Virus record (IMG/VR): IMGVR_UViG_3300022719_000283
Location: 252,067-316,066 of that record
Length of the DNA stretch: 64,000 bases
Reading direction: 5' to 3' (one strand)
Source: a virus
Taxonomy: Duplodnaviria > Heunggongvirae > Uroviricota > Caudoviricetes
The notes beneath the pieces are model-generated. The model was not told where the DNA came from, did not search any database, and was given only the letters and a program-made list of their open reading frames with translations. Shown here one piece after another: positions 1-64,000 of the stretch (position 1 is its first letter; every line of letters begins with the position of its first letter). The position numbers were made by a program, and so were the translations under genes.

Positions 1-2287
1 TCTCTTCCTCTTCTTCACCGGCACGGTAAAGCTGCGTCATCCGTGCTTGCCGGCGCATCTCAGCCTCACGTGTCGTGACGTCCATCCGAGCCGCCTTCGC
101 CATGCCGTCTTCATCCGTCCACTGACGTGGGGGAGAGGCCAACACGTTTCGCATCTGGCTCTGGGTATCGACGTTGATCGATTCGGGCGTGAGGACATTG
201 CGCATGACAGCGCCGGTGAAGGCGGGCACGGCGACCCAGGAAGCCTCGATGAAAGACACGCCACCAGTAGGGTCAAGGGTGTCGTGGCCACACAACTCCG
301 CAGTCTTCCTTCGAACGCCGCGCTCATCGAAGAAAATGTTGCCCTTCTCATATTTAATGCACGGGCACATTTCCGTCTCATCAGCGGCGACATTCCCGCA
401 CTTAGTGCACGCGGTCATCGTTACGGAGCAGCCCATCGAGAGCGTGCTCATCTTCCCGCCCTCGATGTCACGGATCAGGCTCGTGTGACGGCGATCATTC
501 GCGACGAGAATATCAACGTAGACCGAGGGGCCGATGTCCCGAGCCACCGCGTCGATGATGCGACCCTTACTCTGTTCCTCAATCTGGACGTGTTCGACGA
601 ATGAATGTGCTCCGATGAATGTTCGGTAGCTCTTGAGAAGAACGGGACGATCCCATGAGTCGCAGTTGTGGACGGCGACACCGTTGGCGACGTAGCTGTG
701 GTCCTCCTCGACGTCGAAATTGTAGACGGGGCCCGCGTAATCGACCTCTCCGACAGACTGGACGATCTGGAGCTCGTAGCCGTTCAGGAACCGGAACTTG
801 GGCGCCTCCTGGATGTCGCCGCGCTCCTCGATGGCCCGCAAGTACGGAGCCTCGTACACCGTGCCCTGGACGAGGTCGCCGATCCAGGCGCCGCCGCACG
901 CCACGTTCCACGTCACATTCGGAGGCTTGGAGGGGTCGTTGACCACGCGGACATCCCCGTCGATCACGAGACGCGACCGGCCAGGAGACTCAGCCCGGGT
1001 CAGATGACTGGCTACCCCGAGCCGGTTGAGGATGATCTGCATCTGGCTCGCGAGGGACCGGCAGGCGGATGTTCCGGTCACGCGGACATCGCCCGCGTAA
1101 TTTTCCTTGGCCGTGTCCTGGAAACATCCGTCGCCTTCGAACCACCCTCGAACAATCTCCATCTGCACGTCGTGGGGAGCCCGGATGAGCGACGGGCACA
1201 GCGTCTTGGTCGTGGCGCCGTTTCCCCGGACCCACTTGGAAAAAAACGCCGCCGCGTCCCGGTTCGTCCGGGTCGTCACATGGATGCCGTTGTTGGCTGG
1301 GTGCTCCCGAACAACGCACTCGACTCCGAACTCCCGTCGCATCAGGTCGCAGACGGTCCTTGCGAGGGTGGGGGCCTCATCCGCGTGGAAAGCCCAGACG
1401 GCCCCCACGCGCTCGTTCCCGTTCCGTGAATCGAGCTCGTAGTAGCCCTCGGCCGCGAAAAGACCCACCAGGCGCGCCTGCGCGAGCGTGAGATCGACGG
1501 GCTCGACCTCGGACAGCACGGGCATCGTCACGAAGTCCCGGTCGGTCAGGTCCCGGGCCTCGACGAACTCGCCAGACTTCTCCGCTAGGAGCACGTCTTT
1601 CCTGACCTTCTTCTGGTACCAGCACTCCGAGGAGCAGTAGAACTTCCCGATCAGGTGCGTGGCGCAGCGCACGTTGTAGGAGGACTTGCTCCGTGCCGGG
1701 ATCCCGCAGTTGGCACATTTGTTCTCGCGGAAAACGAAGAAAGGATGCTCGGCGGTGGCGTAGATGCGGTCCGTGGTGGCGCGGGGCTTGATCTCGAAGA
1801 TCGCCTCGTCCACGTCCCGACGCATCACGGCGCGGACCCTCCGGGCACGACCCTTGTGGGACAGCACTTCGTCCCCTTCGCGAATCTCCTCGATGGGCCT
1901 GACGGTGCCGTCCGCCATCGTGATCATCGTGCCGGGGACGAAGCAGTTGTTGTTGATCCAGCCCTCGGTCTCCGGCGTAACGCGGTAGTTAGCCCACTTC
2001 CGGTTGACCGTGCGACCATGCTCGTTGACGTTGCCGAGCTTGACGTTCGGGACTTCCTCGGTGTCCACCGAGGCGACGATCGTGGCGTGGCTGAGAAGAT
2101 ACTGCTTCGGATCGAATTCCTGGCCGAGGATTTCCGACGCCTGTGCGACGAGATTAGGAGAGCTACTCGCCGTGCGGTAGGGCCCGTTGGCTAGCACGGA
2201 CCGGTTCTGTCCCACGAAATTTCCCCAATTTTCCGGTGAGAAATTCCGGTGGACAAGAACTCCATGTGCTTTCTTGAGGAAAGCCAT
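1..2287 (-). CDS. Prohead (capsid maturation) protease with intein; runs off the left edge, so it is missing from the ORF track
   Basis: Manual translation from ATG 2287 (MAFLKKAHG...) is open to position 1. Spliced extein reads WINNN|CDSWDRPVLLKSYRTFIGAHSFVEH...SKGRIIDAVAR...TLSMGC...CTKCGN...FIEASWVAVPAF. This fits the N-x-N-(G/C)-D, His and LSMG pattern of phage prohead serine proteases. It lies in the head operon. Confidence 0.8.
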   Translation of the reverse strand, partial: MAFLKKAHGVLVHRNFSPENWGNFVGQNRSVLANGPYRTASSSPNLVAQASEILGQEFDPKQYLLSHATIVASVDTEEVPNVKLGNVNEHGRTVNRKWANYRVTPETEGWINNNCFVPGTMITMADGTVRPIEEIREGDEVLSHKGRARRVRAVMRRDVDEAIFEIKPRATTDRIYATAEHPFFVFRENKCANCGIPARSKSSYNVRCATHLIGKFYCSSECWYQKKVRKDVLLAEKSGEFVEARDLTDRDFVTMPVLSEVEPVDLTLAQARLVGLFAAEGYYELDSRNGNERVGAVWAFHADEAPTLARTVCDLMRREFGVECVVREHPANNGIHVTTRTNRDAAAFFSKWVRGNGATTKTLCPSLIRAPHDVQMEIVRGWFEGDGCFQDTAKENYAGDVRVTGTSACRSLASQMQIILNRLGVASHLTRAESPGRSRLVIDGDVRVVNDPSKPPNVTWNVACGGAWIGDLVQGTVYEAPYLRAIEERGDIQEAPKFRFLNGYELQIVQSVGEVDYAGPVYNFDVEEDHSYVANGVAVHNCDSWDRPVLLKSYRTFIGAHSFVEHVQIEEQSKGRIIDAVARDIGPSVYVDILVANDRRHTSLIRDIEGGKMSTLSMGCSVTMTACTKCGNVAADETEMCPCIKYEKGNIFFDERGVRRKTAELCGHDTLDPTGGVSFIEASWVAVPAFTGAVMRNVLTPESINVDTQSQMRNVLASPPRQWTDEDGMAKAARMDVTTREAEMRRQARMTQLYRAGEEEEE
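665..1945 (-). mobile_element. Intein (427 aa) with LAGLIDADG homing endonuclease, in the prohead protease
   Basis: Starts CFVPGTMITMADG; block B is YATAEHPFF; LAGLIDADG-like motifs are LVGLFAAEG and IVRGWFEGDG; ends VYNFDVEEDHSYVANGVAVHN followed by +1 Cys. Confidence 0.95.
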
Positions 2288-2288
2288 C

Positions 2289-2927
2289 CTAGGCGCCTCC
2301 CTCCAAGTGCTCTTCGACGAGGTCCGAACTTTTGATCATGAACATACACTTGGGGCAGGCGTGTAGCTTTTCGCAGCACCCGCTCTCCATCTTGTATGTG
2401 GCGCGACGAAGGTGCCCTTGGCATCCCTTCATCGGACACTTGTAGTTGCCCGTCTTGTGCTCTTCGGCACTGACTCTGTACTTGCGGTCCCGAGCGTGCC
2501 AATAGAGGCTCTTTTTCACGAAAGCCTGGGCCACCCGAATGGTCATCCGATCTTGATCGTGAGCCACTTTGGCCGTGGGTGAGGGAACTTCGTGGACGAG
2601 CTCGACACGAGGATCTTCGCCTTCAACGACGTTCGACTGGGGGCCGCCTTCAGAAAGCTGAGCCGCACTCCCAGGACCGCCAGGCACGTCCTCGTGCATC
2701 GGAGTCACATAGGGATCGTCTCCAGGATTCACGATTTGGAGATCCTCCACTGGGTGCCGGTAGCTCGTATGGGGCCACTGCACCTGCACCATGCCGATGC
2801 CCGGATAGGAGGCCACGACACGACCCACATCGGTGTTACCACCGTTGACGAGCTGCACGCTCTGGCCGACCTGGAACTCTTGTCCCCGGGCCTGCCAGTT
2901 GCCTGCATCTGCTTGTCGTGTCTGCAT
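2289..2927 (-). CDS. Putative virion/head protein with SH3-like N-terminus and C-terminal Cys cluster
   Basis: 212-aa ORF tightly packed in the head operon; CPMKGC...CPKC; contains KVA and RVAQAF tags. Confidence 0.6.
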   Translation of the reverse strand: MQTRQADAGNWQARGQEFQVGQSVQLVNGGNTDVGRVVASYPGIGMVQVQWPHTSYRHPVEDLQIVNPGDDPYVTPMHEDVPGGPGSAAQLSEGGPQSNVVEGEDPRVELVHEVPSPTAKVAHDQDRMTIRVAQAFVKKSLYWHARDRKYRVSAEEHKTGNYKCPMKGCQGHLRRATYKMESGCCEKLHACPKCMFMIKSSDLVEEHLEGGA

Positions 2928-2938
2928 TCAGCTTCCTC

Positions 2939-3925
2939 TCAAGCGAAAAGTTCGTAGCCGTGATCCAGGGTTTCGAAGATGTCCTGGTAGGCGGACTTGT
3001 CGACGACGGGCTTGCCGTCGTCATCCTCGCCGGGAAGGTCCTCTTCCATGGAAGGATCGGGGTCCTTGGAGTCGGCTTTCTTGCTCGACTTCTTCTCATC
3101 CTGGGTGGTGCGGTGTCCCGGCACCCAGCCCTCGTCCTCTTCCCCCTCTTCCTTCGGACCTTTGGACTCGTTGCCAGGAACGCGAGAATCGGCCTTCTTG
3201 CTCGATTTCTTCTCGTCGTCCTTGTCCCCGTCCTTGTCCCCGTCCTTTTTGGCCTCGGCCTCTTCCTTTTTCTTCTTGGCGTTCTCAATGAACTCGGGAG
3301 GGAGGCCCGCAGTCAGGTTGTAGCCGTGGAATCCGACAACTCCGGCGGCCTTTTCAACGACGACCTCTTCCTCGATCTCAGCTTCTTTTGGCTTCTCCGC
3401 AGGTTTTTCCGCGTGCTTGAGGGTCTTGCGCACGGCGTTTTCGGCTGCTGAGCACACACGGGAGAGCGCTTTGACACTCTCCTTGATGCTTCCTGCACGT
3501 TTCGCGTCTTCCTTCGCCTCTCGGAGAGCCTTGACGGCAGCGGCCACGCGGCGCAGACCATCGATGGTTTCTTCGATGATGTTCACGACATGGGCTTCCA
3601 GCGGATGAGCCATGCGGTCGGAGATGCGGCTTAGAGCCGACCCCATTCGGGGGCGCTCCATCAACTGGCGCACATCACCGCTGAGGGCATGCAAAAAGCC
3701 ATCGAACCCAAGCAGGCAGTCCTTGGCTTCGCGGACGTACTTCTGCTTGTCTTGGAGGGCTTCGCAGGCTTCTTTGAGACGCCCAACACCATCCGCGTGG
3801 TCCTTCCCGGCATCCTTAGCCATCACATCCGCAGCACGGCAAACCTTGGTGATCTCCTCGTCGAGATCACCAAGGCGGTCGATGAAACTACGTGTCTGCA
3901 TGAGCGACAAACCGTGCATAGGCAC
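2939..3925 (-). CDS. Charged coiled-coil protein, possibly scaffold or internal head protein
   Basis: 328-aa ORF; helical N-half and acidic/basic low-complexity C-half; DEKKSSKKADS occurs twice. Confidence 0.55.
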   Translation of the reverse strand: MPMHGLSLMQTRSFIDRLGDLDEEITKVCRAADVMAKDAGKDHADGVGRLKEACEALQDKQKYVREAKDCLLGFDGFLHALSGDVRQLMERPRMGSALSRISDRMAHPLEAHVVNIIEETIDGLRRVAAAVKALREAKEDAKRAGSIKESVKALSRVCSAAENAVRKTLKHAEKPAEKPKEAEIEEEVVVEKAAGVVGFHGYNLTAGLPPEFIENAKKKKEEAEAKKDGDKDGDKDDEKKSSKKADSRVPGNESKGPKEEGEEDEGWVPGHRTTQDEKKSSKKADSKDPDPSMEEDLPGEDDDGKPVVDKSAYQDIFETLDHGYELFA

Positions 3926-3968
3926 CTCCAGAAACCGGCAGCTTCAAAACAAAAGCCGCCGAGGATGG

Positions 3969-4487
3969 TTAGTCCTTGACGACCTTGGGACGGGGAATGT
4001 TGTTCTTCTCGAGCAGCTTGGCCATCTTTTTCACGAGCTCGGAAGCGGCCTTGGCGTTGCTGAACATTCCGTCCTGCTGGACCTGACGAAGCTGGTCGAA
4101 CTCGTCCTGCTTGAAGACGTCCATGTAGGGTTCGTCCTCATTACGCAGGAGGGCACCGGACTGCTCCTCACCGATCTCGGCGGGGTTGAACTCCCAACCC
4201 TGGACCTGCTCCTCGGTCTCGTTCTGCTTGGGGTCCATCTCCGCCTGCTTCTCGATGGCCGAGGCAAGCTTGGCGATCTCGGGGTCCTTGAACTGGCCGT
4301 TATCGGTGCGCTCAATGCCGGCGGTCTTCTCGACCTCCCGGCTCAGAAGATCGCAACGAAGACCAAAGTCCTCGGCGACTTTTGGCGAAACACCGAGAGC
4401 GGTGTGCTCCGTCTCGAAAAGATTGGCGATCCGGTCGAGGTCTCGAGTGACCTGCAACGCACCTTGCTTGCTGAGCTTCTTCGACAT
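3969..4487 (-). CDS. Hypothetical head-associated protein
   Basis: 172-aa ORF with a GAGGTG RBS; first gene after a candidate late promoter; contains KTAG, KLAS and KAAS. Confidence 0.65.
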   Translation of the reverse strand: MSKKLSKQGALQVTRDLDRIANLFETEHTALGVSPKVAEDFGLRCDLLSREVEKTAGIERTDNGQFKDPEIAKLASAIEKQAEMDPKQNETEEQVQGWEFNPAEIGEEQSGALLRNEDEPYMDVFKQDEFDQLRQVQQDGMFSNAKAASELVKKMAKLLEKNNIPRPKVVKD

Positions 4488-4582
4488 GTCGTTTTCACCT
4501 CTGGATATCTGGGGTGTCGCAAGGGCGCGTGCACGAACCCTCGGGGATCGAGGGGCAGCCCTTCACTTATTTGGCGGTTCGT

Positions 4583-4597
4583 ATAAGTGGAAAAACG
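4583..4597 (-). promoter_or_regulatory. Candidate late promoter motif (CGTTTTTCCACTTAT)
   Basis: Matches the recurring 15-mer CGGTTTTCnnCCTAT seen upstream of several virion genes. Confidence 0.45.
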
Positions 4598-4623
4598 AAC
4601 CAATCTGCACTTTTTCGGGTTCC

Positions 4624-4826
4624 AAACCCTCTCAACTGGAGTGACCTAACCCCGATCCGAGATTGAAGGGACTTTCGAAGCCCCTTCAATCTCTTGCCGG
4701 CCCCAAAAACCGACTCGAAGGGATAGAAAACCCCCCCGGCAGTGCTCCAGGGGAGTTTTTCTTCCCGCGCTATGGGGCCAAGAGGGTTTTTCAGGTTTGT
4801 AGGGAGAAAAAACCTCCCTACAAACC
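4624..4826 (-). ncRNA. Highly structured intergenic element (possible ncRNA, terminator or processing signal)
   Basis: Perfect 13-bp inverted repeat 4794-4806/4814-4826; long hairpin 4659-4693; hairpin 4720-4766; enclosing pairings GGCCCCA/TGGGGCC and AAACCCTCT/AGAGGGTTT. Confidence 0.4.
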
Positions 4827-4829
4827 CGG

Positions 4830-7800
4830 TTAGGCTGCCTCAACCACGATAAAAGGTCGGTTCGGATCGTCTGGGTGGAATGACTGAACGTGGGTCAGCC
4901 AGAGCTCAGCAACCTTGTCGGATGCCAAACGAGTGGGCCCTCGCTCCTCGATGGGGATGTTGAAATCGGCCGAGAATCCCTCGTCCTCAGCCTCCTCACG
5001 CCCTTCAGGGGCGTTTTCCCCCTTGGCGTATTGCTCGGCCTTGGCCTTATCCTTGAAAGACTTGGGAGTGCCTTTGCGATTCTTCGCACGCCAATTGCCC
5101 TGGTCCGTCTCCCAGACATCACCGGGACCGTGATTGTCATCCTGGACGGCTTCCTCCGCCTGCCCGATCACCCGGTCAAGTTTCTTGACCCGTTCGTCGA
5201 ACTTGGCCCGCGCACGCTCGGGCAACTTTTCACGTTGCGCTTCCATCTTCTTGCGCATGGCCCTGGCCTTGTCGAGACGCTTCCGGCGCTCTTGAGCCTT
5301 GGGAGTGTCCTCCTTGGGCTTCTTCTCTTTGGCACCGGGCCACGGCGAACCTCCACGGGCATGTGCTTCGGCCTCTTCCCGAGTCTCGAATCGTTTGCGC
5401 CACCCTCGATCGTCTTGTGACTCCCACTCCCCTTCACCTTCGGGGCCTCCCGGTGAACGCCAAAATTTGGCTCCCTTCTCCGAGACTTGGTACCAGTCAC
5501 GCTCCGGATCACTATCCACGTATTGCCCGGATTCTGCGGGCTTCGGCGCATCTGCACGTGCCTTTTCACGATCCTCCTTGGTGCGAGGCTCAGGAGTGTT
5601 GGCATCGGGATGGGGGAGCGTCTCCGTATCCATTACGCTTTTGTCCCCCGTCTCGACGAAGTTCTTGAAGACCGCGGTAGCAGGAGAGATGACCCACTTG
5701 TTGAACTTGTCCTTGAGAGTATCGAGCAGGCTTTGGGCCGATTCCTGAAGTCCTTTGCCTCCCTCGCCTAGAACATCCTGGACGAGCTGCTCATCTTGGG
5801 GATCGGGGCGCTCTCCTCGAGCTCGAGCCTCATCGATCCGTACCAGAGCGTCGAAGGCAGCTTGACGACCCGGTCCTCCGTTCGTCTTGGCTTCTTCGAT
5901 GATCTGTGCACGAACATCTGGATCGTCCCAATCCGTAGCTCCCGCTGCTTCCATCACGTCCCTGGTCGCACGATCTCCCCACACATCGTTCATCCAGTCG
6001 TCGATCAAAAAGCTCTTGATGAGCTGTTTGTACTCACTGCCACCAGGGCCAGAGTTTTGGAGGAGGCCCTTGAGACGCCGGAAGGGGTGGTTCGGATCGT
6101 CTCCCACGATGAATTCAGCAAGCTCATCGTCGTTCATATTGTTGAGGGCATTGCGCATGACTTGCCGACTTTCATCCGCAAACATGTCTCCCACGGGCTT
6201 GAACATGGTCGCAATGTTGCCCCCTTCAGCTAGGCGGCGAATCAGAGCGGCAGGTCCTTTGCTCACCTGGGGTTGGCCGGGAAGAGAGTCTCCTGTATCG
6301 GCCACGTGAGCCGTATTGATGCCCGTCAGAATGGCGCTAAGCTCTTGAGCTCGGTCGGTTTCGGGATCCAGGCCGCGTAGCTCCTCAGAAATCTTATTGG
6401 CTGCATCGCGGCGCAAGATGCCATTAAGACGAGAGAAAGTGTTGTAACCATCCAAGGCACGGTTGCCGTAGGCCACCTCATCCATCTCGGTTTGACCAAC
6501 GGGTTTGGCTCCCGCGATCATCGGGTTCGCCACTACGTTGCGTGTATACGCAATCTTCGCCAGACGTTCACCCAGTTCATCCGGAGCGTTCTGACCTTGA
6601 GTGCTGAACCCGGACTTCGCCATCGCGTTGGCAACCGAGACGGCCTCATCGGAAGTGGGATCCTGATCGGTGAGTTTCTGGAGCGTGTTCTCGAACTCCA
6701 GCGAAAACTGCTCCATCTCGTCATCGTTGAACTTGTCGAGCTTGGCTTCGATCTCAGCCTTCACATGGCGTGGGAGTCTCGACCCTTTGCCCATGAGAGA
6801 CTCCATCGTCTCGACGGTGCGCTCTATGGCTTCACGCCTGCGTTTTTCCTGCTCGCGTTTCTTCTCTTGCTTTTGCTGGCGCTTCTCTTGCTTTTGCTGG
6901 CGCTTCGCCCCGGAGGGGTCACTGCGCTCAGCTTTGAGCTCTTCCACGCGCTGTTGCTTGTAATTGAGGTCCTCCTTTTTCTCCTTGAGTTCCTCTTCGG
7001 TTTCGTCGAGTTTCTTTCGCTCTTCCTTGAGTTGTGCTTCGGGGTCTTCGGCCGCTTGCTCCTGGGGCTCTTCCTCAAGTTTCTTCTCGAGGAACTCCAC
7101 AGCCTTGGCGCTTTCACGCCCTGATTTGCGCAAGGACTTGTACTCGGCCTTCTTCTCCTTGAGCGCCTCTTTGACGTCGTCGAAATCCCCATCTGCTTCA
7201 CGAATAGCCTTGCGGGCCTCGGCCACCATGCTTTTGAATCGTTCCACTTGCGGATGATCCTCACCAAGCTGCTCAAGGTATCCTTTCGCGTCCTTGATGA
7301 CCTTCTGCTGGGACTTGATCTCCTTCTTCAGATCGTCAGACCGGTCCTCCAGCTTGTCCATTTCCTTCCCCAGCGGTTTCATCCGCTGGACGGTCTCTCG
7401 CATCTTCTGTTTCTCTTGATCGATACGGGCCTGGATCTTCTCCTTGCGGGCTTCCGGGTCCATAGGAGGCTTACGGGACTTCCGGCGCAGCTTGTCGATA
7501 TTCTTTTTGTGTTCCTTGATCTGCTTTTGCAGCTCTTCGACAGAGAGCTCGAGCTCATCTACCTCATCACGTACCTCTTGCAGGTCTTCATCGATGTCTT
7601 CGCGTGTACGCTTCCCTTCCTCTTCGCCCTTCCCTTTCTCTTTCTTGCCTTCCTCTTCTTTGGCACCAGGGAACTGACGACGGTACTCGGCACGCACCTT
7701 CTCTGCCGCAGGAGGATCCTGCTTCTTGAGCCCCTCAAACCCAACCTCAGCACTGGGCGGGGCGTTTTTGGCCTTGCTGGGCCATCGCTTATCCTTGACC

Positions 7801-10800
7801 CATTGTTCGAAAGTGGGAGCCTCACGCTGCTGCCGTTGGCCCGTCGGGGCTTCCACCTCAGCAAGGCGGTGAATCAGACGCACTGATGAAGGGCGCGTCG
7901 GGGCTGCAACCCAACGCCACGCGACTCGATGGCCGACCTTGTTCCACTTCATGGAGAGGTCTCTGTCACCTTTATCTCCGCCTCCGAGGACCTCTTCCTC
8001 ATCCTCTTCGTCCAGTGTGCGGTTGTCACGGAGGTCGTAGCGCGGCGGTTTCTTCTTCGGCTCCTTGCGAAGCATCTTCTGGACCTGCTCCTCCTCCTTT
8101 TCCGCGTCCGACTTCGTGCCGGTCTTATCCTGGTGCTTGCACATGGAACACCGGGTGTTGTCGTTTCGATACTCCTCTGAATCGATCGGGATTCCCCACT
8201 TGAGGCCATAATGATGAGCGAGTCCGTTCATGCACCGACTACAGGACTGGCCAGCCACCATGATGGCATCCCCAACATCCCACTCCTCGCTGCGAACCAT
8301 GGCGGTAACGAGATCCCCGGGAAACGTAGAAGCCCCTCGGAAGATCTCCGAGCTCGTGCCGTCGTCATTCAGTTGAAGAATGCTGTGCACGAGCTCGTTC
8401 GGGAATTGGCTGTGCTGGGTGGTGGCGCCTTCAGGGGCCCCCAAGGGTCCTTCGTCAAAGTCCGGCTCTCCTAGACTGTTGCCCTCACTATCCTCGTACC
8501 AGAGCACCGTGAACAGCTCGGGGTCGAACTTGAGCCCGGGAATGTGGGGACGCGGCTTTTCATGATCTCGCGCAAGGCGATAGAGATTCGGAGCTTCTCG
8601 CAGCCACCACTTCCGGTCTCGTGCAACCAAGACCGGCGCATTCAGGGCGTTGGCCAGGATCCGTCGTTCTGTGAGAGTCCCTTGGGACGTGACTTGCCGG
8701 AGTCCGTAAGGGGGCAGCGCGTCCTTCTCACGGACCGGGCGGTCGAAAGGCTCGAGCTCTCCCGCGTCGTTGTAACGGCCTCTGATACCCACGTCGTAGC
8801 CGCCGTCTGCACGGGTCTCGAGCACGGCACCGCCGCTCTCCCGCACGTGCCGTTCCATCTCGTTCCAGGTAGCCTCCGAATCAGGAGACTGTATGGCTAC
8901 TGCTTCCGCGACGCTACCGGGCCACATCTGGTGAGACAGTTCGTACCACGGGGTGTCATCGAGCATGTCCTTGAGGGCGTCAGGAGCGATGACATAAAGT
9001 GCCCCGGTGTCGGTGACTGCTTCAGCTCCCTTCTTCGTATGGCTCTCACTGATGGTGCCGTCCTTCATGTATTCGTCCTCCAGCCCGGGGACGAGATACT
9101 GACTCTTGAGCGTGCTGGCCTCATGACCCACGCGCTCGGCCGTCGCCTCAAGGGCCTTCTTGAACTCGTCCTTCAGCTTCTTCTCGCGCTCCTTGGGATC
9201 GTCGGGCAGTTTGCCTTTCCGCACCTTCCGAAGCTGCGTCTTCATCTCCGTATTGGCGTGGAGCCCTCGGATGTCTTTGGCTGAGATCCCAAAGGGTTTC
9301 AGATACGCATTGACTTCCGAAGCCGACACGCTCAACACGCATTCGTTGGGTTTTTTGTCTGCGCACGCTTTCTTGAGCGCGCTGACAATCCGCGAATTCG
9401 TGATCTTCTTCTTTTGATCGACGCCGGACTTGCCCACATACGAGAGGGTCGCACTTCCATTGTGAAATTTGACGTGTTTGACACGCCAGGTGGTGACTCC
9501 GAAGTGCCCCTCTTTGGCACTCCCGTCGTTGCCCACACGCTCGAAGGTTTCGTCCATGAGACCCACCGCAAGGGCCACGTCACGAGTCTTCTCGTCTTTG
9601 GACTGGACATCCTTGCGGACTTTCGTCTGTAGCTTCTGCATCGATTTGCGTAGCTTCTCGACGCGTTCCGCCTTCTTACGATTTCGATCTGCCACCTGGC
9701 GATCGCTGTACTCGTAGACGGTCATCTCATCACCGTCTTTGGTCTTGACCTTCTTCTTCGACTTGTAGCGGGCCATCACCTGGCGTTTCAAGCTCTTTTT
9801 GGCGCTGGCGCTTTCCATCTCATCCGGCACCGTCACATACTGGTCCTTGAGCTCCTTCTTGGACGGGTACTGAAAAACGCGCACCTTGAGTTTGGGCTTT
9901 CGCCCATCCGGAAGAAGATTGCGGACGCCCTTGAACTTGGAATGCTCCGGGATCAAGTAGAGCAGGATCTCTCCCTTGGAAGGGTTGACGATCATCTGAG
10001 AGGTGGTGCGCATCTTGTCCGTGAACCGCACGGGATTGAGCGAACCGTCCGTTTTCTCGATGCTCTGCGTCAACACAGGCATCAAGTCCTCGGCTCGTTG
10101 AACCTTCTCAAGCTGCTTCTTAGCCTCCCACTGACGCACCACTGAAGAGATGTAGTCGTCACCTTTCGTGTAGCCCGCTCCAGGATAATAGATGCCGTGG
10201 TTGGTCCGGGTATAAACGTCATCTGACGACAGACTCACCACCTTCGGCGTGTGGATTTTGGAGCTCTCGAGCGCGTAAACCTTAGCGCCATCAGAGATAA
10301 GGGTGTGGCCCTTCAGGCCGCGTTTGAAAGTAGGTGGCTTGTAGGTGATCAGTGACCGTAGAACCTCGGGCAGGGTCTTCTTGGTGAGCGCCTTGACGAT
10401 CTTGATGCCATCCGGAGAGCGTTCAGGATCGCTATCTCCCTCCGACAATCCCTCACGCTCATCCTGAAGCACCATGAGAGAAGAGTTTACGATGCCGATT
10501 CCGTGCTCATTGATCCCTTCACAGAAGCCCGTGATGCGGTCGAACAGGATACATATCTCGGTTCCGTCAACCTCTAGGTGATAGACGCAAAGCGACGGGT
10601 TGTACATCCGATCACGCACTTTGCCTAGCACAACGTCGCCATCGCACTTTTTGGAAAAGACAATACACGCTTGCTTCTGCTGGGCCTCTGCTTTCCAGAT
10701 CTTGTAGAGACCCATCGTTCGGTTCTTCTTGCGGCCCTTGGGAACCGGCTCGATCTCCACCGATGGGACACCACGATCATCGTCGAAGAACCGCACGATC

Positions 10801-10892
10801 TTGCCACACTGGTTCTTGTACTTGCCGAACCGCACCTCATCTCCGACGGAGAACTCCGTCTGGCCCGCTGCATGTTGTTGAGGGGATTTCAT
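4830..10892 (-). CDS. 2020-aa multi-domain (polyprotein-like) virion protein: SH3-like + Ntn hydrolase (C45/AAT-like) + DNA topoisomerase IB catalytic domain + Cys-cluster domain + long coiled coil + helical C-terminus
   Basis: Ntn motifs C76-IVFSKK...LGKVRDR and EGINEHGIGIVNSSL. Topo IB catalytic pentad at about 9030-9776: ERVGN (R), VGKSG (K), KDIRG (R), RVGH (H), KSQYL (Y, codon 9096-9098). Heptad-rich region at about 6850-7650. Confidence 0.85.
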   Translation of the reverse strand: MKSPQQHAAGQTEFSVGDEVRFGKYKNQCGKIVRFFDDDRGVPSVEIEPVPKGRKKNRTMGLYKIWKAEAQQKQACIVFSKKCDGDVVLGKVRDRMYNPSLCVYHLEVDGTEICILFDRITGFCEGINEHGIGIVNSSLMVLQDEREGLSEGDSDPERSPDGIKIVKALTKKTLPEVLRSLITYKPPTFKRGLKGHTLISDGAKVYALESSKIHTPKVVSLSSDDVYTRTNHGIYYPGAGYTKGDDYISSVVRQWEAKKQLEKVQRAEDLMPVLTQSIEKTDGSLNPVRFTDKMRTTSQMIVNPSKGEILLYLIPEHSKFKGVRNLLPDGRKPKLKVRVFQYPSKKELKDQYVTVPDEMESASAKKSLKRQVMARYKSKKKVKTKDGDEMTVYEYSDRQVADRNRKKAERVEKLRKSMQKLQTKVRKDVQSKDEKTRDVALAVGLMDETFERVGNDGSAKEGHFGVTTWRVKHVKFHNGSATLSYVGKSGVDQKKKITNSRIVSALKKACADKKPNECVLSVSASEVNAYLKPFGISAKDIRGLHANTEMKTQLRKVRKGKLPDDPKEREKKLKDEFKKALEATAERVGHEASTLKSQYLVPGLEDEYMKDGTISESHTKKGAEAVTDTGALYVIAPDALKDMLDDTPWYELSHQMWPGSVAEAVAIQSPDSEATWNEMERHVRESGGAVLETRADGGYDVGIRGRYNDAGELEPFDRPVREKDALPPYGLRQVTSQGTLTERRILANALNAPVLVARDRKWWLREAPNLYRLARDHEKPRPHIPGLKFDPELFTVLWYEDSEGNSLGEPDFDEGPLGAPEGATTQHSQFPNELVHSILQLNDDGTSSEIFRGASTFPGDLVTAMVRSEEWDVGDAIMVAGQSCSRCMNGLAHHYGLKWGIPIDSEEYRNDNTRCSMCKHQDKTGTKSDAEKEEEQVQKMLRKEPKKKPPRYDLRDNRTLDEEDEEEVLGGGDKGDRDLSMKWNKVGHRVAWRWVAAPTRPSSVRLIHRLAEVEAPTGQRQQREAPTFEQWVKDKRWPSKAKNAPPSAEVGFEGLKKQDPPAAEKVRAEYRRQFPGAKEEEGKKEKGKGEEEGKRTREDIDEDLQEVRDEVDELELSVEELQKQIKEHKKNIDKLRRKSRKPPMDPEARKEKIQARIDQEKQKMRETVQRMKPLGKEMDKLEDRSDDLKKEIKSQQKVIKDAKGYLEQLGEDHPQVERFKSMVAEARKAIREADGDFDDVKEALKEKKAEYKSLRKSGRESAKAVEFLEKKLEEEPQEQAAEDPEAQLKEERKKLDETEEELKEKKEDLNYKQQRVEELKAERSDPSGAKRQQKQEKRQQKQEKKREQEKRRREAIERTVETMESLMGKGSRLPRHVKAEIEAKLDKFNDDEMEQFSLEFENTLQKLTDQDPTSDEAVSVANAMAKSGFSTQGQNAPDELGERLAKIAYTRNVVANPMIAGAKPVGQTEMDEVAYGNRALDGYNTFSRLNGILRRDAANKISEELRGLDPETDRAQELSAILTGINTAHVADTGDSLPGQPQVSKGPAALIRRLAEGGNIATMFKPVGDMFADESRQVMRNALNNMNDDELAEFIVGDDPNHPFRRLKGLLQNSGPGGSEYKQLIKSFLIDDWMNDVWGDRATRDVMEAAGATDWDDPDVRAQIIEEAKTNGGPGRQAAFDALVRIDEARARGERPDPQDEQLVQDVLGEGGKGLQESAQSLLDTLKDKFNKWVISPATAVFKNFVETGDKSVMDTETLPHPDANTPEPRTKEDREKARADAPKPAESGQYVDSDPERDWYQVSEKGAKFWRSPGGPEGEGEWESQDDRGWRKRFETREEAEAHARGGSPWPGAKEKKPKEDTPKAQERRKRLDKARAMRKKMEAQREKLPERARAKFDERVKKLDRVIGQAEEAVQDDNHGPGDVWETDQGNWRAKNRKGTPKSFKDKAKAEQYAKGENAPEGREEAEDEGFSADFNIPIEERGPTRLASDKVAELWLTHVQSFHPDDPNRPFIVVEAA

Positions 10893-11527
10893 TCGGACAG
10901 CCTCCGAATCTCAGCGAGGTAACGAGCAGCCACACGATGGTGCAGGTTTCTTCGGAGCCACCGATCGCTGATCTTACGAATGGATGGCCCAAACTTCACC
11001 TTGTGAACTTTTGGCAGCCCCCATACCTCCATCTCCTCGAACCGCCAGGATCCCTGCGGCACTTCGTCATTCCACTTGCTGTCCATGCCAGGCATGTAGG
11101 CCAAAGTGACGTGCGGCTTGAACTCTGGAAATTTGTCCCCGACGGCAATGCCTGCATCCGTGAGCTCCTGCTTGATACGCTGCTTGAACCCGGCCAAGTC
11201 CTTATCGAACTCGACCGTCACGTGAGGGACACGGCGATCCTGGTCGTGCTGATCGAAGTACTCGAGCTTGCCCAGTCGGGCTTCGCACAAGGGCCACCAG
11301 CGGCGACAGCAATCCTTCAAGATCTCAACGAGCTGATCTTGTTGCTTCTTGCCCTTGAAATCTCCGATGTACAGAAAGGTGACATGGGAGGGAGAGGTGT
11401 CTTCGTTGCCCAGGCTGGGGAACTTCTTGGCGAGATCCTTCGGAAGAGGAATGAATAAGCCAACCGATTCCCCGTTGCCGGCTTTGGTGCCTGTTGCCTT
11501 GGCGACACGCTGCAACGAAAAGGACAT
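10889..11527 (-). CDS. 2H phosphoesterase (2'-5' RNA ligase / Acb1-like fold)
   Basis: Two HxT motifs (SHVTFLY and PHVTLAY) with typical spacing; RVA tags at both termini. Confidence 0.85.
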   Translation of the reverse strand: MSFSLQRVAKATGTKAGNGESVGLFIPLPKDLAKKFPSLGNEDTSPSHVTFLYIGDFKGKKQQDQLVEILKDCCRRWWPLCEARLGKLEYFDQHDQDRRVPHVTVEFDKDLAGFKQRIKQELTDAGIAVGDKFPEFKPHVTLAYMPGMDSKWNDEVPQGSWRFEEMEVWGLPKVHKVKFGPSIRKISDRWLRRNLHHRVAARYLAEIRRLSE

Positions 11528-12001
11528 CTAGCCTTCCTTCTTGGACTTCGCATCCGCAGCGTCCATCTGGCGGACAACTTTGGCTGCCCACGATTGTCCT
11601 GGATCACCGCCCCACATAAGCCATGCGACGTACCCATTGTCCTTCCAGGGCTCACCCTTGTGTTTGGCGTCGATGGCCTTGTTCTTCTGGTGACGGTTGA
11701 AAAAGTTGCTCATCCGCCGCACGGTTTCGGGAGACATCGTGTCCCGGTTCTTGAGGTTCACCGCACGCTGAACCCCACTACCGATCCCAGCCTTGGACGC
11801 TTCCCCAACGGAGAGACCGGCCTTGTCACCCTTCTGCTTCTTGCGGTACTCGAGGCCGCGCTCCGCCGCCTTGGCAACAGACTCCGGGGGCTTGAAGTCG
11901 ATGTGCTCGTACTTGCCCTTGGCAAGCTTCACGTTCGCCTGCCGGAGCAGCCACCGGGCGGCCACGCGCTTCGTGAAATTGCTGTCGAAAGGTCTCGGCA
12001 C
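11528..12001 (-). CDS. Conserved phage head-associated domain protein
   Basis: DFKPPESVAKAAERGL...TVRRMSNFFNRH...VAWLMWGGDPG is a motif I recognise from phage head operons; N-terminal RVAARWL tag. Confidence 0.65.
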   Translation of the reverse strand: MPRPFDSNFTKRVAARWLLRQANVKLAKGKYEHIDFKPPESVAKAAERGLEYRKKQKGDKAGLSVGEASKAGIGSGVQRAVNLKNRDTMSPETVRRMSNFFNRHQKNKAIDAKHKGEPWKDNGYVAWLMWGGDPGQSWAAKVVRQMDAADAKSKKEG

Positions 12002-12027
12002 TGGAAGCCCCTGCTAGGGGCGCTCCG

Positions 12028-12042
12028 ATAGGCCGAAAACCG
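12028..12042 (-). promoter_or_regulatory. Candidate late promoter motif (CGGTTTTCGGCCTAT)
   Basis: Best match to the consensus; 27 nt upstream of the GTG at 12001. Confidence 0.55.
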
Positions 12043-12044
12043 TC

Positions 12045-13922
12045 CTAGAAACGCGGTCCTACGCCAGGTTCTTCGGGCTTCTTGTAGTCGAGCCCCAAGG
12101 ATTCCGCAATCTTCTGAACGAGGTCCGACCCCTCGATGAGCTGGTCTCCAGCTCGGCCATAGGCCGAGCGCAGCACTTCGTTGAACTGCGCATCATTGAA
12201 TGTCGCGAAGTCGCGTTCGAGGCGCTCTCGAACCATAACCGGATCGATGTTGAGAAGGTCCAGAATGGTTTCGACATCCAAGGATCCCTTTTGATAAAGC
12301 TGGAACAAGGCGTCGAAAGTGTCCTGATTATCTCGAAGGGCGAGACGAGTGAAGCTGAGCTTCGGGTAGATCACCACATCCTGCCCGTCTTCATCCGTTT
12401 CGATGAAACCCATACGGCGACACATAGGCTTGAAGAAGTACTCCTCGACGAGCCTCTGCACATTCTCCCGCAGGAGCATGTACCTCGTATTGATGACCTC
12501 AAGGTTGATCCGGTCACCGGAGTACGAGGACTCACCGTTTAGGAGAGTTTCGGTGACCCCCAAACCAGCGTAGAGCTGCCGGGACACCAGATCATACTCA
12601 CCAGTGAGCTCGAGGAGACGACCGTTGGAGTTCATCTCCTCCCAGGTCACCTGGAAGTTCGTGACGATCGAGTAGTCAGGATCCTGGAGAGCCAGATCAA
12701 TCTGGTCGCGCAAAGCTTCGGTATCTCCCTCATCCATATCCTCGGCGTACACGAGGCGGATGGGCGTCATGTGCCGGGAAGCAATACTTGTCTGGGCTTG
12801 GCGCAGCTTGTCGAAGTACACCAAAGTCCGCAAACACCGCTGGAGGATGCTGTGTCCACGCGGTTCGTACTGGCTCTTCTTATTGGCCATGTAGTGGACA
12901 AACGAGCCGCCATTCGGATCCGTCGACAGCGGAATGTTGTCCCCACGACGAAGGGCCTCGACCACGGTGGGATCCATGGAATCCGCCACTCTTTGCGCGT
13001 TGCGGTCTCCCTGGTCGGCCATCTCCAAAACATGCTTCGTCTTGGCGTCCGGAATGAGCTCGATGATGACCTCGTCCGTGAACGGGAAGGTCTGGATGTG
13101 GACCTGCTCCGGAGGCAAGATGCGGATCTTGGTCCAGCCAGTGTAGTTCTTCTTCTGCCACGCGACCGTGCGGTCATTGGCATCGTCGCGCTCGATCCAC
13201 TCCTCCGTGAGAGTCCCATCGGCCTCGACGCGCCGAACTACCTTCTCACGGATCTCCCGAGGCATCTCGGGATTCCCGTCTTCGCAGAAGATGTAAACCT
13301 CGCCGATGAGATAGTAGTCGTGAACGATCTCGATCAGACGTTGGAGTAGCCCGATCTTCTCCACCCACTTTTCGCAGAAGCGCAACGCTGCCGCGGCCAT
13401 CTTTTCACTTTTGGCTGAAGGTCGAGCAAGCCTGACCTTCGACAAGGGGAGCTCGGTGTGCAGGTCGATGGCTTGACCCACAAACGGTTCGTTGTTGTAG
13501 AAGAACCGGTAATAGTTCCACTGCTCGTTGAGCGACTGCGGAAGCTCAAGGAAATCGGTACTGAGCTCGGGCGAATAGAAGTTCCCAGCACTGGCATCTG
13601 CAACAGCACCAGACCCAAAGTTTCCTCCGAATCCGCCGCCTCCTCCGATACCCCCGCCTCCTCCGCCACCGACAACACCACCAACACCACCAACACCACC
13701 ACCCCCAGCCGCGGCCACGCGAGCACGAAAACCCCCCGGCCCTCCTGCGCTACGCATAGATCCGGAGATAGCACGAGGTTTCCCCACGCTCAGGTTGGGG
13801 CGCCGGTTTGGAATTTGGGCGACTTCCTCTTCCTGCTCGTTATGGGGAATCTGCGAAGGTGCTCCCGGGCCCGACACGGCCGTCTTATGGCCGCTCTTGT
13901 TGAAACCTGATCGGGTAGTCAT
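12045..13922 (-). CDS. Portal protein
   Basis: FFYNNEPFVGQAIDLHTELPLS, SILQRCLRTLVYFDKLRQAQ and LYAGLGVTETLLNGESSYS are portal-like motifs; near terminase; Gly-rich N-terminal extension. Confidence 0.85.
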   Translation of the reverse strand: MTTRSGFNKSGHKTAVSGPGAPSQIPHNEQEEEVAQIPNRRPNLSVGKPRAISGSMRSAGGPGGFRARVAAAGGGGVGGVGGVVGGGGGGGIGGGGGFGGNFGSGAVADASAGNFYSPELSTDFLELPQSLNEQWNYYRFFYNNEPFVGQAIDLHTELPLSKVRLARPSAKSEKMAAAALRFCEKWVEKIGLLQRLIEIVHDYYLIGEVYIFCEDGNPEMPREIREKVVRRVEADGTLTEEWIERDDANDRTVAWQKKNYTGWTKIRILPPEQVHIQTFPFTDEVIIELIPDAKTKHVLEMADQGDRNAQRVADSMDPTVVEALRRGDNIPLSTDPNGGSFVHYMANKKSQYEPRGHSILQRCLRTLVYFDKLRQAQTSIASRHMTPIRLVYAEDMDEGDTEALRDQIDLALQDPDYSIVTNFQVTWEEMNSNGRLLELTGEYDLVSRQLYAGLGVTETLLNGESSYSGDRINLEVINTRYMLLRENVQRLVEEYFFKPMCRRMGFIETDEDGQDVVIYPKLSFTRLALRDNQDTFDALFQLYQKGSLDVETILDLLNIDPVMVRERLERDFATFNDAQFNEVLRSAYGRAGDQLIEGSDLVQKIAESLGLDYKKPEEPGVGPRF

Positions 13923-13945
13923 CGGTCATCTCCTCTCCGTTGGGG

Positions 13946-13966
13946 GTTCTGTGTTCTGTGTTCTGT
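13946..13966. repeat. 3 x 7-bp tandem repeat (GTTCTGT) in the portal leader
   Basis: Read directly: gttctgt-gttctgt-gttctgt, between the upstream stop codon and the portal RBS. Confidence 0.9.
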
Positions 13967-13969
13967 GGA

Positions 13970-14416
13970 TCAGCTACTGACCTCATCGAAATCGAGGTCG
14001 AGATCGGAATCGTAAAAATGGCCCCGCCCCACGCGGCGCAGGGCAGCCAAAGCGTTCTCAATGGAACGCCGAACTCGAAGCTGCTCCCGGCCTTCGGCCG
14101 AGTGTCGGGGCATCGGCACCGCTGTCGCATCTCTGAGAGCCGCACGGAGCTCTCTAGTGGCCGCAGAGACGTGGTGGGCCACCTTCCCCTGGGTATCCGT
14201 GATGGCCTTCTGACGGCGTGCCTTGGCCTCTCTGGCTCGCGTAATTTTGCGCTCTCTACGCTCCCTGACGCGGTTTTCCTGAGCCTTTCGACGACGTTTG
14301 CGCTCGGCCAAAGCCTCGGCCCGCATTTCCTCCTCTTGGGCAGCACGCACCGCCTCCATCACCTCCCGGATCGAGGGCTGGCCCTCGAGGGGCTGCTTGT
14401 CGTCAGAGTCGGACAT
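13970..14416 (-). CDS. Hypothetical basic coiled-coil protein
   Basis: 148-aa ORF with an RBS, co-oriented between terminase and portal. Confidence 0.6.
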   Translation of the reverse strand: MSDSDDKQPLEGQPSIREVMEAVRAAQEEEMRAEALAERKRRRKAQENRVRERRERKITRAREAKARRQKAITDTQGKVAHHVSAATRELRAALRDATAVPMPRHSAEGREQLRVRRSIENALAALRRVGRGHFYDSDLDLDFDEVSS

Positions 14417-14431
14417 GGTCTTCTTCTCACC

Positions 14432-14692
14432 CTACCGAAAGGGCTCACGTTTGGAGATGAATCCTTGTTTGACAGCGATCTTCAGAATTCGACGAAGAAG
14501 CACGATGTCTCTTACCGAGCCCTTGAATAGGCGTTCCCAAGAGCCTCCGGCCCGCGCAAAAACCCGGCTGACATGGTCGTATTCGGAGGGGTTGTGATGA
14601 ACCGGTTTCTTCGACAAGAACTCTTTGAGCTGGTATCGAATGAAACGGTGGTCCGCACGTGACGGATCCTTGGGCGAAATACCTTTGCCCAT
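14432..14692 (-). CDS. Hypothetical protein
   Basis: 86-aa ORF with a GGAGG RBS, immediately after terL. Confidence 0.6.
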   Translation of the reverse strand: MGKGISPKDPSRADHRFIRYQLKEFLSKKPVHHNPSEYDHVSRVFARAGGSWERLFKGSVRDIVLLRRILKIAVKQGFISKREPFR

Positions 14693-14695
14693 GGC

Positions 14696-16606
14696 TTAGT
14701 ACCTCCGTTTGCGCGGAATTTGACGTTTCGGGTCCGAGCCTCCGAGTAGGCGTTTGCGACGGGCTGCACGGCGCGCCTGAGCACTCACCCCGGGTTGTCC
14801 GGGGATGGCAGATTGCTTCGAACGGGCGATGTGCTTCATCTGGCCGAGATGCGTGCTGGCCAAATAGACGGAGCGCGCCAGGGCGTCCGCCAAGTCATCA
14901 TGTTTCCCTTCGGTTTGAGGAGCCTCGACTTCGACGATGTACTGACTCTTGTAGGTAGCTTGCAGCGAAAGAAGCTGCTCGATGTACTCGTAGTGCTCGG
15001 GGGGCTGCTCGTCTCGAGCGAGATACTTCCTCTTTTCAGTCTCATCAATGTCGTAGAGCACGAGCCGGGGCTCCCCACCGATGCGGTCCCACATCATGGC
15101 CTTGAGGTTGGCCCAGATCTCGGACTTTTCCCGAGGCGTGAACAACTTGGCCTCGAACATGGAAAGGCCCTTCTTGTGGAGCGCCTGTTCCAAAGGGATA
15201 CCGTAGTGTTGATCGAGCAACCCTCGGTGGAAGTGAAACCGTCGCGAAAGAAGGTGAATCCAGGCGGCGATCTCTTCGAAATCAAGCCGATCCTTGTTGA
15301 CGAACTCTCCTTCACCGGCTTTGATCTGTCCGATGTAGTCGAGCACGATACGCTGTTGTTCGTCGATATGGGTGATGGCAATGGCGCTCGCGTCGTTGAC
15401 GAGACCAAGGTCGAACCCTGCAAAATAGGGTACGCGCGGGATACCTCGGCTCTTCGGGCGCGCCTTCTTGTCGACGCAGTCGAACAGATCCTTAGAATCG
15501 TCCAGCCATCCCAGAGTACGATCCGAAAACTCGGCTCCGAACTCCTGAAAGAACATGCGCTTGTCGAACGCGTAATGCTCCTTGAAGTAGGAAGCCGGAA
15601 TCGTGGGGTTCACTTCCCACGTGGGAGCTTGGACGCACAGCATGCTACGCGCCTGAGCACCTCCAGCCATTCCTTGCATAAACTTCTGGTAGAACAGCCC
15701 TTGTTTGCCCAACGGGCTTGAGATCATGATGATGCGGCCATCAGACTCCGTGTTGTCGATCCCATGAATGGGTTCGCCAAACTCATTTTTCGGAGTGAAG
15801 GCGGCATTCGAAGGCGACACAGCACCGTAGACCTCTTCGGCCGAGCTCCCTCCTTGCGCGAGAAAGTGGGCAACCTCATCGAGAATGATGACGATGTTCC
15901 CCTGACCGCGAAGGCTCTTGGCGTTACAGGCCGCGAAGAAAACCTTGATAGACGCACGCGCCTGGGGGTTTTCTGTGTAGCTGCCGAACTCTTCGATGTC
16001 GTGCGGTGTCTGGAACCGCGCGTAGGACATCGTATTGTTGGCCGTGTACCTCTTAAAGAAGTTGCATTTGGTAAAGTGGTGCGAAACCTCTTCATAGAGG
16101 AGACCAGCTTGTTCCTTACCAGTTGCTACCGAAACGAGACGAATCGGATTCGAAGCAGCAACCCCGTAGTACTTCTGGGGATTGCCCTTGTTGATGAGCT
16201 TGTAGGTTTCATAGGCGGCAATACAGGCAGAAACTAGGGTCTTTCCAGAGCGGCGACCGATCGGAAGAACCAGGTTACGACGTTCTTCACCCGGTATGAC
16301 CTCCTGGATATTGCAACGTCCTTGGTCGTACAGCCACCGCAAGTATCCCGCTTCCGTGAACTCCAAGGAGTTCTCGCGCTTCCAGTCCGTGATCTCGAAA
16401 GTGTTGTCGGGATCGTCGTCGAGGGCAATCCCATAGTGGGCTTTCAAAATGACGCGCTGGACAGGGAACAGCGGCATCCCGAGTCCCCAGTCGGACTCGA
16501 TGAACGTAACAATGTCGACCGCTTCTCTCGCCTTCGTAGACTGACTACGTCCGGCGTTCAGTGCGATGCGAGCGAGATTGGCAGCAGCCCCTTTCTTCCT
16601 GGCCAC
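14696..16606 (-). CDS. terL: Terminase large subunit
   Basis: Walker A IGRRSGKT; Walker B IIILDEVAHF; coupling motif MISSP; nuclease motifs AGFDLGLVND and HDDLADA. Confidence 0.95.
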   Translation of the reverse strand: MARKKGAAANLARIALNAGRSQSTKAREAVDIVTFIESDWGLGMPLFPVQRVILKAHYGIALDDDPDNTFEITDWKRENSLEFTEAGYLRWLYDQGRCNIQEVIPGEERRNLVLPIGRRSGKTLVSACIAAYETYKLINKGNPQKYYGVAASNPIRLVSVATGKEQAGLLYEEVSHHFTKCNFFKRYTANNTMSYARFQTPHDIEEFGSYTENPQARASIKVFFAACNAKSLRGQGNIVIILDEVAHFLAQGGSSAEEVYGAVSPSNAAFTPKNEFGEPIHGIDNTESDGRIIMISSPLGKQGLFYQKFMQGMAGGAQARSMLCVQAPTWEVNPTIPASYFKEHYAFDKRMFFQEFGAEFSDRTLGWLDDSKDLFDCVDKKARPKSRGIPRVPYFAGFDLGLVNDASAIAITHIDEQQRIVLDYIGQIKAGEGEFVNKDRLDFEEIAAWIHLLSRRFHFHRGLLDQHYGIPLEQALHKKGLSMFEAKLFTPREKSEIWANLKAMMWDRIGGEPRLVLYDIDETEKRKYLARDEQPPEHYEYIEQLLSLQATYKSQYIVEVEAPQTEGKHDDLADALARSVYLASTHLGQMKHIARSKQSAIPGQPGVSAQARRAARRKRLLGGSDPKRQIPRKRRY

Positions 16607-16610
16607 GTCG

Positions 16611-17321
16611 TCAATCCCCCTTCATTTTCATCTGCGCTTCTTGCTCCCAGGTCTCGTCGTTCATACGGTCAGATAGACGGGCAAACACGGTCTCCGCCTG
16701 ATCGCGGGGGACTCCTCCGGCCAACATGGCTTCACGGAAAGTATCCACCATGAACCCAAACAGGCGGGAGAACGCCGGGCTCGACATATCAATGGTCTTG
16801 CCAGCAAGTTGGTCCTTGCGCTTGATCCAAGATTCACCCAAAGCCTTGAGAGCATTGATGCGGCGAATAGAAAGCTGGCTCGTTTCCTTGCCTTCGGCTT
16901 CGGCGGTGAGTCGTTCAAACTCGAGCGAGGCTGCCTCTTGAGCAAATCCTCGCATGACGAGCAGCAGAATATCCTCCGATTCAACGCCCCCCTCGATCTG
17001 GTTGAGCAAGGGATCGTGATCCAAAAACGCCAGCTTGTCGGCCTGCATCTTGGCATTCTTGGTGGTCGTTGCTTGGGGCGGTGTGGGAGCCGGGGTCGAC
17101 TTCGACTTCTTGCGCCCCGGCACCTTGTTCATGGTGATGGGCTTACCGCTGATGAGGATGATCTCGTCGGTATCCAGCACATCGTCGAACACGCCGTTTT
17201 TCGGATCCACGGCCCGATACTTCTCATGTCCCTTGTCGGTCTTAACTTTGACACGTACCGCATCAACGGGAATGAGGGCCAGGACTTCGTCCCGAGAAAG
17301 CTTGTTCTTCGCTGCTGACAT
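16611..17321 (-). CDS. Possible terminase small subunit
   Basis: 236 aa, directly upstream of terL, with a helical C-half. The call is positional only. Confidence 0.4.
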   Translation of the reverse strand: MSAAKNKLSRDEVLALIPVDAVRVKVKTDKGHEKYRAVDPKNGVFDDVLDTDEIILISGKPITMNKVPGRKKSKSTPAPTPPQATTTKNAKMQADKLAFLDHDPLLNQIEGGVESEDILLLVMRGFAQEAASLEFERLTAEAEGKETSQLSIRRINALKALGESWIKRKDQLAGKTIDMSSPAFSRLFGFMVDTFREAMLAGGVPRDQAETVFARLSDRMNDETWEQEAQMKMKGD

Positions 17322-17334
17322 TCGTTCTTCCTAG

Positions 17335-17958
17335 CTAGGGAGCCACTCCGTTGGGCGTCCCGGCCGGCAGAATCGTGGGAGGATCCAGGGGGCTTGCGGG
17401 TTGCGTGAATCCGAGGACGCCGTCCTCTTGGAGGTAAGTGAAATCGAAATTCTGATCCCCGCCTCGGTAGGTCGCGAAAAACCGAAGACCAACTTGTCCA
17501 CGAGGACCGGTTACGGTGACGGTGCTACCAACAGTGGACGCCGAATACCCAGGCAGTGCATCAATCGCAGACTCGATGTTCGCAGCGGTCGCCGCAGTCC
17601 CCCCTCCGGTGGCAAAGTCGCGGTTCGAAACGAGCTCGAAGGGACCAACGAAAAGGCTGGCAGATTGCCCTGCGAAAGTGTCCGATACCACCTCGACATC
17701 CCCCATCGGAGCGTCATTGGGAACAAACGGTTCCCAAACCCCCACTTTGGTGTTCGTGACAAGTGACCGAGCCGGGCCCCCAGGAGAGCTGACGTGATCG
17801 GTGGCGAACCCAAGGTTTTGGATGTTCTGGAACAGGAACCCCGTACGTGTCTTCGTAGGGGGCATGTTCTCCGTGTCGGATCCGAAGATCAGACTCTGAG
17901 TGGGGCGCGAAAAGTTCGCGACCAAAAGCTCGTAGGGGGCTTGTACGCTCGTGGCCAT
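17335..17958 (-). CDS. Putative structural or decoration protein
   Basis: Gly/Thr-rich beta protein; FATGGGTAATAANIESAID resembles a segment of the 535-aa protein at 22304. Confidence 0.5.
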   Translation of the reverse strand: MATSVQAPYELLVANFSRPTQSLIFGSDTENMPPTKTRTGFLFQNIQNLGFATDHVSSPGGPARSLVTNTKVGVWEPFVPNDAPMGDVEVVSDTFAGQSASLFVGPFELVSNRDFATGGGTAATAANIESAIDALPGYSASTVGSTVTVTGPRGQVGLRFFATYRGGDQNFDFTYLQEDGVLGFTQPASPLDPPTILPAGTPNGVAP

Positions 17959-17961
17959 GGT

Positions 17962-18507
17962 CTATTCCTCCTTCAAAACGGCCCATTCTTCCGCCGCCAC
18001 TCGAGCAGACTCCTTCGCTCGGAGAACCTGACGAAGCAGGTACTGGTTGGTCTCGTGCTCATTGGCAGCAGCCATGAGGAAATCGTCCATCCCCAAGCTC
18101 AGTTCCCCCATCGCCTTGAGCTGGTCATACGTGCGCTTGCAAAGATCTTGGAAATCCTGCTCGGACAAAAGACCCCGCTTGTGGAGGCAGTCCGTGGTAC
18201 TCCAGCGCCGAATGAAAGATTCGAACTTCGCGCCCACATCGAGCCCGTTCACCGAATCAAGGCCGTACGTGCCGGCCATCTTTTCGGCTAGCGTGTCGAT
18301 CTGCTCCGTGACGCTCTCGTAGAGTCGTTGGAAAAGAAGATGGTTACCGTAGTAGGAGGGTCCCTTGGTCTGCCAGTGCGACTCCTGGTAACTCCAGTAC
18401 TGCGCGCGCAAGCATGCCAGAAGCCATTGGAGCATCTCGACGGCTGTTTCCTTCTGAGGGCTCTCTTCGGGATTGCCCGGACAAGCGATGAAAGACCAGC
18501 GGCGCAT
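17962..18507 (-). CDS. dps: Dps/ferritin-like protein
   Basis: ESHWQTKGPSYYGNHLLFQRLYESVTEQIDTLAEKM matches the Dps signature with ferroxidase H, D and E; C-terminal RVAA tag. Confidence 0.8.
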   Translation of the reverse strand: MRRWSFIACPGNPEESPQKETAVEMLQWLLACLRAQYWSYQESHWQTKGPSYYGNHLLFQRLYESVTEQIDTLAEKMAGTYGLDSVNGLDVGAKFESFIRRWSTTDCLHKRGLLSEQDFQDLCKRTYDQLKAMGELSLGMDDFLMAAANEHETNQYLLRQVLRAKESARVAAEEWAVLKEE

Positions 18508-18509
18508 GA

Positions 18510-20717
18510 TTAGACCTCGAACCCTCCGAAGAAAATGCCGTCTAGCATCTGGTGTTGGAGATCTTCCGTCTCCACATCATCGAGAGAGGGGTTATGGAGA
18601 CCAAACTCGTTGGCCTCGTGCATGGCCTGTTCCCCAACGGAGAATAGGGCCGCCGTATCCTCTTGATCCGTGCGACCATGGCTCGCCAAGTTAAGGCGTT
18701 GGAACTCGTTTTTGACCTCTGGACTCAACTCGTCGATGAGTTCCTTGTTGTACTTCTGACAGACATTGTCCGCGTTCTTGAAGACGCAAGAAGCACAGCG
18801 ATCCATCGCCATGACGAACTTGAGTTGGTTCGCGCGATGTTTCAGGGCCCCTTTTTCGCAGCCTTCTGCCCCGGTGGGGCTCGCGTAGACCGCGGCCTCC
18901 ACGTACAGGTGGCCTGAAACACCTTCGTGCTCATCTCGAACCTGCGCGATCTTCTGCTGACCTGCCTTGGCAACGCGCTTGTCGAGGCGCAGTTGAATCA
19001 GTTGATCTAGCTCGGATCCCGCGACTCCTTCCGTCATTTGCTGACGTACCCAGCGAGATGCCTTCTGGATCTCCTTCTCAGGGATTTGGATTTCCGGGCT
19101 CGAGGCAACGTGCCGCGTGAACTTGGCATCGCTGTAGGTACGGGTATCCGGAGTCTTGGGGTTCAGCGCTCCCGTCTTCTTTAGGAGAGGGTTGAGCATG
19201 GGCGAAGCGACGACGGCCTCCTGGGCCGTGAGCGTCTCCCGGATGAAACTGGCCAACTTCTTGCCCTTGAGACCCCCATTGATCTGGGCCTCAATGAGTC
19301 GAACCTTCTGCTTGATCTGGTCCCGAGCGATGCGTTCCCGGACCGCTTTGTGGCTCGCCTCCCACTTGAGCTCTGCCTTTCGGAGCTCTTCCCAGGCGGC
19401 TTTCCTGGAGATGGTCTCTCCCTGGATGACCGGAGCCGCCCCCTGATAGGTGCCCTTCTTGACCGTCAGAGCGATCTTGGCGGCAGCCTTCAAGATGTCC
19501 TTGGGAGGGGCCTTTGAGGACAGAAGCTTCTCCGCCTCTTCGGGAGTTACAAGCTGTGTCTGCACCATCATGCCGACACGCTTGATGGCTTTCTCGGCAT
19601 CCTTCTTGTTGTGCCGCTCGTGCATGTCAAGGACGACACGGTGGGGGATCTTGAATTCGACGAGGGCTTTCTTAGCCTCAGCGGCGGTCACCAGATCGAC
19701 CGGCATCGTGTGCCGGACCTTTGTTGTCTCGATGTCAAGACGAGGACTTTGGCTTTCCCCCAAGAGCCACGTACGCAGGTACTCGCGCGGATTTGCCTTG
19801 CTGGCTTTTTTGGGAGCCTTTCGGGACGCCTTGAGGTTTGGAGTACGCCTTTCGAGCTCTCGTGCCCACGCGATTTCGTTTGGATGGGCGACGAGTTCGA
19901 GATTTAAAGCAGTTGCACATGACTGGCAGTTCTCCCCTTCCTCCGCGATGAGATAGCGACACCCGTTGGCAGCACGCTTGAGCTCCTTGGCCCATTTACC
20001 ATGCTCGAGACGTGGGTAGGCAGACGCTCGAACGTACACATTTCCGACCAGGCCGTGTTCCGCTTCGATGGCCTGAACCGCCTTGGCGATCTTCTTGGCT
20101 GCCTTGGGACCCAAGGCGTCGATGAGCTCTTGCTTGATCTGGCTCATCGGCTTGCCAGCAGCCGACCGGCGCATGGCCATACGAACGAGCTTGGCCAGCT
20201 TGTCCCGGTGAAGAGGATCGTCGTCTTCCTCATGCTGCATCGCATCCTCATAGGTTAGCGACGAACGGTCGTAGAGATCGACGCGGGTCAGACCGTCGGT
20301 ACGATCTCCCCATGCTTCTTGAAGCTCGGGGATCCCGTTATCGACCGGCTTGTCCGGAAGGCGGCCGGGATCCTGAAAGGTATCTGAGAGCCACGAGTGG
20401 TCGACGATCCCCACGTCGCTGCGATCAACATCGGGAGCGAGTTTGGCCACAATGCCCAGCCCCTCAAGGTCCATCGCTCCTTCTTCGTCTTGGTGCTCCA
20501 CGTCGAAAAGCTCGTCGTCGAAGTCACCGGCGACCATGAGACCATCGGGGAGTTGAGACATACCGGAAGTGGCCGGCTGCGGCACAGGTTGCGAGGGCGG
20601 GTTCTCCTTGAGACCGTGCTCGTACTCCATGTCGTGCCAGAAGCCATCCATCATGTAGTTCGAGCCCCAGTTTTCGTTGAGCTCGCTCGGCAGTTTCGAT
20701 TCAGAATTCTTGGACAT
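18510..20717 (-). CDS. Large hypothetical virion protein with Cys clusters
   Basis: 735 aa; acidic N-terminus; CQSC and CASC...VCQKY clusters; repeated helical modules. Confidence 0.6.
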   Translation of the reverse strand: MSKNSESKLPSELNENWGSNYMMDGFWHDMEYEHGLKENPPSQPVPQPATSGMSQLPDGLMVAGDFDDELFDVEHQDEEGAMDLEGLGIVAKLAPDVDRSDVGIVDHSWLSDTFQDPGRLPDKPVDNGIPELQEAWGDRTDGLTRVDLYDRSSLTYEDAMQHEEDDDPLHRDKLAKLVRMAMRRSAAGKPMSQIKQELIDALGPKAAKKIAKAVQAIEAEHGLVGNVYVRASAYPRLEHGKWAKELKRAANGCRYLIAEEGENCQSCATALNLELVAHPNEIAWARELERRTPNLKASRKAPKKASKANPREYLRTWLLGESQSPRLDIETTKVRHTMPVDLVTAAEAKKALVEFKIPHRVVLDMHERHNKKDAEKAIKRVGMMVQTQLVTPEEAEKLLSSKAPPKDILKAAAKIALTVKKGTYQGAAPVIQGETISRKAAWEELRKAELKWEASHKAVRERIARDQIKQKVRLIEAQINGGLKGKKLASFIRETLTAQEAVVASPMLNPLLKKTGALNPKTPDTRTYSDAKFTRHVASSPEIQIPEKEIQKASRWVRQQMTEGVAGSELDQLIQLRLDKRVAKAGQQKIAQVRDEHEGVSGHLYVEAAVYASPTGAEGCEKGALKHRANQLKFVMAMDRCASCVFKNADNVCQKYNKELIDELSPEVKNEFQRLNLASHGRTDQEDTAALFSVGEQAMHEANEFGLHNPSLDDVETEDLQHQMLDGIFFGGFEV

Positions 20718-21658
20718 CAGTGTCCTCCCTCGATGGTCTCAAGCTTGTCGTAGTACTTTGGATCTTCCGTCAGATGGTCCATGGCGATCTCTTCCGCTTT
20801 GGCGGAGTCATCGGTATGCTCCATCTCGACCTTGATGCCCTTCTTGAGCTGTTCAGGATCGAAATCGGAAGGGTTGCGCTTGTCGGCAAGCCCGCCTGGG
20901 AGTTGGTCCTTGTGTTGAGCCGCCCATTTTTGGGCGATACGGGAAACTGCGAGCTCAAGCCGAATGTCCCGGGCAGTTCTCACCGAAGCCTGCTTCTGCA
21001 TGCTCACAGGAACGGTAGTTTCAACCTCGGTTTCATCGCCCCACGAGTCCCAATCATCAGGGTCTACTCGCTCAAGATCCTCCTTCGGGTTCTTCTGGTC
21101 GAACTCTTCACGCATTTCCTGCTCAGCCCATTGCTGGGGATCGTCGCGGATCTGTTGGACATCTCCCATGAGCTGCTTGATTTGGTCCTTGTCACTGTCC
21201 TCTTCCTGGCGTGACAAGGCTGACCAATGAGGAGCGTTGATCTCGTCGTACAGCGTGTCGGCCAGGGCACTGAGAGCTTCCACGCAGTTCATGTACTGCT
21301 TACGCATGTCCGCGATCTTCTGGATGTACCCGCGACCACCCATCGCACCATCCGGAGAAACTCGAGCTGACTTGATCTTGGCGAAGCGGTTGTAGCCACT
21401 TAGGGTGTGCCCCAGAGCAGCCAAGGTTGCACGAAGGATCTTCGCCAACGGCTTTTGATTTCTGGGGCTGTAGTTGAAGTCGTTCGGAATTTCACGTTGT
21501 GACGGGGGGACGTTGTTGTAGGCCCACGACCCCGTGTCGTCTCCACGGTCTTTCTTGAAAACAACCTCTCCGGCCGTCTTCAGCCGTCCCTGCCGGGCCA
21601 TGTAGAGCGCCGCGACGCGCTTTGGATCTGGGGTGGTCACAGTGAAACGTCCTGCCAA
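20717..21658 (-). CDS. Hypothetical virion protein with a C-terminal DUF5661-like domain (true start may be GTG 21640)
   Basis: C-terminus LPGGLADK...KGIKVEMEHTDD...EIAMDHLTEDPKYY (family recalled, not searched); tags RVAALY, KTAG, KQAS and RIAQKW. Confidence 0.65.
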   Translation of the reverse strand: MAGRFTVTTPDPKRVAALYMARQGRLKTAGEVVFKKDRGDDTGSWAYNNVPPSQREIPNDFNYSPRNQKPLAKILRATLAALGHTLSGYNRFAKIKSARVSPDGAMGGRGYIQKIADMRKQYMNCVEALSALADTLYDEINAPHWSALSRQEEDSDKDQIKQLMGDVQQIRDDPQQWAEQEMREEFDQKNPKEDLERVDPDDWDSWGDETEVETTVPVSMQKQASVRTARDIRLELAVSRIAQKWAAQHKDQLPGGLADKRNPSDFDPEQLKKGIKVEMEHTDDSAKAEEIAMDHLTEDPKYYDKLETIEGGH

Positions 21659-21668
21659 AGGTGGGCCT

Positions 21669-21683
21669 ATAAAGCGAAAACCA
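21669..21683 (-). promoter_or_regulatory. Candidate late promoter motif (TGGTTTTCGCTTTAT)
   Basis: Variant of the recurring 15-mer, 29 nt upstream of GTG 21640. Confidence 0.45.
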
Positions 21684-21723
21684 CCGATCCGGCCCGTATC
21701 GGGGAAGCGCTCAGCGCGCTGGC

Positions 21724-22293
21724 CTATACCCGAAGAGGCTCGCCCGTATCGTCGAACAATCGCGAGAGGACGTATTCACCGTTTTCGGTCGTTTCGAAGC
21801 TCCAGAGGTCCTTGGTGGCCTTGTGGACGAGCTCGTTATCGTCGTTGCCCCATCGCAGGAAACCCGTGAGATCTCCAAGGTTTGCGACTCGACGCGCGAA
21901 GTTCGAGGCAACTTTCGTGTTGCTTGAAGCACGGCGCAGATATTCGGGGTCCACCTGGAGAAACTGACCGTTGTCGAATTTCACGAACACCAGGCCCTGA
22001 AGACTCGTCTGGTCGCCCTCTGCGGTGCGCACCATGACCACAGTTCCTTCGGCCCCATCTGCGGGAGGGTCCGCCCATTGCAGTACACTGCCAATGTTCG
22101 TCACGAAGGAAACGCGGGTTCCTGCATCAACGGGAAGCCCCAAAGCATTGGCGGCTCGACCCTGGTCGGTGAGAGACCGAAGTCCTGCGTTCGCGAGAGT
22201 CTGCTCCCGATCCTGCAAGTACAGGTCGAGAGAAGATGCTTGTTTAGCCCCGAGAGTGAGGCCGTCGTAGAGTTCGTCATCGTCATGTGCCAT
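21724..22293 (-). CDS. Hypothetical virion protein with an SH3-like domain
   Basis: 189 aa with RBS; GTRVSF...GTVVMV...VFVKFDNG; KQAS, KVAS and RRVA tags. Confidence 0.6.
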   Translation of the reverse strand: MAHDDDELYDGLTLGAKQASSLDLYLQDREQTLANAGLRSLTDQGRAANALGLPVDAGTRVSFVTNIGSVLQWADPPADGAEGTVVMVRTAEGDQTSLQGLVFVKFDNGQFLQVDPEYLRRASSNTKVASNFARRVANLGDLTGFLRWGNDDNELVHKATKDLWSFETTENGEYVLSRLFDDTGEPLRV

Positions 22294-22303
22294 CGTAGAT
22301 CTC

Positions 22304-23911
22304 CTAGATGTCCCTCTTGACCACGAAGTTGATGGTCAAGACCTGCGGGGCTCCGAAAGCGATGTCGAACCCGGCCGTGGTCTTTGCCGCGCTCGGCACC
22401 GAAGGGATGTCAGTGATTGCTGCTGGAGGGCCTTCCGGCTCGAGCAACACCGTGTATGCAGTGTCGGGTTGAGGCTCGTCGAACGGCACCGTAACTACCG
22501 GAACCGCGGCGAAAGCGGAAGACCCGTAAAACGTCGTCTCGGCCAGCGTGCCTGTGCCAGCCCCCACCAGGGCTCCTCGCGTGCAGTTACTAAGCACCAT
22601 GGCAGGCGCAACACCACCTACGGTCATGGGCCCAAAGGAACAGCGACGAGCTGTGAAGCTCTGAGCCGGGGCATCCCCCGAATAGACGGTGGTGCCAAGG
22701 ACAGTGCAGTCCGACATGGCCAGGCTTCCCACGCCTACATAGCCCGCAGCCAGGCCCGTGCCTCCTACGGAGACGTTGCTCATCTGATAGGAGGAAGTGG
22801 CGATAGACGGCAGATTGGGATTGGTGTCATCGTAGTCGAGAACAACACCTTGAGCCTCCACACCAATGAGGTTACAGGAAGCGCAGTCAATCACGCTGAA
22901 AGTGGTTCCCGTAGCTGCCTCGGTCCAATTTCCCCCTTCCACATAGAGGTTGTTGATCGCTGCTGCACGCAAGGTGAAACCCGATGCAACTGTCGGGACC
23001 AGATCGCAGTTGAGAATTTGGATGAGATCATCGCCCACCGTAGATCCAGGTCCGGAAGCTGTGCCGCCTGTCAAGGTGGCCCCGGAAGGCATGATGACCA
23101 AAGGAACTGTGCTCGAAATGGTGATGGCGTTACCGGCAACCCCGTCATCGAAAGCCCGAATGGTCACCACGGTTCCACTTGCTGTGGCAATCACCACAGT
23201 GTTGATACCGTTCACCGGATCGTTGATCGCGTCAGCCAGATTGGCCGCCGTCTCGGTTTCGTTGGTTCCGAGCTCGAACTCCCCCGGTGCTGGCACTGAG
23301 CCATTGGCGATGGCCGTGAAAGTGGTTCCATCAACATCCGCAACGTCGCCGACATTGGGAACCGAAACGATGGTGAACGTACCACTGGCAAAGGTGGCGC
23401 TCGAAATGTCGATGCAGGCTTCCGTCGCAGTCACATTCTCAATTCGCATCGTCAGGATCATGATGCGACGTGGGGTGTCGGAAACGCCCGCCCGGATCCG
23501 GAGGGTACTGGTCGCGGAAGCATTTCGCAGACGACAGGTTCCAAGGCCATGAAGCGTGACCCCATCTTTGAGGAAATAGACGTCCTCGACGTAAAGCCCT
23601 GGGGCTACGAAAACAGTCCAGGGGTTGTCCACATCCGCCCCTGTGGGCACCGCATCCAACCCGCCCTGGATGGTCGTGATGGGGTCTCCATTGGCGTCCT
23701 TGCTAGCGCCCACTCCAGTCTGTGAGACGACGATGGTGTTGTTGAACTGCTGAAGGCCAGCGAGCTCAGCCAGGTTGATGCCACCAGGTACGCGGGTATC
23801 GGTGAAACGCAGAGACCCGTCGTTCTCATCGGCACCGATAAGACGGGGGCCCGCCGGGGCATCGGCGTTTTCGACTTCGTATTCGTCGCTTCTGAATGGC
23901 GGCTGGGGCAT
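22304..23911 (-). CDS. Fibre/appendage-like structural protein with pectin-lyase-like beta-helix features
   Basis: TTIQGGLDAV...VFVAPGLYVEDV is a typical beta-helix start; small C-terminal beta domain (DTAYTV...KTTAGFDI). Confidence 0.55.
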   Translation of the reverse strand: MPQPPFRSDEYEVENADAPAGPRLIGADENDGSLRFTDTRVPGGINLAELAGLQQFNNTIVVSQTGVGASKDANGDPITTIQGGLDAVPTGADVDNPWTVFVAPGLYVEDVYFLKDGVTLHGLGTCRLRNASATSTLRIRAGVSDTPRRIMILTMRIENVTATEACIDISSATFASGTFTIVSVPNVGDVADVDGTTFTAIANGSVPAPGEFELGTNETETAANLADAINDPVNGINTVVIATASGTVVTIRAFDDGVAGNAITISSTVPLVIMPSGATLTGGTASGPGSTVGDDLIQILNCDLVPTVASGFTLRAAAINNLYVEGGNWTEAATGTTFSVIDCASCNLIGVEAQGVVLDYDDTNPNLPSIATSSYQMSNVSVGGTGLAAGYVGVGSLAMSDCTVLGTTVYSGDAPAQSFTARRCSFGPMTVGGVAPAMVLSNCTRGALVGAGTGTLAETTFYGSSAFAAVPVVTVPFDEPQPDTAYTVLLEPEGPPAAITDIPSVPSAAKTTAGFDIAFGAPQVLTINFVVKRDI

Positions 23912-23920
23912 GTTCTACTC

Positions 23921-24364
23921 CTAGACGAAAACGTCGTACTGAACCGTTCCGGTGTACGTGACGTTGAGCTCGATATCGAAGCCGGTGGTGGTCTTGTTCA
24001 CGATCCTCCAGTCGATAAAATCCTCGAGCGTCACGTATACACGATAATCCGTGTTCGCGAAGGGAGTCGCAAACACGATCGACTGAGACGTCTCATCGGT
24101 GAAAGTCAAGGTTCCGTTGACTGCGCTCGACTGTGCCAAGATATTCTCCACCTCTGCCTTCGCGGCGTTGATTTCGTCGAGCACCTCCCCGGGAAGCTGG
24201 AGCATGGAATTGCAGAGGAGGCCGGTCGGCGACTTGATGTCCTGCACTCCGCAGGTACCGTCCTGATTGACGACGATCGTGAACATCCAAGAGGGCGTGC
24301 ACGGATCGCTGACACGCACCATGTACGTGAAACAGGTTTCGATGCGAGTGCGAACTGCCGCCAT
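23921..24364 (-). CDS. Structural protein sharing a C-terminal beta domain with the upstream gene
   Basis: Likely start MAAVRTR at 24364; C-terminus PFANTDYRVYV...NKTTTGFDI. Confidence 0.55.
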   Translation of the reverse strand: MAAVRTRIETCFTYMVRVSDPCTPSWMFTIVVNQDGTCGVQDIKSPTGLLCNSMLQLPGEVLDEINAAKAEVENILAQSSAVNGTLTFTDETSQSIVFATPFANTDYRVYVTLEDFIDWRIVNKTTTGFDIELNVTYTGTVQYDVFV

Positions 24365-24368
24365 GCGG

Positions 24369-24674
24369 TCACCAAATCCAGTTCGTCTCCAGTCCGCGTT
24401 TTGCGAACCACCGTTCAAGTGTCTTCAGGGACTTTTGATCCGAAGACCAAACGTAGAACCCCTCGAAGTCCTCCTTCACACCCAGATCGGGGATCGGCTC
24501 GACGCTTCCCAGCTTGAGTTTGCCGTCGCGGAAGGAACGAAGAACCGAAGGGTAGTCTTTGGCCAAGGGATTGAAGACCCTGAACCGATACTCGGGCTTC
24601 GCCTTCTTGAGCAGCCATTGACGAGCCACTGACTTGCTCATCACGACTCGGCGTGCAGAAGGTTTCGTAGACAT
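24369..24674 (-). CDS. Hypothetical protein
   Basis: ATG 24674 with an AGGAG RBS; SVARQWL tag. Confidence 0.6.
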   Translation of the reverse strand: MSTKPSARRVVMSKSVARQWLLKKAKPEYRFRVFNPLAKDYPSVLRSFRDGKLKLGSVEPIPDLGVKEDFEGFYVWSSDQKSLKTLERWFAKRGLETNWIW

Positions 24675-24700
24675 AACACTCCTAGATGGTGGGTTGCGAT

Positions 24701-25411
24701 TTACCCCTCGTTGCACTCACTCAGGTCGATGGTGACCGCAGGAACCGACACCATGCCGTCGGGGTCGGCGATCTCTTCGGCCACGGGCTTGATCATTCCG
24801 CTCACGTAGTGAACGGCACCCAAGGCAGCCGTCCCCTTCTTGCAATTCGCATCTTTGAGCTTCGTGGCGTAGTGGAGGACCGCAGCGACGGTGATGCCAG
24901 CAATCGCCTCCACGAGCACCGCAGCGTCTTCGTTGCCTTTGAGCGAGCTGCTCTCGGGGCCCTCGACCGCAGCTTCCTCGGCTTCCTCGGCTTCCTCGGC
25001 TTCCTCGGCTTCCTCTTCTCCCTCGACCGGGGCCACATACCCGGCAACACGGCTTTCGTGCACGTAGGGCACCATGGCGCTTTCACCCCCCTCACGAAAC
25101 ATCAGGCATTCCGAAACGTCGATATCGACGGCAGGAACAACGATCTTATCCGCCAGCCGTCCTGCCAGAATCTGGTTGGCAGCATCGAACCCGGAAATCA
25201 GGGATTCGGCCGCAACGCACCCTTCGAAGTGTTTGGCTTCGAGGGCCTCGTTCCGGCCGATCATGGCAGCCGTCTCACCGCCCGCCAGGGCCACCTGGAT
25301 CAGAGGAAAGTAGTCTTCGGGGTTCGCAGTACCTTTGCGGGGCTTGCACCCGCCCAGAGCCAGAGGAAGAAGTAGAGCCGCAAAAACCGTGAATTTGCCG
25401 ATGTGGGACAT
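24701..25411 (-). CDS. Predicted lipoprotein
   Basis: Signal peptide with lipobox LGG|C; internal 9-bp repeat GCTTCCTCG (about 5 copies, 24972-25016) encoding EEA repeats. Confidence 0.7.
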   Translation of the reverse strand: MSHIGKFTVFAALLLPLALGGCKPRKGTANPEDYFPLIQVALAGGETAAMIGRNEALEAKHFEGCVAAESLISGFDAANQILAGRLADKIVVPAVDIDVSECLMFREGGESAMVPYVHESRVAGYVAPVEGEEEAEEAEEAEEAEEAAVEGPESSSLKGNEDAAVLVEAIAGITVAAVLHYATKLKDANCKKGTAALGAVHYVSGMIKPVAEEIADPDGMVSVPAVTIDLSECNEG

Positions 25412-25437
25412 GAATCGCCTCCTACCAGCGTGCCTGG

Positions 25438-25452
25438 ATAGGAGGAAAACCG
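25438..25452 (-). promoter_or_regulatory. Candidate late promoter motif (CGGTTTTCCTCCTAT)
   Basis: 27 nt upstream of ATG 25411, at the boundary between the replication and structural modules. Confidence 0.55.
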
Positions 25453-25455
25453 GCC

Positions 25456-26070
25456 CTAATCGATGACGTAGTGGACCTTCTCGTCCCAGGAAGGGCGGTC
25501 CACCTCGCGCTTGATGTTCAGGTTTTTTGCGATCGCCTCGAAGATTTGGGCAATTTTCGCCATCTTGGGGCTCTCGGACTCAAGGATGCGTTTGGTCGAG
25601 CGCATGAAACGATGACGGACCTTGCCTTGGGTGACGCCGAGCCGCTTGGCCACCGCGCTTTGGCAGGTGGTCTCGTACATCAGCAGCATGATTTTGACAT
25701 CCTCCGGATCCGAGAGGAACCCGACAAGAATATGCTCGAGGTCTTCGACGGTCACGTCAGGGAGCGACAACACAAACCGAATACGAGATGTAGCCCGCTG
25801 GAGCCGGTAGCAGACGGTCGGTTGCGAGACCTTGAAAATCTCCGCGATGTCCGTCTGCGTCTTGTGGTTGAAAAAGTAGAGTTCTACGAAGTCAGCTTCG
25901 CGCGGAGGCAGCTCCGTCATGACTTCCCGAACTCGCTCAAGGTTGCGCGCAGACTCATCGCTGGGCTCCTCTGCGAGTACCTGCATCAGGAACTCCATGT
26001 TATCTGCCACGCTGACTCGACTCTCGAGCTCAGCAGGATCTACGGTTCGGCAATCGGCCCAGTTTCTCAT
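25456..26070 (-). CDS. Sigma-70 region-4-type transcription factor with two HTH modules
   Basis: LPPREADFVELYFF..KTQTDIAEIFKVSQPTVCYRL and CQSAVAKRLGVTQGKVRHRF. Confidence 0.8.
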   Translation of the reverse strand: MRNWADCRTVDPAELESRVSVADNMEFLMQVLAEEPSDESARNLERVREVMTELPPREADFVELYFFNHKTQTDIAEIFKVSQPTVCYRLQRATSRIRFVLSLPDVTVEDLEHILVGFLSDPEDVKIMLLMYETTCQSAVAKRLGVTQGKVRHRFMRSTKRILESESPKMAKIAQIFEAIAKNLNIKREVDRPSWDEKVHYVID

Positions 26071-26074
26071 TTGT

Positions 26075-26611
26075 TCACGCGGTCATCGTCTCCAAAAAGA
26101 CCTTCGGAATCTTGGAAAGCACCTTGAGGGATCGCAGCTCAAAGCGGACAACCGCGTGGTCGCCCTCAGTATCCATTACTACACCTTCAAGGTTACTGTA
26201 AACTCCGTCCGTTACCAGGACAGTCATGCCCGGAATGATGTCGGCAGCAACCTCTTCAGTAAGACGCCTGCGAAGATCGCAAACTTGGGAATCATGTATG
26301 GTCTCGAGTCTTCGAATTCCGCGTCCACCCCGCGACGACATCACCTGTTCGACGATTTTCGAGTTCTCAAGCCTGAAGTAGAAAACCTCGTCCAGTCCAG
26401 TAGCAATGAAGGCGTACCCCTCCATGAGATGCACCGTGACGCGCTTCCCGTTTTTCTCGTAAACTCGCGCTGGAATGAAGACAGGCCAATTATCTTCGAC
26501 GTCGAGCTCCTTACGAAGCTCGGCGGCGAGGGTCCCTTCATCGACCATCTTCTCGCCATGTCGGGTTAGCTCAAGAGCTACCCACGTCGTCCCGTCGCGC
26601 CGGTCTGCCAC
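26075..26611 (-). CDS. NusG/RfaH-family transcription elongation factor
   Basis: NGN motifs (WVALEL...VFIP...LMEGYAFI) plus C-terminal KOW (PGMTVLVTDGVYSNLEGVV). Confidence 0.85.
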   Translation of the reverse strand: MADRRDGTTWVALELTRHGEKMVDEGTLAAELRKELDVEDNWPVFIPARVYEKNGKRVTVHLMEGYAFIATGLDEVFYFRLENSKIVEQVMSSRGGRGIRRLETIHDSQVCDLRRRLTEEVAADIIPGMTVLVTDGVYSNLEGVVMDTEGDHAVVRFELRSLKVLSKIPKVFLETMTA

Positions 26612-28535
26612 TGGTTGACTTCTCCTCGGTCAGCTCAATGACCCGGCGGTGCAAGATGGAAGCAAACGTCGTACTCGGCATGGAGCCGAATACGTCGTCA
26701 TTTTGTCGTGGAGAATTGCCTCGACTCATCTGCTGCGCTGGCGGGTAGATGTAGACCCCAACGTCATTGACGAAAGGTTCTTGGGGCATACTACCGGACT
26801 CCTCGACGGTCTTTTCGGCTTCTGGAGCTTTTTCATGCGACTCAGCGGAAGGCGCCTTGATGGGTTCGGGGGTCTTTTCAGGCTCTGCTGGGGGCTCGCT
26901 TGGTGAAACTTCGGGCTCTGGAGTTGGGGCTGGAGGACCTCCAGACGGCACTGGAGCGGCCACAGGAGGGGCTACAGCCACTTCTTGGGCTGCTGCGACT
27001 ACAACAATTCCCGAGCGTTTTTGGTGAAGGGCAGCAACGTCACAAGCCAGCATGGCCTTCGAAGGGTGCGCAGGTCGCTCCGAAAATCGCTGGGCAAATT
27101 CCACGAGGAATTCCTTGTGGAGGTCTCCCGCGCGCTGGAGGCGATCCCGGTCCCAGTAGGAGGGCACGACCGCAGATCCGACGTGAGCGAGCCGATAGGC
27201 CAACATCGAGAGCTCGGAGAGCCGTTGGTATGCCGTAGCCGGTGACACCCGATCGGTCAGGGCCTCCACCGTCGTGAGGGCCCGAGACAGATCGTTACCA
27301 ATGCTCTCAAGTAGATCGAGATACAAGGCATTCGCATCGAGGTGAAGGTACCGCTCCACATTCTCGCGGTTGATGCTGCCAAGCATCGAAACGCCTTCAA
27401 CCGCTTTGATGCTGTCACGGATATGGCACTCACAAACCTCAGCAATGAGAGGTAGCACTTCGGGCTCGTAATCGAGGCCCTCACTTCGACAGATGAAATC
27501 GAGACGTTGTGCGATCTCCTCTGGCATGTTGAGGCGGATCTTGAAGGCAGGTGCGCATCTCGACATGATGGCACCTCGCATCTTGTTCGGCTCCGTCGTG
27601 CAGAAGATGCAGACGAGCTGACGCTCTTCAGTGCCTCGGATGTTGTCCTCGAGTGGTTTCAGCATCGCGTCCATGGCGGACTTGCTGAGCTCGTGGCAGT
27701 TGTGAGCGAGCACGGCGTGCTCGTGGGTGCCATGAAGTGAGTACGCAAAAAACGAGTGGGTGTCTGCGACGGTGACATCGTAGACCTTCTTCTTCCCCAC
27801 CGGGGTGCGTCGAACAAGAAAAGCAGTTTCCCGTACCCGAACAGGATGGTGGTCCCTACCCCAGGTAGCCCCGACAACCTGATCTTCAATGTTGAGGGCC
27901 GACGCGCCAATCCATCCCCGGTTCCTCGTGAAGACCTCCTGGTCTGTGGTCACTGTAAGCGCGACCCCGTTGTCGAATTCCAGTGTCACGCAGTCACGCT
28001 CATCCGCGATGGCGTACCAGTTCGTGACGGGTTTCCAAGTGTTGCCCTGATTCCCCCGCTCACCAATTGTTGCTACGAGCCCGTCGTAGCGCTGCTCTAC
28101 AAGGTCCTTGATACTTCGAGGACCTTCGGGCGTGACCAACATCGTGTCTTCGGTAAAACACTCGTCGAAAAGATAGATCTTGCGGCGACCCGAGAACGAT
28201 CCGAACTGAGCCTCTTCCGTGATGCGTCGAACATGCTCCTTCCCAGAGTTCGTGGCCGCGTCGACCTCGACAAAATTCTCCGACGCATCCGCAAGGATGG
28301 CCTTGCAGGAGTCACACTCGTCGCACGGCTCACCCTCTTGGGGAGAGGCGCAGAGCATGGCTCTCGCCAAGATACGTGCCGTGGTGGTTTTGCCTCCACC
28401 ATGAGCACCCGCAAACACGTAGCTCTGCTGAAATCCTTTACCTTCTCGAACGATCTGCTTGCAGACCTCGATAGTGGCTCCTTGGCCGAGCACCTCGCTA
28501 TATCGAAGCGGGCGGTATTTGGTGTCGAAACTCAC
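26571..28535 (-). CDS. dnaX: DNA polymerase III gamma/tau (clamp loader) with mini-intein
   Basis: KYRPLRYSEVLGQ; GAHGGGKTTTARILA; zinc CDECDSC; EVDAATNSG; Walker B LFDE|CHELS; SRC motif; Pro-rich tail. Confidence 0.95.
   Translation of the reverse strand: MSFDTKYRPLRYSEVLGQGATIEVCKQIVREGKGFQQSYVFAGAHGGGKTTTARILARAMLCASPQEGEPCDECDSCKAILADASENFVEVDAATNSGKEHVRRITEEAQFGSFSGRRKIYLFDECFTEDTMLVTPEGPRSIKDLVEQRYDGLVATIGERGNQGNTWKPVTNWYAIADERDCVTLEFDNGVALTVTTDQEVFTRNRGWIGASALNIEDQVVGATWGRDHHPVRVRETAFLVRRTPVGKKKVYDVTVADTHSFFAYSLHGTHEHAVLAHNCHELSKSAMDAMLKPLEDNIRGTEERQLVCIFCTTEPNKMRGAIMSRCAPAFKIRLNMPEEIAQRLDFICRSEGLDYEPEVLPLIAEVCECHIRDSIKAVEGVSMLGSINRENVERYLHLDANALYLDLLESIGNDLSRALTTVEALTDRVSPATAYQRLSELSMLAYRLAHVGSAVVPSYWDRDRLQRAGDLHKEFLVEFAQRFSERPAHPSKAMLACDVAALHQKRSGIVVVAAAQEVAVAPPVAAPVPSGGPPAPTPEPEVSPSEPPAEPEKTPEPIKAPSAESHEKAPEAEKTVEESGSMPQEPFVNDVGVYIYPPAQQMSRGNSPRQNDDVFGSMPSTTFASILHRRVIELTEEKSTSGRPARRDDVGSS
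27699..28160 (-). mobile_element. Mini-intein (154 aa, no endonuclease) in the DnaX Walker B motif
   Basis: CFTEDTMLVTPEG ... VYDVTVADTHSFF...VLAHN, followed by +1 Cys. Confidence 0.93.
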
Positions 28536-29066
28536 CTACTTGCTCAGGAGGTCATCGATGTCATCGGGAGTCCTAGCTGACACGCGCTTTTGGACCTTGG
28601 TCTTCCTCTCTTTTGCCTTCTCCCCGAACATCTGTTCGATGATGGATAACGTGTCGTCGTCCATGGGACGCCACATCCCCCACCGCTCGACCTCTTCCTT
28701 GTAGCCCACGAAGTCAGGAGGACGCAGCGAATACTTGCGTCCTCCCTGCCCGTCATCCTCCACCTTCATCGCGCACAGGTGGTGGTCCAGAAGAGCCAAT
28801 TGCTGACGGTCGTCGAGCTCGTTCTGCCACACGTCGGCACCAAGTTCGACGATGAACCGGTAACCAAATTTCTTGTCAGTCAGCACCTCGAGCAAAGGCG
28901 TCGCCTTGGACGTGTTACCCATGAGGACCTTCCCAGACTTTTCGACGGCTTTTTCTCGGAAGACCACAACAATCTCGTCTTCCACAAGCGCCAAGTGCGG
29001 GTGGTATTTCGCGATGAGGCTCTTAACCTTCTTCATCACATCGGGGCCGGCTTTCCATCGTTCCAT
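28536..29066 (-). CDS. Putative phage metallopeptidase-like protein
   Basis: KYHPHL...FIVELGADVW...QQLALLDHHLC...PDFVGYKEEVERWG; the usual HEL is replaced by HHL. Confidence 0.6.
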   Translation of the reverse strand: MERWKAGPDVMKKVKSLIAKYHPHLALVEDEIVVVFREKAVEKSGKVLMGNTSKATPLLEVLTDKKFGYRFIVELGADVWQNELDDRQQLALLDHHLCAMKVEDDGQGGRKYSLRPPDFVGYKEEVERWGMWRPMDDDTLSIIEQMFGEKAKERKTKVQKRVSARTPDDIDDLLSK

Positions 29067-29078
29067 GTAGTTTTCTCC

Positions 29079-29804
29079 TTAGAGAGTGGGAAACTCTTTG
29101 AGCAACTGTTCTACCCCGCCGCGGTCCCATATGCCGCCAGGGTCGTCGTTGGCTCCACCGTATTTGAGGTGGCTACATTCCACCTTCCTTATGTCCAAGA
29201 TCTTGAGCACATCCTGGGTGCCCTTCTTCCCCGTCGGATCGTTGTCGTAGGCCACGTAGACGTGTGCGGCTTTAGGCCGATGGTTCACATCGACCGCGCC
29301 GCAGAAGCGACCCAGGAACTCCGATTGCTTCCAGGACAAGTGGGCCGGCCCCGAACCAAGAACCGCCTTGTCGATCCCCTTCGTTTCGACAAGCTGGCGC
29401 ATGGCGAATACGTCAAAACGTCCCTCCACCAAGACGACATCGCACCCGCGCCAAATCTTCTCCATCTCCGAAGGCATGCCAATCCACACCGGATTCCACC
29501 GGCTCTCACGAAACAGATACCGGAGGTCATCCTTGCGATCAATGTGGCGGCTGTCGAACCCAAGGAACCGTCCCTTCGGACTAAGGAGGGGGTAGATGAC
29601 CTTGCCTTCGAATCGCTCGAAGTTCTGGCCGTAATGCTCGTGCAGCCTACTGTCGGGGCAAGGACTCAAAGGAGGGTCCCAAACCTTGATGCCCCACTCT
29701 TCGATGAGCCGATCAGTCGCACCGCGCCCGAGCAGGTAGTCTCGAGCTTCCGAGGGGAGCGGGCAGTTGGCCAGATTGGCCAGGATCCATTCACTCACCT
29801 CCAT
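29079..29804 (-). CDS. DnaG-like primase catalytic/TOPRIM domain, lacking the N-terminal zinc-binding domain
   Basis: ARDYLLGRG, GKVIYPL...GFDSR, VVLVEGRFDVFA and VAYDNDPTG. Confidence 0.85.
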   Translation of the reverse strand: MEVSEWILANLANCPLPSEARDYLLGRGATDRLIEEWGIKVWDPPLSPCPDSRLHEHYGQNFERFEGKVIYPLLSPKGRFLGFDSRHIDRKDDLRYLFRESRWNPVWIGMPSEMEKIWRGCDVVLVEGRFDVFAMRQLVETKGIDKAVLGSGPAHLSWKQSEFLGRFCGAVDVNHRPKAAHVYVAYDNDPTGKKGTQDVLKILDIRKVECSHLKYGGANDDPGGIWDRGGVEQLLKEFPTL

Positions 29805-30328
29805 GCCACAGCCATCCCCCGGCTCACGTTGTGAATGAGAGCCGCAACGCTATTGGGACCCAAAACCCACAGTGTACCCAAATAGCTGCGGTCCACGGGA
29901 ACCACAACCAAGCAGTTCGTCGGTATCCATTTGGCAGCGGTCTGTTGGACCTCTTCCGGGATCCTTACCTCGTCCAGGTCAGTTTCGGCCGAACACAAAA
30001 TCTCGAGAGGGTCGTCGAGATAGGTGGCCACATGCTCCAAACATGCTTGGACGCCTTCCGTAGTGAGAGGATGAACGTTCCCCCACTTCATCTCGGTGCC
30101 CATGTCGATGACAGCCGCGACCAGCTCCGCTTCAATGCCAGGTCGCTCACGTACCCCCGCACGCACGGTGTTCTTCTGGGAGGCTCTGGGGACCCAGGTA
30201 ACCGACCGCATGCTCGAGATGAGATAGGGTGCGAGCTCAGGATTTACCTGAATGTCCTCCAGCGTAAGGGTCTGGGATTTCGATCCCTTGGGGTTGAGGG
30301 TCACAATGTCGAGCAGATTAGGGTTCAC
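29795..30328 (-). CDS. Hypothetical protein
   Basis: 177-aa ORF overlapping its neighbours in the operon. Confidence 0.6.
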   Translation of the reverse strand: MNPNLLDIVTLNPKGSKSQTLTLEDIQVNPELAPYLISSMRSVTWVPRASQKNTVRAGVRERPGIEAELVAAVIDMGTEMKWGNVHPLTTEGVQACLEHVATYLDDPLEILCSAETDLDEVRIPEEVQQTAAKWIPTNCLVVVPVDRSYLGTLWVLGPNSVAALIHNVSRGMAVAWR

Positions 30329-30842
30329 GGTGTCCCTCCACGAGTGGCCGCTCCGGCACCTCTTCTAGGTCCTCTCCATCACCAAAGAACGCCAAGATGT
30401 TGGCCTCATTTTTTTCTTCTTCGGGCTCTTTGACGTTGGCCGGTTTGCGGGGACCCAACACCCACAGTAGGGCAGCCACATCCGGATACTCTTGGGCAAT
30501 GTAGCCGATTTCCACCGGCGCCTCGCCGTTGAGGCCCATCTTCTGGTTGAACTCGTCCTTCAAGTCGTCGGCGCTGCGCCCTGCCTCAAAATAAGGACAC
30601 TCCGCTGCCTGGCGTTCTCCACCCATGGTCGAATCGCAGACCACGTTGTTCGGGCTCTTCCCTTGCGGGCAGTACCCGCAAACCCGCAAAGTCGCACGGT
30701 TGGCCATGTGAACCGGGAGCCGGACCTTCTGGTTGTATCGACAATTCTCAGGATGGCGCGCAAGGCCATGTCGAATGTATGCCTTGCGGTGACGGAAGAC
30801 CACTTGCTTGATCTTCTGCTTGATCTGGCCTTCGCTCTTCAC
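30318..30842 (-). CDS. Hypothetical Cys-rich protein
   Basis: 174 aa; CRYN, CGYC, VVCD and CPYF. Confidence 0.6.
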   Translation of the reverse strand: MKSEGQIKQKIKQVVFRHRKAYIRHGLARHPENCRYNQKVRLPVHMANRATLRVCGYCPQGKSPNNVVCDSTMGGERQAAECPYFEAGRSADDLKDEFNQKMGLNGEAPVEIGYIAQEYPDVAALLWVLGPRKPANVKEPEEEKNEANILAFFGDGEDLEEVPERPLVEGHREP

Positions 30843-31495
30843 CTTTTCGGCCCTCGGGTCAGTTTGCGGAACTTGGCCTTACCCCCCTCATCGGAAACAA
30901 CGTAGGCATTCTTGGCCGCGTTGATCAGGGCTTCGTCATGGCTGATGAGCAGGATGTCCAGGTCCAAGCGCTCGCAGAGTTTTGAGAGGAATCGAGCTGC
31001 GCGATCAAGGTACTTGTTGGCCACGGCCGCAAGCGTCTCGTCCAGAAGCAACACCGGCCGCATGTCACGACGGAAAATGACCGTCGCGCGCATGAGGATG
31101 CTCTGCATGGTGAGTACACTACCGCCAAAGGACTGGTCGGCAATACCCTCCACCACGGTACCATCTTTGAGCTTACGCTGGGTGTAGAGCGTGACCGACA
31201 CCTTCCCTCGTGATTCTTCGACCTCGGCGCGTACAGACAGCTCCTGGTCGTAAAAGATCTCGGCAAGACCTTCGGACTGGAGCTTTTCGACGGCTTTCAC
31301 GCCATCCGTAACCTCACCATCGATGAGACGACGGATCAGGTTAGCCACGAGCTCAAGGAGGTGCTCCTCGTTTTCGAGCTCCTTGATCTTGGCATCGTTC
31401 TCAGCGATCTGCTGATCCAACGCATCTCTCAACCCCAGCGCCTTGTGGAGCGTAGCTCTGACGTTGGTCAGTTCTGGAGGATCGGGAAGTAGCAT
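30839..31495 (-). CDS. SbcC/Rad50-like ATPase, C-terminal half
   Basis: Short coiled coil, then signature-like SFGGSV, Walker B LLLDET and H-loop ILLISH; no Walker A. Confidence 0.8.
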   Translation of the reverse strand: MLLPDPPELTNVRATLHKALGLRDALDQQIAENDAKIKELENEEHLLELVANLIRRLIDGEVTDGVKAVEKLQSEGLAEIFYDQELSVRAEVEESRGKVSVTLYTQRKLKDGTVVEGIADQSFGGSVLTMQSILMRATVIFRRDMRPVLLLDETLAAVANKYLDRAARFLSKLCERLDLDILLISHDEALINAAKNAYVVSDEGGKAKFRKLTRGPKR

Positions 31496-31541
31496 CGGCT
31501 ACGAGCTCAATGGAGCTCTTGGGCTGGGATGAAGAGCGAAC

Positions 31542-32741
31542 TCAGACCAACCATACAAGGAGGGTGAGGTACATGTCTCCATCTCGATTTTCACGAAAAC
31601 GTATCCATCCTTTGGCTTTGCCGTCGCCATCATCTGCCTGTGGGTGGATCCCAAAGCGCACGACATCTCCCTTCCACTGCCCAAGCAGCTTGAGAAGGTA
31701 GGTGTTGGAGACTCCAAAACCCATCTTAGGGAGGGGGTTGGCTCCTTCTTGAGATCCCCATCCCGGTGCCGCCTCTTCATTCTCGCCATCACCATCCGGC
31801 ACCGCTTGGCTCTGGGTTTCGAGGGACATGGACACTCGCTCACCCGAGGTACTGGTCATCGACAGGCCCACGAGCCCTTTCTTGGACTCCGTGAAGGTGA
31901 CGCGCGTGTCTTCCTTCGAGGCCGAAGCCGCAAGAGCATTGATCGACGAGATGACTTCCTCTTTGCGAAGGTCCCAGTAGTGCGGGTCCTCGCCTTCACG
32001 ATCAATGTTGATATCCGGAAACGGGTGAGGAGGACGCCCTACGGAGAGCACCCCTCCGTCGTGGCGCACGAGGAAGAGGCACTTGTCGTGCTCCTTGATC
32101 TCGATGTCCTCATCACCGGACAGGTTCAAGAAGGCCATGACCTGCCCGAGATCCTTGCCGTGGATGCGGATGCTGCTGTCGAGCTCCTTGAGACACACCA
32201 AGGCCAGAGCGCCTTTGTCGGTCGCCTGGAAAGCGGCCTTCTTCATCTCCGTGACAGCCAGCTTCGGTTGCGTAGTGTCCTTGTCGGAGATGAACAGGCG
32301 CATGTGAGCCAGCGCCTGTTGAAGTCTTTTCGCCGCGACCGTTGTGCTCTTCTTCGCCTCGGAAAAGGTCTTGTCCCAATAGTTGAACTGCTCGGGATCG
32401 AGCGATTGGAACTTGACCGACCCTTTGGGGCTTGTTGCCTTGACGAGCCCTTCGTTGAACTCGAGGACGAGCACGGAATCCTCAACCGCCGCAATCCATT
32501 TGTTGAGGCGCCAAGCTTCAACCGTGAAGGCATTGTGGTCCTCAGAAAGAGAGACCTGGACACCTTGAATGGGCATCGAGCAGCCGATGCGGTTGTTGTT
32601 GGACAGGATCTCGACGCCGTTATCTTCTTCGCGATGGCGAAACACGTAGTGGGCGGTCAGGTCGTCCCTTGAGGGTGCCGACCCGATAGACACCACTTGG
32701 AGAGCTGCTTCGAGATCAGGCTTGGCTACTTCGATCTTCAT
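31542..32741 (-). CDS. dnaN: DNA polymerase III beta sliding clamp-like protein
   Basis: 399 aa; MKIEVAKPDLEAALQVV start, three-domain clamp pattern, GFGVSNTYLLKLL...YLTLLV end. Confidence 0.75.
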   Translation of the reverse strand: MKIEVAKPDLEAALQVVSIGSAPSRDDLTAHYVFRHREEDNGVEILSNNNRIGCSMPIQGVQVSLSEDHNAFTVEAWRLNKWIAAVEDSVLVLEFNEGLVKATSPKGSVKFQSLDPEQFNYWDKTFSEAKKSTTVAAKRLQQALAHMRLFISDKDTTQPKLAVTEMKKAAFQATDKGALALVCLKELDSSIRIHGKDLGQVMAFLNLSGDEDIEIKEHDKCLFLVRHDGGVLSVGRPPHPFPDINIDREGEDPHYWDLRKEEVISSINALAASASKEDTRVTFTESKKGLVGLSMTSTSGERVSMSLETQSQAVPDGDGENEEAAPGWGSQEGANPLPKMGFGVSNTYLLKLLGQWKGDVVRFGIHPQADDGDGKAKGWIRFRENRDGDMYLTLLVWLV

Positions 32742-33031
32742 TGGTTGGTTCCCGTCACGAACGGCTGTACCTTGCGTTCGGCTTCTTCGATGTCTTTGGT
32801 GAGTTCCTCAACCAGGTCCCGATACTTGCCCTCGAGCTGCTGGATGATGTCGTCAATCTTCTCGGGGTCGATCTTCTTGCTCCGACACTCTTCTTCGACT
32901 GCCGCAAGGTTGGCTTCCGCCTGCTCTTTACGCCCCCGGAGGCGCTCCAAAGTCTCCGTCACCTTTTTTCGGCGACGGATCACGTCTTCAAGTTGTTGGT
33001 CCAGGTTGCTCACAGGAGTACCCTTCCCCAT
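32738..33031 (-). CDS. Small coiled-coil protein
   Basis: The in-frame ATG 33031 gives a 97-aa helical protein; the longer track ORF overlaps the nuclease gene. Confidence 0.6.
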   Translation of the reverse strand: MGKGTPVSNLDQQLEDVIRRRKKVTETLERLRGRKEQAEANLAAVEEECRSKKIDPEKIDDIIQQLEGKYRDLVEELTKDIEEAERKVQPFVTGTNQ

Positions 33032-33056
33032 GTCTGGTAGCGCATGCTCACCTGTT

Positions 33057-34004
33057 CTACTCCTTTGAATTTCCACCAAAGCCGAACTCGACAATTCCCG
33101 TAGCCCCTTCAAGCTCCACGATCGGCAAACTGGGAGTTTTACGTTTGCGCTTGGCGGCGTTTTCTTCGCGGTTCTGGATGCGGGCTTCGCAAACGGTCTC
33201 GAAGTCGCAGAACCGACAAATCTTCGCCTTGGGCTTGGGATCGAACTTTTCCTTCTCCTGAGCACGACGAACCGTAATGGCGCGATCCGCAAGCTCTTTG
33301 AGATCCCGGCGCGTGAAGTCCACCCAGTCGATCCCCTCTTCGCCCGTCTCGGGATCGTAGGGATAGCGAAACCAAACAAACCCCAGTCGGGTGGGAAGAC
33401 GGTGGTAGGCGAGCGAAAAACACAGGGCGTACCACCGAAGCTGATCGGGGTCCACGTACTTCATCTTCGTGCCAGAGTTCTTCCCATCCAGCAACGTGAT
33501 GCCCGTGTCCTCCCGGCGGATTACGAAGTCCGCGCGCCCGCCCACGGGCAACCAGTTGGTCACGTTCCCAACTAGCTTGATCTCGCTCTTGGCATAGGCC
33601 CCGAGCAGCTTGTGCTGACGCATGGTAGGAAGGTAGCCCAGGACACCGTTGATGCAGGTCTCCTCCATCTCCTCGAAGGTGATCTGATCCCAGTCGATGT
33701 AGAATCGAGGAAGAGTGGAAGCCAGCTTATCCTTGGTCTTGCGGACCAAATGGCGTTTGAGCTCAGCTCCTCGGAGCTCGGGAAGCGCCCACCACTCTAG
33801 GTTGTAGAAATCCTCCAGAACCGCCTGGATCACGATGCCCATAACAGGGTGGTGCTTCGAATCATCAAGCGGTCTAGGCTTTCCTTTTCCGGGCCCACGA
33901 CCAAGATCGATGTCCCCCCAGCCATACCCCCACAGGTATTTCTGCGGGCACTCTTCGTACGCCTTGAGGTGCGACCAATAGAGGGTTCGAACACGATTCC
34001 CCAT
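33057..34004 (-). CDS. PD-(D/E)XK (RecB/Cas4-like) nuclease
   Basis: SHLKAYEECP, GRADFV...LLDGKNS, QLRWYAL and CRFCDFETVC. Confidence 0.9.
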   Translation of the reverse strand: MGNRVRTLYWSHLKAYEECPQKYLWGYGWGDIDLGRGPGKGKPRPLDDSKHHPVMGIVIQAVLEDFYNLEWWALPELRGAELKRHLVRKTKDKLASTLPRFYIDWDQITFEEMEETCINGVLGYLPTMRQHKLLGAYAKSEIKLVGNVTNWLPVGGRADFVIRREDTGITLLDGKNSGTKMKYVDPDQLRWYALCFSLAYHRLPTRLGFVWFRYPYDPETGEEGIDWVDFTRRDLKELADRAITVRRAQEKEKFDPKPKAKICRFCDFETVCEARIQNREENAAKRKRKTPSLPIVELEGATGIVEFGFGGNSKE

Positions 34005-34015
34005 ATTCTCACACT

Positions 34016-35005
34016 CTACCTCTCGTGAGCTCCTTCGATGTATTCGAGGGCGCGTTCCCGAATTTCGTCCGGGATGTCTTGAAGAGACTCCACGATCTCA
34101 GAAAAGGGCTTGTCACTAGAGGACTGGAGCTCCTCCTTCACAGATTCCACGAACGCATCCACCGTCATGGCGCGTGCTTCTTCCTTGGCGCGCTTGTCCA
34201 GGTCAAACACCTCTTTCGCGGGGGCGACATCGAGTTTCACGAATTCGAGATTCGGGGGCATCCCCTTTGCAGAAGGCCAAAATCCCATGACCACGACCCC
34301 CGGCTCGCGCTCGATGTTGTCCTCCGTCAGAGATCCCCGCGTCAGGGACCCCACGTTGACCACCCATTTGTCGCCTTTGACTTTGGTGATTCCCTGGTTC
34401 TTATGCCAGTGCCCGAAGCAGTACAGATCAATCCCAGGGTTGAGGTCCGCCAGGTCATCGTACTTGAGGATGTCCTCATTCTTGAACATCTCGCCTCCTT
34501 GCGGAGAAGCCAGGACATGTGCGTTGCAAAGAAGCCAGTCCTCGTCCCCACGTTCGATATCCTTGAACCGGGCTAGGTCGTATCGCGGCCCATGATAAGG
34601 CACCCCAACGATCCGGACCTTGACACCCTCCTTCTCGATAACGCACTCATGTTTCTCATAGAGTCGCCGAAACACTCCTGTGGAGAACAAGGTCTCCAAC
34701 GGGTTTTCGGGGAGGTTGTCGAATCTCGAGAGTCGAAGGTCGTGATTCCCAACGTTCGCCCAGGTAGGGCACGGATACTTGCGGTGGATCCGAGCAAGTC
34801 GGCTCACTAGACGATGGCTCGTCCTCACCGGGAGCTTGTCGTCGAAAAAATCACCACCATCGATCACGGCATCAACGTTGTATTTGGCCGCGATCTCACC
34901 GACCTGGGTCAGCTTACGCGCTACCGTCTCAACCCAGTCATCCGTTCGAGAGGACGGGGTGTGGTCCCGGCAGTGGACGTCCGTGCGCCAGAGAAGACGA
35001 ATCAT
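34016..35005 (-). CDS. sbcD: SbcD/Mre11-like metallophosphoesterase nuclease
   Basis: TDVH, GGDFFD, VGNHD, AHV and FGHWH motifs. Confidence 0.9.
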   Translation of the reverse strand: MIRLLWRTDVHCRDHTPSSRTDDWVETVARKLTQVGEIAAKYNVDAVIDGGDFFDDKLPVRTSHRLVSRLARIHRKYPCPTWANVGNHDLRLSRFDNLPENPLETLFSTGVFRRLYEKHECVIEKEGVKVRIVGVPYHGPRYDLARFKDIERGDEDWLLCNAHVLASPQGGEMFKNEDILKYDDLADLNPGIDLYCFGHWHKNQGITKVKGDKWVVNVGSLTRGSLTEDNIEREPGVVVMGFWPSAKGMPPNLEFVKLDVAPAKEVFDLDKRAKEEARAMTVDAFVESVKEELQSSSDKPFSEIVESLQDIPDEIRERALEYIEGAHER

Positions 35006-35022
35006 CTCCTCACTTGTACCCG

Positions 35023-35580
35023 TCAGCGGTGCCTCTTCTTGGAATTACTTTTGAGGAAACCCGAAAACTCATCGCCGTAGTACCAGGTGAGCTCCTCGTT
35101 CTCCTTGATCTGCCGAGCCGCCCAGAAGTGGAAATCCTCGTCCATCTCGATATTCGGGGTGTCTGAATGATTCAGAAACCGAAATTCGTTCGTCCCAATG
35201 CGCCACCCCCCTTCCCAGCCGAGCATCTCGCCCTGATCGTAGTAGATGACGAAAGGCTCATTGTGGTGCGTAACGGGGCCGTTATCGATCCCCTCATAGG
35301 TTCCCACGTAGGCGCCCTTCGAAATCCTTTCCCCGGAAAAGACCCCACGACCGTGAATCGGGGAGTTGGAGACGTAGACTTCAGCCCGCGTATCCTCCAT
35401 GTCTCTTTGAAGTTCCGCCACGGCTTGCCACACACAACGGGAACAAATCCAAGGTCCGCGAACCGGGTGTTTCCAGAACAGAGGAACCCCGGTGTCCTCG
35501 TTATCCTCGCAGAAAGAACACACACGCCGCTCGGGTACGGGCTTCATTAGCCTTGTTCCCTTGGTTCCCTTTTTGGCCAT
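35023..35580 (-). CDS. ClpX-type C4 zinc finger fused to a SET-domain methyltransferase
   Basis: VCSFC...WICSRCV; then SPIHGRGVFS, RFLNHSDTPN and EELTWYYG, the canonical SET motifs. Confidence 0.85.
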   Translation of the reverse strand: MAKKGTKGTRLMKPVPERRVCSFCEDNEDTGVPLFWKHPVRGPWICSRCVWQAVAELQRDMEDTRAEVYVSNSPIHGRGVFSGERISKGAYVGTYEGIDNGPVTHHNEPFVIYYDQGEMLGWEGGWRIGTNEFRFLNHSDTPNIEMDEDFHFWAARQIKENEELTWYYGDEFSGFLKSNSKKRHR

Positions 35581-35619
35581 CCTCGAAACTCTACCTGAAC
35601 GGTAGAGTTTCGAGGATGG
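35577..35619. promoter_or_regulatory. Perfect 19-bp inverted repeat forming a symmetric divergent promoter/start site
   Basis: CCATCCTCGAAACTCTACC-tgaac-GGTAGAGTTTCGAGGATGG; each arm reads GGTAGAGT-7 nt-ATG. Confidence 0.85.
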
Positions 35620-35882
35620 GGAAACGGAAGAAAAGGCGACGTTCGTTACAGAAACGAGACGCCAACCTTGTCGCCCAATACGAATGCCTGGGCTGTGGCC
35701 ACAAATGGGGGGAGGACCTGAAAAAGCTTGCACAAATGCGTGCCTCTGGCGCAGTCCACCCCCACCATTCCGGTACCGGGTGCTCCTGCGGGCACCCCTA
35801 TATCCGATGGGCGAACTATGACGAACTCGCTCCCCATCTTCACGATCAATCCAGGATAGAGAAGAGCAGCTCGTCGATCTGA
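35616..35882 (+). CDS. Small zinc-ribbon protein
   Basis: MGKRKKRRRS...YECLGCGHKW...CSCGHPYIRWANY; starts at the ATG inside the inverted repeat. Confidence 0.65.
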   Translation: MGKRKKRRRSLQKRDANLVAQYECLGCGHKWGEDLKKLAQMRASGAVHPHHSGTGCSCGHPYIRWANYDELAPHLHDQSRIEKSSSSI

Positions 35883-37021
35883 TCACGGTCTACTTCATCG
35901 GGAAGCGGACACGAAGGAGCAGCTTCCCGGATCTGCTGCTGGAGATGATGGGTAGATTCCATGAGTTGCTCGTAGGTCATCGAACCCTCTCGGATCGCCA
36001 TCAACTCTTCCGCGTCGCCGCGAAAGACATGAAGCTGGCCATCGGTCATGAGCTCGAGTCCGGTTCGAAGAAGCCGGATAAGATGCGAGGCATGTTTCGC
36101 GTCGAACCCATACTTGGCCTCGAGTTCAGCACGCGCCTCGTTGCGTTCTTCTTTCCATTTGAGGTACTGCGTCCAGTTCTTTCGAGCTGATCGGTAACGG
36201 CGCTCCTGTTTGATCGCAAAAAGCACATCCTTCGTCAGGCCCAAGCTTGCTCCGGCCAGAACGTAGACCTTTTCGTCGAGCACTGCCTCCTCGCACCGCA
36301 GTGCGGTCACCTGAAACTCAACCATGCGCTGACGCAACGTGTCCTGCACGGCGCCGTCAAGGTAGTCATCCAGACCGTCCTCGACACCCCATCCCCGGAT
36401 AATCTTCTTGACCGCCTCATCGACCTGGTTACGCATGTCGGCCGGAAGCACCGACTCCTCCGGAAGGCCGAAATCCTTACGGGTCGGCTTCGCCTTGGGA
36501 GGGTTGAGCAACCACGCACGATGCGTCTCGATGCGCTTGAGCTGACCCATCGCATACCCGACATACCGATGCCGGGCTTCCTTGCTCAAAAAAAGCTGGC
36601 GTCCCTCCCGGAGTTTGTCCCATGCCGGCGTTGTGAACAGAAACGCGTCTTCCGGGAGAAAGAGGATCTCAAGGAAGCTTGGGTTGTTCTTGGCACACAG
36701 AGCCACGAACTTGTGGATGTCGTAGACACACAGATCCACGATTCCGTTACCTCGTGCGAACGGATCGGAGCGGCGGTAACACTCTCCCGCCGTTGGATGC
36801 TTGAGCAACGTCTCAATCGCCTTGGCACTGTTTTCTCCCCACGATCCCGTTTGTATGGTCTCGGTGAGCTGCTCGAACGTGTAGAAGTGACTCTCTCGAA
36901 AACGACGCGGAGGAATGCAAACCCCGCGAATGTCCACGTCGGAGTCTGGGCGTGACATGCCGTAGGCATGTGACCCTGTCAGCCCCAGGAAGACCGTGTG
37001 CTTGTCGACGTCAAAGTCCAT
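35846..37021 (-). CDS. Pol-beta-superfamily nucleotidyltransferase (YcgL/RlaP-like)
   Basis: LTGSHAYGMSRPDSDVDIRG, KNNPSFLEIL and KHASHLIRLL. Confidence 0.85.
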   Translation of the reverse strand: MDFDVDKHTVFLGLTGSHAYGMSRPDSDVDIRGVCIPPRRFRESHFYTFEQLTETIQTGSWGENSAKAIETLLKHPTAGECYRRSDPFARGNGIVDLCVYDIHKFVALCAKNNPSFLEILFLPEDAFLFTTPAWDKLREGRQLFLSKEARHRYVGYAMGQLKRIETHRAWLLNPPKAKPTRKDFGLPEESVLPADMRNQVDEAVKKIIRGWGVEDGLDDYLDGAVQDTLRQRMVEFQVTALRCEEAVLDEKVYVLAGASLGLTKDVLFAIKQERRYRSARKNWTQYLKWKEERNEARAELEAKYGFDAKHASHLIRLLRTGLELMTDGQLHVFRGDAEELMAIREGSMTYEQLMESTHHLQQQIREAAPSCPLPDEVDRDQIDELLFSILD

Positions 37022-37109
37022 GACTCACCTACATGTGGAAGGGGCCCTTTTTACCCCGTTTGAGCGAAAAAAGCCCCGGTCTTCAGGCAGGGGAGGAAGT
37101 CAAAAGAAA

Positions 37110-38351
37110 TCAGTGAACGTGGTCGAGGCCACCGCCGCAGGTCGGGCATTCTTCCACGTCTCCGAGAATGCCGGTGAGTGCGCTGTTGAGGGTCTGAAAT
37201 TGTTGCTCCTGTTCGCGGATCTGTTGCTCGAGCTCGTCCACAGCACTCTGATTCTTCAGGTATCGGCTCTTGAGCCCCACGGCATTGCTGAGGGCTTTCT
37301 TGTATTTCGCAGCGCGGTCTACGAGCTCATCCCCGAAATCGATGGACGCCAGAGCTGCTTGCGCCGAATCCGCAGTGGCGATCTCCTTTTGAGCGGCTTC
37401 GACCTTCATAGCGAGCTCGACAGTCAGTTGGACCCCTTTGCGGAACTGCTGGGCGTACAGCACGCGGTCCTCGCTGGGAAGAGCCCGGGAAACGTCGTCC
37501 ACGCCATCCAAAGCTTGGACGAGCCCCCGCGCTCTCTCTCGACGTTGCTTGAGGCTCTGCCCCACAAAGAGGGCCTCAGCGACCTCCTGAGCCTTCTCTA
37601 CGCGTTCCCAGGCGGGAAGAGCCGCGTGGGCCTCCTCGACCCCCTCAAGCGCTCTGACGGCCTTCCTGGCGTCCTTGTGACGCCGCTGGAGCTTGTCCAC
37701 GTTGACCACGGCTTTGGCCACCTTCTGGGCCTCTCGGCGCCGCCCTTCGAGCGCCTCGATCTCCTCTTCAACAGCATCTAGGCCGATGAATCGTTCGGCC
37801 TTCTCTTTGAGAGCTTTGGTGTCCCCGCGACGCACCTTGAGCTGAGACCTGGCTGCTTTCCTGTCTTTCTCGCAGGCTGACAGGGCGCGGGAGAGTTGAT
37901 TTACCCGCCTCACATCCGCGACAGCTTCCGCAATCACAGATCCAGTCTCGTGGAGCAGGAAACTGACGCCCGTAATCTGGGGAGCGATCTGGGGCCATAG
38001 CTCCGTCTTGTTCCCGACGATCACCGGGTCCATCCCGAAGATCCGTACCTCGGGCGGAACCCCATGACCTACCTTCTTGAGCTCCTCACCATTGACGATG
38101 TACGTGTTGACGTTCTTCCCCTTTTTCCAGGTCAGCGTCCTATCGTCGTCGAAAGTGAGGTCAACGACGCAATGGTCCTGCCCATGTCGTACGAAGTCGT
38201 AGCCTCGAGCGTTCATAAGAGCGCCGCGGATCGCCCTGAAAAACGCTGACTTGCCCGCGTTGTTCGTGCCCGTGACAACAGTCAAGCCGTCGATCGATAT
38301 TTCAGCATCTTCGACCGATTGAAAATTTCGGACTCTAACCTTGATGGACAC
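37110..38351 (-). CDS. SbcC/Rad50-like ATPase, N-terminal half ending at the zinc hook
   Basis: VRNFQS, Walker A GTNNAGKS, coiled coil, terminal ECPTCGG; no Walker B. Confidence 0.85.
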   Translation of the reverse strand: MSIKVRVRNFQSVEDAEISIDGLTVVTGTNNAGKSAFFRAIRGALMNARGYDFVRHGQDHCVVDLTFDDDRTLTWKKGKNVNTYIVNGEELKKVGHGVPPEVRIFGMDPVIVGNKTELWPQIAPQITGVSFLLHETGSVIAEAVADVRRVNQLSRALSACEKDRKAARSQLKVRRGDTKALKEKAERFIGLDAVEEEIEALEGRRREAQKVAKAVVNVDKLQRRHKDARKAVRALEGVEEAHAALPAWERVEKAQEVAEALFVGQSLKQRRERARGLVQALDGVDDVSRALPSEDRVLYAQQFRKGVQLTVELAMKVEAAQKEIATADSAQAALASIDFGDELVDRAAKYKKALSNAVGLKSRYLKNQSAVDELEQQIREQEQQFQTLNSALTGILGDVEECPTCGGGLDHVH

Positions 38352-38414
38352 CTAGGATTCTCCGCGTCATGTCAACGACGCACCACCACGCTACCCGCCA
38401 CCAGTGGTGCCAGG

Positions 38415-39725
38415 CTACGAATCGTCTGACTCATCGGTAGTGCTGATGGACGACAGAAGGTCCTTGAGCTCCGCATCGTTCTGAAAAGACTCAGCCCCAA
38501 ACAGGTCGAGCTCGTCCTCGTCGTCGTCCCCGTCATCAGACCCTCCGGCAGCCATGTAAGGCTTGACCTGTTTTTCCAATGCTTTGCGCATATCTGGAGC
38601 CTTGTCGAAAAAACGACGAAACTTCTCCATCCCCTGACCGCTGTGTTCTTCGCCACTCGGGTCCACCCAGTAGTACCAGGTGCCTTTCTTGCGGATCAGG
38701 TTGTGGGCCAGACCGATCTCGATCAGAGATCGCAAGTCATCCACCCCAAGACCCCACCGGATGTAAAGGTCTTCCTCATTCCCCTGCTGAGGAGAGACCT
38801 TGCACTTGTCGAGTTTGGCTCGGATCTTCGCACCAACGACACGGTTGTCGGTTTTGTTCGACAGCGCGCTGTATTCCGAAGCTTTTTCGGTACCGACCTT
38901 TTTGAGCCGCATGCGAAGTGCGCTGTAGTACTTCCATGCTTTGCCCCCCTGAACCGTGAACTGGTCACCGTACCCCATCGTGTTGATAGAGTCGCGCATC
39001 TGGGAAATGCCGATGACCGCCGTTTTCGTTTTGGAGATCCTGGCTTTGAGCTTTGGCAAGAAGGCCGACCAAACCGCGGCGTTCATACCCACTCGTCCTT
39101 GAGCCGCGGTCTCCTTGATGCTCTTTTCGAAGTAAGCTTTCGGAACCCCCGCGCCCACGCTATCCAAAACGATGAGTGTCACACCGTGTGTAGCCATGGT
39201 CCAGATGATGGCGACACCATCATCCAAGGTATCCGGTTGCATGAGCATAAACTTGTCGGGATTTCCGATGGGCACCCCCAGAGCCATCGCGTATTCGGGA
39301 ACGATCTCATGCTCCCAGTCGATGTAGCAGACAGTTCCGCCAGCCCTGGTTGCTTCGGCCGCTGTTTGTAGAGCGATCGTCGTCTTGCCTGACCCCTCGG
39401 GCCCGTACAAGTTCATGATCTTGCCGTGGGGAACCCCTGGGCACGGAGCCACACCGTGTGCGTTGAGTTTGCCCCCAATCAGGTGGTTGAGAACGATGGA
39501 TCCGGTCGAGAGAACCTCCATCGGCTGTTTCGCCTGCTTGGGGTCCAGATCGACAACGTAATCATCGCCCTTGAGTGCTGATTTGAGAAGCGCTCGACCT
39601 GCCGCCAACGGAGAAGAGGACTTACCGCCTTTCTTGCTCTTCTTCTTCTTGGACGAAACTCCCTTCTTGGAGCTCTTCTTCGTCGACGATTTCTTCTTCT
39701 TGGAGGTCTTCTTACTTGGTGGCAT
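38415..39725 (-). CDS. recA: RecA recombinase with a Lys/Ser-rich N-terminal tail and acidic C-terminal tail
   Basis: STGSIVLN, YGPEGSGKTT, LIVLDSVGA, GISQMR, GGKAWKYYSALR and LDKCKVSP. Confidence 0.95.
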   Translation of the reverse strand: MPPSKKTSKKKKSSTKKSSKKGVSSKKKKSKKGGKSSSPLAAGRALLKSALKGDDYVVDLDPKQAKQPMEVLSTGSIVLNHLIGGKLNAHGVAPCPGVPHGKIMNLYGPEGSGKTTIALQTAAEATRAGGTVCYIDWEHEIVPEYAMALGVPIGNPDKFMLMQPDTLDDGVAIIWTMATHGVTLIVLDSVGAGVPKAYFEKSIKETAAQGRVGMNAAVWSAFLPKLKARISKTKTAVIGISQMRDSINTMGYGDQFTVQGGKAWKYYSALRMRLKKVGTEKASEYSALSNKTDNRVVGAKIRAKLDKCKVSPQQGNEEDLYIRWGLGVDDLRSLIEIGLAHNLIRKKGTWYYWVDPSGEEHSGQGMEKFRRFFDKAPDMRKALEKQVKPYMAAGGSDDGDDDEDELDLFGAESFQNDAELKDLLSSISTTDESDDS

Positions 39726-40407
39726 CGCGTTTCCTGCGGCGTTTTTTGGAGGGAAGCTTGCTAGTCATGGACCAGAGAAAAAACCGGTCACCCTCTCGGT
39801 GAAGGACTCCCTTGATCTCGAGCTGGCCGGCTCTTTTACCCTTGGTGATTTTCCGAATGTGCGTGAAGGTTCTCTTCTCGTAGGGAGTGAGTTCATCTTC
39901 GTGAAGGTCTCCGATGTAAAACTCCCACCAGCGTCCAGAGAGGCAGGCGACGTGGTAGGCATCGGCTTCGTTGTGGTCCCATCGACCCCCGCCAACGTCC
40001 TCCTTGGCCACCTGGATCATGTCGGGCTTGCCCATCTTCCAATCGGAAGGGAGACCGGACTTGTCCTTTGCGAATTTCTTGACTTGCGGTGGCGCCCAGA
40101 GAACCACATCTTTCGCTTCGTCCTGAATGGCCTCGAGGCTGATAATGAAAAGCGCATACATCCCTTCCGAGTAGTTCTCATTCATGACGGGATGCTCGAT
40201 CCCGACGGTCTCGACCTCGGGGTGCGTAGCCAAGAGCTCACGCAACGACTCGCGAAGGAACACGTACCGTGAAACTTCATCGGGGAAACTCTTTTTCTTG
40301 GTCCGAAACCGTCCTCGATCCAGACAACGATCCCGACCTTCAGCTCGGGTGTCGTGGATGGCCCACCCAAAGTTGGTGAGGGAGGGGTCGAGTCCCAGAA
40401 CAATCAC
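39712..40407 (-). CDS. ruvC: RuvC-like Holliday junction resolvase
   Basis: VLGLDPSLTNFGWA, VGIEHP and HNEADAY. Confidence 0.9.
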   Translation of the reverse strand: MIVLGLDPSLTNFGWAIHDTRAEGRDRCLDRGRFRTKKKSFPDEVSRYVFLRESLRELLATHPEVETVGIEHPVMNENYSEGMYALFIISLEAIQDEAKDVVLWAPPQVKKFAKDKSGLPSDWKMGKPDMIQVAKEDVGGGRWDHNEADAYHVACLSGRWWEFYIGDLHEDELTPYEKRTFTHIRKITKGKRAGQLEIKGVLHREGDRFFLWSMTSKLPSKKRRRKRDATK

Positions 40408-40440
40408 CGCCCACTCTACCCCTCCCTCATGGTTTCGACG

Positions 40441-41196
40441 CTAGTCGTCGAGCATGGACCCCAGCAGACCGTCCACGTCGGCATCGCTGGAAACTACATC
40501 TCCGACCGGGCCGCCGGAGCTGAGACCGAGCTTCTCCTTGAGTTGCTCGATCGTGAGATCCTGACCAATCTCACGGCCAAGGTTGGGGGCCATCTGACGT
40601 ACCCGGTCGATGATGAACTGCGCGATCTCCTTGCCCTTCGCGTTGTTCGACTTCAGCATCTCCTTGAAGATGCTCTGCTTGGCAGGCAAGAAGTTGAACT
40701 TCTGATAGGTGGAGTCCTCGCAATCGGCCTGCACATCGTTGTCATGCATCCAGTAGCCACTGGCGTGCATCTTCTTCAACTTCTCGTACTTCTCCTGCGA
40801 GAAGATCCAGGGTATCACCTCGGGCATCCCGCTGAAAAGGGACTCTTTGTCGGGCTGCCCATTTCGACCCAAAGGCCACAAGACGATGAGAGTTGCGACC
40901 TGCATCCGAGGGTTCTCCCCCAACAGTTTCGTGTACTCGGGTCCCTTGTTGAGGACATACCCCACTTTTTCGTTGTAGTTGCGCGGCGCCCCGATGAATT
41001 TCGGGGTGAGCTCAGCCTCATCCTGACCTTCGGCCGGCATGAGGTTTGAAACATCGAAGTCATCCGACTCCATACCGGGCCACCAGACGAAGCCAATGCG
41101 ATAGGTCTTTCCCTTTTCGCCTTTGAACTTCTTTGCCCGTGATCCGATGCCGCTGTCGTTCTGGCCGAAACCAAATTCCTGGAATCCGCTACTCAT
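40441..41196 (-). CDS. Probable phage single-stranded DNA-binding protein
   Basis: Aromatic-rich beta core and acidic tail (DVDGLLGSMLDD); sits next to ruvC and recA. Confidence 0.55.
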   Translation of the reverse strand: MSSGFQEFGFGQNDSGIGSRAKKFKGEKGKTYRIGFVWWPGMESDDFDVSNLMPAEGQDEAELTPKFIGAPRNYNEKVGYVLNKGPEYTKLLGENPRMQVATLIVLWPLGRNGQPDKESLFSGMPEVIPWIFSQEKYEKLKKMHASGYWMHDNDVQADCEDSTYQKFNFLPAKQSIFKEMLKSNNAKGKEIAQFIIDRVRQMAPNLGREIGQDLTIEQLKEKLGLSSGGPVGDVVSSDADVDGLLGSMLDD

Positions 41197-41293
41197 TTTG
41201 CTTTCTCTCGTTTTCGGTGTTGGTGTTGATGAAATGGCGGGTCTATTAGACGTGCCGGTTCAAACCTTCTACCCCTTTTGGAGGGGCACTGAA

Positions 41294-42328
41294 TCAGTCG
41301 TCGGCAAGACTCGCTATGAGATCGTCGATACCTTGATCACTGCCTTCTTTCGAAACCTCTTCGGAGTCTTCTTGCTCAACTCCCTCCAACGTTTCGAGAA
41401 AATCGTCTGCGTGTTCCTGTGCAGTGTGGTCTTCCGGGAGCTCACCCTCGGCGTCCTCGTCCGGAATCAGTTTCGTCATGTCGTCTGCATCAGGCTGCGG
41501 CGTTTCGGCCTCTTCCTCGCCGAAAATCAACACGGGTTCCGGCTCAGCTTGAGGGGCCGGGTCCTCGTCCTCCGAATCACCATCCTCCGAATCACCATCC
41601 TCCGAATCACCATCCTCCGAATCACCATCCTCCGTCTCGTCGCCCTCCTCATCGCCCTCCTCATCGCCCTCCTCATCGCCCTCCTCGCCCGTGGACTTCA
41701 CGGAGAACTCCTCATCATCGTTATCCACGACACCGGATGCGGTGTCCATGCCCACGAGCAGGTCGTCGATCTCGCTGACACTCTGGGAAGCCCTCGAGGG
41801 TGAGGCGTTCGATCCCCACCGAGCCCCCATCCCGAGGTCGTGTTCGATGAGCTTCATCTGATCTCGCATTCGACTCTGGATGTCCTTGAGGTCCGTGCGT
41901 TTGGATTTGATCACGGCCATCAGGGCTTCTAAATCATGAGCCGCGAGCTGGAGCTTCTGGATTTCCTCAATCTCGTTTCGAAGCTGAACATCAGCTAAGG
42001 CTTCACGTTCACCCTGAGATCGTCCTACTCGACACTTCGGATCGTTCACCATGAGATCCCGCTTCTCCAGATCGTACAAAGCTTCGCGCTTTGAAATTTG
42101 CCGCTTGAAATAGTGGAGATCCTCGCTGGTTTGAAGGAAAATCTGCTCAAGACGGGTCAACATCGAGCGCACTTGTGCGATCCTGTTGTTGAACCGTTTG
42201 GGGCCGTGCTCGATCGGATTGGGATCGAGGCGGATCTCCATCTTTTTCAGCTCCTTGTAGGTGTTCTCGATTCGATCAAGATCCACCACGGGCTTGGCAC
42301 GAGATTTAGGTGCCGGGCTTGATGTCAT
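41294..42328 (-). CDS. Coiled-coil protein with an acidic repeat tail (possible recombination mediator)
   Basis: Helical N-half and D/E-rich C-half; the function is a positional guess. Confidence 0.5.
   Translation of the reverse strand: MTSSPAPKSRAKPVVDLDRIENTYKELKKMEIRLDPNPIEHGPKRFNNRIAQVRSMLTRLEQIFLQTSEDLHYFKRQISKREALYDLEKRDLMVNDPKCRVGRSQGEREALADVQLRNEIEEIQKLQLAAHDLEALMAVIKSKRTDLKDIQSRMRDQMKLIEHDLGMGARWGSNASPSRASQSVSEIDDLLVGMDTASGVVDNDDEEFSVKSTGEEGDEEGDEEGDEEGDETEDGDSEDGDSEDGDSEDGDSEDEDPAPQAEPEPVLIFGEEEAETPQPDADDMTKLIPDEDAEGELPEDHTAQEHADDFLETLEGVEQEDSEEVSKEGSDQGIDDLIASLADD
41570..41686. repeat. Coding tandem repeats: 4 x 15 bp (EDGDS), then 3-4 x 12 bp (DEEG)
   Basis: CTCCGAATCACCATC x4 (41570-41629) and CGCCCTCCTCAT x3 (41641-41676) plus a partial copy. 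Confidence 0.95.
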
Positions 42329-42743
42329 CCGGACTTACTCCCAACTCTCGCATCACGAGAATGTTGTAGTTGTTCCGAACCCCCCTCACGGAGTCCTTGA
42401 AAAAGTTTGGGCTGATGGAGTTGTTGGCCAGGGCTGACTCGAGCGCGGCCAGATCGCACTCCATGGACAGCATGTAGCGCGCAAGCTTCGCATCCTTGAG
42501 TGTGAGACCTTGAGCCGCATAGGTCTGGTCATCCTCGCGATCAGCCATGACGTCCGCCCCAGGACCGCTGTGGTCATCTTGCACGGACTGCCATGCTCCG
42601 GAGAACCCTACAAAGGAGTCTCCGTTGCGCCCTTTCACCGATCGGGTGCAAGTGATTTTGGTAATCCGAAGCCCCTTCCGAATTCTTCGAAGGCGCTCTT
42701 TGACGTCGTCGGGCAGGTTGGGTGTTTTGGGTTGTTCTGGCAT
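42306..42743 (-). CDS. Hypothetical protein
   Basis: Likely start MPEQPK at 42743; co-oriented with and overlapping the next gene. Confidence 0.6.
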   Translation of the reverse strand: MPEQPKTPNLPDDVKERLRRIRKGLRITKITCTRSVKGRNGDSFVGFSGAWQSVQDDHSGPGADVMADREDDQTYAAQGLTLKDAKLARYMLSMECDLAALESALANNSISPNFFKDSVRGVRNNYNILVMRELGVSPDDIKPGT

Positions 42744-42797
42744 AGGTGCCCCGTTTTGAGCTCTCAAGAGTGATACCCTTTTTTCCTGGCCCTTGAA

Positions 42798-45700
42798 TCA
42801 CCCGAGAGATTTAAGAAGTTGACGAAGACGCTCCGGAAAAAGCGTGTTACGAGCATCGACCTTGTTGTTCGCAATGGCTTTTTCCAAAGCCTCGGGATGG
42901 CCAACCAAGATCACTTTTTTGCGAGCTCGGGTGATGGCCGTGTAGAGCAGGTTTCGTTGAAGTTGACGTCGAAAGGCGTTCGACCACGGCATCAAGATCA
43001 CGTCGTATTCCTGACCCTGGCTCTTGTGGACTGTGACACAGTAGGCCATACGCAAGAACTTGGGGGCGTCCTTGAACGTCATCTCGACCTGCATGGCCGG
43101 AGGACCGTGAATTTTGATCGTCACGATCTTCTCCTTTTCGTTGAGTCGCACTACCTTGCCTACGTCTCCGTTGAAAATCTCGTATCGGTAGTTGTTCTTC
43201 GAAACCATCACGCGATCCCCCTCGCGTACGGTCTCTGGACCCAACCTCATCTCCTTCAGTCCCGGTGTCTTCGGATTGAGGAGCTCACGGATACGAAGGT
43301 TCAGATTCGTTACTCCAAGGTCTCCCGCGTGACGTGGACTGAGCACCTGGAAGTTGGCTCGACGATCGTACAATTTCTGAACCGTCGAGGTCACCGTCTC
43401 GAGAATTTGATGTTCCCTGCGGACCTCTACAAACATGAAATCCTTGGACCGCCGGTCGAACTTGGGGACCTCTCCGCGATTGATAGCGTGTGCCGCAATC
43501 ACGATGTCACTGGCTTCGTCTTGCCGGTAAATGTCCTTGAGGTTCACCACCGGGAAGAAATCCGACGCGATGAGATCTCGAAGCACATTGCCAGGACCCA
43601 CACTCGGAAGCTGGGCCGCGTCGCCAACAAACACCAAGCGACAGTCCCGAGCCGTACAGGTGAGGAGACGGAAAAGAAGATGTTGGTCCACCATCGAGCT
43701 CTCGTCGCAGATCACGACCTTGGCCGGGTGAGGACTGTTGGATGAGAACCCCCAGAATTCTTTGGAGCCGTCTTCAGCCACTCCCTGATTGCTGGCTCCC
43801 ACGATCCCCGCATAGGTGCTTTCGCGATCGTTGTCGGTCTCCATCCCCTTAGCACCGAAGGCTCGATGAATCGTGGAGGCATCCGCTCCCGTCACGGCCG
43901 TCAGCCGCTTAGCAGCAATTCCGGTAGGAGCGACCAACAAGAAAGGAACATTGGCATCCTGGAGCACCTTCACGACAACCTTGAGGGCAGTCGTGTTGTG
44001 GCTAATGAACCCGTTAGACAGGAATTCGTGATCTTGAGGCACTCCAAAGTCAACAACTTGAGATTCTCCGCGCTCCAACGACCGGATTGTGTCGTAGAAA
44101 AAACGAGGTTGCATGAGCACCCGAAGTGCCTCGGTAGTCTCCGAAGGAGATGCCTTCTTCAACATTTTCTCCAAATGGACGCGAGAAGGGCGCCGTGCAT
44201 TGGCTCCTTTCCCTTTCGCGTAACGGTAGAAGAGGTTGTAGTCGGCCCTTTTCGCAGGTTTTACCTCCTCCATCAGGGTGTTGATGAGTTTTTTCGCGTA
44301 GATCAGATGACGATTCGTATTCGAAAGAGCCGTTCGTTCCGGAAGCTCCTTGAACTCGCACCCGACATCACAACGAAAACGATCATAGTCCTCCCCGTAA
44401 ATTGAGATGCGGTACCAAGGCTTAAAAACCCCAGCACTCAATCCTGGTTGGCTGTTTCGGGATTCCGTCCGTAAAGACCCGACAATGCCGAGTGCCAACA
44501 GGAGGCAGTGGACTTGTGTAGCGAGCCGTTTACTACGGGTGCCGTACTCAACGGAAAACCGATCTGGGTTGACCGTGCCATCTCCCTCAAAAAGAGTGCG
44601 GAGAAAAGCTACAACCTCCTCACGACTACCCCTCATGATCGACCAGGGCACCTCTTTTTCATAAGAGTCATGAAACCCCAGACCCACGGCACTGAACCAG
44701 CGCCGTAGCTGCACGCTGTTCACGCGCACACCGACAACCTTTTCAACGCGTTTGTCGTAATGGTCCCGAGGACTGTAGCTGAATAGGTTCTCGAAAAGAG
44801 CCGCCACCTCTCCCCGTACACGAGGATCGTGGTTGGTCGTGGTCAACGTCTTCGAGTCCGTGGTGGTGCCTTCGGACACCAAATACCCCATCAATCGCGC
44901 CAGAGCTTTCGTCGTGTGAGAAGGAGCGCGGTAACGTTTTTCACGCGAATCCCCTTCGATGAGGGGAGGCAGGGACACTGACTCGCCAAAAGAGTAGCCC
45001 CCTCGGAGCAGCACCGGGACAGAGTCCCTCGTCAATTGACCAAGCTGTTTCCAAACAATCTCACCGTCTTCCACCACCCTGATGGGGTGTTCGAAAGTGC
45101 CTTCGAGCGAAAACCCGCTTGAGGTCGTCACCCGAACCGTCGGCGCAACACCTCCGTTGTAGACGTAACCCGTCTCGCGTACACCGCGACTGGTGTCGAT
45201 AGGAATTCGAAGGTCCGCCTGTTCCCCTGCCCCCAACCCTTCGGGCAAAAACTCTCCGATGGGTCTGAAACCTTGACTCCCTACCAACGTATCAGGGACC
45301 ACACATTTGCCCGTGCCCGGGAGGCCCGTCAGCACAGAAACCGGTTCAACAAGTGCGTTGATCGCCCCCTGGAGCTGGTCCTCTGACAGCTTCAGGTTTC
45401 CATGCTCGGACCACTCCCGAATAGCTGTCTCAGCAACGGTGGCCAACCTGGCTCCTTTTCGCTGGGCGGCTTTTTCGCTCTTCGGGCCTACCGTCCCCAG
45501 TTTCTCGATATACTCCGATCGGGCCTCGTCACTGAGCTCCGCGTGGCCTTGACGCTCAGACAACAAGACCGCCGACTGGACCTCCAAGGAGTGAAACCAC
45601 GGCTCATAGATGGCCACGGTACCTTCCCGGGTCTTGTTGTCCAGCACGATGAGCTGATCGTCGTGTAGCTGCTTAAGGATATGTGCAACCTGAGCCTTGT

Positions 45701-46457
45701 TGACCTCGGGAGCCGCGGCCGAGATCCCGTGGACGAGCTCACCTGATGTCAGGTACAGATGCCCCATCCCGCGCCGAGACTTGCAGGTGTACAGAGCGGC
45801 GCCCCTCAATCGCGTCTGAGAACTCAGGTCCAGTCCCAGCCGTCTGGCCACCTCGTCGGCCTGGTCAAAGGTGATGCCATCCACCTGAACTAGACTCCAC
45901 GGATCTTCGGAAAGCGCTTTCTCGGCGTCATCCCCGAAGTGGGTGTAGATCTGCTCCACTTTGTTCTTAGGCAGACGTAAATCCCCCAGGAACTCCAGCG
46001 ACTGAAACATAGATCGAACGGTCCGCCACCGGTTCACGATGTGAAGCGCACTGAACTTGGTGACTGCGGGTACTTGTTGAAGTTGCTCGGCATCCCCCAA
46101 AACATCCACCAGGTCATCACCAAAATGGTCGTACAGGGCATTGCAGATTCGGACCCCAACACCGTGCCCCTCGAGCATCTTCAAAGCCGTCGAAGTGTCC
46201 CACCCTCCTTGCAGCACTGGCGCCTTCTTGATGACAAGTTGGCGGCCGTACTTGTCGTGGACCTCCCATCGTCCTTCGAACCCAAACCAAATGCCGTCCT
46301 TCACCTCGAGTCCTGGGATGTTCCCTCGAACCGTCACCCAGGCAATCTCATCATGGTCTTCGTCACCGTCCAACTGCATCCGCATGACGTAAAACGAGTC
46401 TGCGTCGTTCGAGTACAGCACTTTGTGAACGCGCCCTGCGTAGTAGTCAGCCATCAC
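42798..46457 (-). CDS. recD2: RecD2/TraA-family SF1B helicase with intein
   Basis: N-terminal OB and HhH region; GLPGTGK|TT; APTGIAAKRL; CDESSMVD; VGDAAQLPSVGPG; YCVTVHKSQGQEY; YTAITRA. Confidence 0.95.
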   Translation of the reverse strand: MMADYYAGRVHKVLYSNDADSFYVMRMQLDGDEDHDEIAWVTVRGNIPGLEVKDGIWFGFEGRWEVHDKYGRQLVIKKAPVLQGGWDTSTALKMLEGHGVGVRICNALYDHFGDDLVDVLGDAEQLQQVPAVTKFSALHIVNRWRTVRSMFQSLEFLGDLRLPKNKVEQIYTHFGDDAEKALSEDPWSLVQVDGITFDQADEVARRLGLDLSSQTRLRGAALYTCKSRRGMGHLYLTSGELVHGISAAAPEVNKAQVAHILKQLHDDQLIVLDNKTREGTVAIYEPWFHSLEVQSAVLLSERQGHAELSDEARSEYIEKLGTVGPKSEKAAQRKGARLATVAETAIREWSEHGNLKLSEDQLQGAINALVEPVSVLTGLPGTGKCVVPDTLVGSQGFRPIGEFLPEGLGAGEQADLRIPIDTSRGVRETGYVYNGGVAPTVRVTTSSGFSLEGTFEHPIRVVEDGEIVWKQLGQLTRDSVPVLLRGGYSFGESVSLPPLIEGDSREKRYRAPSHTTKALARLMGYLVSEGTTTDSKTLTTTNHDPRVRGEVAALFENLFSYSPRDHYDKRVEKVVGVRVNSVQLRRWFSAVGLGFHDSYEKEVPWSIMRGSREEVVAFLRTLFEGDGTVNPDRFSVEYGTRSKRLATQVHCLLLALGIVGSLRTESRNSQPGLSAGVFKPWYRISIYGEDYDRFRCDVGCEFKELPERTALSNTNRHLIYAKKLINTLMEEVKPAKRADYNLFYRYAKGKGANARRPSRVHLEKMLKKASPSETTEALRVLMQPRFFYDTIRSLERGESQVVDFGVPQDHEFLSNGFISHNTTALKVVVKVLQDANVPFLLVAPTGIAAKRLTAVTGADASTIHRAFGAKGMETDNDRESTYAGIVGASNQGVAEDGSKEFWGFSSNSPHPAKVVICDESSMVDQHLLFRLLTCTARDCRLVFVGDAAQLPSVGPGNVLRDLIASDFFPVVNLKDIYRQDEASDIVIAAHAINRGEVPKFDRRSKDFMFVEVRREHQILETVTSTVQKLYDRRANFQVLSPRHAGDLGVTNLNLRIRELLNPKTPGLKEMRLGPETVREGDRVMVSKNNYRYEIFNGDVGKVVRLNEKEKIVTIKIHGPPAMQVEMTFKDAPKFLRMAYCVTVHKSQGQEYDVILMPWSNAFRRQLQRNLLYTAITRARKKVILVGHPEALEKAIANNKVDARNTLFPERLRQLLKSLG
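43995..45305 (-). mobile_element. Intein (437 aa) with LAGLIDADG endonuclease, in the RecD2 P-loop
   Basis: CVVPDTLV...GTFEHPI...LMGYLVSEG...FLRTLFEGDG...FLSNGFISHN, followed by +1 Thr. Confidence 0.95.
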
Positions 46458-46999
46458 AGATCATTCTTCAGGTCGTTCATCTTAGAGAGAAATTCGCGCA
46501 ACTCGGAAAGGCGCTCGGTCAGGTTTTCGATGGTGGGGTTCTCGATGTTGGAAGGATCGAAGGATTTGACCTTTTCGTCGAGGCCCTCAAGATTGGGGAT
46601 AGACGAAGCTACGATCTGAGACCGGTGCCCTGCTAGGAAATCGAAGCAGACCTCGTTGATCTCGCCTTCCGGGGTATCGATGAAGATCTTTGTCCCTTCT
46701 ACCCGGAGAAGACCAACCTGGTTGAAGGTGTACAGATCGAAAGGTTTTTCGGAGTGCCCAAATGGACACTCGCCCGTATTTTCGAGGTGACAGCACCCTC
46801 CCCCCCATCGGTTTCGGTCCATGGGCTCAGTCGGTCGGTGATGTGCCAGCAGTCGTAGTTGGTTGTTTCGGATCGGCCACAAGGCGTCGATGACGTCAAC
46901 GGTGCCATCAAATTCATCGGCTACCATGATCTTGCCGTCCTTCTCGTAGAAGACGCCAAGCAGGTCTACAACCTGGAGTCCTTGGTAAAGCTGCCCCAT
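46454..46999 (-). CDS. Hypothetical protein
   Basis: 181 aa; overlaps the recD2 start; GGTAGAAT lies 6 nt upstream of its ATG. Confidence 0.65.
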   Translation of the reverse strand: MGQLYQGLQVVDLLGVFYEKDGKIMVADEFDGTVDVIDALWPIRNNQLRLLAHHRPTEPMDRNRWGGGCCHLENTGECPFGHSEKPFDLYTFNQVGLLRVEGTKIFIDTPEGEINEVCFDFLAGHRSQIVASSIPNLEGLDEKVKSFDPSNIENPTIENLTERLSELREFLSKMNDLKNDL

Positions 47000-47033
47000 C
47001 TAGGGATTCTACCCACCGAAAACGCCACCTAGT

Positions 47034-47071
47034 AAAAAGGGAGGGCGCCACGTGCAAACATGACGCCCTCC
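47034..47071 (-). terminator. Intrinsic terminator after the RNR gene
   Basis: Minus strand GGAGGGCGTCATGT-TTGC-ACGTGGCGCCCTCC-CTTTTT: 14-bp stem with G-U pairs, then a U-tract. Confidence 0.8.
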
Positions 47072-47092
47072 GGCTCCCCCTCTTTCGCAAAT

Positions 47093-49699
47093 CTAACCAC
47101 ACTTGCTCGCGCCACAAGAGGTACACAGCATGCACCCCTCCTGGTAGCGAACACTACCCTCGGTCCCGCACTCTTGACAGACCTTTTCGATCTTCGAAAG
47201 AGCTCCGTTGGGAATGTACTTCTTCAGAACGCGAGCGATGGATTTCGAGAACGCGAACATGTCGGCGTCTTTGTCCCGTTGAAGCTGTTCGACCACGTAC
47301 TGGATGGGGGATCCATGACGCAGGGACAGCGAAATCAACCGGGTCACATACCCTTCGTCAGGGTTATCGAACTGCTTCACGATATTCTTGATCTTGAAAG
47401 GGTCCTCGGGATCTCCGTAGTAGAAATCATACTTACCGCCCGTCTTGAAGGACCGTTTGACGATGAACCCATCGGTGACTTTCTTCGGGAGCTCGATGTT
47501 CTCCGTCGTGCCTCCGAAAATCTCAAACGGTTTCCCCTCCAGGAGTCCGACGAAAAATAGCCAGTCTTGGTGTCCTCCATTACCATCCGAAATGCGGCTC
47601 CGATGTAGTTCACACGGGAGCCATTCAGGACGCTTCGGAGCATCATGCTGTTGGAAAATGAGCAAATCCTCTTCGAGACCGGTCAGCACCCCATCTCGGG
47701 CGCCCTCCCGATACACCGTGATCCCTTTGCATCCAGCTTTCCACGCTCGTTCGTAGATGCTGCGGACCACCTCTACTTCCACATCTTTCGGAAGGTTGAC
47801 GGTCGAACTAATCGAGTGATCCACCCATCTTCCGGCAGCGGCCTGGATATCAACCCGGAGCTCCCAGTCAATCTCATGAGCCTGCGCACCCGCGTAAGGA
47901 GACTTCTCGAACTCCTCGTCCGAGAGACCAGTGATTTCCTTCCACGTCTGGAGACCGTGATGGTTCACCCAGAAATCCTGCCACTTGTCTCCGTTGGAGT
48001 CTACGCGATCCACCTGGGCTTGCTCATCGTTCGGGTTGATCTTTTTACCGCGCTTGTACCGAGCCATGAACACGGGCTCGATCCCTCCGGTCGTCTGCGT
48101 CAGGATGCTCACCGATCCGGTCGGAGCCGTCGTCAGGTTGGCGATTTGACGACGGCCGTATTTTTTGTAGTCCGCCTGCACGTCTTCAGGGAGCGTTTCC
48201 AGGACTCGCTCGAGGTAAGGGTGTCCGAGCTCTTTGGCGAGGTTGAAAACCGGGAAAGGCCCACGCTCCTTCGCGAGGTTGACCGACTCCGTGTAACTCG
48301 CCATGGCCAGGTGCTTGTAGAGATCCCCGATAAGATCCACGCTCTCCTTGGAGCCGTATCGGACATTCAGCATCGCCACCGTGTCGCCCACGCCTGTCAC
48401 CCCCAGTCCTGTCCGACGGCCATCCACACAGGCGTCTCGGATGCGTTTCCAAAGCTCCCTTTCGACTGCCTTGATCGATTCGGATTCAGGATCTCGCTCG
48501 ATCTTGGCCATCACCTTTTCGATCTGCTCGATCTCGAGATCGACCAGGTCGTCCATCAGTCTCTGAGCTTTTCGAGCAGCTTCGTGGAACGCGTCAAAAT
48601 CGAAAAAAGCCTCTTCGGTAAAAGACTTCTTCACAAACTTCGTCAGGTTGACCAGGAGAAGGCGACACGAGTCTCCAACGCTGAGGGGGAGTTCAGCGCA
48701 AGGGTTCGTACAAGTGGTTTGGAAACCTTCTTCAGCGTAGATGTCTGCTGGAGATTCTCGGACGATATTGTCCCAGAAAAGAAGGCCCGGTTCCGCACTG
48801 TCGCGCGCGTGCTGGACAATTTCATCCCAGAGCTCTTTGGCGTTTACCCACTTCGAGATATGGGGTGTCTCCGAGTCGATAGGCCACCGCAGCTCAACAT
48901 CTTTCCCCTGCTCCATGGCCTTGAGGAACTCATCGGAAAGCCTGATCGAGACGTTGGCTCCCGTCACCTTGGTCCGTTCTTGGTGACCACACTTTTTGCA
49001 GGACGTGAGCTCATTCTTAATCCGCATGAAGGTGTAGATGTCGGGGTGGTGGACACTCGTCGTGAGCATCAACGCACCACGCCGCCCTCCTTGAGCTACT
49101 TCACGTGTGGTGTTGCTGTACCGCTCCATGAAAATGCCAAGACCATCTGTAGTCCTGGCAGCATTCGCGGTGGGGAGGCCACGGGGGCGCAATGAGGAGA
49201 GGTCTACCCCCACCCCTCCGCGACGTTTCATGATCTGTGTGAGCTGCTGGTCAGTGTAAAGGATGCCCCCATAGCTATCCTGGGGAGAATCGACGACGTA
49301 GCAATTGGAAAATGTCTGCATACGAAAAGGGTTGCCCACGCCACTCATCGGAGATCCTTGGGCCACGATCCTCCAGTCAGCCAAGAAGGAGAAGATCTCC
49401 TTCTCCTTCATGGCGTTTGGATATCGAGCCTCCATGCGGGCAAACTCGCGAGCCAACCGACGGTGCATGTCACGAGGCGTCTTTTCCAGGTAGGCGCCCT
49501 CACCGTTTTGAAGCGCGTACTTCCCGACGAACACGTTTGCTGCCAGCTTGTCGCCGTTGAAGTACTCGAGGCTTGCTTCAAGTGCTTCTTCGTATGTGTA
49601 GGTGGGAGGCTCGGGAGGCTTTTTTCCTTCGTCGACCGCGACGGGAGAAAGGGTGGGAGTTTTTGTGACGGCAGTGTCCTGAGCGGTAGGTTGCAGCAT
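47093..49699 (-). CDS. nrdJ: Class II (B12-dependent) ribonucleotide reductase
   Basis: FSNCYV, QGGRRGALM, TNPCAEL, TTAPTGS, DHSISST, GCKGITVYR; C-terminal Cys pairs; no beta-subunit gene nearby. Confidence 0.92.
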   Translation of the reverse strand: MLQPTAQDTAVTKTPTLSPVAVDEGKKPPEPPTYTYEEALEASLEYFNGDKLAANVFVGKYALQNGEGAYLEKTPRDMHRRLAREFARMEARYPNAMKEKEIFSFLADWRIVAQGSPMSGVGNPFRMQTFSNCYVVDSPQDSYGGILYTDQQLTQIMKRRGGVGVDLSSLRPRGLPTANAARTTDGLGIFMERYSNTTREVAQGGRRGALMLTTSVHHPDIYTFMRIKNELTSCKKCGHQERTKVTGANVSIRLSDEFLKAMEQGKDVELRWPIDSETPHISKWVNAKELWDEIVQHARDSAEPGLLFWDNIVRESPADIYAEEGFQTTCTNPCAELPLSVGDSCRLLLVNLTKFVKKSFTEEAFFDFDAFHEAARKAQRLMDDLVDLEIEQIEKVMAKIERDPESESIKAVERELWKRIRDACVDGRRTGLGVTGVGDTVAMLNVRYGSKESVDLIGDLYKHLAMASYTESVNLAKERGPFPVFNLAKELGHPYLERVLETLPEDVQADYKKYGRRQIANLTTAPTGSVSILTQTTGGIEPVFMARYKRGKKINPNDEQAQVDRVDSNGDKWQDFWVNHHGLQTWKEITGLSDEEFEKSPYAGAQAHEIDWELRVDIQAAAGRWVDHSISSTVNLPKDVEVEVVRSIYERAWKAGCKGITVYREGARDGVLTGLEEDLLIFQQHDAPKRPEWLPCELHRSRISDGNGGHQDWLFFVGLLEGKPFEIFGGTTENIELPKKVTDGFIVKRSFKTGGKYDFYYGDPEDPFKIKNIVKQFDNPDEGYVTRLISLSLRHGSPIQYVVEQLQRDKDADMFAFSKSIARVLKKYIPNGALSKIEKVCQECGTEGSVRYQEGCMLCTSCGASKCG

Positions 49700-49819
49700 C
49701 TGGCCTCGACCATTCCGGGTGGCTGGTGGGTTCTCTTGTTTTACTCAACGCGAAGTCGGGTTCAACTTGGCGCGCATGATAGGGATCGATATAGGCGGCC
49801 TAACGCGCCGCCGAACACC

Positions 49820-50824
49820 TTACCCTGAGAGGTCTCCTTCGAGGGAGCGAAAAATGGCGCACTCGAGCTCGACCCAAGGGTTGATGTGGCCAGACTTAAC
49901 CGACCTTTCAACCCCGGCAATAGACTTAAGAAGGGAGGTTAATCTCCCCTTCCCCCAGCGTCTTGCAACCGGAAGGAAGGTTTTGCGGAGTAGAAACTCG
50001 TGTAAACCAGTTCTTGAGGAGATTTCATCGGGTTTGTAGCCCTCTTCGTGGAGAGCCGAAACGTGTAGCCAGGAGGCTGCCGATCGGCCTATCCAGGCAC
50101 ATGCCAACATGGTGGTGCCCCCGAGGTGTCCGGCGTGAGTTCGCCTCATGTTGGCAAGAGCACGGCTTGTACGTGCCACATCCCTCTTCTCTAGACCCTC
50201 CACCACAGGTTTGGGTCCGAGTTCGGAAAAAGAGGCAATGGTCTGTTTGATGTGCTGGGCGGTTACTTCCGTTTCGCCGTGCGATCCCAGTAGGTACGCA
50301 AGCTTGCGAACTTCAAAAGCAAGCACCCCCAGGTCCATGCTGCTGTTCTGCACCAACGCCATCGCCAAGGGCTCATCCAAACGGATTTTGAGCTGACGTG
50401 CTTCGTTCACGCAAAACCTTGCAGCGTGTTCGGCCTCTTCCCAGGGTTTCGGTTTTTCGAACTTTGCTACGAAACGGTCAGGCAACTGTTTACAGACGAT
50501 GGACAAGTTCGTCTTGGGCTTGACGGGCCCTTTCTGCACCAACAAGAGCACTGTCGAGTTGTCGCCGCTTTCGTGGTGACGGAGGACCATCTCGGCGTCA
50601 ATCTCGTCCGGTTCTGTCACGACCATGAGCGCTTCCTCTTGAAAGAAAACCCCCGTGCTCGAGATGGTTCGGGAGATCTCGTCCCGGTCAGTCCCTTTCA
50701 CGTATTCGACGGAACGACCCGACAGGTCAGCCACAGTGATCGCCTCACGGACCTCACGTTGACGAAGATAGTCATGCGACCCCGACAAAACAACCACTGG
50801 AGGGGGTCGACGCCATTTGCTCAT
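49820..50824 (-). CDS. holA: DNA polymerase III delta-like clamp-loader subunit
   Basis: VVVLSGSHDYLRQREV, DLGVLAFEVRKLAYL, and a C-terminal collar ending in LECAI. Confidence 0.8.
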   Translation of the reverse strand: MSKWRRPPPVVVLSGSHDYLRQREVREAITVADLSGRSVEYVKGTDRDEISRTISSTGVFFQEEALMVVTEPDEIDAEMVLRHHESGDNSTVLLLVQKGPVKPKTNLSIVCKQLPDRFVAKFEKPKPWEEAEHAARFCVNEARQLKIRLDEPLAMALVQNSSMDLGVLAFEVRKLAYLLGSHGETEVTAQHIKQTIASFSELGPKPVVEGLEKRDVARTSRALANMRRTHAGHLGGTTMLACAWIGRSAASWLHVSALHEEGYKPDEISSRTGLHEFLLRKTFLPVARRWGKGRLTSLLKSIAGVERSVKSGHINPWVELECAIFRSLEGDLSG

Positions 50825-51447
50825 GTGCCCGTCTCCTGGAGGGGGTCGAGGAAGGTCGCCAGTAACTCGTTCATGGAAGGCTTCTTGAATCTCAAAGCAT
50901 CACGAACCCGGTCCCAGAGCACGAGCGTGTCTTCCTCAAGCCCTTGCTCAAGAAGGATCTGAGCAACAGCCTCCAGCATGGATCGAGGATCGCGGTCTTT
51001 GACGGTTTCGATCACGCCGGCCACGTCGTTTTTAAGCGCACAAGACACGAGCCCTCTGGCCTGATACCTCGTGTCTTCGTCGTAGGGGAGCTCAGCGGTG
51101 CACCATTGCCGTAGACAGCGAGACCGGATCGTGGAAAGCACGTCAGCTTCGTCGTACGCCCAGAGGACAGGACGGACAATGGTCTCGTCAAACTCCTCAA
51201 GGTTCTTCAAAAGGACGTCTTGGGCAGAGCGGGTGGCGCGATCCATCGGCCCGATGATGAGAACTCCCGGGTCGTCACCAACCGGAGCACTGTTCATCAG
51301 ATCGACGACTTCGCGGCTCTCAGCGATTTTGAGCCCGCTTTCCCCGAAGGGCTCGTGAAGCAGCCGCCCAAGTACGGTTGCTTTGGCCCTGGCAGCCTGC
51401 TCGGCACCGGGGCCGTGGAACAGGATAGGGGACGGGTAACGGAGCAC
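50821..51447 (-). CDS. holB: DNA polymerase III delta-prime-like subunit (truncated)
   Basis: ILFHGPG, AQDVLLKNLEE and TIRSRC. Confidence 0.8.
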   Translation of the reverse strand: MLRYPSPILFHGPGAEQAARAKATVLGRLLHEPFGESGLKIAESREVVDLMNSAPVGDDPGVLIIGPMDRATRSAQDVLLKNLEEFDETIVRPVLWAYDEADVLSTIRSRCLRQWCTAELPYDEDTRYQARGLVSCALKNDVAGVIETVKDRDPRSMLEAVAQILLEQGLEEDTLVLWDRVRDALRFKKPSMNELLATFLDPLQETGT

Positions 51448-51462
51448 GTTCCTTTTACCCCA

Positions 51463-51675
51463 TCACAGGGTGATGCCGAAGGGAGTGTTGCACTTCAGAC
51501 ATTGGTACTGAATCCAAGTGCCTTGCATCCCCATGCTTTTCTTCAAAAGCACTTTGGCCTGGTTCCCGTCGCAACTTTTTCGAGCCCGGCAATTCACCCA
51601 AACGACTTCGTCGTCGGGACGTTCGATGTTGGACTCGGGATCGTGCGGCTTCGGAGGTTCGACGTTTGATGGCAT
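51463..51675 (-). CDS. Small zinc-ribbon protein
   Basis: NCRARKSC...YQCLKC. Confidence 0.55.
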   Translation of the reverse strand: MPSNVEPPKPHDPESNIERPDDEVVWVNCRARKSCDGNQAKVLLKKSMGMQGTWIQYQCLKCNTPFGITL

Positions 51676-51696
51676 GGGACACCTTACGGGAATGCG

Positions 51697-52104
51697 TCAC
51701 TTATCAATCGGCCCGTAGCCGGCGTCAGAAAAACTCTGGGCAATCGCATCTCCCAGCGCGTTCAAAAAGTACGTCCAATTCGCACTGGCCACATTCAACG
51801 CAGTGGCCGTCCCAGGTGTGAACTGCTGGCTCTGAAGAACGGGCAAAACAGCCCGCTCCCATTGGCGACAGTTCACACGAACAGTCGTTCCATAGCCGTT
51901 ACCGACAGGCATGGACGCACAGCCCGCAGCATTGGGGGTGATGGCGACGATCTTTCCAGCACTCGCCAAGTTGCTCCCCTCAAACTTCGCCTGAGCCTGT
52001 CCTGTGATGAGCGCATACAGCGGGAGGGTCAATGCCTTCTTGGCCTGCTGGGGGGTCAGGTTCCCTCCAACAGCCCCGTATCGAGCTCGACGCTTGTCCG
52101 GCAT
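51697..52104 (-). CDS. Hypothetical protein
   Basis: Likely start MPDKRR at 52104, directly below tandem promoter-like motifs. Confidence 0.6.
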   Translation of the reverse strand: MPDKRRARYGAVGGNLTPQQAKKALTLPLYALITGQAQAKFEGSNLASAGKIVAITPNAAGCASMPVGNGYGTTVRVNCRQWERAVLPVLQSQQFTPGTATALNVASANWTYFLNALGDAIAQSFSDAGYGPIDK

Positions 52105-52107
52105 TCC

Positions 52108-52137
52108 ATAGACAGACAAGCGATAGGCTCAACACCG
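52108..52137 (-). promoter_or_regulatory. Two tandem late-promoter-like motifs (CGGTGTTGAGCCTAT, CGCTTGTCTGTCTAT)
   Basis: Adjacent 15-mers at 52123-52137 and 52108-52122, both ending in CTAT. Confidence 0.4.
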
Positions 52138-52867
52138 AGACACCCAGGTGTCCCCGTCCGAACGCACCTCTCCCGTTTTTCCCGGAACATCCTTTCGATC
52201 GAATTCCCGCGAAATTGGGCTCGCAGAGGGTCTTCCAGGAGGTTTCGAGGGCCTCCTTCCCCTGGTTCAGCTCTTCAGTTGGTGGTCAGTATTCTCGTGG
52301 TCTGTAGGACTACTATGATGATGATGATGTGGATTACTGGGATTGTTCTCGTGATTATTTCAAACAACCAAATTCTCTCTCTTAACTCTTAAATTCCCCA
52401 GAGAAGAAGGGGACCACACGAAGACCCCGAAACACCCTCATCCAGAGGAGTGAAACCGGGGTGCGTCTTCTTGCTCGAGCGAGAGAACAAGGGGGAGTGT
52501 CCCTCCACAAACAACACCCTCCCGACCTGTTGGCCGAAGAGCTTGTCAGTGCTGTGCGCGAGGAGAGTCATCCTGAAAGCCCTGGAGTCCGAGGGCTAGC
52601 TTGTTTGCTGTGCAACCTTTTCTCCCACCTGATTGGTAGGAGACTGCCCTGGAGGCTTCGTTGTCCCTCCTGGGTTTCCCCAGCTTCCCCACCTGAGAGC
52701 CCCGATACCGAGAGTCCTTGTTGGCGGTCTTCCTCCAAGGACCTGGATGCTCGGCGTTAGGCGCGCTCTCAGACGTTCCGCTCGACCCCCGGGTGATGGA
52801 CACCCTGCCGTGGGGTACGCCCCCGCGCAAAAGGCGGAGGGAAGGCAGCCGAACGAAACTAGGGGGG

Positions 52868-53443
52868 TCAGCCCGCGCTGTCAAGGCCGCTGTCAAGGTC
52901 GCCCTCGAGGAGACCGCTGTCGGCCTCGAGACCGTCGCCGACGATCGTAATGCCTGACCACCCTTCGTCGCGCCCAGGAGGGCACACGGTGAGCCTGTGG
53001 TGCGCTCGACGGACACGGTCCTCGGGAACCTGGCGGCCCCGGCTCCGATTGCGCGCGAGACACACCTCCACCTTGGGGTGCAGGAAGAAACAGGAGATCT
53101 CCTTGCCGGCGTTGCTCGCTATCGCGCAGATCTCTCGACGTGCGCGACGACGAGACAGGGTGAGGTCGAGATACAAGACGCCAGGTTCCTTGTGCTCTCG
53201 GATCCAAGTCGTCTTGCCCGCCCCGGGGGCTCCCGCGAGGGCAACGACACGATCAGTGGTTGGCAAGAGCTCCGTGAAAACGCGCTCCGCCATGCGATAC
53301 GCAATGATGCCCATGTCGCCGTCGTGGTGGTACATGCCAAATTCGTCAACGCGAAAAGCATCCGCACTGACGACGAAGGACTCTCGCTGTAGGGCTGCCA
53401 CACGTTCGTAGCGTTCAGCTAGACTTTCTTGGCGCTGTCCCAC
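52868..53443 (-). CDS. P-loop kinase (polynucleotide-kinase / AAA_33-like)
   Basis: ALAGAPGAGKTTW and CLARNRSRGRQVPEDRV. Confidence 0.8.
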   Translation of the reverse strand: MGQRQESLAERYERVAALQRESFVVSADAFRVDEFGMYHHDGDMGIIAYRMAERVFTELLPTTDRVVALAGAPGAGKTTWIREHKEPGVLYLDLTLSRRRARREICAIASNAGKEISCFFLHPKVEVCLARNRSRGRQVPEDRVRRAHHRLTVCPPGRDEGWSGITIVGDGLEADSGLLEGDLDSGLDSAG

Positions 53444-53485
53444 ACCCCACTATTACACGAAAGTTGGTTCGTGAAAAGCCGGGAA

Positions 53486-53522
53486 CGAAAAAGGCGCCCC
53501 GTTCTGGTCCGGACGGGGCGCC
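53486..53522 (-). terminator. Intrinsic terminator
   Basis: Minus strand GGCGCCCCGT-10 nt-ACGGGGCGCC-TTTTTCG, downstream of the 376-aa gene. Confidence 0.85.
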
Positions 53523-53544
53523 AACGGGCGAACAGAGGCTAAGG

Positions 53545-54675
53545 TCAGGCGTTGAGCTCGGCCTTGGCCCGACGCACCAGCTTGCGTCGGACATCCGGGT
53601 CCGTCGAGTGAAATGCCATCCGAACGATCTTGCGACCTACGGAGGACAGTCGCGCTTCTTTCTCGTTTTCTTCGCTTCCAGGAGGCTTCTCGAAGAGGCG
53701 CAGATCGTCTTTCTCACTGGCCTGCCGGCCTGCTTGCGCTTCGGCCTCGGCTTCAGCGAACTCCAGATCCTCATCTTCTTCGTCGAAGATCGCGTTCCGC
53801 ATCGCCATGAACTCGTCAGCAGACATCTCCCGAACCCGTTCCTTGGTCTCTTGATCAGCCCAACTGCCTGCTAGGAATTTAGCCTTGAGCTCCTCGGCGC
53901 TGAGCTTGCGTCCCCGGGATGGCTTGTCTTTGCGGAATTGCCAGACGGCATCCGCATCCACACCTTCGAGATTGTTGTCGTTTGCAACCTGAAGGACCCT
54001 GTCACTGTACTTGCGCCCCTTGGCCTTCTCGAGCTTTTTGCTCAAACCCTTGTGGAGCTTTTTCATCTCGTCGTTCGTGACCTTGGCGACTTTGGTCAAC
54101 CAGTGGTTCTTCGTGTACTCCTCGTCCGGGTTCGCTGCCATGTACTCGACCGCCTGCCGTAGCGTTTCGAGCTCTTGGAAGGACGTGTTTTTGAACCCGT
54201 CCTTGATCTTGTCCGGAAGGTTTCCTTCGAGCTGATTGATTTTCTCCATCGGGAGAATGCGCTCCAGATCGTCATCCTTGAGTCCGGAATCGTCGCTCAT
54301 CTGTTTCTTGGGCTTGCCACGAAGCTCGGTGCGGTCCGCGTGTCGGCCTCCACCCTCTCCTTCTTGTGCCCCTTCCTGGGCGTCATCACCTTCTTCGTGC
54401 TCTCCGGGAGCGGGGCCACCACGATCCTGATATTCCCCAGCTCTCCAGCGACGGTAGACTTCTTTTTGATCCGAAGAGTCCAAAGAGTTGAACCGGACCT
54501 TGTTTCCGGTCTCTCGCCGAGTGAAGACAGATCCTTGATCATTTGCCCAGTTTTTGAACTCCTGCGTATAGCGGGCAGTCACGACTTGCTCGACAGCCCG
54601 ACGCCGCAGCTCAGGGTCCTTGCTCTGATAGGCCAGACGAATGATCTGACGTTGCTTGTTGGTGAGTTGGTCCAT
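53545..54675 (-). CDS. Putative internal virion protein, paralog of the 692-aa neighbour
   Basis: N- and C-terminal IRLAY..DPELRR-type motifs; three segments shared with 54700..56778. Confidence 0.7.
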   Translation of the reverse strand: MDQLTNKQRQIIRLAYQSKDPELRRRAVEQVVTARYTQEFKNWANDQGSVFTRRETGNKVRFNSLDSSDQKEVYRRWRAGEYQDRGGPAPGEHEEGDDAQEGAQEGEGGGRHADRTELRGKPKKQMSDDSGLKDDDLERILPMEKINQLEGNLPDKIKDGFKNTSFQELETLRQAVEYMAANPDEEYTKNHWLTKVAKVTNDEMKKLHKGLSKKLEKAKGRKYSDRVLQVANDNNLEGVDADAVWQFRKDKPSRGRKLSAEELKAKFLAGSWADQETKERVREMSADEFMAMRNAIFDEEDEDLEFAEAEAEAQAGRQASEKDDLRLFEKPPGSEENEKEARLSSVGRKIVRMAFHSTDPDVRRKLVRRAKAELNA

Positions 54676-54699
54676 AATGTTGTTCCCCGTTTGTGAAAA

Positions 54700-56778
54700 T
54701 CAGGCGGCCTGTGAGACCTCTTCTTCGTCTTCGTCCAACACCTCTTTCAGGATGGACTTGTACATGACCATGAAATCGGCGAGAGACATGCCCTGCATCC
54801 GCTCACGTGTTTCCGGCTTGGCTTTGGCCAAGAACCGGCTCATTTTCTCCTGGTCGCTGAGTGCTCGACCTCGACCCGGCTTGTCCGCACGCCAGTCGTA
54901 CAACGCATCCGCATCTTCGCTCTCGAGGTCGTACTTGTTGGCCATCTTCAGAACATCATCGTGGTACTGGCGGCCATTCACATCGCCGAGCTTGCGTTTC
55001 AGCAACTTTTTGAGCTTCTTGAGCCCTTCACGGTCGTAGCCCAAGTTTTTGACCAGAGGATGCTGACGCGCAGCATCCGAATCCCAGTTTTTCAGGATGC
55101 CAGAAGCTGCCTTACGGAGCTGCTCGAGGTCTTCGTAGGTTGCTTTCTTGAGCTGCTCTTTGGCGTGCGCTTTGGCCTCATCGGAAGCTCCCTGCGGAAG
55201 AACCTGTCCGATGAAATAGGAATTGAGCTTGGCCTTGGAGTCCATCTGTTTCCGACCCCCGCCGCGGAGCTCACGACGATCCTGATGACGAGCAGGGGCT
55301 TCTTGCCGTTTGCGCTGACGGCCCTGCTCCTCTTCACGCTGCTGCATGTATTCCTGCCGAAGACGCCCGAACTCGCGCCGAATGCCGGCTCGAGCAGCAT
55401 TCAGGTTTTCCTGCTGGTTCTCGTTGAGATCCCGGTCTTGAACCTGCTCGGCAGCCACCGCAAGAGCCAAGACAGCCATGGGACGATTGGTCCCTTCAAC
55501 AGGCACTCCAGCGTCTTTGAGTTTCTTGAGGAGCTTCTTGGCAAAATCGCCGTCGAACTCGGTGCCGCCCGCAAGTTGTTGCAACGCACGGGCGAAAACA
55601 GGTTTCATCTTGCCCCGAGCATCAGCGTCCCAACGACGCTGGATAGGGCCCTGTAGAGCGTCCATGTCTGGGGTCAGACGCTCTTTGTCGCGATTACGGT
55701 CTCGACGCTCCTGACGGTCTTCACCGTCAAGCTGGCTAATGCCCTCATCGAGCTTGAGCTGCATTGCCCGATAAGTCTGGGCCTGCTGTCGCAACGGCTC
55801 CCCACCCTCCTTCGATGCCTGAGCAAGTTGTTTCACCCAACTCCGGAGCTGATGCATGAACTCCTTCATGGCTTTCCGGGGTGGAGGAGATTCGCCGAGG
55901 GCGTTTTCCAAGCGATCCTTGATCTTGGCCCGAGTCACCTCTCGAGGGTCTCGAATCTCGCGCATCGCCTTGAACGCCTCTCGCAGCTTCTCGGCGCGAC
56001 GGTTCCCTACCCCGACATCATCGAACTGAGGCCATCCACCACTAGGTTGCTGGGGAAGCCGGGCTCGAGCTCGTTCGCGCTCGGCTCGCGGTCCCATTCC
56101 CGGCACCCGGTGGTACTCGAGCATCTGGTTACGGACCGCCCCTAAAGACATGTGGCGCTCCTCCCCTTCCTGCTCCGGATTGTCCCGGTCAAACTGAACC
56201 ATTATCAAGGTTGGGTTCCGGGCTCTCCGTCCCTCCCGGTCAACAGCAGTGACACGGTGAAGCTTGACCGGACTGTCCGAACGCCAAATGACATCCCCAG
56301 GCCGGATCTCGTTGAAGTTCTCGACCGTGATACGGGTTTCGGGCCCGAGTCCTTGCGGTTTGTGGCGTTGGGCCCAGTCCAAACGGCCTTGCTGCCACTC
56401 CTGGTAGATCCGGGACTGCTCTTCACTAGGCAATGAGTTAAAAACCACTCGTTGCTTGCGACCCTCCGGGTTCGGATTGGGGAAATCCCGGTTCGCAATC
56501 CAACGAAGAAACGCGGGCCGGTACCGACCGCGGTTTCGGGCATCAGCTTGTTTGCAGTGTCCTGAACGATCCGCAGTAATGACACTCTCAAGGAGAACAC
56601 GTCGAAGAGCGGGGCTCTTAGCCTCGTAGGCAGTACGGATCACCAACCCACGAAGATCAATTTCCCGAGAAGCCACCCGAGCTTCATGGCCGAGGCTTAC
56701 CAGAGGCATCAGGTCCGAACGAAGATCAGCGTGGACAAACGCGGCTTTCGTCAACTCGTAGAGCATGCGACGGTTCAT
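54700..56778 (-). CDS. Putative internal virion protein, paralog of the 376-aa neighbour, with an extra SH3-like insertion
   Basis: Shared modules; IRPGDVIW beta domain; RVAS and KQAD tags. Confidence 0.7.
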   Translation of the reverse strand: MNRRMLYELTKAAFVHADLRSDLMPLVSLGHEARVASREIDLRGLVIRTAYEAKSPALRRVLLESVITADRSGHCKQADARNRGRYRPAFLRWIANRDFPNPNPEGRKQRVVFNSLPSEEQSRIYQEWQQGRLDWAQRHKPQGLGPETRITVENFNEIRPGDVIWRSDSPVKLHRVTAVDREGRRARNPTLIMVQFDRDNPEQEGEERHMSLGAVRNQMLEYHRVPGMGPRAERERARARLPQQPSGGWPQFDDVGVGNRRAEKLREAFKAMREIRDPREVTRAKIKDRLENALGESPPPRKAMKEFMHQLRSWVKQLAQASKEGGEPLRQQAQTYRAMQLKLDEGISQLDGEDRQERRDRNRDKERLTPDMDALQGPIQRRWDADARGKMKPVFARALQQLAGGTEFDGDFAKKLLKKLKDAGVPVEGTNRPMAVLALAVAAEQVQDRDLNENQQENLNAARAGIRREFGRLRQEYMQQREEEQGRQRKRQEAPARHQDRRELRGGGRKQMDSKAKLNSYFIGQVLPQGASDEAKAHAKEQLKKATYEDLEQLRKAASGILKNWDSDAARQHPLVKNLGYDREGLKKLKKLLKRKLGDVNGRQYHDDVLKMANKYDLESEDADALYDWRADKPGRGRALSDQEKMSRFLAKAKPETRERMQGMSLADFMVMYKSILKEVLDEDEEEVSQAA

Positions 56779-58070
56779 CCCACACCCCCCAGAAGAAACC
56801 GCCGCGCTACTCGGAGCTCCACAGGGCCCCGGGTGAAAACGGTGTGGGGTTGTTTCTGTTCGTTCCAGTTCTCGTAGTCGTTCATTTCGAAGAAATCATG
56901 AAGGTGGTGTGGGACGTGCTGACGAGGACCTTCATCCATCGCTTCTCTCTCTTCATCTCCATCGTCATCCTGCTCGATCTGGTGCAACCACTCCTGGACC
57001 ACATGATAAGGGTCCATCGGGGTTTGCTCTTCGGTGAGTTCGTACCCGCGATCAGAACCTACCCGAGCCGCGCCCGGCTCAAGCATCTCGATCTCCTCGG
57101 CCAACTCCTCCACGATCTTCTTGATGGCTGGATCGCGGCCAACTTTCTCGCGCATGAATCGGAAGACGTTACGGCCCTTCGCTCCGAGCACGTCGGTAAG
57201 CCGTTGGGGGGACACCCCGAGCTCCTGCATGATCTCCTTGCGAACGAGATTGATAGCCTGCCCGAACCAGCGTTTCGGGGAGAACTTCTTGACCATCTGA
57301 CGCATCTTGGCGGGAGACCGATACTTCGGTTGCGAGATCTTCTCCAGAAAGACCTTGACGATCGGTCGCTCGGCCCGGGGGAAATATTGATCGACCAGAC
57401 GATCGATGATGCGCCGAATCTCGCGCCCAGGGCCTCCAGGACTCTGAAGGGCAAGCAGCATCAGGAGTTGTCGTTTCTCATCATCGAGAGACGGAGCCGC
57501 CCGTGTACGCGTGGGATCGAACCCTTGGCCTCCGGGAGCGAAGGTCCGGGTCACCTGGTTCTGTTTTTTCTTGATTTGGTTGATCGCGTAGTGTCGAACC
57601 CAGCGCTCGATCGTGCCGAGAACCCTGGAATCGCGCGGCGTGATGGTGCCGGCTCCGAGGTCGTTTTTATGAGACGTGAGCTTTTTTCCAATCGTGTAGA
57701 AGAGCCGCGTGTAATCGGGCCCTCCAGATCGCGTACTGTTGACGACCATGTCTTGGACCAAGTCAGCCGGCTCAATCGTTGAGTCACGGCTGACCACACG
57801 GCTTGCTGCCGCCAAAGCTTTGTCGTACACCCCCTCACTCCGGGTGGTTGTCCAAGAAGCAGCAAGTCGCGGGCCGAAGTGCTCGAGCGCGTCCCCGAAA
57901 CCGGCAGCCCCTCGCCGAAGCCATTTCCCTGGCGAAACACCGGCCGCGCCCTCCAAGATCGAGAGGCGCGCGAACATGTCCATGCTGAAAGCAGCCGCTC
58001 GGCTGAGCGCGGCCACGAGGTACCGCTCGGCCACCCTCCGGGCCGTTTTCTGCTTCTGGGACAAGGACAT
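56775..58070 (-). CDS. Sigma-factor-like protein (regions 2 and 4) flanked by virion-type tags
   Basis: EPADLVQDMVV...RWVRHYAINQIKKK resembles region 2; RKEIMQELGVSPQRLTDVL resembles the region-4 HTH; termini KTARRVAERYL and RVARRFL. Confidence 0.5.
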   Translation of the reverse strand: MSLSQKQKTARRVAERYLVAALSRAAAFSMDMFARLSILEGAAGVSPGKWLRRGAAGFGDALEHFGPRLAASWTTTRSEGVYDKALAAASRVVSRDSTIEPADLVQDMVVNSTRSGGPDYTRLFYTIGKKLTSHKNDLGAGTITPRDSRVLGTIERWVRHYAINQIKKKQNQVTRTFAPGGQGFDPTRTRAAPSLDDEKRQLLMLLALQSPGGPGREIRRIIDRLVDQYFPRAERPIVKVFLEKISQPKYRSPAKMRQMVKKFSPKRWFGQAINLVRKEIMQELGVSPQRLTDVLGAKGRNVFRFMREKVGRDPAIKKIVEELAEEIEMLEPGAARVGSDRGYELTEEQTPMDPYHVVQEWLHQIEQDDDGDEEREAMDEGPRQHVPHHLHDFFEMNDYENWNEQKQPHTVFTRGPVELRVARRFLLGGVG

Positions 58071-58111
58071 CGAGAGCTCTCGTGTGCTGAACGTTCATCC
58101 TGGGGGGATCC

Positions 58112-58126
58112 ATAGAAGGAAAATGG
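58112..58126 (-). promoter_or_regulatory. Candidate late promoter motif (CCATTTTCCTTCTAT)
   Basis: Degenerate match, 42 nt upstream of the 431-aa gene. Confidence 0.35.
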
Positions 58127-58155
58127 GACCTCCGCAGACCGGAGATCTTTCCGAG

Positions 58156-58164
58156 TTATCCACA
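58156..58164 (+). promoter_or_regulatory. Perfect DnaA-box 9-mer (TTATCCACA)
   Basis: Exact match to the bacterial consensus, in a divergent intergenic region; a single copy. Confidence 0.4.
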
Positions 58165-58267
58165 GGTAAAAACTTTGGGGCCGGTCTAGCTCAATAGTTG
58201 AGCTATACACCCGTAACTGGTCGTCTTCACTCAGTAAACCCTTGTGCAGGCTGTCAACCGCGAAAAG

Positions 58268-58296
58268 TTGACAACCGCGACCACGGCGCATACAAC
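58268..58296 (+). promoter_or_regulatory. Host sigma-70-type promoter (TTGACA-17-TACAAC)
   Basis: Perfect -35, 17-nt spacer and near-consensus -10, about 105 nt upstream of ATG 58402. Confidence 0.6.
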
Positions 58297-58401
58297 CGAG
58301 GGGCTCTTGTCACTGACCCGCCTAACCAGCCCGTCCCGACCTGAGCGCAACCGAGAACCCACTTAGCGGAGGCTCATTGAGCCCAAGCAAGGACCGAAAA
58401 C

Positions 58402-59601
58402 ATGACCACCACCGCCGTTGGGCTCAAGCCCACTGAGTCCCTCTTTTACGCACCCGTCATCTACCTCATCGGCAAGCTCTCCGGCTTCAAACCCTATGTC
58501 GGGGTTCACCAGAAGCTGATCCGAGATGATGCCATCCGCCTCGCCGGCTTGGATCTTCTCTATGAGGAGGACAAGAAGGGGGAGAGCGTGCCCGTCTACG
58601 CTACAGATGGTCACTTTCGATGGCACCTTCGCAGCTCTTCGAGCAAAAAGCGAAACGGCTTGTATCGAACCGTCTCCTTTGGGTGGTACCACCAGACCCA
58701 CAAGTATCGCGCAGACAACCCGCAGAGGGAATTCTGCGCTCGACCCATGGATCCCGAAACCCGGGGTAAAAGAGGTTACTGGGCCCTCACCGCCCTTGGA
58801 GTCAAGCGCGCCAAAGCGCTTCGGGAGGTCTACGAGGGAAAAATCGTTCTCTCGGCCGGCCCCAACCGCACTGCGCAGTTTTTGGGCGAGAACTGGGACC
58901 GTTTTTACGGCAAGGCCACTCTGGCCCTTCGCCGCAAGATGCCTCGGTCGGAGGCTCTCGACAAGGTCGACGATCACGTCATGAATTGGGTCGAGAAGGT
59001 GATGCAACGCGATGGTCTTCGCAAACGCCTCGAGAAAGGGATCTCCATCGCTCCCTCCCATGTTTCTGGCTGGGCCAAGAAGGCCGCGTACACCCAGATC
59101 CGGAATGAAGGGCGAGAACCCGTCTGTCGCATCTTCCACGGAGCTCTGACCCCCAAGGAAGTTGCAGCCCTCAACGACACCAATTGGGCAGAGACGGTCA
59201 TTCCCCGCACGGTCAACGAAGCCGACGTCCTCTGCCACAACCAGTACGCTGCACACTCCGAATCGGATTGGATCGACGACCCCACCGAAGCCATCCAAGA
59301 CGAGCACATCACGGCCCAGGTCGAAAGCAGCGTGGCGGATGAAGATTCGCTGGAGTTCTGCTTGGATCAGGTCAGCAAGATCATCATGGAGGAGGTGTCA
59401 GAGGAACATGATCCAGCATTCCACTGCCAGCTCGTCTACGATCGTTTCGTGCGCGAGCTGACCGTGCGCGAAATCGCCGAACACCACGGTCTCGATTTCG
59501 ACGAAAACGAGAGCCGAATCAAGGTGGCTCTCAGTCGCGTGCGCGACGTGATGCTTCAAGCCCGTGAACAGGGATTCCTGGACGAATTCCTGATTCGCTA
59601 G
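58402..59601 (+). CDS. Sigma-70-like factor with an N-terminal winged-helix (Mrr_N-like) domain
   Basis: TVSFGWY...KRGYWALTALG is an Mrr_N-type signature; region-2-like DKVDDHVM...GWAKKAAYTQIR; region 4 LTVREIAEHHG...RIKVALSRVR. Confidence 0.65.
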   Translation: MTTTAVGLKPTESLFYAPVIYLIGKLSGFKPYVGVHQKLIRDDAIRLAGLDLLYEEDKKGESVPVYATDGHFRWHLRSSSSKKRNGLYRTVSFGWYHQTHKYRADNPQREFCARPMDPETRGKRGYWALTALGVKRAKALREVYEGKIVLSAGPNRTAQFLGENWDRFYGKATLALRRKMPRSEALDKVDDHVMNWVEKVMQRDGLRKRLEKGISIAPSHVSGWAKKAAYTQIRNEGREPVCRIFHGALTPKEVAALNDTNWAETVIPRTVNEADVLCHNQYAAHSESDWIDDPTEAIQDEHITAQVESSVADEDSLEFCLDQVSKIIMEEVSEEHDPAFHCQLVYDRFVRELTVREIAEHHGLDFDENESRIKVALSRVRDVMLQAREQGFLDEFLIR

Positions 59602-60578
59602 TCCGCGTCCCAATTCAGCCAGGCTTCGACGGTTTTCGGCGCATCCTCAGCGGCGCGTCGAAATTTGAAGCCTTCAGAGGGGTAGCAGGACAAGATGAGG
59701 CCGGCAGCGTGGCATCGGCCCGTCTTGCTGTGCTCACCCAGGAACCCGGTGACACGGGCGTACAGGGCTGTCTTTCGCCGATGAAGATCGGCTGCGGCAT
59801 ACCCAGCAGACTCTCGAATTGTTGTGCAGATGCTGAGACCAAGGCTGGCCGTTTTGCGAGGGAATCCGTACATGCCCCACCGAGGGGCCGCCTCTTTCTC
59901 CAGGGACGCCGTGGTGATGCCGAAGTCGAATTCCGGGCCCTCTTCTTCGACTTCGTCCTCCCAGGAGGTCTGGGGCATGGACGCTTTGTAGGCCGCCAGC
60001 AAGACCCGGGCAGCGTAGCTTTGGCCTCGAGTGGCATGAGTTTCGAGGAAAGACACGATGTGACGGTCTTTCCTAGCTGCCTTGTGCATCAATTTCGCCG
60101 CCCGCTTGTTGATGCGTTTGACGGCGGTCTCGCATGAAGCCTGGATGGTTTTCGGGTATCCGTAGAGGCCACCCCCACGCCGAGCTTTCCTCTCGAGCGT
60201 TGCCAACTTCATGCGCTCTTCGAGCGTGGGACCCCATCGCTGATTGAGCCCGGCATCCTTCCGCACCCGAGCTCCAGCAGTGCGGGGAACCTTTTTGGGG
60301 GCCGAGTGCTGCACCTGATCGAGGATCTTGTCGCGGAAGTTGTCCGCCCCCACATCATCGAAACTGGCCTCGAAAAGCTGGCCTTCGAATTCGGCCTCGT
60401 CGTCGAGGTGATCATGAGCGGTGAAAAGGATTTCGTCCTTTCCAGTCCATCCCGTGTAGGTGCTGTAGCCGAGAGGAATTTTTTTCGTCGTGGCCGGGTA
60501 GAGCTCGCGGACCTTGTCCACGAATTCCTCGTTCACCCAGTGTCGACCGTCGAGGTTGGCGTACTGCGCAGGCATCAC
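59598..60578 (-). CDS. Hypothetical virion protein with an internal duplication
   Basis: GLYGYPKTIQASC / GMYGFPRKTASLG repeated modules; RTAG, KEAA and KTAS tags. Confidence 0.65.
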   Translation of the reverse strand: MMPAQYANLDGRHWVNEEFVDKVRELYPATTKKIPLGYSTYTGWTGKDEILFTAHDHLDDEAEFEGQLFEASFDDVGADNFRDKILDQVQHSAPKKVPRTAGARVRKDAGLNQRWGPTLEERMKLATLERKARRGGGLYGYPKTIQASCETAVKRINKRAAKLMHKAARKDRHIVSFLETHATRGQSYAARVLLAAYKASMPQTSWEDEVEEEGPEFDFGITTASLEKEAAPRWGMYGFPRKTASLGLSICTTIRESAGYAAADLHRRKTALYARVTGFLGEHSKTGRCHAAGLILSCYPSEGFKFRRAAEDAPKTVEAWLNWDAD

Positions 60579-61366
60579 TTTTTCTCCAAGAATCGGCGGG
60601 CCACCCGATGGGCGACTCGGATTTGGTCTTCGGGGGAGTATTTAAGGTCCACTTCACCCCGCCAACGGTAAATGTCGGAAGCCACCACGTCGATGTCTTC
60701 CATGAATGGGTAATCAGCGTCGTTGGGATCAACACCCATCGTCCGCATCTTGTTGATGACGTGAGCGACGACATCGGCACTCGCCTCGAGCTGGTGTACG
60801 GCCTCCTGATAGTCACCGTAAACTTCCGCGAGCGGAGCCGAAACCTTTTGGCTTGCCATGACCTGACGCCCCGCAGGGGTAATCTCCCGCTCCACGGCCA
60901 TCGCTGGACGACGGATTAAGTAATCTGGCCACTTCTCATACCAGAGCTTGTAGAACTCCCCCGTAGGAATCACCCGAACAGTCTCACGTGGATCCGGAAT
61001 GTTGGGGTCCGCGACGTAGACGTTGCCTTGATCATCCACGTCGAAAACTACGGATGCATGTGACCAGGGACGCCCCTCTGGATTCCACGCAATCATCACG
61101 GGGATCCGGTTATCCGTCCAACTTTTGAGCTGGTCAACCGTAGACGGGCACGTCAAAGTGCACCGCATTCCGTAGTGTTGGCCGCAAGCCAACGCATGTT
61201 CCCAGGCGGCCCCTTTTAGGGGTCTAGCCCCCATGACTTTGTTGACTTCGTCTTCGTCGCAGGAAAGGCCGTTGGCCCGTAGACACATCATCATCGAGCA
61301 TGACATGCACGAGTACTGCGTACGCTGCCGGACCGGATCGACAGCAGCCTTAGCAGTACGTCTCAC
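60575..61366 (-). CDS. C39-family cysteine peptidase with virion-type tags
   Basis: GTG 61366 overlaps the upstream TGA and has a GAGGAGG RBS; RQRTQYSCMSC (Gln/Cys) and WSHASVVFDVD (His/Asp); MRRTA start and RVARRFL end. Confidence 0.85.
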   Translation of the reverse strand: MRRTAKAAVDPVRQRTQYSCMSCSMMMCLRANGLSCDEDEVNKVMGARPLKGAAWEHALACGQHYGMRCTLTCPSTVDQLKSWTDNRIPVMIAWNPEGRPWSHASVVFDVDDQGNVYVADPNIPDPRETVRVIPTGEFYKLWYEKWPDYLIRRPAMAVEREITPAGRQVMASQKVSAPLAEVYGDYQEAVHQLEASADVVAHVINKMRTMGVDPNDADYPFMEDIDVVASDIYRWRGEVDLKYSPEDQIRVAHRVARRFLEKK

Positions 61367-61671
61367 AGGTCCTCCTCTTCCAAACGGTAGCGAATGGAAT
61401 CGAAAACCGCATCGATGTATTCGGCAGCCAGATGCAGTTTGTACTCCTGCCAATCCTCGAGTTCGTCCACGTTGCCGGCCAACATGTCGAGAATGTCCGG
61501 AGCTCGTTCACTGATCTTCATCAGGGAACGAAGCGCCATGTAATTGTGATCCCGATCTGCTGTCTTGCGCACAGGTTTCGACCTGGCCATCTCGACGGCA
61601 AGCTTTTTACGAAGCTCGGGCCGCTGCTTACAGAGCCGCAGGAGAGCCTTCTTGAACCGGGTATCGTGCAT
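61363..61671 (-). CDS. Small putative virion protein
   Basis: Start MHDTRF; LLRLCKQRPELRKKL motif; RKTAD tag. Confidence 0.65.
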   Translation of the reverse strand: MHDTRFKKALLRLCKQRPELRKKLAVEMARSKPVRKTADRDHNYMALRSLMKISERAPDILDMLAGNVDELEDWQEYKLHLAAEYIDAVFDSIRYRLEEEDL

Positions 61672-61708
61672 GGTGGGGACCGCGCGAGTTCCTACTCGGG
61701 GGTGCTCC

Positions 61709-61750
61709 ATAGGCTGACTACCGTCCCCAAAACACCGATAACAGCCCTAT
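61709..61750. promoter_or_regulatory. Divergent pair of late-promoter-like motifs
   Basis: Minus strand CGGTAGTCAGCCTAT (61709-61723); plus strand CGATAACAGCCCTAT (61736-61750), 28 nt before ATG 61778. Confidence 0.45.
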
Positions 61751-61777
61751 GCACTTCCCCTGACTGAGTGCCCTCAG

Positions 61778-62332
61778 ATGAAGTATCGCGAGCTCGTTGC
61801 CCGGATTTCCGAGGTCACCCGGACCTTAGCAGCCGGTGGAAGTGACGGGGAGTTCGATCCGAACTCCTCCAAGTTCCGTACTCACCAAGAGCTCCCCGAT
61901 GGCGTAAAGCAGGGTGCGTTCCTGGTCATCAAAAATGGGCCTCTGAGCGGTCAACACGCCATCTTGGACGCGAACCCCGCCTTTGGGGTGGTTCGGATTG
62001 CACCAACAAAAGCCCAGTTCGCTCTGAGCCACCTCGAATGGGAAATCTACCTGGCAGGGGTCTCGGAAGAAGATGTCCGGGAGGTCCTGAGCGCCTTTCC
62101 AGACGTCATCATGGAGTGCGAGGAAGGAGAGCAGGTACGGACCTATCTAGGCACGTTCCGGCTCACCCGACGCAAACGTAAGCGGGTCAAGGACCCGCAA
62201 GGACGCTGGACTTTTTCCGAAGAGAAGATTGTTGCCCGAATTCGGCCAGGGAAACGCCTCCAACGTGAAATCGAGAAGCGCCCTAGTGAATCTCGGCCTC
62301 CGTCGGAGCTGGATCTTGATGAAGATCTGTAG
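61778..62332 (+). CDS. HU/IHF-like DNA-binding protein with an inserted KOW-like segment
   Basis: MKYRELVARISEVT (helix 1) ... VSEEDVREVLSAF (helix 2) ... YLGTFRLTRRKRKRVKDP ... ARIRPGKRL. Confidence 0.7.
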   Translation: MKYRELVARISEVTRTLAAGGSDGEFDPNSSKFRTHQELPDGVKQGAFLVIKNGPLSGQHAILDANPAFGVVRIAPTKAQFALSHLEWEIYLAGVSEEDVREVLSAFPDVIMECEEGEQVRTYLGTFRLTRRKRKRVKDPQGRWTFSEEKIVARIRPGKRLQREIEKRPSESRPPSELDLDEDL

Positions 62333-62573
62333 GCCGTATGGACGATACGTCGACAGCCCCGTTCCAGTAGCCGCGTTTGAACCCGCGAAGAACGAGCTCG
62401 ATCTGCTCATCCGTCAGACCCGCCTCCATAGCTTCGGCCACTAAAGAGGCGCGCGATCTCTGCCACTTTCGCAGCAGGACGGGACGTAATTTCTCTCTGA
62501 TGATTCCTAGCACGGACGAGACCTCTTGTTCATCTGTTCTACGCGCTATCGGTTTGGTTTCGGAGTCCATCAT
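62283..62573 (-). CDS. Hypothetical protein
   Basis: 96-aa helical ORF convergent with the HU-like gene. Confidence 0.55.
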   Translation of the reverse strand: MMDSETKPIARRTDEQEVSSVLGIIREKLRPVLLRKWQRSRASLVAEAMEAGLTDEQIELVLRGFKRGYWNGAVDVSSIRPTDLHQDPAPTEAEIH

Positions 62574-62967
62574 GTACTTGGTTGACCGTCTCACGGACCA
62601 GGCCAGGAACGATCTTGCGCAAACTCAACTCGAGCTGCTTTAGCGTACCCTCACTAAGTTTTTCGATCAATTCTTCGGGCGCTTTCTCCGCGTCGGCTAT
62701 TTTTCTCTGTAATTCTGGCTCATTGGAGAGTTTCACGAGAAGCTGGAGCATGGCCTCCGTTCGCACGCATTCCGTCAGAAGCGCCCACGATCCTTCTTCC
62801 AAACCGCGCGAGGGGCCCATCGTTTCGACCACGGCTGCGTCTTGCGCATCCTGAAGCCGACGGTAGCTTTTCCAGCCACCCGCATGATCCTTGCGAACAC
62901 CCACCTCGATGACGAAGGCATCGTAGGTCGGCTGTTTCCCTTTGGGCCAGAGCGGATCGATGAGCAT
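62539..62967 (-). CDS. Hypothetical protein
   Basis: The likely start MLIDPLW at 62967, just after the upstream stop, removes the overlap seen in the track. Confidence 0.55.
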   Translation of the reverse strand: MLIDPLWPKGKQPTYDAFVIEVGVRKDHAGGWKSYRRLQDAQDAAVVETMGPSRGLEEGSWALLTECVRTEAMLQLLVKLSNEPELQRKIADAEKAPEELIEKLSEGTLKQLELSLRKIVPGLVRETVNQVHDGLRNQTDSA

Positions 62968-62975
62968 GGCCCATG

Positions 62976-63527
62976 CTACCGAGATTGCCGCGCTAACATG
63001 CGGCGCAACACCTTGACGTGGATTTTCGTGAATCCCGCATTCTTCATCCGGACAGCACACGAAGGACAGAGCTTTTTCATTTCCTTGCGTGTGATCCACT
63101 GAGACGAGGCAACACGAGGATCTTCTTCCATCGTCAGGTTGTCGGTGCCGGGAAGCTGCGAATGCGGTCTGCCGTCTTCATCCTCGGTTTCCCCGTAGTC
63201 CCGACGCGTTCGCAACGGTTGCGACAGTGACGCGGCCACCTTCTGAACCTCGAGAAGTGCTTTTTTCTTACGGCGTTCCTTCGCCGCTTCCTCGCGCCAG
63301 CCGGGGATCACTCGATCCGCCAGAGCGGCACAGAAGGCACCAGGATCGGTGATGTCGGTGTCCTGCATCTTCTTGATACATTGGGTCACCTTGTGTTTGG
63401 GAGCTCTCCCAGTAAGAGAGTCCCAGAATTTCTTCCGGGACTCGTCCGTCCAGCCTTTGGGCAAAGGCCCCTTCCACTTGTGGCCACCGGGATCTTTCGG
63501 CCCCGAATTCTTGGCTTCATGCCTCAT
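62976..63527 (-). CDS. Putative virion protein made of two small modules
   Basis: KHKVTQCIKKM...DPGAFCAAL and WITRKEMKKLCPSCAVRM, separated by KVAA and RVAS tags. Confidence 0.65.
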   Translation of the reverse strand: MRHEAKNSGPKDPGGHKWKGPLPKGWTDESRKKFWDSLTGRAPKHKVTQCIKKMQDTDITDPGAFCAALADRVIPGWREEAAKERRKKKALLEVQKVAASLSQPLRTRRDYGETEDEDGRPHSQLPGTDNLTMEEDPRVASSQWITRKEMKKLCPSCAVRMKNAGFTKIHVKVLRRMLARQSR

Positions 63528-64000
63528 GACGCTGCGGGTTGATCAGCGTTTTTCTTGTGCATCTTCTTGAGACGCTTGGCGAGCTGAAGAGCGGATAGCA
63601 AACTCTTGTTGCCGGTTCCCTTCACTTTCTCGATGGCCTCATTGATCTTGGACATCGGGATGTCGTCGCCCTCGGGGATGCCCAAGTACTTGTGGACACG
63701 GCCGGGACGCTTGATGGCATCCTGAATCCATTTCTTGGCCAAACGATCCGACACGGCGACGCGCTGAGCTGTGGAGCCTGACGCCACCTTTGAACCTGGT
63801 CGGGTGTGCGTGTACTCCTTGACGCTGCTCCAGGCCAGGTCATGAATTTCCGGGAAGACGACGGCCACGCTGGATTTCTTGCCAACATCACCTTCGTGTT
63901 TTTCCCACTTGGCAGCGTCTTCGTGATGTCCTTGCTCTTTGAGGTAGTCCCCAACGTCGACGGACTCACCTTCGTCGTGACGCCCCTCTTTTTCGTCTTC
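63524..64000 (-). CDS. Putative virion protein, 5'-truncated by the window edge
   Basis: Frame is open from 64000 (EDEKEGRH...); C-terminal KKWIQDAIKRPG...LGIP...SALQLAKRLKK module; KVAS and RVA tags. Confidence 0.65.
   Translation of the reverse strand, partial: EDEKEGRHDEGESVDVGDYLKEQGHHEDAAKWEKHEGDVGKKSSVAVVFPEIHDLAWSSVKEYTHTRPGSKVASGSTAQRVAVSDRLAKKWIQDAIKRPGRVHKYLGIPEGDDIPMSKINEAIEKVKGTGNKSLLSALQLAKRLKKMHKKNADQPAAS

What the first reader, a model, noticed from the sequence alone, without database searches (positions are those of the whole stretch)
1..25411. Recurring [K/R]-x-A / RVAxx[Y/W/F] tag on virion-block proteins: candidate capsid-cargo addressing and processing system
Seen in sequence: many proteins in the two virion blocks (1-25 kb and 53-64 kb) carry a short motif at their termini or between domains. 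Examples are RVAARYL (2H phosphoesterase C-terminus), RVAARWL (157 aa), RVAALY/KTAG/KQAS (313 aa), RVAAEEW (Dps), KTARRVAERYL and RVARRFL (431 aa), MRRTA and RVAHRVARRFL (C39 peptidase), and KVAS/RVAS in the last genes. The motif seems scarce in the replication block by eye. Established: T4 and phiKZ prohead proteases cut internal head proteins at short motifs, and T4 uses a capsid-targeting sequence. Inference: this phage tags unrelated enzymes (Topo IB, Ntn hydrolase, 2H phosphoesterase, Dps, C39 peptidase, a sigma-like protein) for loading into the head, and the protease at 1-2287 trims them at [K/R]xA.
Basis: partly seen in the sequence, partly recalled or inferred. Interest (0 to 1): 0.85.

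Follow-up and report, generated by a model that had tools for sequence, protein, structure and literature searches.

The report
Portable head-address tag in huge phage
A 619-kb phage puts the same seven-residue helical peptide (RVAxR[Y/W/F]L) on either end of about ten unrelated proteins encoded around its head-assembly genes, most likely to load them into the capsid; a second motif (K-x-A-S/G), packed into its scaffold protein, is probably where its head protease cuts.

Summary
The RVAxx[YWF][LM] peptide is real. The strict form hits six genes in the 618,736-bp genome, all inside this window, and five hits lie within 20 residues of a protein end (shuffles: 0.26 total, 0.05 terminal). Synonymous codons vary, so the peptide is what is conserved. 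Orthologs down to 42% identity keep it, and two whole related genomes show the same enrichment. It is portable: N-terminal, C-terminal or at module junctions of giant post-portal proteins. One domain is tagged after the portal here but untagged elsewhere in a relative. Structure models show tag helices on flexible tethers.

The broad [K/R]-x-A idea fails genome-wide (z=0.3). The narrower K-x-A-[S/G] is the top pattern of 8000 in the clade's scaffold proteins (15 vs 1.1) and is conserved in linkers of several head proteins. It lies between tag and core only in some families.

My reading is a prohead-docking address tag plus a new-looking protease site. Packaging, cleavage and the tag's receptor are all unshown. 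This scan has found T4-type capsid-targeting leaders before on other phage DNA. This one differs in lineage (phage-G-type capsid), sequence, position independence and candidate cut site.

The parts
11948..11968 (-). N-terminal tag RVAARWL (residues 12-18) of the 157-aa protein, the first gene after the portal
   Evidence: The first post-portal gene starts with an NFTK...tag peptide in many relatives, whatever domain follows.
10916..10936 (-). C-terminal tag RVAARYL (residues 198-204 of 212) of the 2H phosphoesterase (gene 10889-11527)
   Evidence: In G004 the same junction tag is the N-terminus of the downstream 2044-aa protein.
7908..7928 (-). Internal tag RVAWRWV (residue 989) of the 2020-aa topoisomerase-IB protein (gene 4830-10892), at a module boundary
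   Evidence: It ends the conserved N-terminal half, and the variable, gapped segment 1001-1280 follows. It is conserved as RVAFRWL in G004.
4896..4931 (-). C-terminal RLAS site followed by tag KVAELWL in the 2020-aa protein
   Evidence: G004 has RFAG followed by VTDAWL. It shares an RGPxxL prefix with the C-tag of the 431-aa protein.
21569..21619 (-). 313-aa protein: N-tag RVAALYM (residues 14-20), short linker, then KTAG (27-30) before the invariant EVxFxKD core start
   Evidence: Alignment A5. The model shows a tag helix at 12-22 and KTAG in a stretch with pLDDT below 50.
20921..20995 (-). 313-aa protein: KQAS (residues 222-225) in the acidic linker, then second tag RIAQKWA (240-246), then the DUF5661 domain
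   Evidence: In short orthologs this tag is the C-terminus (SRVALRFM, RLASRWL).
58017..58037 (-). N-terminal tag RVAERYL of the 431-aa protein (gene 56775-58070)
   Evidence: VAxR[YF][LIV] is kept in most of 26 orthologs at 42-68% identity.
56793..56813 (-). C-terminal tag RVARRFL of the 431-aa protein
   Evidence: L419, R420, V421 and A422 are (nearly) invariant inside an otherwise variable tail. The model shows a lone helix at 417-430 after about 85 low-confidence residues.
60587..60619 (-). Tandem C-terminal tag RVAHRVARRFL of the C39-like peptidase (gene 60575-61453)
17983..18003 (-). Weak C-terminal tag RVAAEEW of the Dps/ferritin-like protein (gene 17962-18507)
   Evidence: It is kept in some orthologs (L004, L024) and absent in the closest ones (L001, L002), so it is doubtful.
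2517..2537 (-). Internal RVAQAFV in the 212-aa protein just upstream of the protease; conserved in G001 and G004, about 75 residues before a zinc-ribbon C-terminus
   Evidence: It may be a junction tag or simply part of the fold.
3969..4487 (-). 172-aa head-module protein with three K.A[SG] sites (KTAG 4317-4328, KLAS 4260-4271, KAAS 4041-4052)
   Evidence: Two of the three sites are conserved in orthologs.
2939..3925 (-). 328-aa head-module protein with three K.AG sites
21724..22293 (-). 189-aa protein with KQAS (22234-22245) and KVAS (21904-21915), both conserved as [KR].A[SGN] in orthologs
63725..63790 (-). Last (partial) gene: KVAS, 10 residues, then tag-like RLAKKWI
   Evidence: Same site-then-tag order as in the 313-aa family.
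2..2287 (-). Prohead maturation protease (N-terminal 762 of 955 aa) interrupted by a Hint/LAGLIDADG intein; presumed reader of K-x-A-S/G
   Evidence: It is homologous to the Tunturi_5 gp331 and phage G gp19 proteases.
12045..13922 (-). Portal protein
   Evidence: phrog_16240, E=2e-32; 29 related loci.
14696..16606 (-). Terminase large subunit

Best explanation
RVAxx[YWF][LM] (core RVAxR[Y/W/F]L) is a short, basic, amphipathic-helix address tag. It is attached by a flexible tether to either end, or to module junctions, of unrelated proteins of a clade of phage-G-type huge phages. It most likely docks them to one common, highly conserved partner inside the assembling prohead, either the capsid inner surface or the scaffold core. 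The proteins would then be enclosed and later released into the host with the DNA. A separate motif, K-x-A-[S/G], is the likely cleavage site of the intein-bearing prohead protease. It is packed into the acidic scaffold protein, which would be chopped up and expelled, and it lies in flexible linkers of several head proteins. Where it lies between tag and core (313-aa family, C-terminus of the 2020-aa protein, last gene), the tag would be clipped off after loading. Elsewhere the tag probably stays on. Shown: the motifs, their statistics, conservation, portability and context. Inferred: docking, packaging, cleavage and delivery.
For: Tag enrichment and terminal bias. Peptide-level conservation with free synonymous change. 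Both tags retained in 431-aa orthologs at 42-68% identity, as a conserved island in a variable tail. Pre-specified replication in whole genomes G001 and G004. Portability: the first post-portal gene carries the tag whatever domain follows; the 157-aa domain is untagged elsewhere in G001; the 2H/2020 junction tag belongs to the upstream gene in G000 and to the downstream gene in G004. Internal tags fall at module boundaries of giant post-portal proteins. Tag helices sit on low-confidence tethers. Context: the genes lie between portal and prohead protease, with scaffold and a phage-G-type capsid protein next. DUF5661 of the 313-aa protein recurs in a scaffold/protease-position protein of Vibrio phage VPs20. 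K.AS is the top pattern of 8000 in the scaffolds (15 vs 1.1, p=1e-12; 10 vs 0.96 without G000 and G004) and is also top in the scaffold-position protein of cultured phage Tunturi_5. Tunturi_5's annotated ejection protein has 7 K.A[SG] vs 1.0 expected. The sites are conserved in indel-rich linkers and modelled as flexible. The layout N-tag, KTAG, core, KxAS, C-tag holds across 15 orthologs.
Against: No virion proteomics or any experiment exists for this clade, and no cultured relative carries the tag. The receptor is unidentified. Several tagged genes lie far from the head module (genome 57, 78, 520 and 600 kb). Four clear tag-bearers (157-aa, 2H, 431-aa, C39) have no K-x-A-S/G beside the tag, so 'tag then clip' is not general. 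The 2020-aa protein has very few such sites. In an unbiased pattern scan of termini the tag class ranks 3rd of about 180,000 in G000 but is not Bonferroni-significant, and it ranks only 602nd in G001. Some relaxed hits are plainly parts of folds (RNR, capsid protein). Phage G's own scaffold-position proteins gp20 and gp21 have no K.A[SG].
Confidence: 0.45

Rival explanations
1. The tag is a docking peptide for a different hub that has nothing to do with the capsid, for example a modifying enzyme that recognises a shared leader, a chaperone, the phage's own sliding clamp, or RNA polymerase.
For: Shared terminal peptides on unrelated proteins are also how clamp clients and RiPP-like substrates are marked. 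An earlier scan case (e1-127136) turned out to be an enzyme recognition tag and not a capsid signal. The window encodes a beta clamp and clamp loader. Several tagged genes lie outside the head module.
Against: No tag occurs on any replication-block protein, where clamp clients would be expected (0 of 54 termini). The sequence is unlike QL[SD]LF-type clamp motifs (established knowledge). The densest cluster, and the position-locked tag of the first post-portal gene, point to head assembly. No candidate modifying enzyme was found to co-occur, though this was not searched systematically.
Confidence: 0.2
2. [quoted passage not shown] It would mark the junctions of an ancestral post-portal polyprotein and short terminal propeptides.
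For: R-V-A fits basic-x-Ala. Relatives often have RVAS or RLAS forms that match [KR]-x-A-S. The tags sit exactly at module junctions and at places where genes have split.
Against: The hydrophobic pattern at positions 2, 3, 6 and 7 and the models indicate a helix, whereas protease substrates bind extended (established knowledge). In G000 the residue after RVA is A, E, R or W and never S or G, while the scaffold sites are S or G in 8 of 12 K.A occurrences. Tandem copies (C39, 142-aa) and tags 3-8 residues from a C-terminus make little sense as cut sites. In the 313-aa family a separate K-x-A-G/S lies beside each tag.
Confidence: 0.15
3. The tags bind each other, or the tag-like helix in the scaffold (CVRIASALM), as a multivalent helix-helix glue. 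This would condense cargo into an inner body, and no capsid receptor would be involved.
For: Some proteins carry two tags (431-aa at both ends; tandem in C39 and the 142-aa protein), which suits cross-linking. The scaffolds of tag-bearing phages have a conserved tag-like helix that Tunturi_5's scaffold lacks.
Against: There is no direct evidence. The scaffold correlation rests on a few related genomes. This is a sub-variant of prohead targeting and not a true alternative.
Confidence: 0.1
4. Chance or compositional artefact of an Arg/Ala/Val-rich proteome.
For: 58% GC favours R, A and V codons, and RVA alone is only mildly enriched (z=2.0).
Against:: large excess over composition-matched shuffles, terminal bias, deep ortholog conservation, and replication in other genomes.
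Confidence: 0.02

Closest known systems
Phage T4 capsid targeting sequence (CTS) on IPI/IPII/IPIII and Alt, removed by prohead protease gp21 (reviewed in PMC9958956 and PMC9026906)
   Same: A short peptide shared by unrelated proteins that are to be enclosed in the head and delivered to the host, combined with a prohead protease that trims head proteins and destroys the scaffold core.
   Different: The T4 CTS is strictly N-terminal and ends in the L/I-x-E cut site. This tag works at the N-terminus, the C-terminus or internally, has an unrelated sequence, and often has no cut site beside it. The phage has a phage-G/HK97-type capsid protein of 292 aa without a propeptide, not a gp23-type one. 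The candidate cut site has Ala at P1, not Glu.
Giant-phage propeptides cut by phiKZ gp175 / SPN3US gp245 at A-x-E (PMC10052503, PMC5694885)
   Same: Giant phages that load many internal or ejection proteins and process them with one prohead protease, with several motif copies inside the regions that are removed.
   Different: Those propeptides are long (20-254 aa), N-terminal and have no shared address consensus. The motif is A-x-E, not K-x-A-S/G.
Encapsulin cargo-loading peptides
   Same: A short, portable terminal peptide on unrelated enzymes (including ferritin-like proteins) that docks on the interior of an HK97-fold shell. It can be N- or C-terminal and can be repeated (established knowledge).
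   Different: Different consensus. Encapsulins have no portal, DNA, scaffold or protease. Binding of this tag to the capsid protein is not shown.
C-terminal coat-binding helix of scaffolding proteins (P22 gp8; 80alpha gp46 and its mimic SaPI1 CpmB)
   Same: A basic amphipathic terminal helix used to hold a protein on the inner face of the procapsid. CpmB shows that the helix can be copied onto another protein (established knowledge).
   Different: Here the helix is on about ten non-scaffold proteins. This phage's own scaffold C-terminus (L..[LM]W..AP.V..VF) resembles the tag only loosely.
Herpesvirus assemblin maturation and release sites (V/L-x-A|S)
   Same: A prohead/procapsid serine-protease lineage that cuts scaffold proteins between Ala and Ser (established knowledge). 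K-x-A-S has the same P1 and P1' residues.
   Different: Lys at P3 instead of a hydrophobic residue. The fold and catalytic residues of this protease were not established here: there is no PDB sequence match, only a PHROG match.

Membership tests
T4-type capsid targeting sequence (CTS) | Located at the extreme N-terminus (first 10-20 residues) | tested here: not met
   Tags occur at N-termini (157-aa, 313-aa, 431-aa), at C-termini (2H, 431-aa, C39, 2020-aa) and internally (2020-aa residue 989, 313-aa residue 240).
T4-type capsid targeting sequence (CTS) | Ends in the prohead protease site L/I-x-E and is removed | tested here: not met
   No L-x-E follows the tags. The candidate site is K-x-A-S/G and is adjacent to the tag only in some families. 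Removal itself cannot be tested here.
T4-type capsid targeting sequence (CTS) | T4-type head genes (gp23-like capsid protein with propeptide, gp22 core) | tested here: not met
   The capsid protein matches phage G gp27 (6WKK, E=4e-62) over its full length, with no propeptide.
T4-type capsid targeting sequence (CTS) | Tagged proteins are found inside the virion | not testable with these tools
   No cultured member and no proteome. Only the gene context applies.
Encapsulin cargo-loading peptide | Short portable terminal peptide on unrelated cargo enzymes | tested here: met
Encapsulin cargo-loading peptide | Binds a pocket on the interior of the HK97-fold shell protein | not testable with these tools
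   No binding assay was available and no usable computational answer was obtained.
Encapsulin cargo-loading peptide | The shell is a DNA-free nanocompartment without portal, scaffold or protease | tested here: not met
   Portal, terminase, scaffold and protease are all present.
Prohead protease cleavage motif (Ala|Ser type, as in assemblin) | Motif over-represented in the scaffold protein, the protease's main substrate | tested here: met
   K.AS ranks first of 8000 patterns, 15 vs 1.1 expected. G000 scaffold alone has 8 vs 0.68.
Prohead protease cleavage motif (Ala|Ser type, as in assemblin) | Sites lie in accessible linkers and are conserved where the surrounding sequence is not | tested here: met
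Prohead protease cleavage motif (Ala|Ser type, as in assemblin) | Peptide bond actually cut by the protease | not testable with these tools
   Needs mass spectrometry or in vitro digestion.
Bacterial sliding-clamp binding motif | QL[SD]LF-like consensus on polymerases and repair enzymes | tested here: not met
   The consensus is different, and no tag occurs on any replication-block protein.

The most novel reading that the evidence does not exclude
A large environmental clade of huge phages (its capsid protein has more than 2000 close relatives) uses a position-independent seven-residue helical address tag to load a swappable set of enzymes into the head: topoisomerase IB, 2H phosphoesterase, a papain-like peptidase, a ferritin-like protein and others. 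It would work together with a prohead protease of previously undescribed K-x-A|S/G specificity. If so, the injected proteome of uncultured huge phages could be read from sequence, and the tag could be used to load foreign proteins into phage-G-type capsids.
Probability: 0.4. Interest if true: 0.75.

Novelty: new variant of a known kind. Interest (0 to 1): 0.62.

Why it matters
Which proteins huge phages inject alongside their DNA is largely unknown, because almost none of these phages are cultured. A recognisable address tag would let that cargo be predicted from metagenomes. Here it predicts a topoisomerase IB, a 2H phosphoesterase (a possible cyclic-nucleotide or RNA-end enzyme), a peptidase and a ferritin-like protein. 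The tag works at either end of a protein, which is unlike the N-terminal-only T4 signal, and it would be a compact handle for loading foreign proteins into very large capsids. The K-x-A-S/G motif gives a concrete protease specificity that can be tested now in two cultured relatives, Tunturi_5 and phage G.

Tried and rejected
1. DNA-level explanation (a promoter or RNA element at gene boundaries): rejected, because synonymous positions vary freely.
2. Generic [KR].A[SGA] as a genome-wide signal: not enriched (z=0.3).
3. Unbiased 4-of-7 reduced-alphabet pattern scan of termini: swamped by Ser/Pro/basic bias and by spurious wrong-frame ORFs from my crude gene caller. The 5-of-7 scan with filtering gave rank 3 in G000 and rank 602 in G001, so de novo discovery alone would not have established the tag.
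4. Complex prediction of capsid protein + scaffold + the 52-residue tail of the 431-aa protein: no verdict (score 0.00, partner fold uncertain, controls not run). It counts neither for nor against binding. Portal and protease were not tried as partners because the cap is one job.
5. Fold search of the 431-aa model against the PDB: nothing significant, only sigma/TFIIB-like helical repeats at E of about 0.2-2.
6. Sequence search of the protease extein against the PDB: nothing.
7. Homologs of the 431-aa protein in cultured phages: none. Dps-like and 313-aa proteins: only an unannotated metagenomic huge phage and short domain matches.
8. The internal RVARVYM of the capsid protein as a 'self' copy of the tag: rejected, because it aligns to VVTKIVM in phage G gp27 and is part of the fold.
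9. Tat signal (RRxFLK) and MinD-type membrane helix: considered from memory and rejected. The spacing is wrong, many copies are C-terminal, and the R-V-A core is too specific.
10. C39 peptidase as a double-glycine leader-processing enzyme for the tags: only one tag is followed by GG.
11. Literature searches and the phage G multi-omics paper describe neither motif.

Full report
WHAT THE WINDOW IS. The window is bases 252,067-316,066 of a single 618,736-bp contig of a huge phage (58% GC), with nearly all genes on the minus strand. Reading along the minus strand, the first block encodes terminase large subunit (14696-16606), portal (12045-13922), a 157-aa protein, a 2H phosphoesterase (10889-11527), a 2020-aa protein with a type IB topoisomerase core (4830-10892), three small proteins, and a prohead protease split by a Hint/LAGLIDADG intein (2-2287, continuing beyond the window). 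Just outside the window the genome continues with a very acidic 512-aa protein in the scaffold position, a 219-aa protein, and a 292-aa major capsid protein that matches phage G gp27 (PDB 6WKK) at E=4e-62 over its full length, with no N-terminal propeptide. So this is a phage-G-type head module, not a T4-type one.

THE TAG IS REAL. The strict pattern [RK]VA.[RK][YWF][LMIV] hits six plausible genes in the whole genome. All six are in this window and five lie within 20 residues of a protein end, while composition-preserving shuffles give 0.26 hits in total and 0.05 terminal. The copies use different synonymous codons for R, V, A and L, so the conserved object is the peptide and not a DNA or RNA element at gene boundaries. 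Within the window, 7 of 58 termini in the two virion blocks carry the relaxed form, against 0 of 54 in the replication block (p=0.008). The pattern was chosen after looking at the data, so the stronger arguments are independent ones. First, 26 orthologs of the 431-aa protein at 42-68% identity mostly keep both the N-terminal VAxR[YF][LIV] and the C-terminal RGPxxLRVAxx[WF][LMV], and L-R-V-A is a nearly invariant island in an otherwise variable tail. Second, with the pattern fixed in advance, two whole related genomes show the same excess: G001 (497 kb) has 8 terminal hits vs 1.75 expected, and G004 (230 kb) has 14 hits in total vs 2.4. An unbiased enumeration of terminal patterns is weaker. 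The tag class ranks 3rd of about 180,000 in G000 but does not pass Bonferroni correction, and it ranks 602nd in G001.

THE TAG IS PORTABLE. In relatives the first gene after the portal begins with an NFTK...RVAxRWL-like peptide, whatever lies behind it. Here that is the 157-aa domain. In L002, L023 and L027 it is the 2H phosphoesterase directly, often inside fusion proteins of 700-2800 aa. The 157-aa domain also exists elsewhere in G001 without a tag. The tag at the 2H/2020 junction is the C-terminus of the upstream protein in G000 and the N-terminus of the downstream protein in G004. Internal copies lie at module boundaries. Residue 989 of the 2020-aa protein ends the conserved N-terminal half, right before a variable, gapped stretch, and the giant post-portal proteins of G001 and G004 carry several internal copies. 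Some relaxed hits are clearly parts of folds and not tags (ribonucleotide reductase, capsid protein).

SHAPE. V2, A3, the aromatic residue at 6 and L7 fall on one face of a helix, flanked by basic residues. In the model of the 431-aa protein the folded core ends near residue 330, and the C-terminal tag is a lone helix (417-430) after about 85 low-confidence residues. In the 313-aa model the two tags are short helices (12-22 and 229-248) next to stretches with pLDDT below 50. This looks like a docking peptide on a tether.

THE CUT SITE. But K.A[SG] occurs 8 times in the scaffold against 0.68 expected, a count never reached in 5000 shuffles, and the sites are conserved in position in G001 and G004. 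Among all 8000 a.bc patterns, K.AS is the single most enriched in the clade's four scaffolds (15 vs 1.1, p=1e-12). It stays first without G000 and G004 (10 vs 0.96), and it is first in the scaffold-position protein of cultured Tunturiibacter phage Tunturi_5. Tunturi_5's annotated ejection protein has 7 vs 1.0 expected, and phage G's protease has 3 vs 0.32. In G000 the proteins with the greatest excess after the scaffold are largely head-module ones (172-, 328-, 189- and 313-aa). Their sites persist in orthologs even within indel-rich linkers. The known giant-phage proteases cut after Glu in L/I/A-x-E (PMC10052503). Ala-Ser is the bond cut by herpesvirus assemblin (my own knowledge). So this would be a different specificity for a phage prohead protease.

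HOW THE TWO MOTIFS RELATE. The 313-aa family shows the full layout in 15 orthologs: N-tag, short linker, invariant K[TVML]AG before EVxFxKD, a core of about 155 residues, an acidic linker, K.A[SR], C-tag, and sometimes a DUF5661 domain. Both sites are modelled as flexible. The same site-then-tag order occurs at the C-terminus of the 2020-aa protein (RLAS then KVAELWL; G004 has RFAG) and in the last partial gene. The 157-aa, 2H, 431-aa and C39 proteins have no such site beside their tags. So 'load, then clip' is at best family-specific, and many tags probably stay on.

INTERPRETATION. I read the tag as a prohead address peptide that docks cargo to a common, highly conserved partner. The capsid protein is over 90% identical across more than 120 clusters, and the tag is almost unchanged between G000 and the distant G001. 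I read K-x-A-S/G as the protease site. Context supports a location inside the head: the portal-to-protease position, and DUF5661 recurring in a scaffold/protease-position protein of Vibrio phage VPs20. Nothing shows packaging, cleavage or the identity of the receptor. The rivals are a non-capsid hub or a modifying enzyme (an earlier scan case, e1-127136, ended that way), the tag being the cut site itself, and tag-to-tag or tag-to-scaffold condensation. The scan has repeatedly found T4-type N-terminal capsid-targeting leaders on other phage DNA. This case is a variant of that kind in a different lineage, with a different and position-independent tag and a different candidate cut site. I found no description of either motif in the papers available.

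Noticed in passing
L024/L025 about 10001-13435; L027/L028 about 7286-10750: In some relatives the portal ORF is about 1150 aa, and the match to this portal is split by about 1.5 kb that resembles the intein part of this phage's protease (24-25% identity). These phages probably carry an intein in the portal gene, whereas G000 carries one in the protease.
   Followed up: partly
G004:C1 about 84067 (+ strand, 215-aa ORF): A paralogous copy of the scaffold's conserved central block (LCxRIAxALxP...ALELMDLDD) fused to a CxxC zinc ribbon. This recalls earlier notes on this genome about zinc-hairpin proteins that carry copies of capsid-protein segments.
   Followed up: no
L015:1223-1900, L016:1260-1934, L015-L017 Dps-like fusion ORFs: In one sub-clade the C-terminus of the 313-aa ortholog (KTASLxxAYWEGV) and the N-terminus of the Dps-like fusion protein (MTKxxAYWxGV) share an AYWEGV-type peptide instead of RVAxxYL. 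This may be a co-varying tag variant that could help identify the receptor.
   Followed up: no
portal N-termini, window 13850-13922 and loci L001-L027: Portal orthologs share a conserved N-terminal [KN]A[IV][AS]GS[AG]S (here HKTAVSGPGA), followed by a glycine-rich low-complexity stretch. This may be another processed end.
   Followed up: no
genome 248162-249040 (outside the window): The phage-G-type capsid protein has 2072 hits at E<=1e-20, and more than 120 clusters at 90% identity or above, on contigs up to 520 kb. This is a very large and very uniform environmental clade of huge phages.
   Followed up: partly
window 4830-10892: A type IB topoisomerase catalytic core (residues 402-597, E=5e-25) sits in the giant post-portal protein and is its most conserved part across all related loci (55-83% identity). 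I found no paper on a virion-associated topoisomerase IB in phages.
   Followed up: partly
genome 251486-254353; window 2-2287: The protease N-terminus carries a conserved [YI]RTAS (residues 38-42), also present in G001 and G004. Tunturi_5 and phage G proteases have K[VI]AS near their C-termini. These are possible self-cleavage sites.
   Followed up: no
genome 197865-199733: The tagged 622-aa protein is related (30% identity over 160 aa) to the Tunturi_5 gp336 'tail protein' encoded next to that phage's capsid gene.
   Followed up: no

What the first reader, a model, noticed from the sequence alone, without database searches (positions are those of the whole stretch)
4830..10892. 2020-aa polyprotein-like ORF joining an Ntn hydrolase and a topoisomerase IB, with KQA|C directly before the nucleophile
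Seen: one continuous ORF containing an SH3-like leader (aa 1-75), a C45/AAT-like Ntn hydrolase starting at Cys76 (codon 10665-10667), a full Topo IB pentad (R-K-R-H-Y, about 9030-9776), a CxxC/CxxC domain, a long coiled coil and a repeat-bearing tail. Tag-like motifs fall near domain borders (KQA|C, KRQVMARY, KKGA, HRVAWRW, RLASDKVAELW). Established: Ntn hydrolases are active only once the Cys becomes the N-terminus. Inference: cleavage after KQA, by the prohead protease or by self-processing, would switch on the hydrolase only in matured capsids and release a free topoisomerase for injection. I do not recognise this architecture from described phages.
Basis: partly seen in the sequence, partly recalled or inferred. 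Interest (0 to 1): 0.85.

Follow-up and report, generated by a model that had tools for sequence, protein, structure and literature searches.

The report
Head-cargo polyprotein with protease-primed hydrolase
A 619-kb uncultured phage encodes, next to its portal gene, one 2020-residue protein that strings together an amide hydrolase, a DNA topoisomerase and other modules; comparison with relatives suggests the phage's head protease cuts it apart and thereby switches the hydrolase on, which would be a new way of arming an enzyme carried in a virus particle.

Summary
The 2020-aa ORF (4830-10892, minus strand) is real and uninterrupted. Its parts check out. There is a small beta-barrel leader and a Cys-Ntn hydrolase fold in which Cys76 aligns with the mature N-termini of IAT, NAAA and BSH (Z 16-20). 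There is also a Topo IB with the full pentad (R452, K488, R542, H590, Y599), a CxxC..CxxC ribbon, a coiled coil and a conserved helical tail.

The gene lies between the portal and an intein-bearing, assemblin-like head protease. It belongs to at least 71 metagenomic Topo IB-centred "polyvalent" proteins. These swap their N-terminal enzymes and have modules bordered by RVAAR[YFHW] tags and [KR]-x-A sites. Two upstream genes here are fused into the polyprotein in a relative.

The main new evidence comes from 143 Ntn homologues. The residues before the Cys are either [ILV]-x-E, in phages with a T4-type S77 protease, or [KR]-x-A/G, in phages with this window's protease type. That protease's own catalytic domain ends in [KR]-x-A-S.

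Cleavage in trans by the head protease is therefore the best reading. However, the classes form only one or two clades, and nothing has been shown biochemically. The scan had already noted this polyprotein class in other genomes.

The parts
4830..10892 (-). Whole 2020-aa polyprotein gene (P0001)
   Evidence: Single open frame. Independent assemblies hold relatives with the same module order at 57-65% identity.
10710..10892 (-). Leader, aa 1-61: small SH3/KOW-like beta barrel (strands 19-22, 28-37, 43-50, 58-61)
   Evidence: AF2 model, pLDDT 80-93 over the barrel. The same module is found in 24 of 71 relatives, mostly just before the Ntn domain. A related barrel follows the Ntn domain in P0152, pairwise E=0.008.
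10665..10709 (-). Flexible linker aa 62-75 ending in K73-Q74-A75, then Cys76 (proposed cut between A75 and C76)
   Evidence: Low pLDDT at aa 62-75. [KR]-x-[AGS] precedes the Cys in all 56 homologues of this lineage class.
9858..10667 (-). Cys-Ntn amide hydrolase domain, aa 76-345
   Evidence: Fold matches at Z 16-20, with residue 76 on the nucleophile position. Foldseek E down to 9e-8 against IAT. NCBIfam C45_proenzyme E=8e-8. Invariant residues include C76, R93, D94, N231.
9765..9782 (-). Tag QVMARY (aa 371-376), a shortened form of the family's RQVMAE-RVAARY border before Topo IB
   Evidence: Alignment of 20 relatives; motif census.
9024..9740 (-). Type IB topoisomerase module, aa 385-623, closed by HTKKGA (aa 618-623, nt 9024-9041)
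   Evidence: Pfam PF01028 at 88.6 bits against a cut-off of 23.7. Pentad R452/K488/R542/H590/Y599. The alignment breaks right after [KR]-K-x-[AST].
8253..9023 (-). Conserved domain of unknown fold, aa 624-880 (core about 735-880)
   Evidence: Shared by 25 relatives. No PDB profile match and no Atlas lead.
8139..8243 (-). CxxC...CxxC zinc-ribbon-like element (C884, C887, C915, C918)
   Evidence: Read directly from the sequence. Kept in 18 of 71 relatives.
7911..7961 (-). Border element DLSMKWNKVG-HRVAWRW (aa 978-994)
   Evidence: An LSMKWNKV-like element followed by an RVA tag is present in 42 of 71 relatives.
6738..7622 (-). Charged coiled-coil-like region, aa 1091-1385
   Evidence: 50-55% charged residues; only weak Pfam coiled-coil hits.
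5583..6737 (-). Conserved helical C-terminal domain, aa 1386-1770. With Topo IB it is the most widely shared part of the family
   Evidence: Found in 46 relatives. No PDB profile match.
4833..5582 (-). Tail, aa 1771-2020, with two weak ~37-aa repeats (nt 5325-5435 and 4992-5102) and the C-terminal tag RLASDKVAELW (nt 4899-4931)
   Evidence: Repeat test. C-terminal tags in relatives, e.g. SDKIAARWLAHV and RVAARFLAYSTRTR*.
10889..11527 (-). 2H phosphoesterase (212 aa) with N-terminal QRVAKA and C-terminal HHRVAARYLAEIRRLSE*; its stop overlaps the polyprotein start
   Evidence: Pfam 2_5_RNA_ligase2 E=1e-8; sequence. This module is fused into the polyprotein in P0008.
11528..12001 (-). 157-aa protein with N-terminal tag TKRVAARWLL; it forms the N-terminal module of the 3010-aa relative P0008
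12045..13922 (-). Portal protein
   Evidence: PHROG 16240 E=2e-32.
2..2287 (-). Head maturation protease (955 aa in the genome, cut by the window edge) split by a Hint/LAGLIDADG intein
   Evidence: PHROG 18299 E=1e-9; intein domains. The model of an intein-less homologue matches herpesvirus assemblins at Z up to 11.7 and T4 gp21 at Z 10.1.

Best explanation
P0001 is most likely a capsid-borne cargo polyprotein of the 'polyvalent protein' kind.

Proposed mechanism (all steps inferred):
1. It is made late with the head genes.
2. It is taken into the prohead with the help of short basic RVAAR[YFHW]-type tags.
3. The phage's assemblin-like head protease cuts it at [KR]-x-A sites that lie in or beside those tags.
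4. One of these cuts, K73-Q74-A75|C76, leaves Cys76 as a free N-terminus. This is the state in which a Cys-Ntn hydrolase is catalytically competent (established for the family), so the hydrolase would be armed only inside assembling heads.
5. Other cuts (around QVMARY, and after HTKKGA) would free a minimal, catalytically intact Topo IB of about 245 residues and the remaining modules.
6. The pieces would leave the capsid with the DNA at infection.

Shown here: the folds, the catalytic residues, the gene context, the family-wide tags, gene fusions and splits at the tag borders, and the match between pre-Cys motif class and protease family.

Not shown, only inferred: packaging, cleavage, the exact scissile bonds, ejection, and the substrate of the hydrolase.
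For: 1. Head-module context. The gene order on the minus strand is TerL, portal, 157-aa protein, 2H esterase, P0001, three small ORFs, protease, acidic scaffold-like protein, decoration-like protein, capsid protein. In six of the seven related contigs where the protease was found, the Ntn gene lies 5-10 kb upstream of it.

2. Modularity at the tags.
- There are 63 strict RVAAR[YFWH] instances in 72 family proteins. They sit at N-termini, before Topo IB, after the Zn-ribbon element and at C-termini.
- In this genome the strict motif maps to real genes only in the post-portal cluster.
- P0008 fuses our 157-aa protein, the 2H esterase and the polyprotein into one 3010-aa protein.
- In P0003's phage the split lies elsewhere.
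- Many relatives begin exactly at the pre-Topo tag.

3. The pre-Cys motif follows the protease type.
- Of 143 homologues with an aligned Cys, 81 have P1 Glu, with P3 I/L/V in 80 of them. Another 56 have P1 Ala/Gly/Ser, with P3 Lys/Arg in all 56. Six have Met-Cys.
- Among IMG/VR contigs, the T4-type S77 protease is found in 0 of 10 A-class, 10 of 16 E-class and 4 of 5 M-class contigs.
- This window's protease type is found in 7 of 10 A-class and 0 of 21 E/M-class contigs.
- Chryseobacterium phage MA9V-1 (LNE|C) has S77. This genome has none.

4. The protease itself. In 73 intein-less homologues its catalytic domain ends in [KR] (69/73)-x-A (67/73)-[S/A/R]. This is the position of the release site in herpesvirus assemblins, which cut after Ala (YLQA-T and VQA-S in PrV; PMC4498786). 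The protease fold is assemblin/gp21-like.

5. Other borders. The border after Topo IB is [KR]-K-x-[AST] in 20 relatives, and the alignment breaks there.

6. Leaders on stand-alone proteins. Stand-alone A-class Ntn proteins carry 17-21-aa leaders made of a tag plus [KR]-x-A|C, for example VARVVQAHLRKA|C and MVASRRVA|C. E-class proteins carry 12-28-aa leaders ending [ILV]-x-E|C. Their neighbours share N-terminal tags, as T4 internal proteins do (T4 CTS: PMC3012670).

7. The junction lies in a low-confidence, probably flexible linker.
Against: - The closest characterised relatives (IAT, NAAA, acid ceramidase, Tan) all expose their Cys by self-processing, so no outside protease is needed in principle.
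- The two motif classes are strongly clustered on the Ntn tree. The A label needs only 1-2 changes. The link with protease family is therefore essentially one historical event and could reflect shared ancestry.
- [KR]-x-A is short and common in a Lys/Arg/Ala-rich protein.
- Several relatives start MKKEA|C, with only a 5-residue leader, which offers little for a protease to recognise.
- The strict tag occurs in only a handful of genes in this genome.
- There is no proteomic, read-level or biochemical evidence for packaging or cleavage.
- Some polyvalent-type virion proteins, such as N4 vRNAP, are packaged uncut (PMC5512222).
Confidence: 0.5

Rival explanations
1. Classical self-activation. The Ntn domain cuts its own A75-C76 bond autocatalytically, as C45, NAAA and acid ceramidase precursors do. 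This releases the SH3-like leader, and the head protease plays no part at this junction. The lineage-specific residues before the Cys are simply inherited leader sequence.
For: All the closest structural relatives are self-processing Cys-Ntn enzymes. Relatives with 5-6-residue leaders (MKKEA|C, MNNKKA|C) and Met-Cys forms exist. The motif classes form only one or two clades.
Against: One autocatalytic chemistry would not be expected to keep P3 I/L/V with P1 Glu in 80 of 81 sequences of one class, and P3 Lys/Arg with P1 Ala/Gly/Ser in 56 of 56 of the other. The first pattern is the established T4 gp21 site and occurs in phages with S77. The second recurs at the protease's own domain border and at other module borders.
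Confidence: 0.25
2. The protein is packaged, or acts, as one uncut giant protein, in the way N4 virion RNA polymerase is. The RVAAR-type motifs would be docking or linker helices, binding for example the acidic scaffold, the portal or DNA, and not cleavage sites. Only the leader may be removed.
For: Tags also sit at the extreme N- and C-termini of separate proteins, where cutting would remove only about 10 residues. That fits an address function better than a pure cleavage function. The family keeps a long coiled coil and a conserved helical tail.
Against: Modules are freely split into separate genes and re-fused at the tag borders. The enzymes therefore work as separate proteins. An Ntn hydrolase with 75 residues in front of its nucleophile is expected to be inactive.
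Confidence: 0.15
3. The protein is not virion cargo. It would be a late cytoplasmic multi-enzyme protein, for nucleic-acid handling and amide hydrolysis, that merely happens to lie in the head operon. It might be processed by another peptidase, such as the tagged C39-like peptidase at 60575-61453.
For: Packaging has not been shown. A papain-like peptidase with a C-terminal tag exists in the window. Stand-alone Topo IB genes in cultured jumbo phages lie among early or DNA-metabolism genes.
Against: The position between portal and protease is conserved in relatives. A family member carries the hallmark polyvalent-protein domains ART-PolyVal and LPD3. The leaders parallel T4-type capsid-targeting leaders in the E-class phages.
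Confidence: 0.1

Closest known systems
Polyvalent proteins of phages and conjugative elements (Iyer, Burroughs, Anand, de Souza, Aravind 2017, PMC5512222)
   Same: A very long protein that strings several unrelated enzymes together. It is encoded beside the portal and late genes, with extensive domain shuffling between relatives. It is predicted to travel with the DNA and to be cut into working units. Relatives carry 2H, NUDIX, GNAT, RNA ligase, ART-PolyVal and LPD3 domains.
   Different: That paper does not list Topo IB or a Cys-Ntn hydrolase among the domains: 'topoisomerase' occurs only in its reference list and 'Ntn' not at all. No MuF, MPTase or LPD domain was detected in this protein. 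Processing here is proposed to be done by the head protease at [KR]-x-A sites, not by a built-in zincin peptidase.
Phage T4 internal proteins IPI-III and Alt: capsid targeting sequence removed by prohead protease gp21 (PMC3012670); giant-phage ejection proteins cut by gp245/gp175 (PMC10052503)
   Same: Short N-terminal leaders address diverse proteins to the prohead and are cut off by the head protease. The cargo is ejected with the DNA. The E-class relatives of the Ntn domain carry exactly such [ILV]-x-E leaders in S77-bearing phages.
   Different: In this lineage the tag sequence (RVAAR[YFHW]), the P1 residue (Ala, not Glu) and the protease family differ: there is no S77 hit in this genome. 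Tags also occur internally and at C-termini of a polyprotein. The cut is proposed to create a catalytic N-terminal nucleophile, which I do not know to be described for T4 cargo.
Herpesvirus assemblin with release (R) and maturational (M) sites (PMC4498786)
   Same: The window's protease has an assemblin-like fold (Z 9-11.7). It also has the same layout: catalytic domain, conserved x-A|S-type motif, linker, scaffold-like helical part, conserved C-terminal tail. Assemblin cuts after Ala.
   Different: No sequence similarity is detectable. P3 is basic here rather than aliphatic or aromatic. The catalytic triad was not verified. The gene carries an intein.
Isopenicillin-N acyltransferase (MEROPS C45; PDB 2x1c/2x1d) and other Cys-Ntn amidases (NAAA, BSH/PVA, acid ceramidase, Tan)
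   Same: The alpha-beta-beta-alpha Ntn fold, with Cys76 at the nucleophile position, and conserved Arg/Asp 17-18 residues after the Cys.
   Different: Sequence identity is 10-17%. Scores fall below the Pfam AAT and NCBIfam C45 cut-offs. P1 is Ala, not Gly. The domain sits inside a viral polyprotein and its substrate is unknown.
Poxvirus type IB topoisomerase (variola/vaccinia; PDB 2h7f, 1a41), a virion-packaged enzyme (packaging stated from general knowledge)
   Same: A small Topo IB with the R-K-R-H-Y pentad; phmmer E=1e-9 to 2h7f over residues 68-279. It is proposed to be carried in the particle.
   Different: It lacks the poxvirus N-terminal domain (the alignment starts at residue 68). It is embedded in a polyprotein. 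Neither activity nor packaging has been tested.

Membership tests
Cys-Ntn hydrolase superfamily (PVA/BSH, C45, NAAA/acid ceramidase, C69) | Four-layer alpha-beta-beta-alpha fold | tested here: met
   VIA Z 20.0 (3gvz), 19.0 (NAAA), 18.1 (IAT) and 16-17.7 (BSH/PVA), over 197-241 aligned residues. Foldseek E 9e-8. Swiss-Prot AFDB hits are all Cys-Ntn enzymes.
Cys-Ntn hydrolase superfamily (PVA/BSH, C45, NAAA/acid ceramidase, C69) | Nucleophile Cys as the first residue of the mature catalytic chain | tested here: met
   Model residue 76 is the first aligned residue opposite IAT C103, BSH C2, PVA C1 and acid ceramidase C143. The Cys is invariant in 90 aligned homologues.
Cys-Ntn hydrolase superfamily (PVA/BSH, C45, NAAA/acid ceramidase, C69) | Removal of everything N-terminal to the nucleophile | not testable with these tools
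   This needs protein chemistry. Only the conserved pre-Cys motifs were analysed.
MEROPS C45 / Pfam AAT (PF03417) / NCBIfam C45_proenzyme | Score over the curated family threshold | tested here: not met
   Pfam AAT E=0.26, 11.4 bits against 23.2. NCBIfam NF040521 gives 32 bits against 85. Some homologues do reach PF03417. I therefore treat it as a sister family, not a C45 member.
MEROPS C45 / Pfam AAT (PF03417) / NCBIfam C45_proenzyme | Autoproteolysis at Gly-Cys | tested here: not met
   P1 is Ala here. Across homologues it is Glu in 81, Ala in 51, Gly in 4 and Ser in 1. Autoproteolysis itself cannot be tested with these tools.
Type IB topoisomerase (Pfam PF01028) | Profile match over the gathering score | tested here: met
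   88.6 bits against 23.7, E=5e-25.
Type IB topoisomerase (Pfam PF01028) | Catalytic pentad Arg-Lys-Arg-His-Tyr | tested here: met
   R452, K488, R542, H590 and Y599 align to the variola Topo IB motifs. They are conserved in 67-71 of 71 relatives.
Type IB topoisomerase (Pfam PF01028) | DNA relaxation activity | not testable with these tools
   Needs an enzyme assay.
Polyvalent proteins (Iyer et al. 2017) | Several unrelated effector or enzyme domains in one polypeptide of a phage or plasmid, with shuffled architectures among relatives | tested here: met
   Ntn hydrolase plus Topo IB here. Relatives carry GGACT, NUDIX, PolyA_pol, RNA ligase, GNAT, SET, HAD_SAK_1, PAP2, 2H and DUF5661.
Polyvalent proteins (Iyer et al. 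2017) | Hallmark domains (MuF, MPTase, ART-PolyVal, LPDs) | tested here: not met
   None was detected in P0001. The family member P0072 has ART-PolyVal and LPD3.
Polyvalent proteins (Iyer et al. 2017) | Late or virion gene context (next to the portal) | tested here: met
   Two genes downstream of the portal and upstream of the protease.
T4-type CTS / gp21 cargo system | S77 prohead protease and [LI]-x-E leader | tested here: not met
   There is no PF03420 hit in the 619-kb genome and the leader ends in KQA. The E-class relatives do meet this feature.
Assemblin/gp21-fold capsid maturation protease (for the gene at 2-2287) | Assemblin-like fold | tested here: met
   The top 36 VIA rows are all herpesvirus assemblins or T4 gp21, Z 7.5-11.7. 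Foldseek probability is 0.91-0.99 but E is only 2e-3.
Assemblin/gp21-fold capsid maturation protease (for the gene at 2-2287) | Ser-His-His (or Ser-His-Glu) catalytic triad | tested here: inconclusive
   Invariant H62, H134, S68 and S185 exist, but I could not check residue equivalence to the triad.

The most novel reading that the evidence does not exclude
In a large clade of huge phages, the head maturation protease would also act as a zymogen activator. By cutting [KR]-x-A|Cys it would create the N-terminal nucleophile of a packaged Ntn hydrolase. T4-like phages would have arrived at the same trick with [ILV]-x-E|Cys. The RVAAR-type tags plus [KR]-x-A sites would form a general, portable 'load and cut' code by which these phages assemble swappable enzyme kits (topoisomerase, RNA-repair and nucleotide-degrading enzymes) for delivery into the host.
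Probability: 0.4. Interest if true: 0.78.

Novelty: new variant of a known kind. Interest (0 to 1): 0.62.

Why it matters
If this reading is right, three things follow.

1. It gives a concrete and easily testable example of a virus coupling capsid maturation to enzyme activation. An Ntn hydrolase is inert until its Cys is the first residue, so a head-protease cut would guarantee that the enzyme is armed only inside particles.
2. It would give the first substrate motif ([KR]-x-A) for a very large, uncharacterised family of assemblin-like phage proteases. The family has 1761 cluster representatives and no Pfam model.
3. It points to a tag-plus-site code that could be used to predict the injected protein set of uncultured huge phages, or to load foreign proteins into capsids.

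A virion-borne Topo IB in a 619-kb phage would also parallel the poxvirus enzyme. It raises the question of how very long genomes are handled on entry.

Tried and rejected
- Pfam and PHROG scans of the whole protein and of six pieces: only Topo IB was significant, and there was no PHROG hit.
- phmmer of aa 1-400 against PDB found nothing.
- Profiles of the two conserved unknown domains (aa 624-880 and 1386-1770) against PDB found nothing significant. Atlas look-ups for both gave no usable hit.
- Pfam and PDB sequence searches with the protease, both the C-extein and an intein-less homologue, found nothing. Only the fold search placed it.
- A BLAST self-comparison of the tail found no repeats. 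Only a Smith-Waterman test gave a weak signal.
- I looked for a general, genome-wide use of the strict tag, for example in the capsid, scaffold or portal proteins. It is absent there. Only weak look-alikes were seen, such as VRIASAL in the scaffold-like protein.
- I considered that the RVAAR motif is itself cut as V-A-A|R, in assemblin-like V-x-A|S register, rather than R-V-A|A. The sequences cannot decide between these registers.
- I considered misassembly. It is unlikely given collinear relatives from independent samples.
- Complex prediction was not used. A protease-substrate pair is a poor case for it, and no single docking partner for the tag could be singled out.
- Literature searches for Topo IB in phage capsids or in huge-phage polyproteins found no description of this architecture.

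Full report
**What is there.** The window comes from a single 618,736-bp virus contig. The ORF at 4830-10892 on the minus strand is one uninterrupted frame of 2020 codons. On the same strand the gene order is:
- large terminase (14696-16606)
- portal (12045-13922)
- a 157-aa protein (11528-12001)
- a 2H phosphoesterase (10889-11527)
- the 2020-aa gene
- three small ORFs
- a head maturation protease interrupted by a Hint/LAGLIDADG intein (2-2287, continuing beyond the window to 955 aa)

Just outside the window follow an acidic scaffold-like protein, a decoration-like protein and a 292-aa capsid protein. The gene is therefore part of the head module.

**Domain checks.**
- *Ntn hydrolase.* An AlphaFold2 model of aa 1-375, built on 90 homologues, has mean pLDDT 85. 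It shows a small beta barrel (aa 19-61), a low-confidence linker (62-75) and a compact domain from 76 to about 345. That domain matches only Cys-Ntn hydrolases: CV2077 Z 20.0, NAAA 19.0, isopenicillin-N acyltransferase 18.1, bile-salt hydrolases and penicillin V acylases 16-17.7. Alignments start at model residue 76, opposite IAT Cys103, BSH Cys2, PVA Cys1 and acid ceramidase Cys143. Cys76 is invariant, as are R93, D94, N231 and others. By sequence it is only a distant relative of C45: NCBIfam 32 bits against a cut-off of 85, and Pfam AAT E=0.26.
- *Topo IB.* The module passes Pfam's threshold (88.6 bits). It has R452, K488, R542, H590 and Y599 in register with variola Topo IB. These residues are conserved in 67-71 of 71 relatives.
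- *Other parts.* The CxxC..CxxC element, the charged coiled-coil-like stretch and the C-terminal motif are present. The 'repeats' in the tail are weak. Two conserved domains (aa 624-880 and 1386-1770) have no detectable known relatives.

**The family.** A search over the whole length found 71 proteins of 1100-3200 aa from many independent metagenomes. All contain Topo IB, and most share the helical C-terminal domain. The parts in front vary:
- Ntn hydrolase, in about a third of them
- GGACT/AIG2, NUDIX, a CCA-type nucleotidyltransferase, RNA ligase, GNAT, SET, HAD_SAK_1, PAP2, 2H, DUF5661
- in one case ART-PolyVal plus LPD3

 This is the pattern that Iyer et al. 2017 described as 'polyvalent proteins' (PMC5512222). 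That paper, however, does not list Topo IB or an Ntn hydrolase among the domains. No cultured phage record holds the architecture. Only four records matched any part, and there the Ntn and Topo IB parts are separate small genes. The collinear relatives also make a misassembly or frameshift fusion unlikely.

**Tags and borders.**
- A basic motif with consensus [ML]-A-x-R-V-A-A-R-[YHFW] recurs 63 times (strict form) in the 72 proteins. It is found a few residues from the N-terminus, directly before Topo IB (RVAARYKSKKKVKTKDG), after the Zn-ribbon element (DLSMKWNKV-x-RRVAFRW) and 8-12 residues from the C-terminus.
- In P0001 the pre-Topo copy is shortened to RQVMARY, and the later copies are HRVAWRW and DKVAELW.
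- A relative, P0008 (3010 aa), is a fusion of exactly these three gene products. In P0003's phage the split lies elsewhere: the 2H gene carries an extra module and the polyprotein starts MKKEA|C. Many relatives start right at the pre-Topo tag.
- Modules are thus exchanged, split and fused at the tags, so they must be able to work as separate proteins.
- A tag profile also picked up two further tagged genes in the window.

**The junction before the nucleophile.** I collected 143 homologues of the Ntn domain with an aligned Cys, both polyprotein-embedded and stand-alone. The three preceding residues fall into sharp classes:

| Class | Sequences | P1 | P3 | Leader |
|---|---|---|---|---|
| E | 81 | Glu | Ile/Leu/Val in 80 | 12-28 aa in stand-alone proteins |
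| A | 56 | Ala 51, Gly 4, Ser 1 | Lys/Arg in all 56 | 17-21 aa in stand-alone proteins |
| M | 6 | Met (Met-Cys start) | none | none |

- [ILV]-x-E is the established T4 gp21 / giant-phage prohead-protease site (PMC3012670, PMC10052503).
- In one 257-kb E-class phage the neighbouring genes share T4-like N-terminal leaders (MNLQESIRRILREE[IL]E) and include lysozyme-type genes.
- Stand-alone A-class proteins have leaders made of a tag followed by [KR]-x-A|C, for example VARVVQAHLRKA|C, QRVAARHMSKEA|C and MVASRRVA|C. Some also have a C-terminal tag.

**Does the motif follow the protease?** In IMG/VR, 543 loci encode relatives. I fetched 80 of them: 54 E-class, 16 M-class and 10 A-class.

| Contig class | T4-type S77 (PF03420), | This window's protease type, |
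|---|---|---|
| A | 0 of 10 | 7 of 10 (the three misses are the three smallest A-class contigs with no protease found, 27-63 kb) |
| E | 10 of 16 | 0 of 16 |
| M | 4 of 5 | 0 of 5 |

Chryseobacterium phage MA9V-1 (FLNE|C) has S77. This genome has none.

The window's protease family is large, with 1761 cluster representatives, many carrying one to three inteins, and it has no Pfam model. A model of an intein-less homologue (pLDDT 83) matches only herpesvirus assemblins (Z up to 11.7) and T4 gp21 (Z 10.1) at the top of the list. In 73 intein-less homologues the catalytic domain ends with [KR] (69/73)-x-Ala (67/73)-[Ser 36, Ala 10, Arg 9]. After that comes a variable acidic linker, a helical part and a conserved C-terminal tail. 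This is the layout of herpesvirus protease-scaffold precursors, whose release and maturation sites are cut after Ala (YLQA-T and VQA-S in PrV; PMC4498786). The border after Topo IB is likewise [KR]-K-x-[AST], and the alignment of relatives breaks there.

**Reading.** The simplest account of all this is as follows. In this phage lineage the assemblin-like head protease cuts after [KR]-x-Ala. RVA|ARY, KQA|C, KKGA|E and the protease's own KAA|S would all be instances of that site. The basic tags would also help to bring cargo into the prohead, as the T4 capsid-targeting sequence does. The cut before Cys76 would then create the free N-terminal nucleophile that Ntn hydrolases need. I put it at about 0.5.

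**Caveats.**
- On a tree of 183 distinct Ntn domains the class labels need only four changes, and the A class only one or two. The match with protease family is in effect one or two historical events, not a statistical correlation.
- The nearest characterised enzymes all process themselves.
- [KR]-x-A is short.
- Some relatives have only a five-residue leader.
- Packaging, cleavage and ejection are all unshown.

Rivals are classical self-activation (0.25), an uncut giant internal protein in which the tags are docking helices only (0.15), and a non-virion late enzyme (0.1).

**Function of the parts.**
- *Topo IB.* It is catalytically intact and is the invariant core of the family. By analogy with the virion-packaged poxvirus enzyme (general knowledge), it may relax or otherwise handle the very long genome on entry or during early transcription.
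- *Hydrolase substrate.* This is unknown. Structural neighbours cleave non-peptide amides or dipeptides.
- *Hints of a cell-envelope target.* The small barrel that precedes the hydrolase here follows it in an E-class protein. E-class genes sit beside lysozyme and GH19 genes. Some relatives are fused to GGACT/ChaC domains. These hints are weak, and I hold the cell-envelope or gamma-glutamyl-type amide reading at roughly one in three.

**Relation to earlier notes of the scan.** Other agents have described the same polyprotein class, the K/R-x-A sites and address-like tags in other huge-phage genomes. I reached the same reading independently from this window. New here are the Ntn junction analysis, the typing of the protease family across contigs, and the fold assignment of the protease.

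**Novelty.** This is a new variant of known kinds: polyvalent proteins, and capsid-targeted cargo processed by the head protease. The new elements are the Topo IB-centred architecture, the RVAAR/[KR]-x-A code, and the proposed creation of an Ntn nucleophile by a head protease.

Noticed in passing
window 2-2287 (-), continuing to genome 251486-254353: The head protease gene carries a Hint/LAGLIDADG intein inserted after NNN, with C as the +1 residue. Across its family of 1761 cluster representatives, many members are 860-1850 aa with 2-4 separate matched stretches, which implies one to three inteins at different sites. Two relatives (G001, G006) have an intein at a second site. This protease looks like an intein hotspot.
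   Followed up: partly
window 60575-61453 (-): A 292-aa Peptidase_C39_2-like (papain-like) protein, E=1e-6, ends in ...IRVAHRVARRFLEKK*. This is a C-terminal copy of the cargo tag. It could be packaged cargo or an alternative processing peptidase.
   Followed up: partly
window 20717-21658 (-): A 313-aa protein has the N-terminal tag KRVAALYMARQ and a C-terminal DUF5661 domain (E=3.6e-12). The same DUF5661 sits between the Ntn and Topo IB modules inside relatives' polyproteins, so here that module is a separate tagged gene.
   Followed up: partly
L003 (257-kb IMG/VR contig), 600-20300: In a T4-like jumbo phage that carries an E-class Ntn gene, at least five neighbouring genes start with MNLQESIRRILREE[IL]E-type leaders and four with M+IIITESQ[FY]..L leaders. 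Adjacent genes encode GH19/PG_binding_1 and Phage_lysozyme proteins. This looks like a block of capsid-targeted cargo.
   Followed up: partly
proteins P0174, P0183 (loci L095): Stand-alone relatives fuse the Ntn domain to GGACT/ChaC gamma-glutamyl cyclotransferase domains. Several polyproteins carry GGACT in place of, or in front of, the Ntn domain. This may be a functional link to gamma-glutamyl amide substrates.
   Followed up: no
genome 249907-251445 (-), just outside the window: The 512-aa scaffold-like protein is extremely acidic, whereas the cargo tags and the region after them (KSKKKVKTK) are strongly basic. An electrostatic loading mechanism is conceivable. The protein also holds a conserved CVR[IL]ASA[LM] stretch resembling the tag.
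   Followed up: no
L087 426-1169 (+) and window 2289-2927 (-): The gene just upstream of the protease in a relative encodes a 247-aa protein with an SH3-like stretch and a Cys-rich zinc-ribbon-like C-terminus. The 212-aa ORF in the same position in the window was not compared.
   Followed up: no
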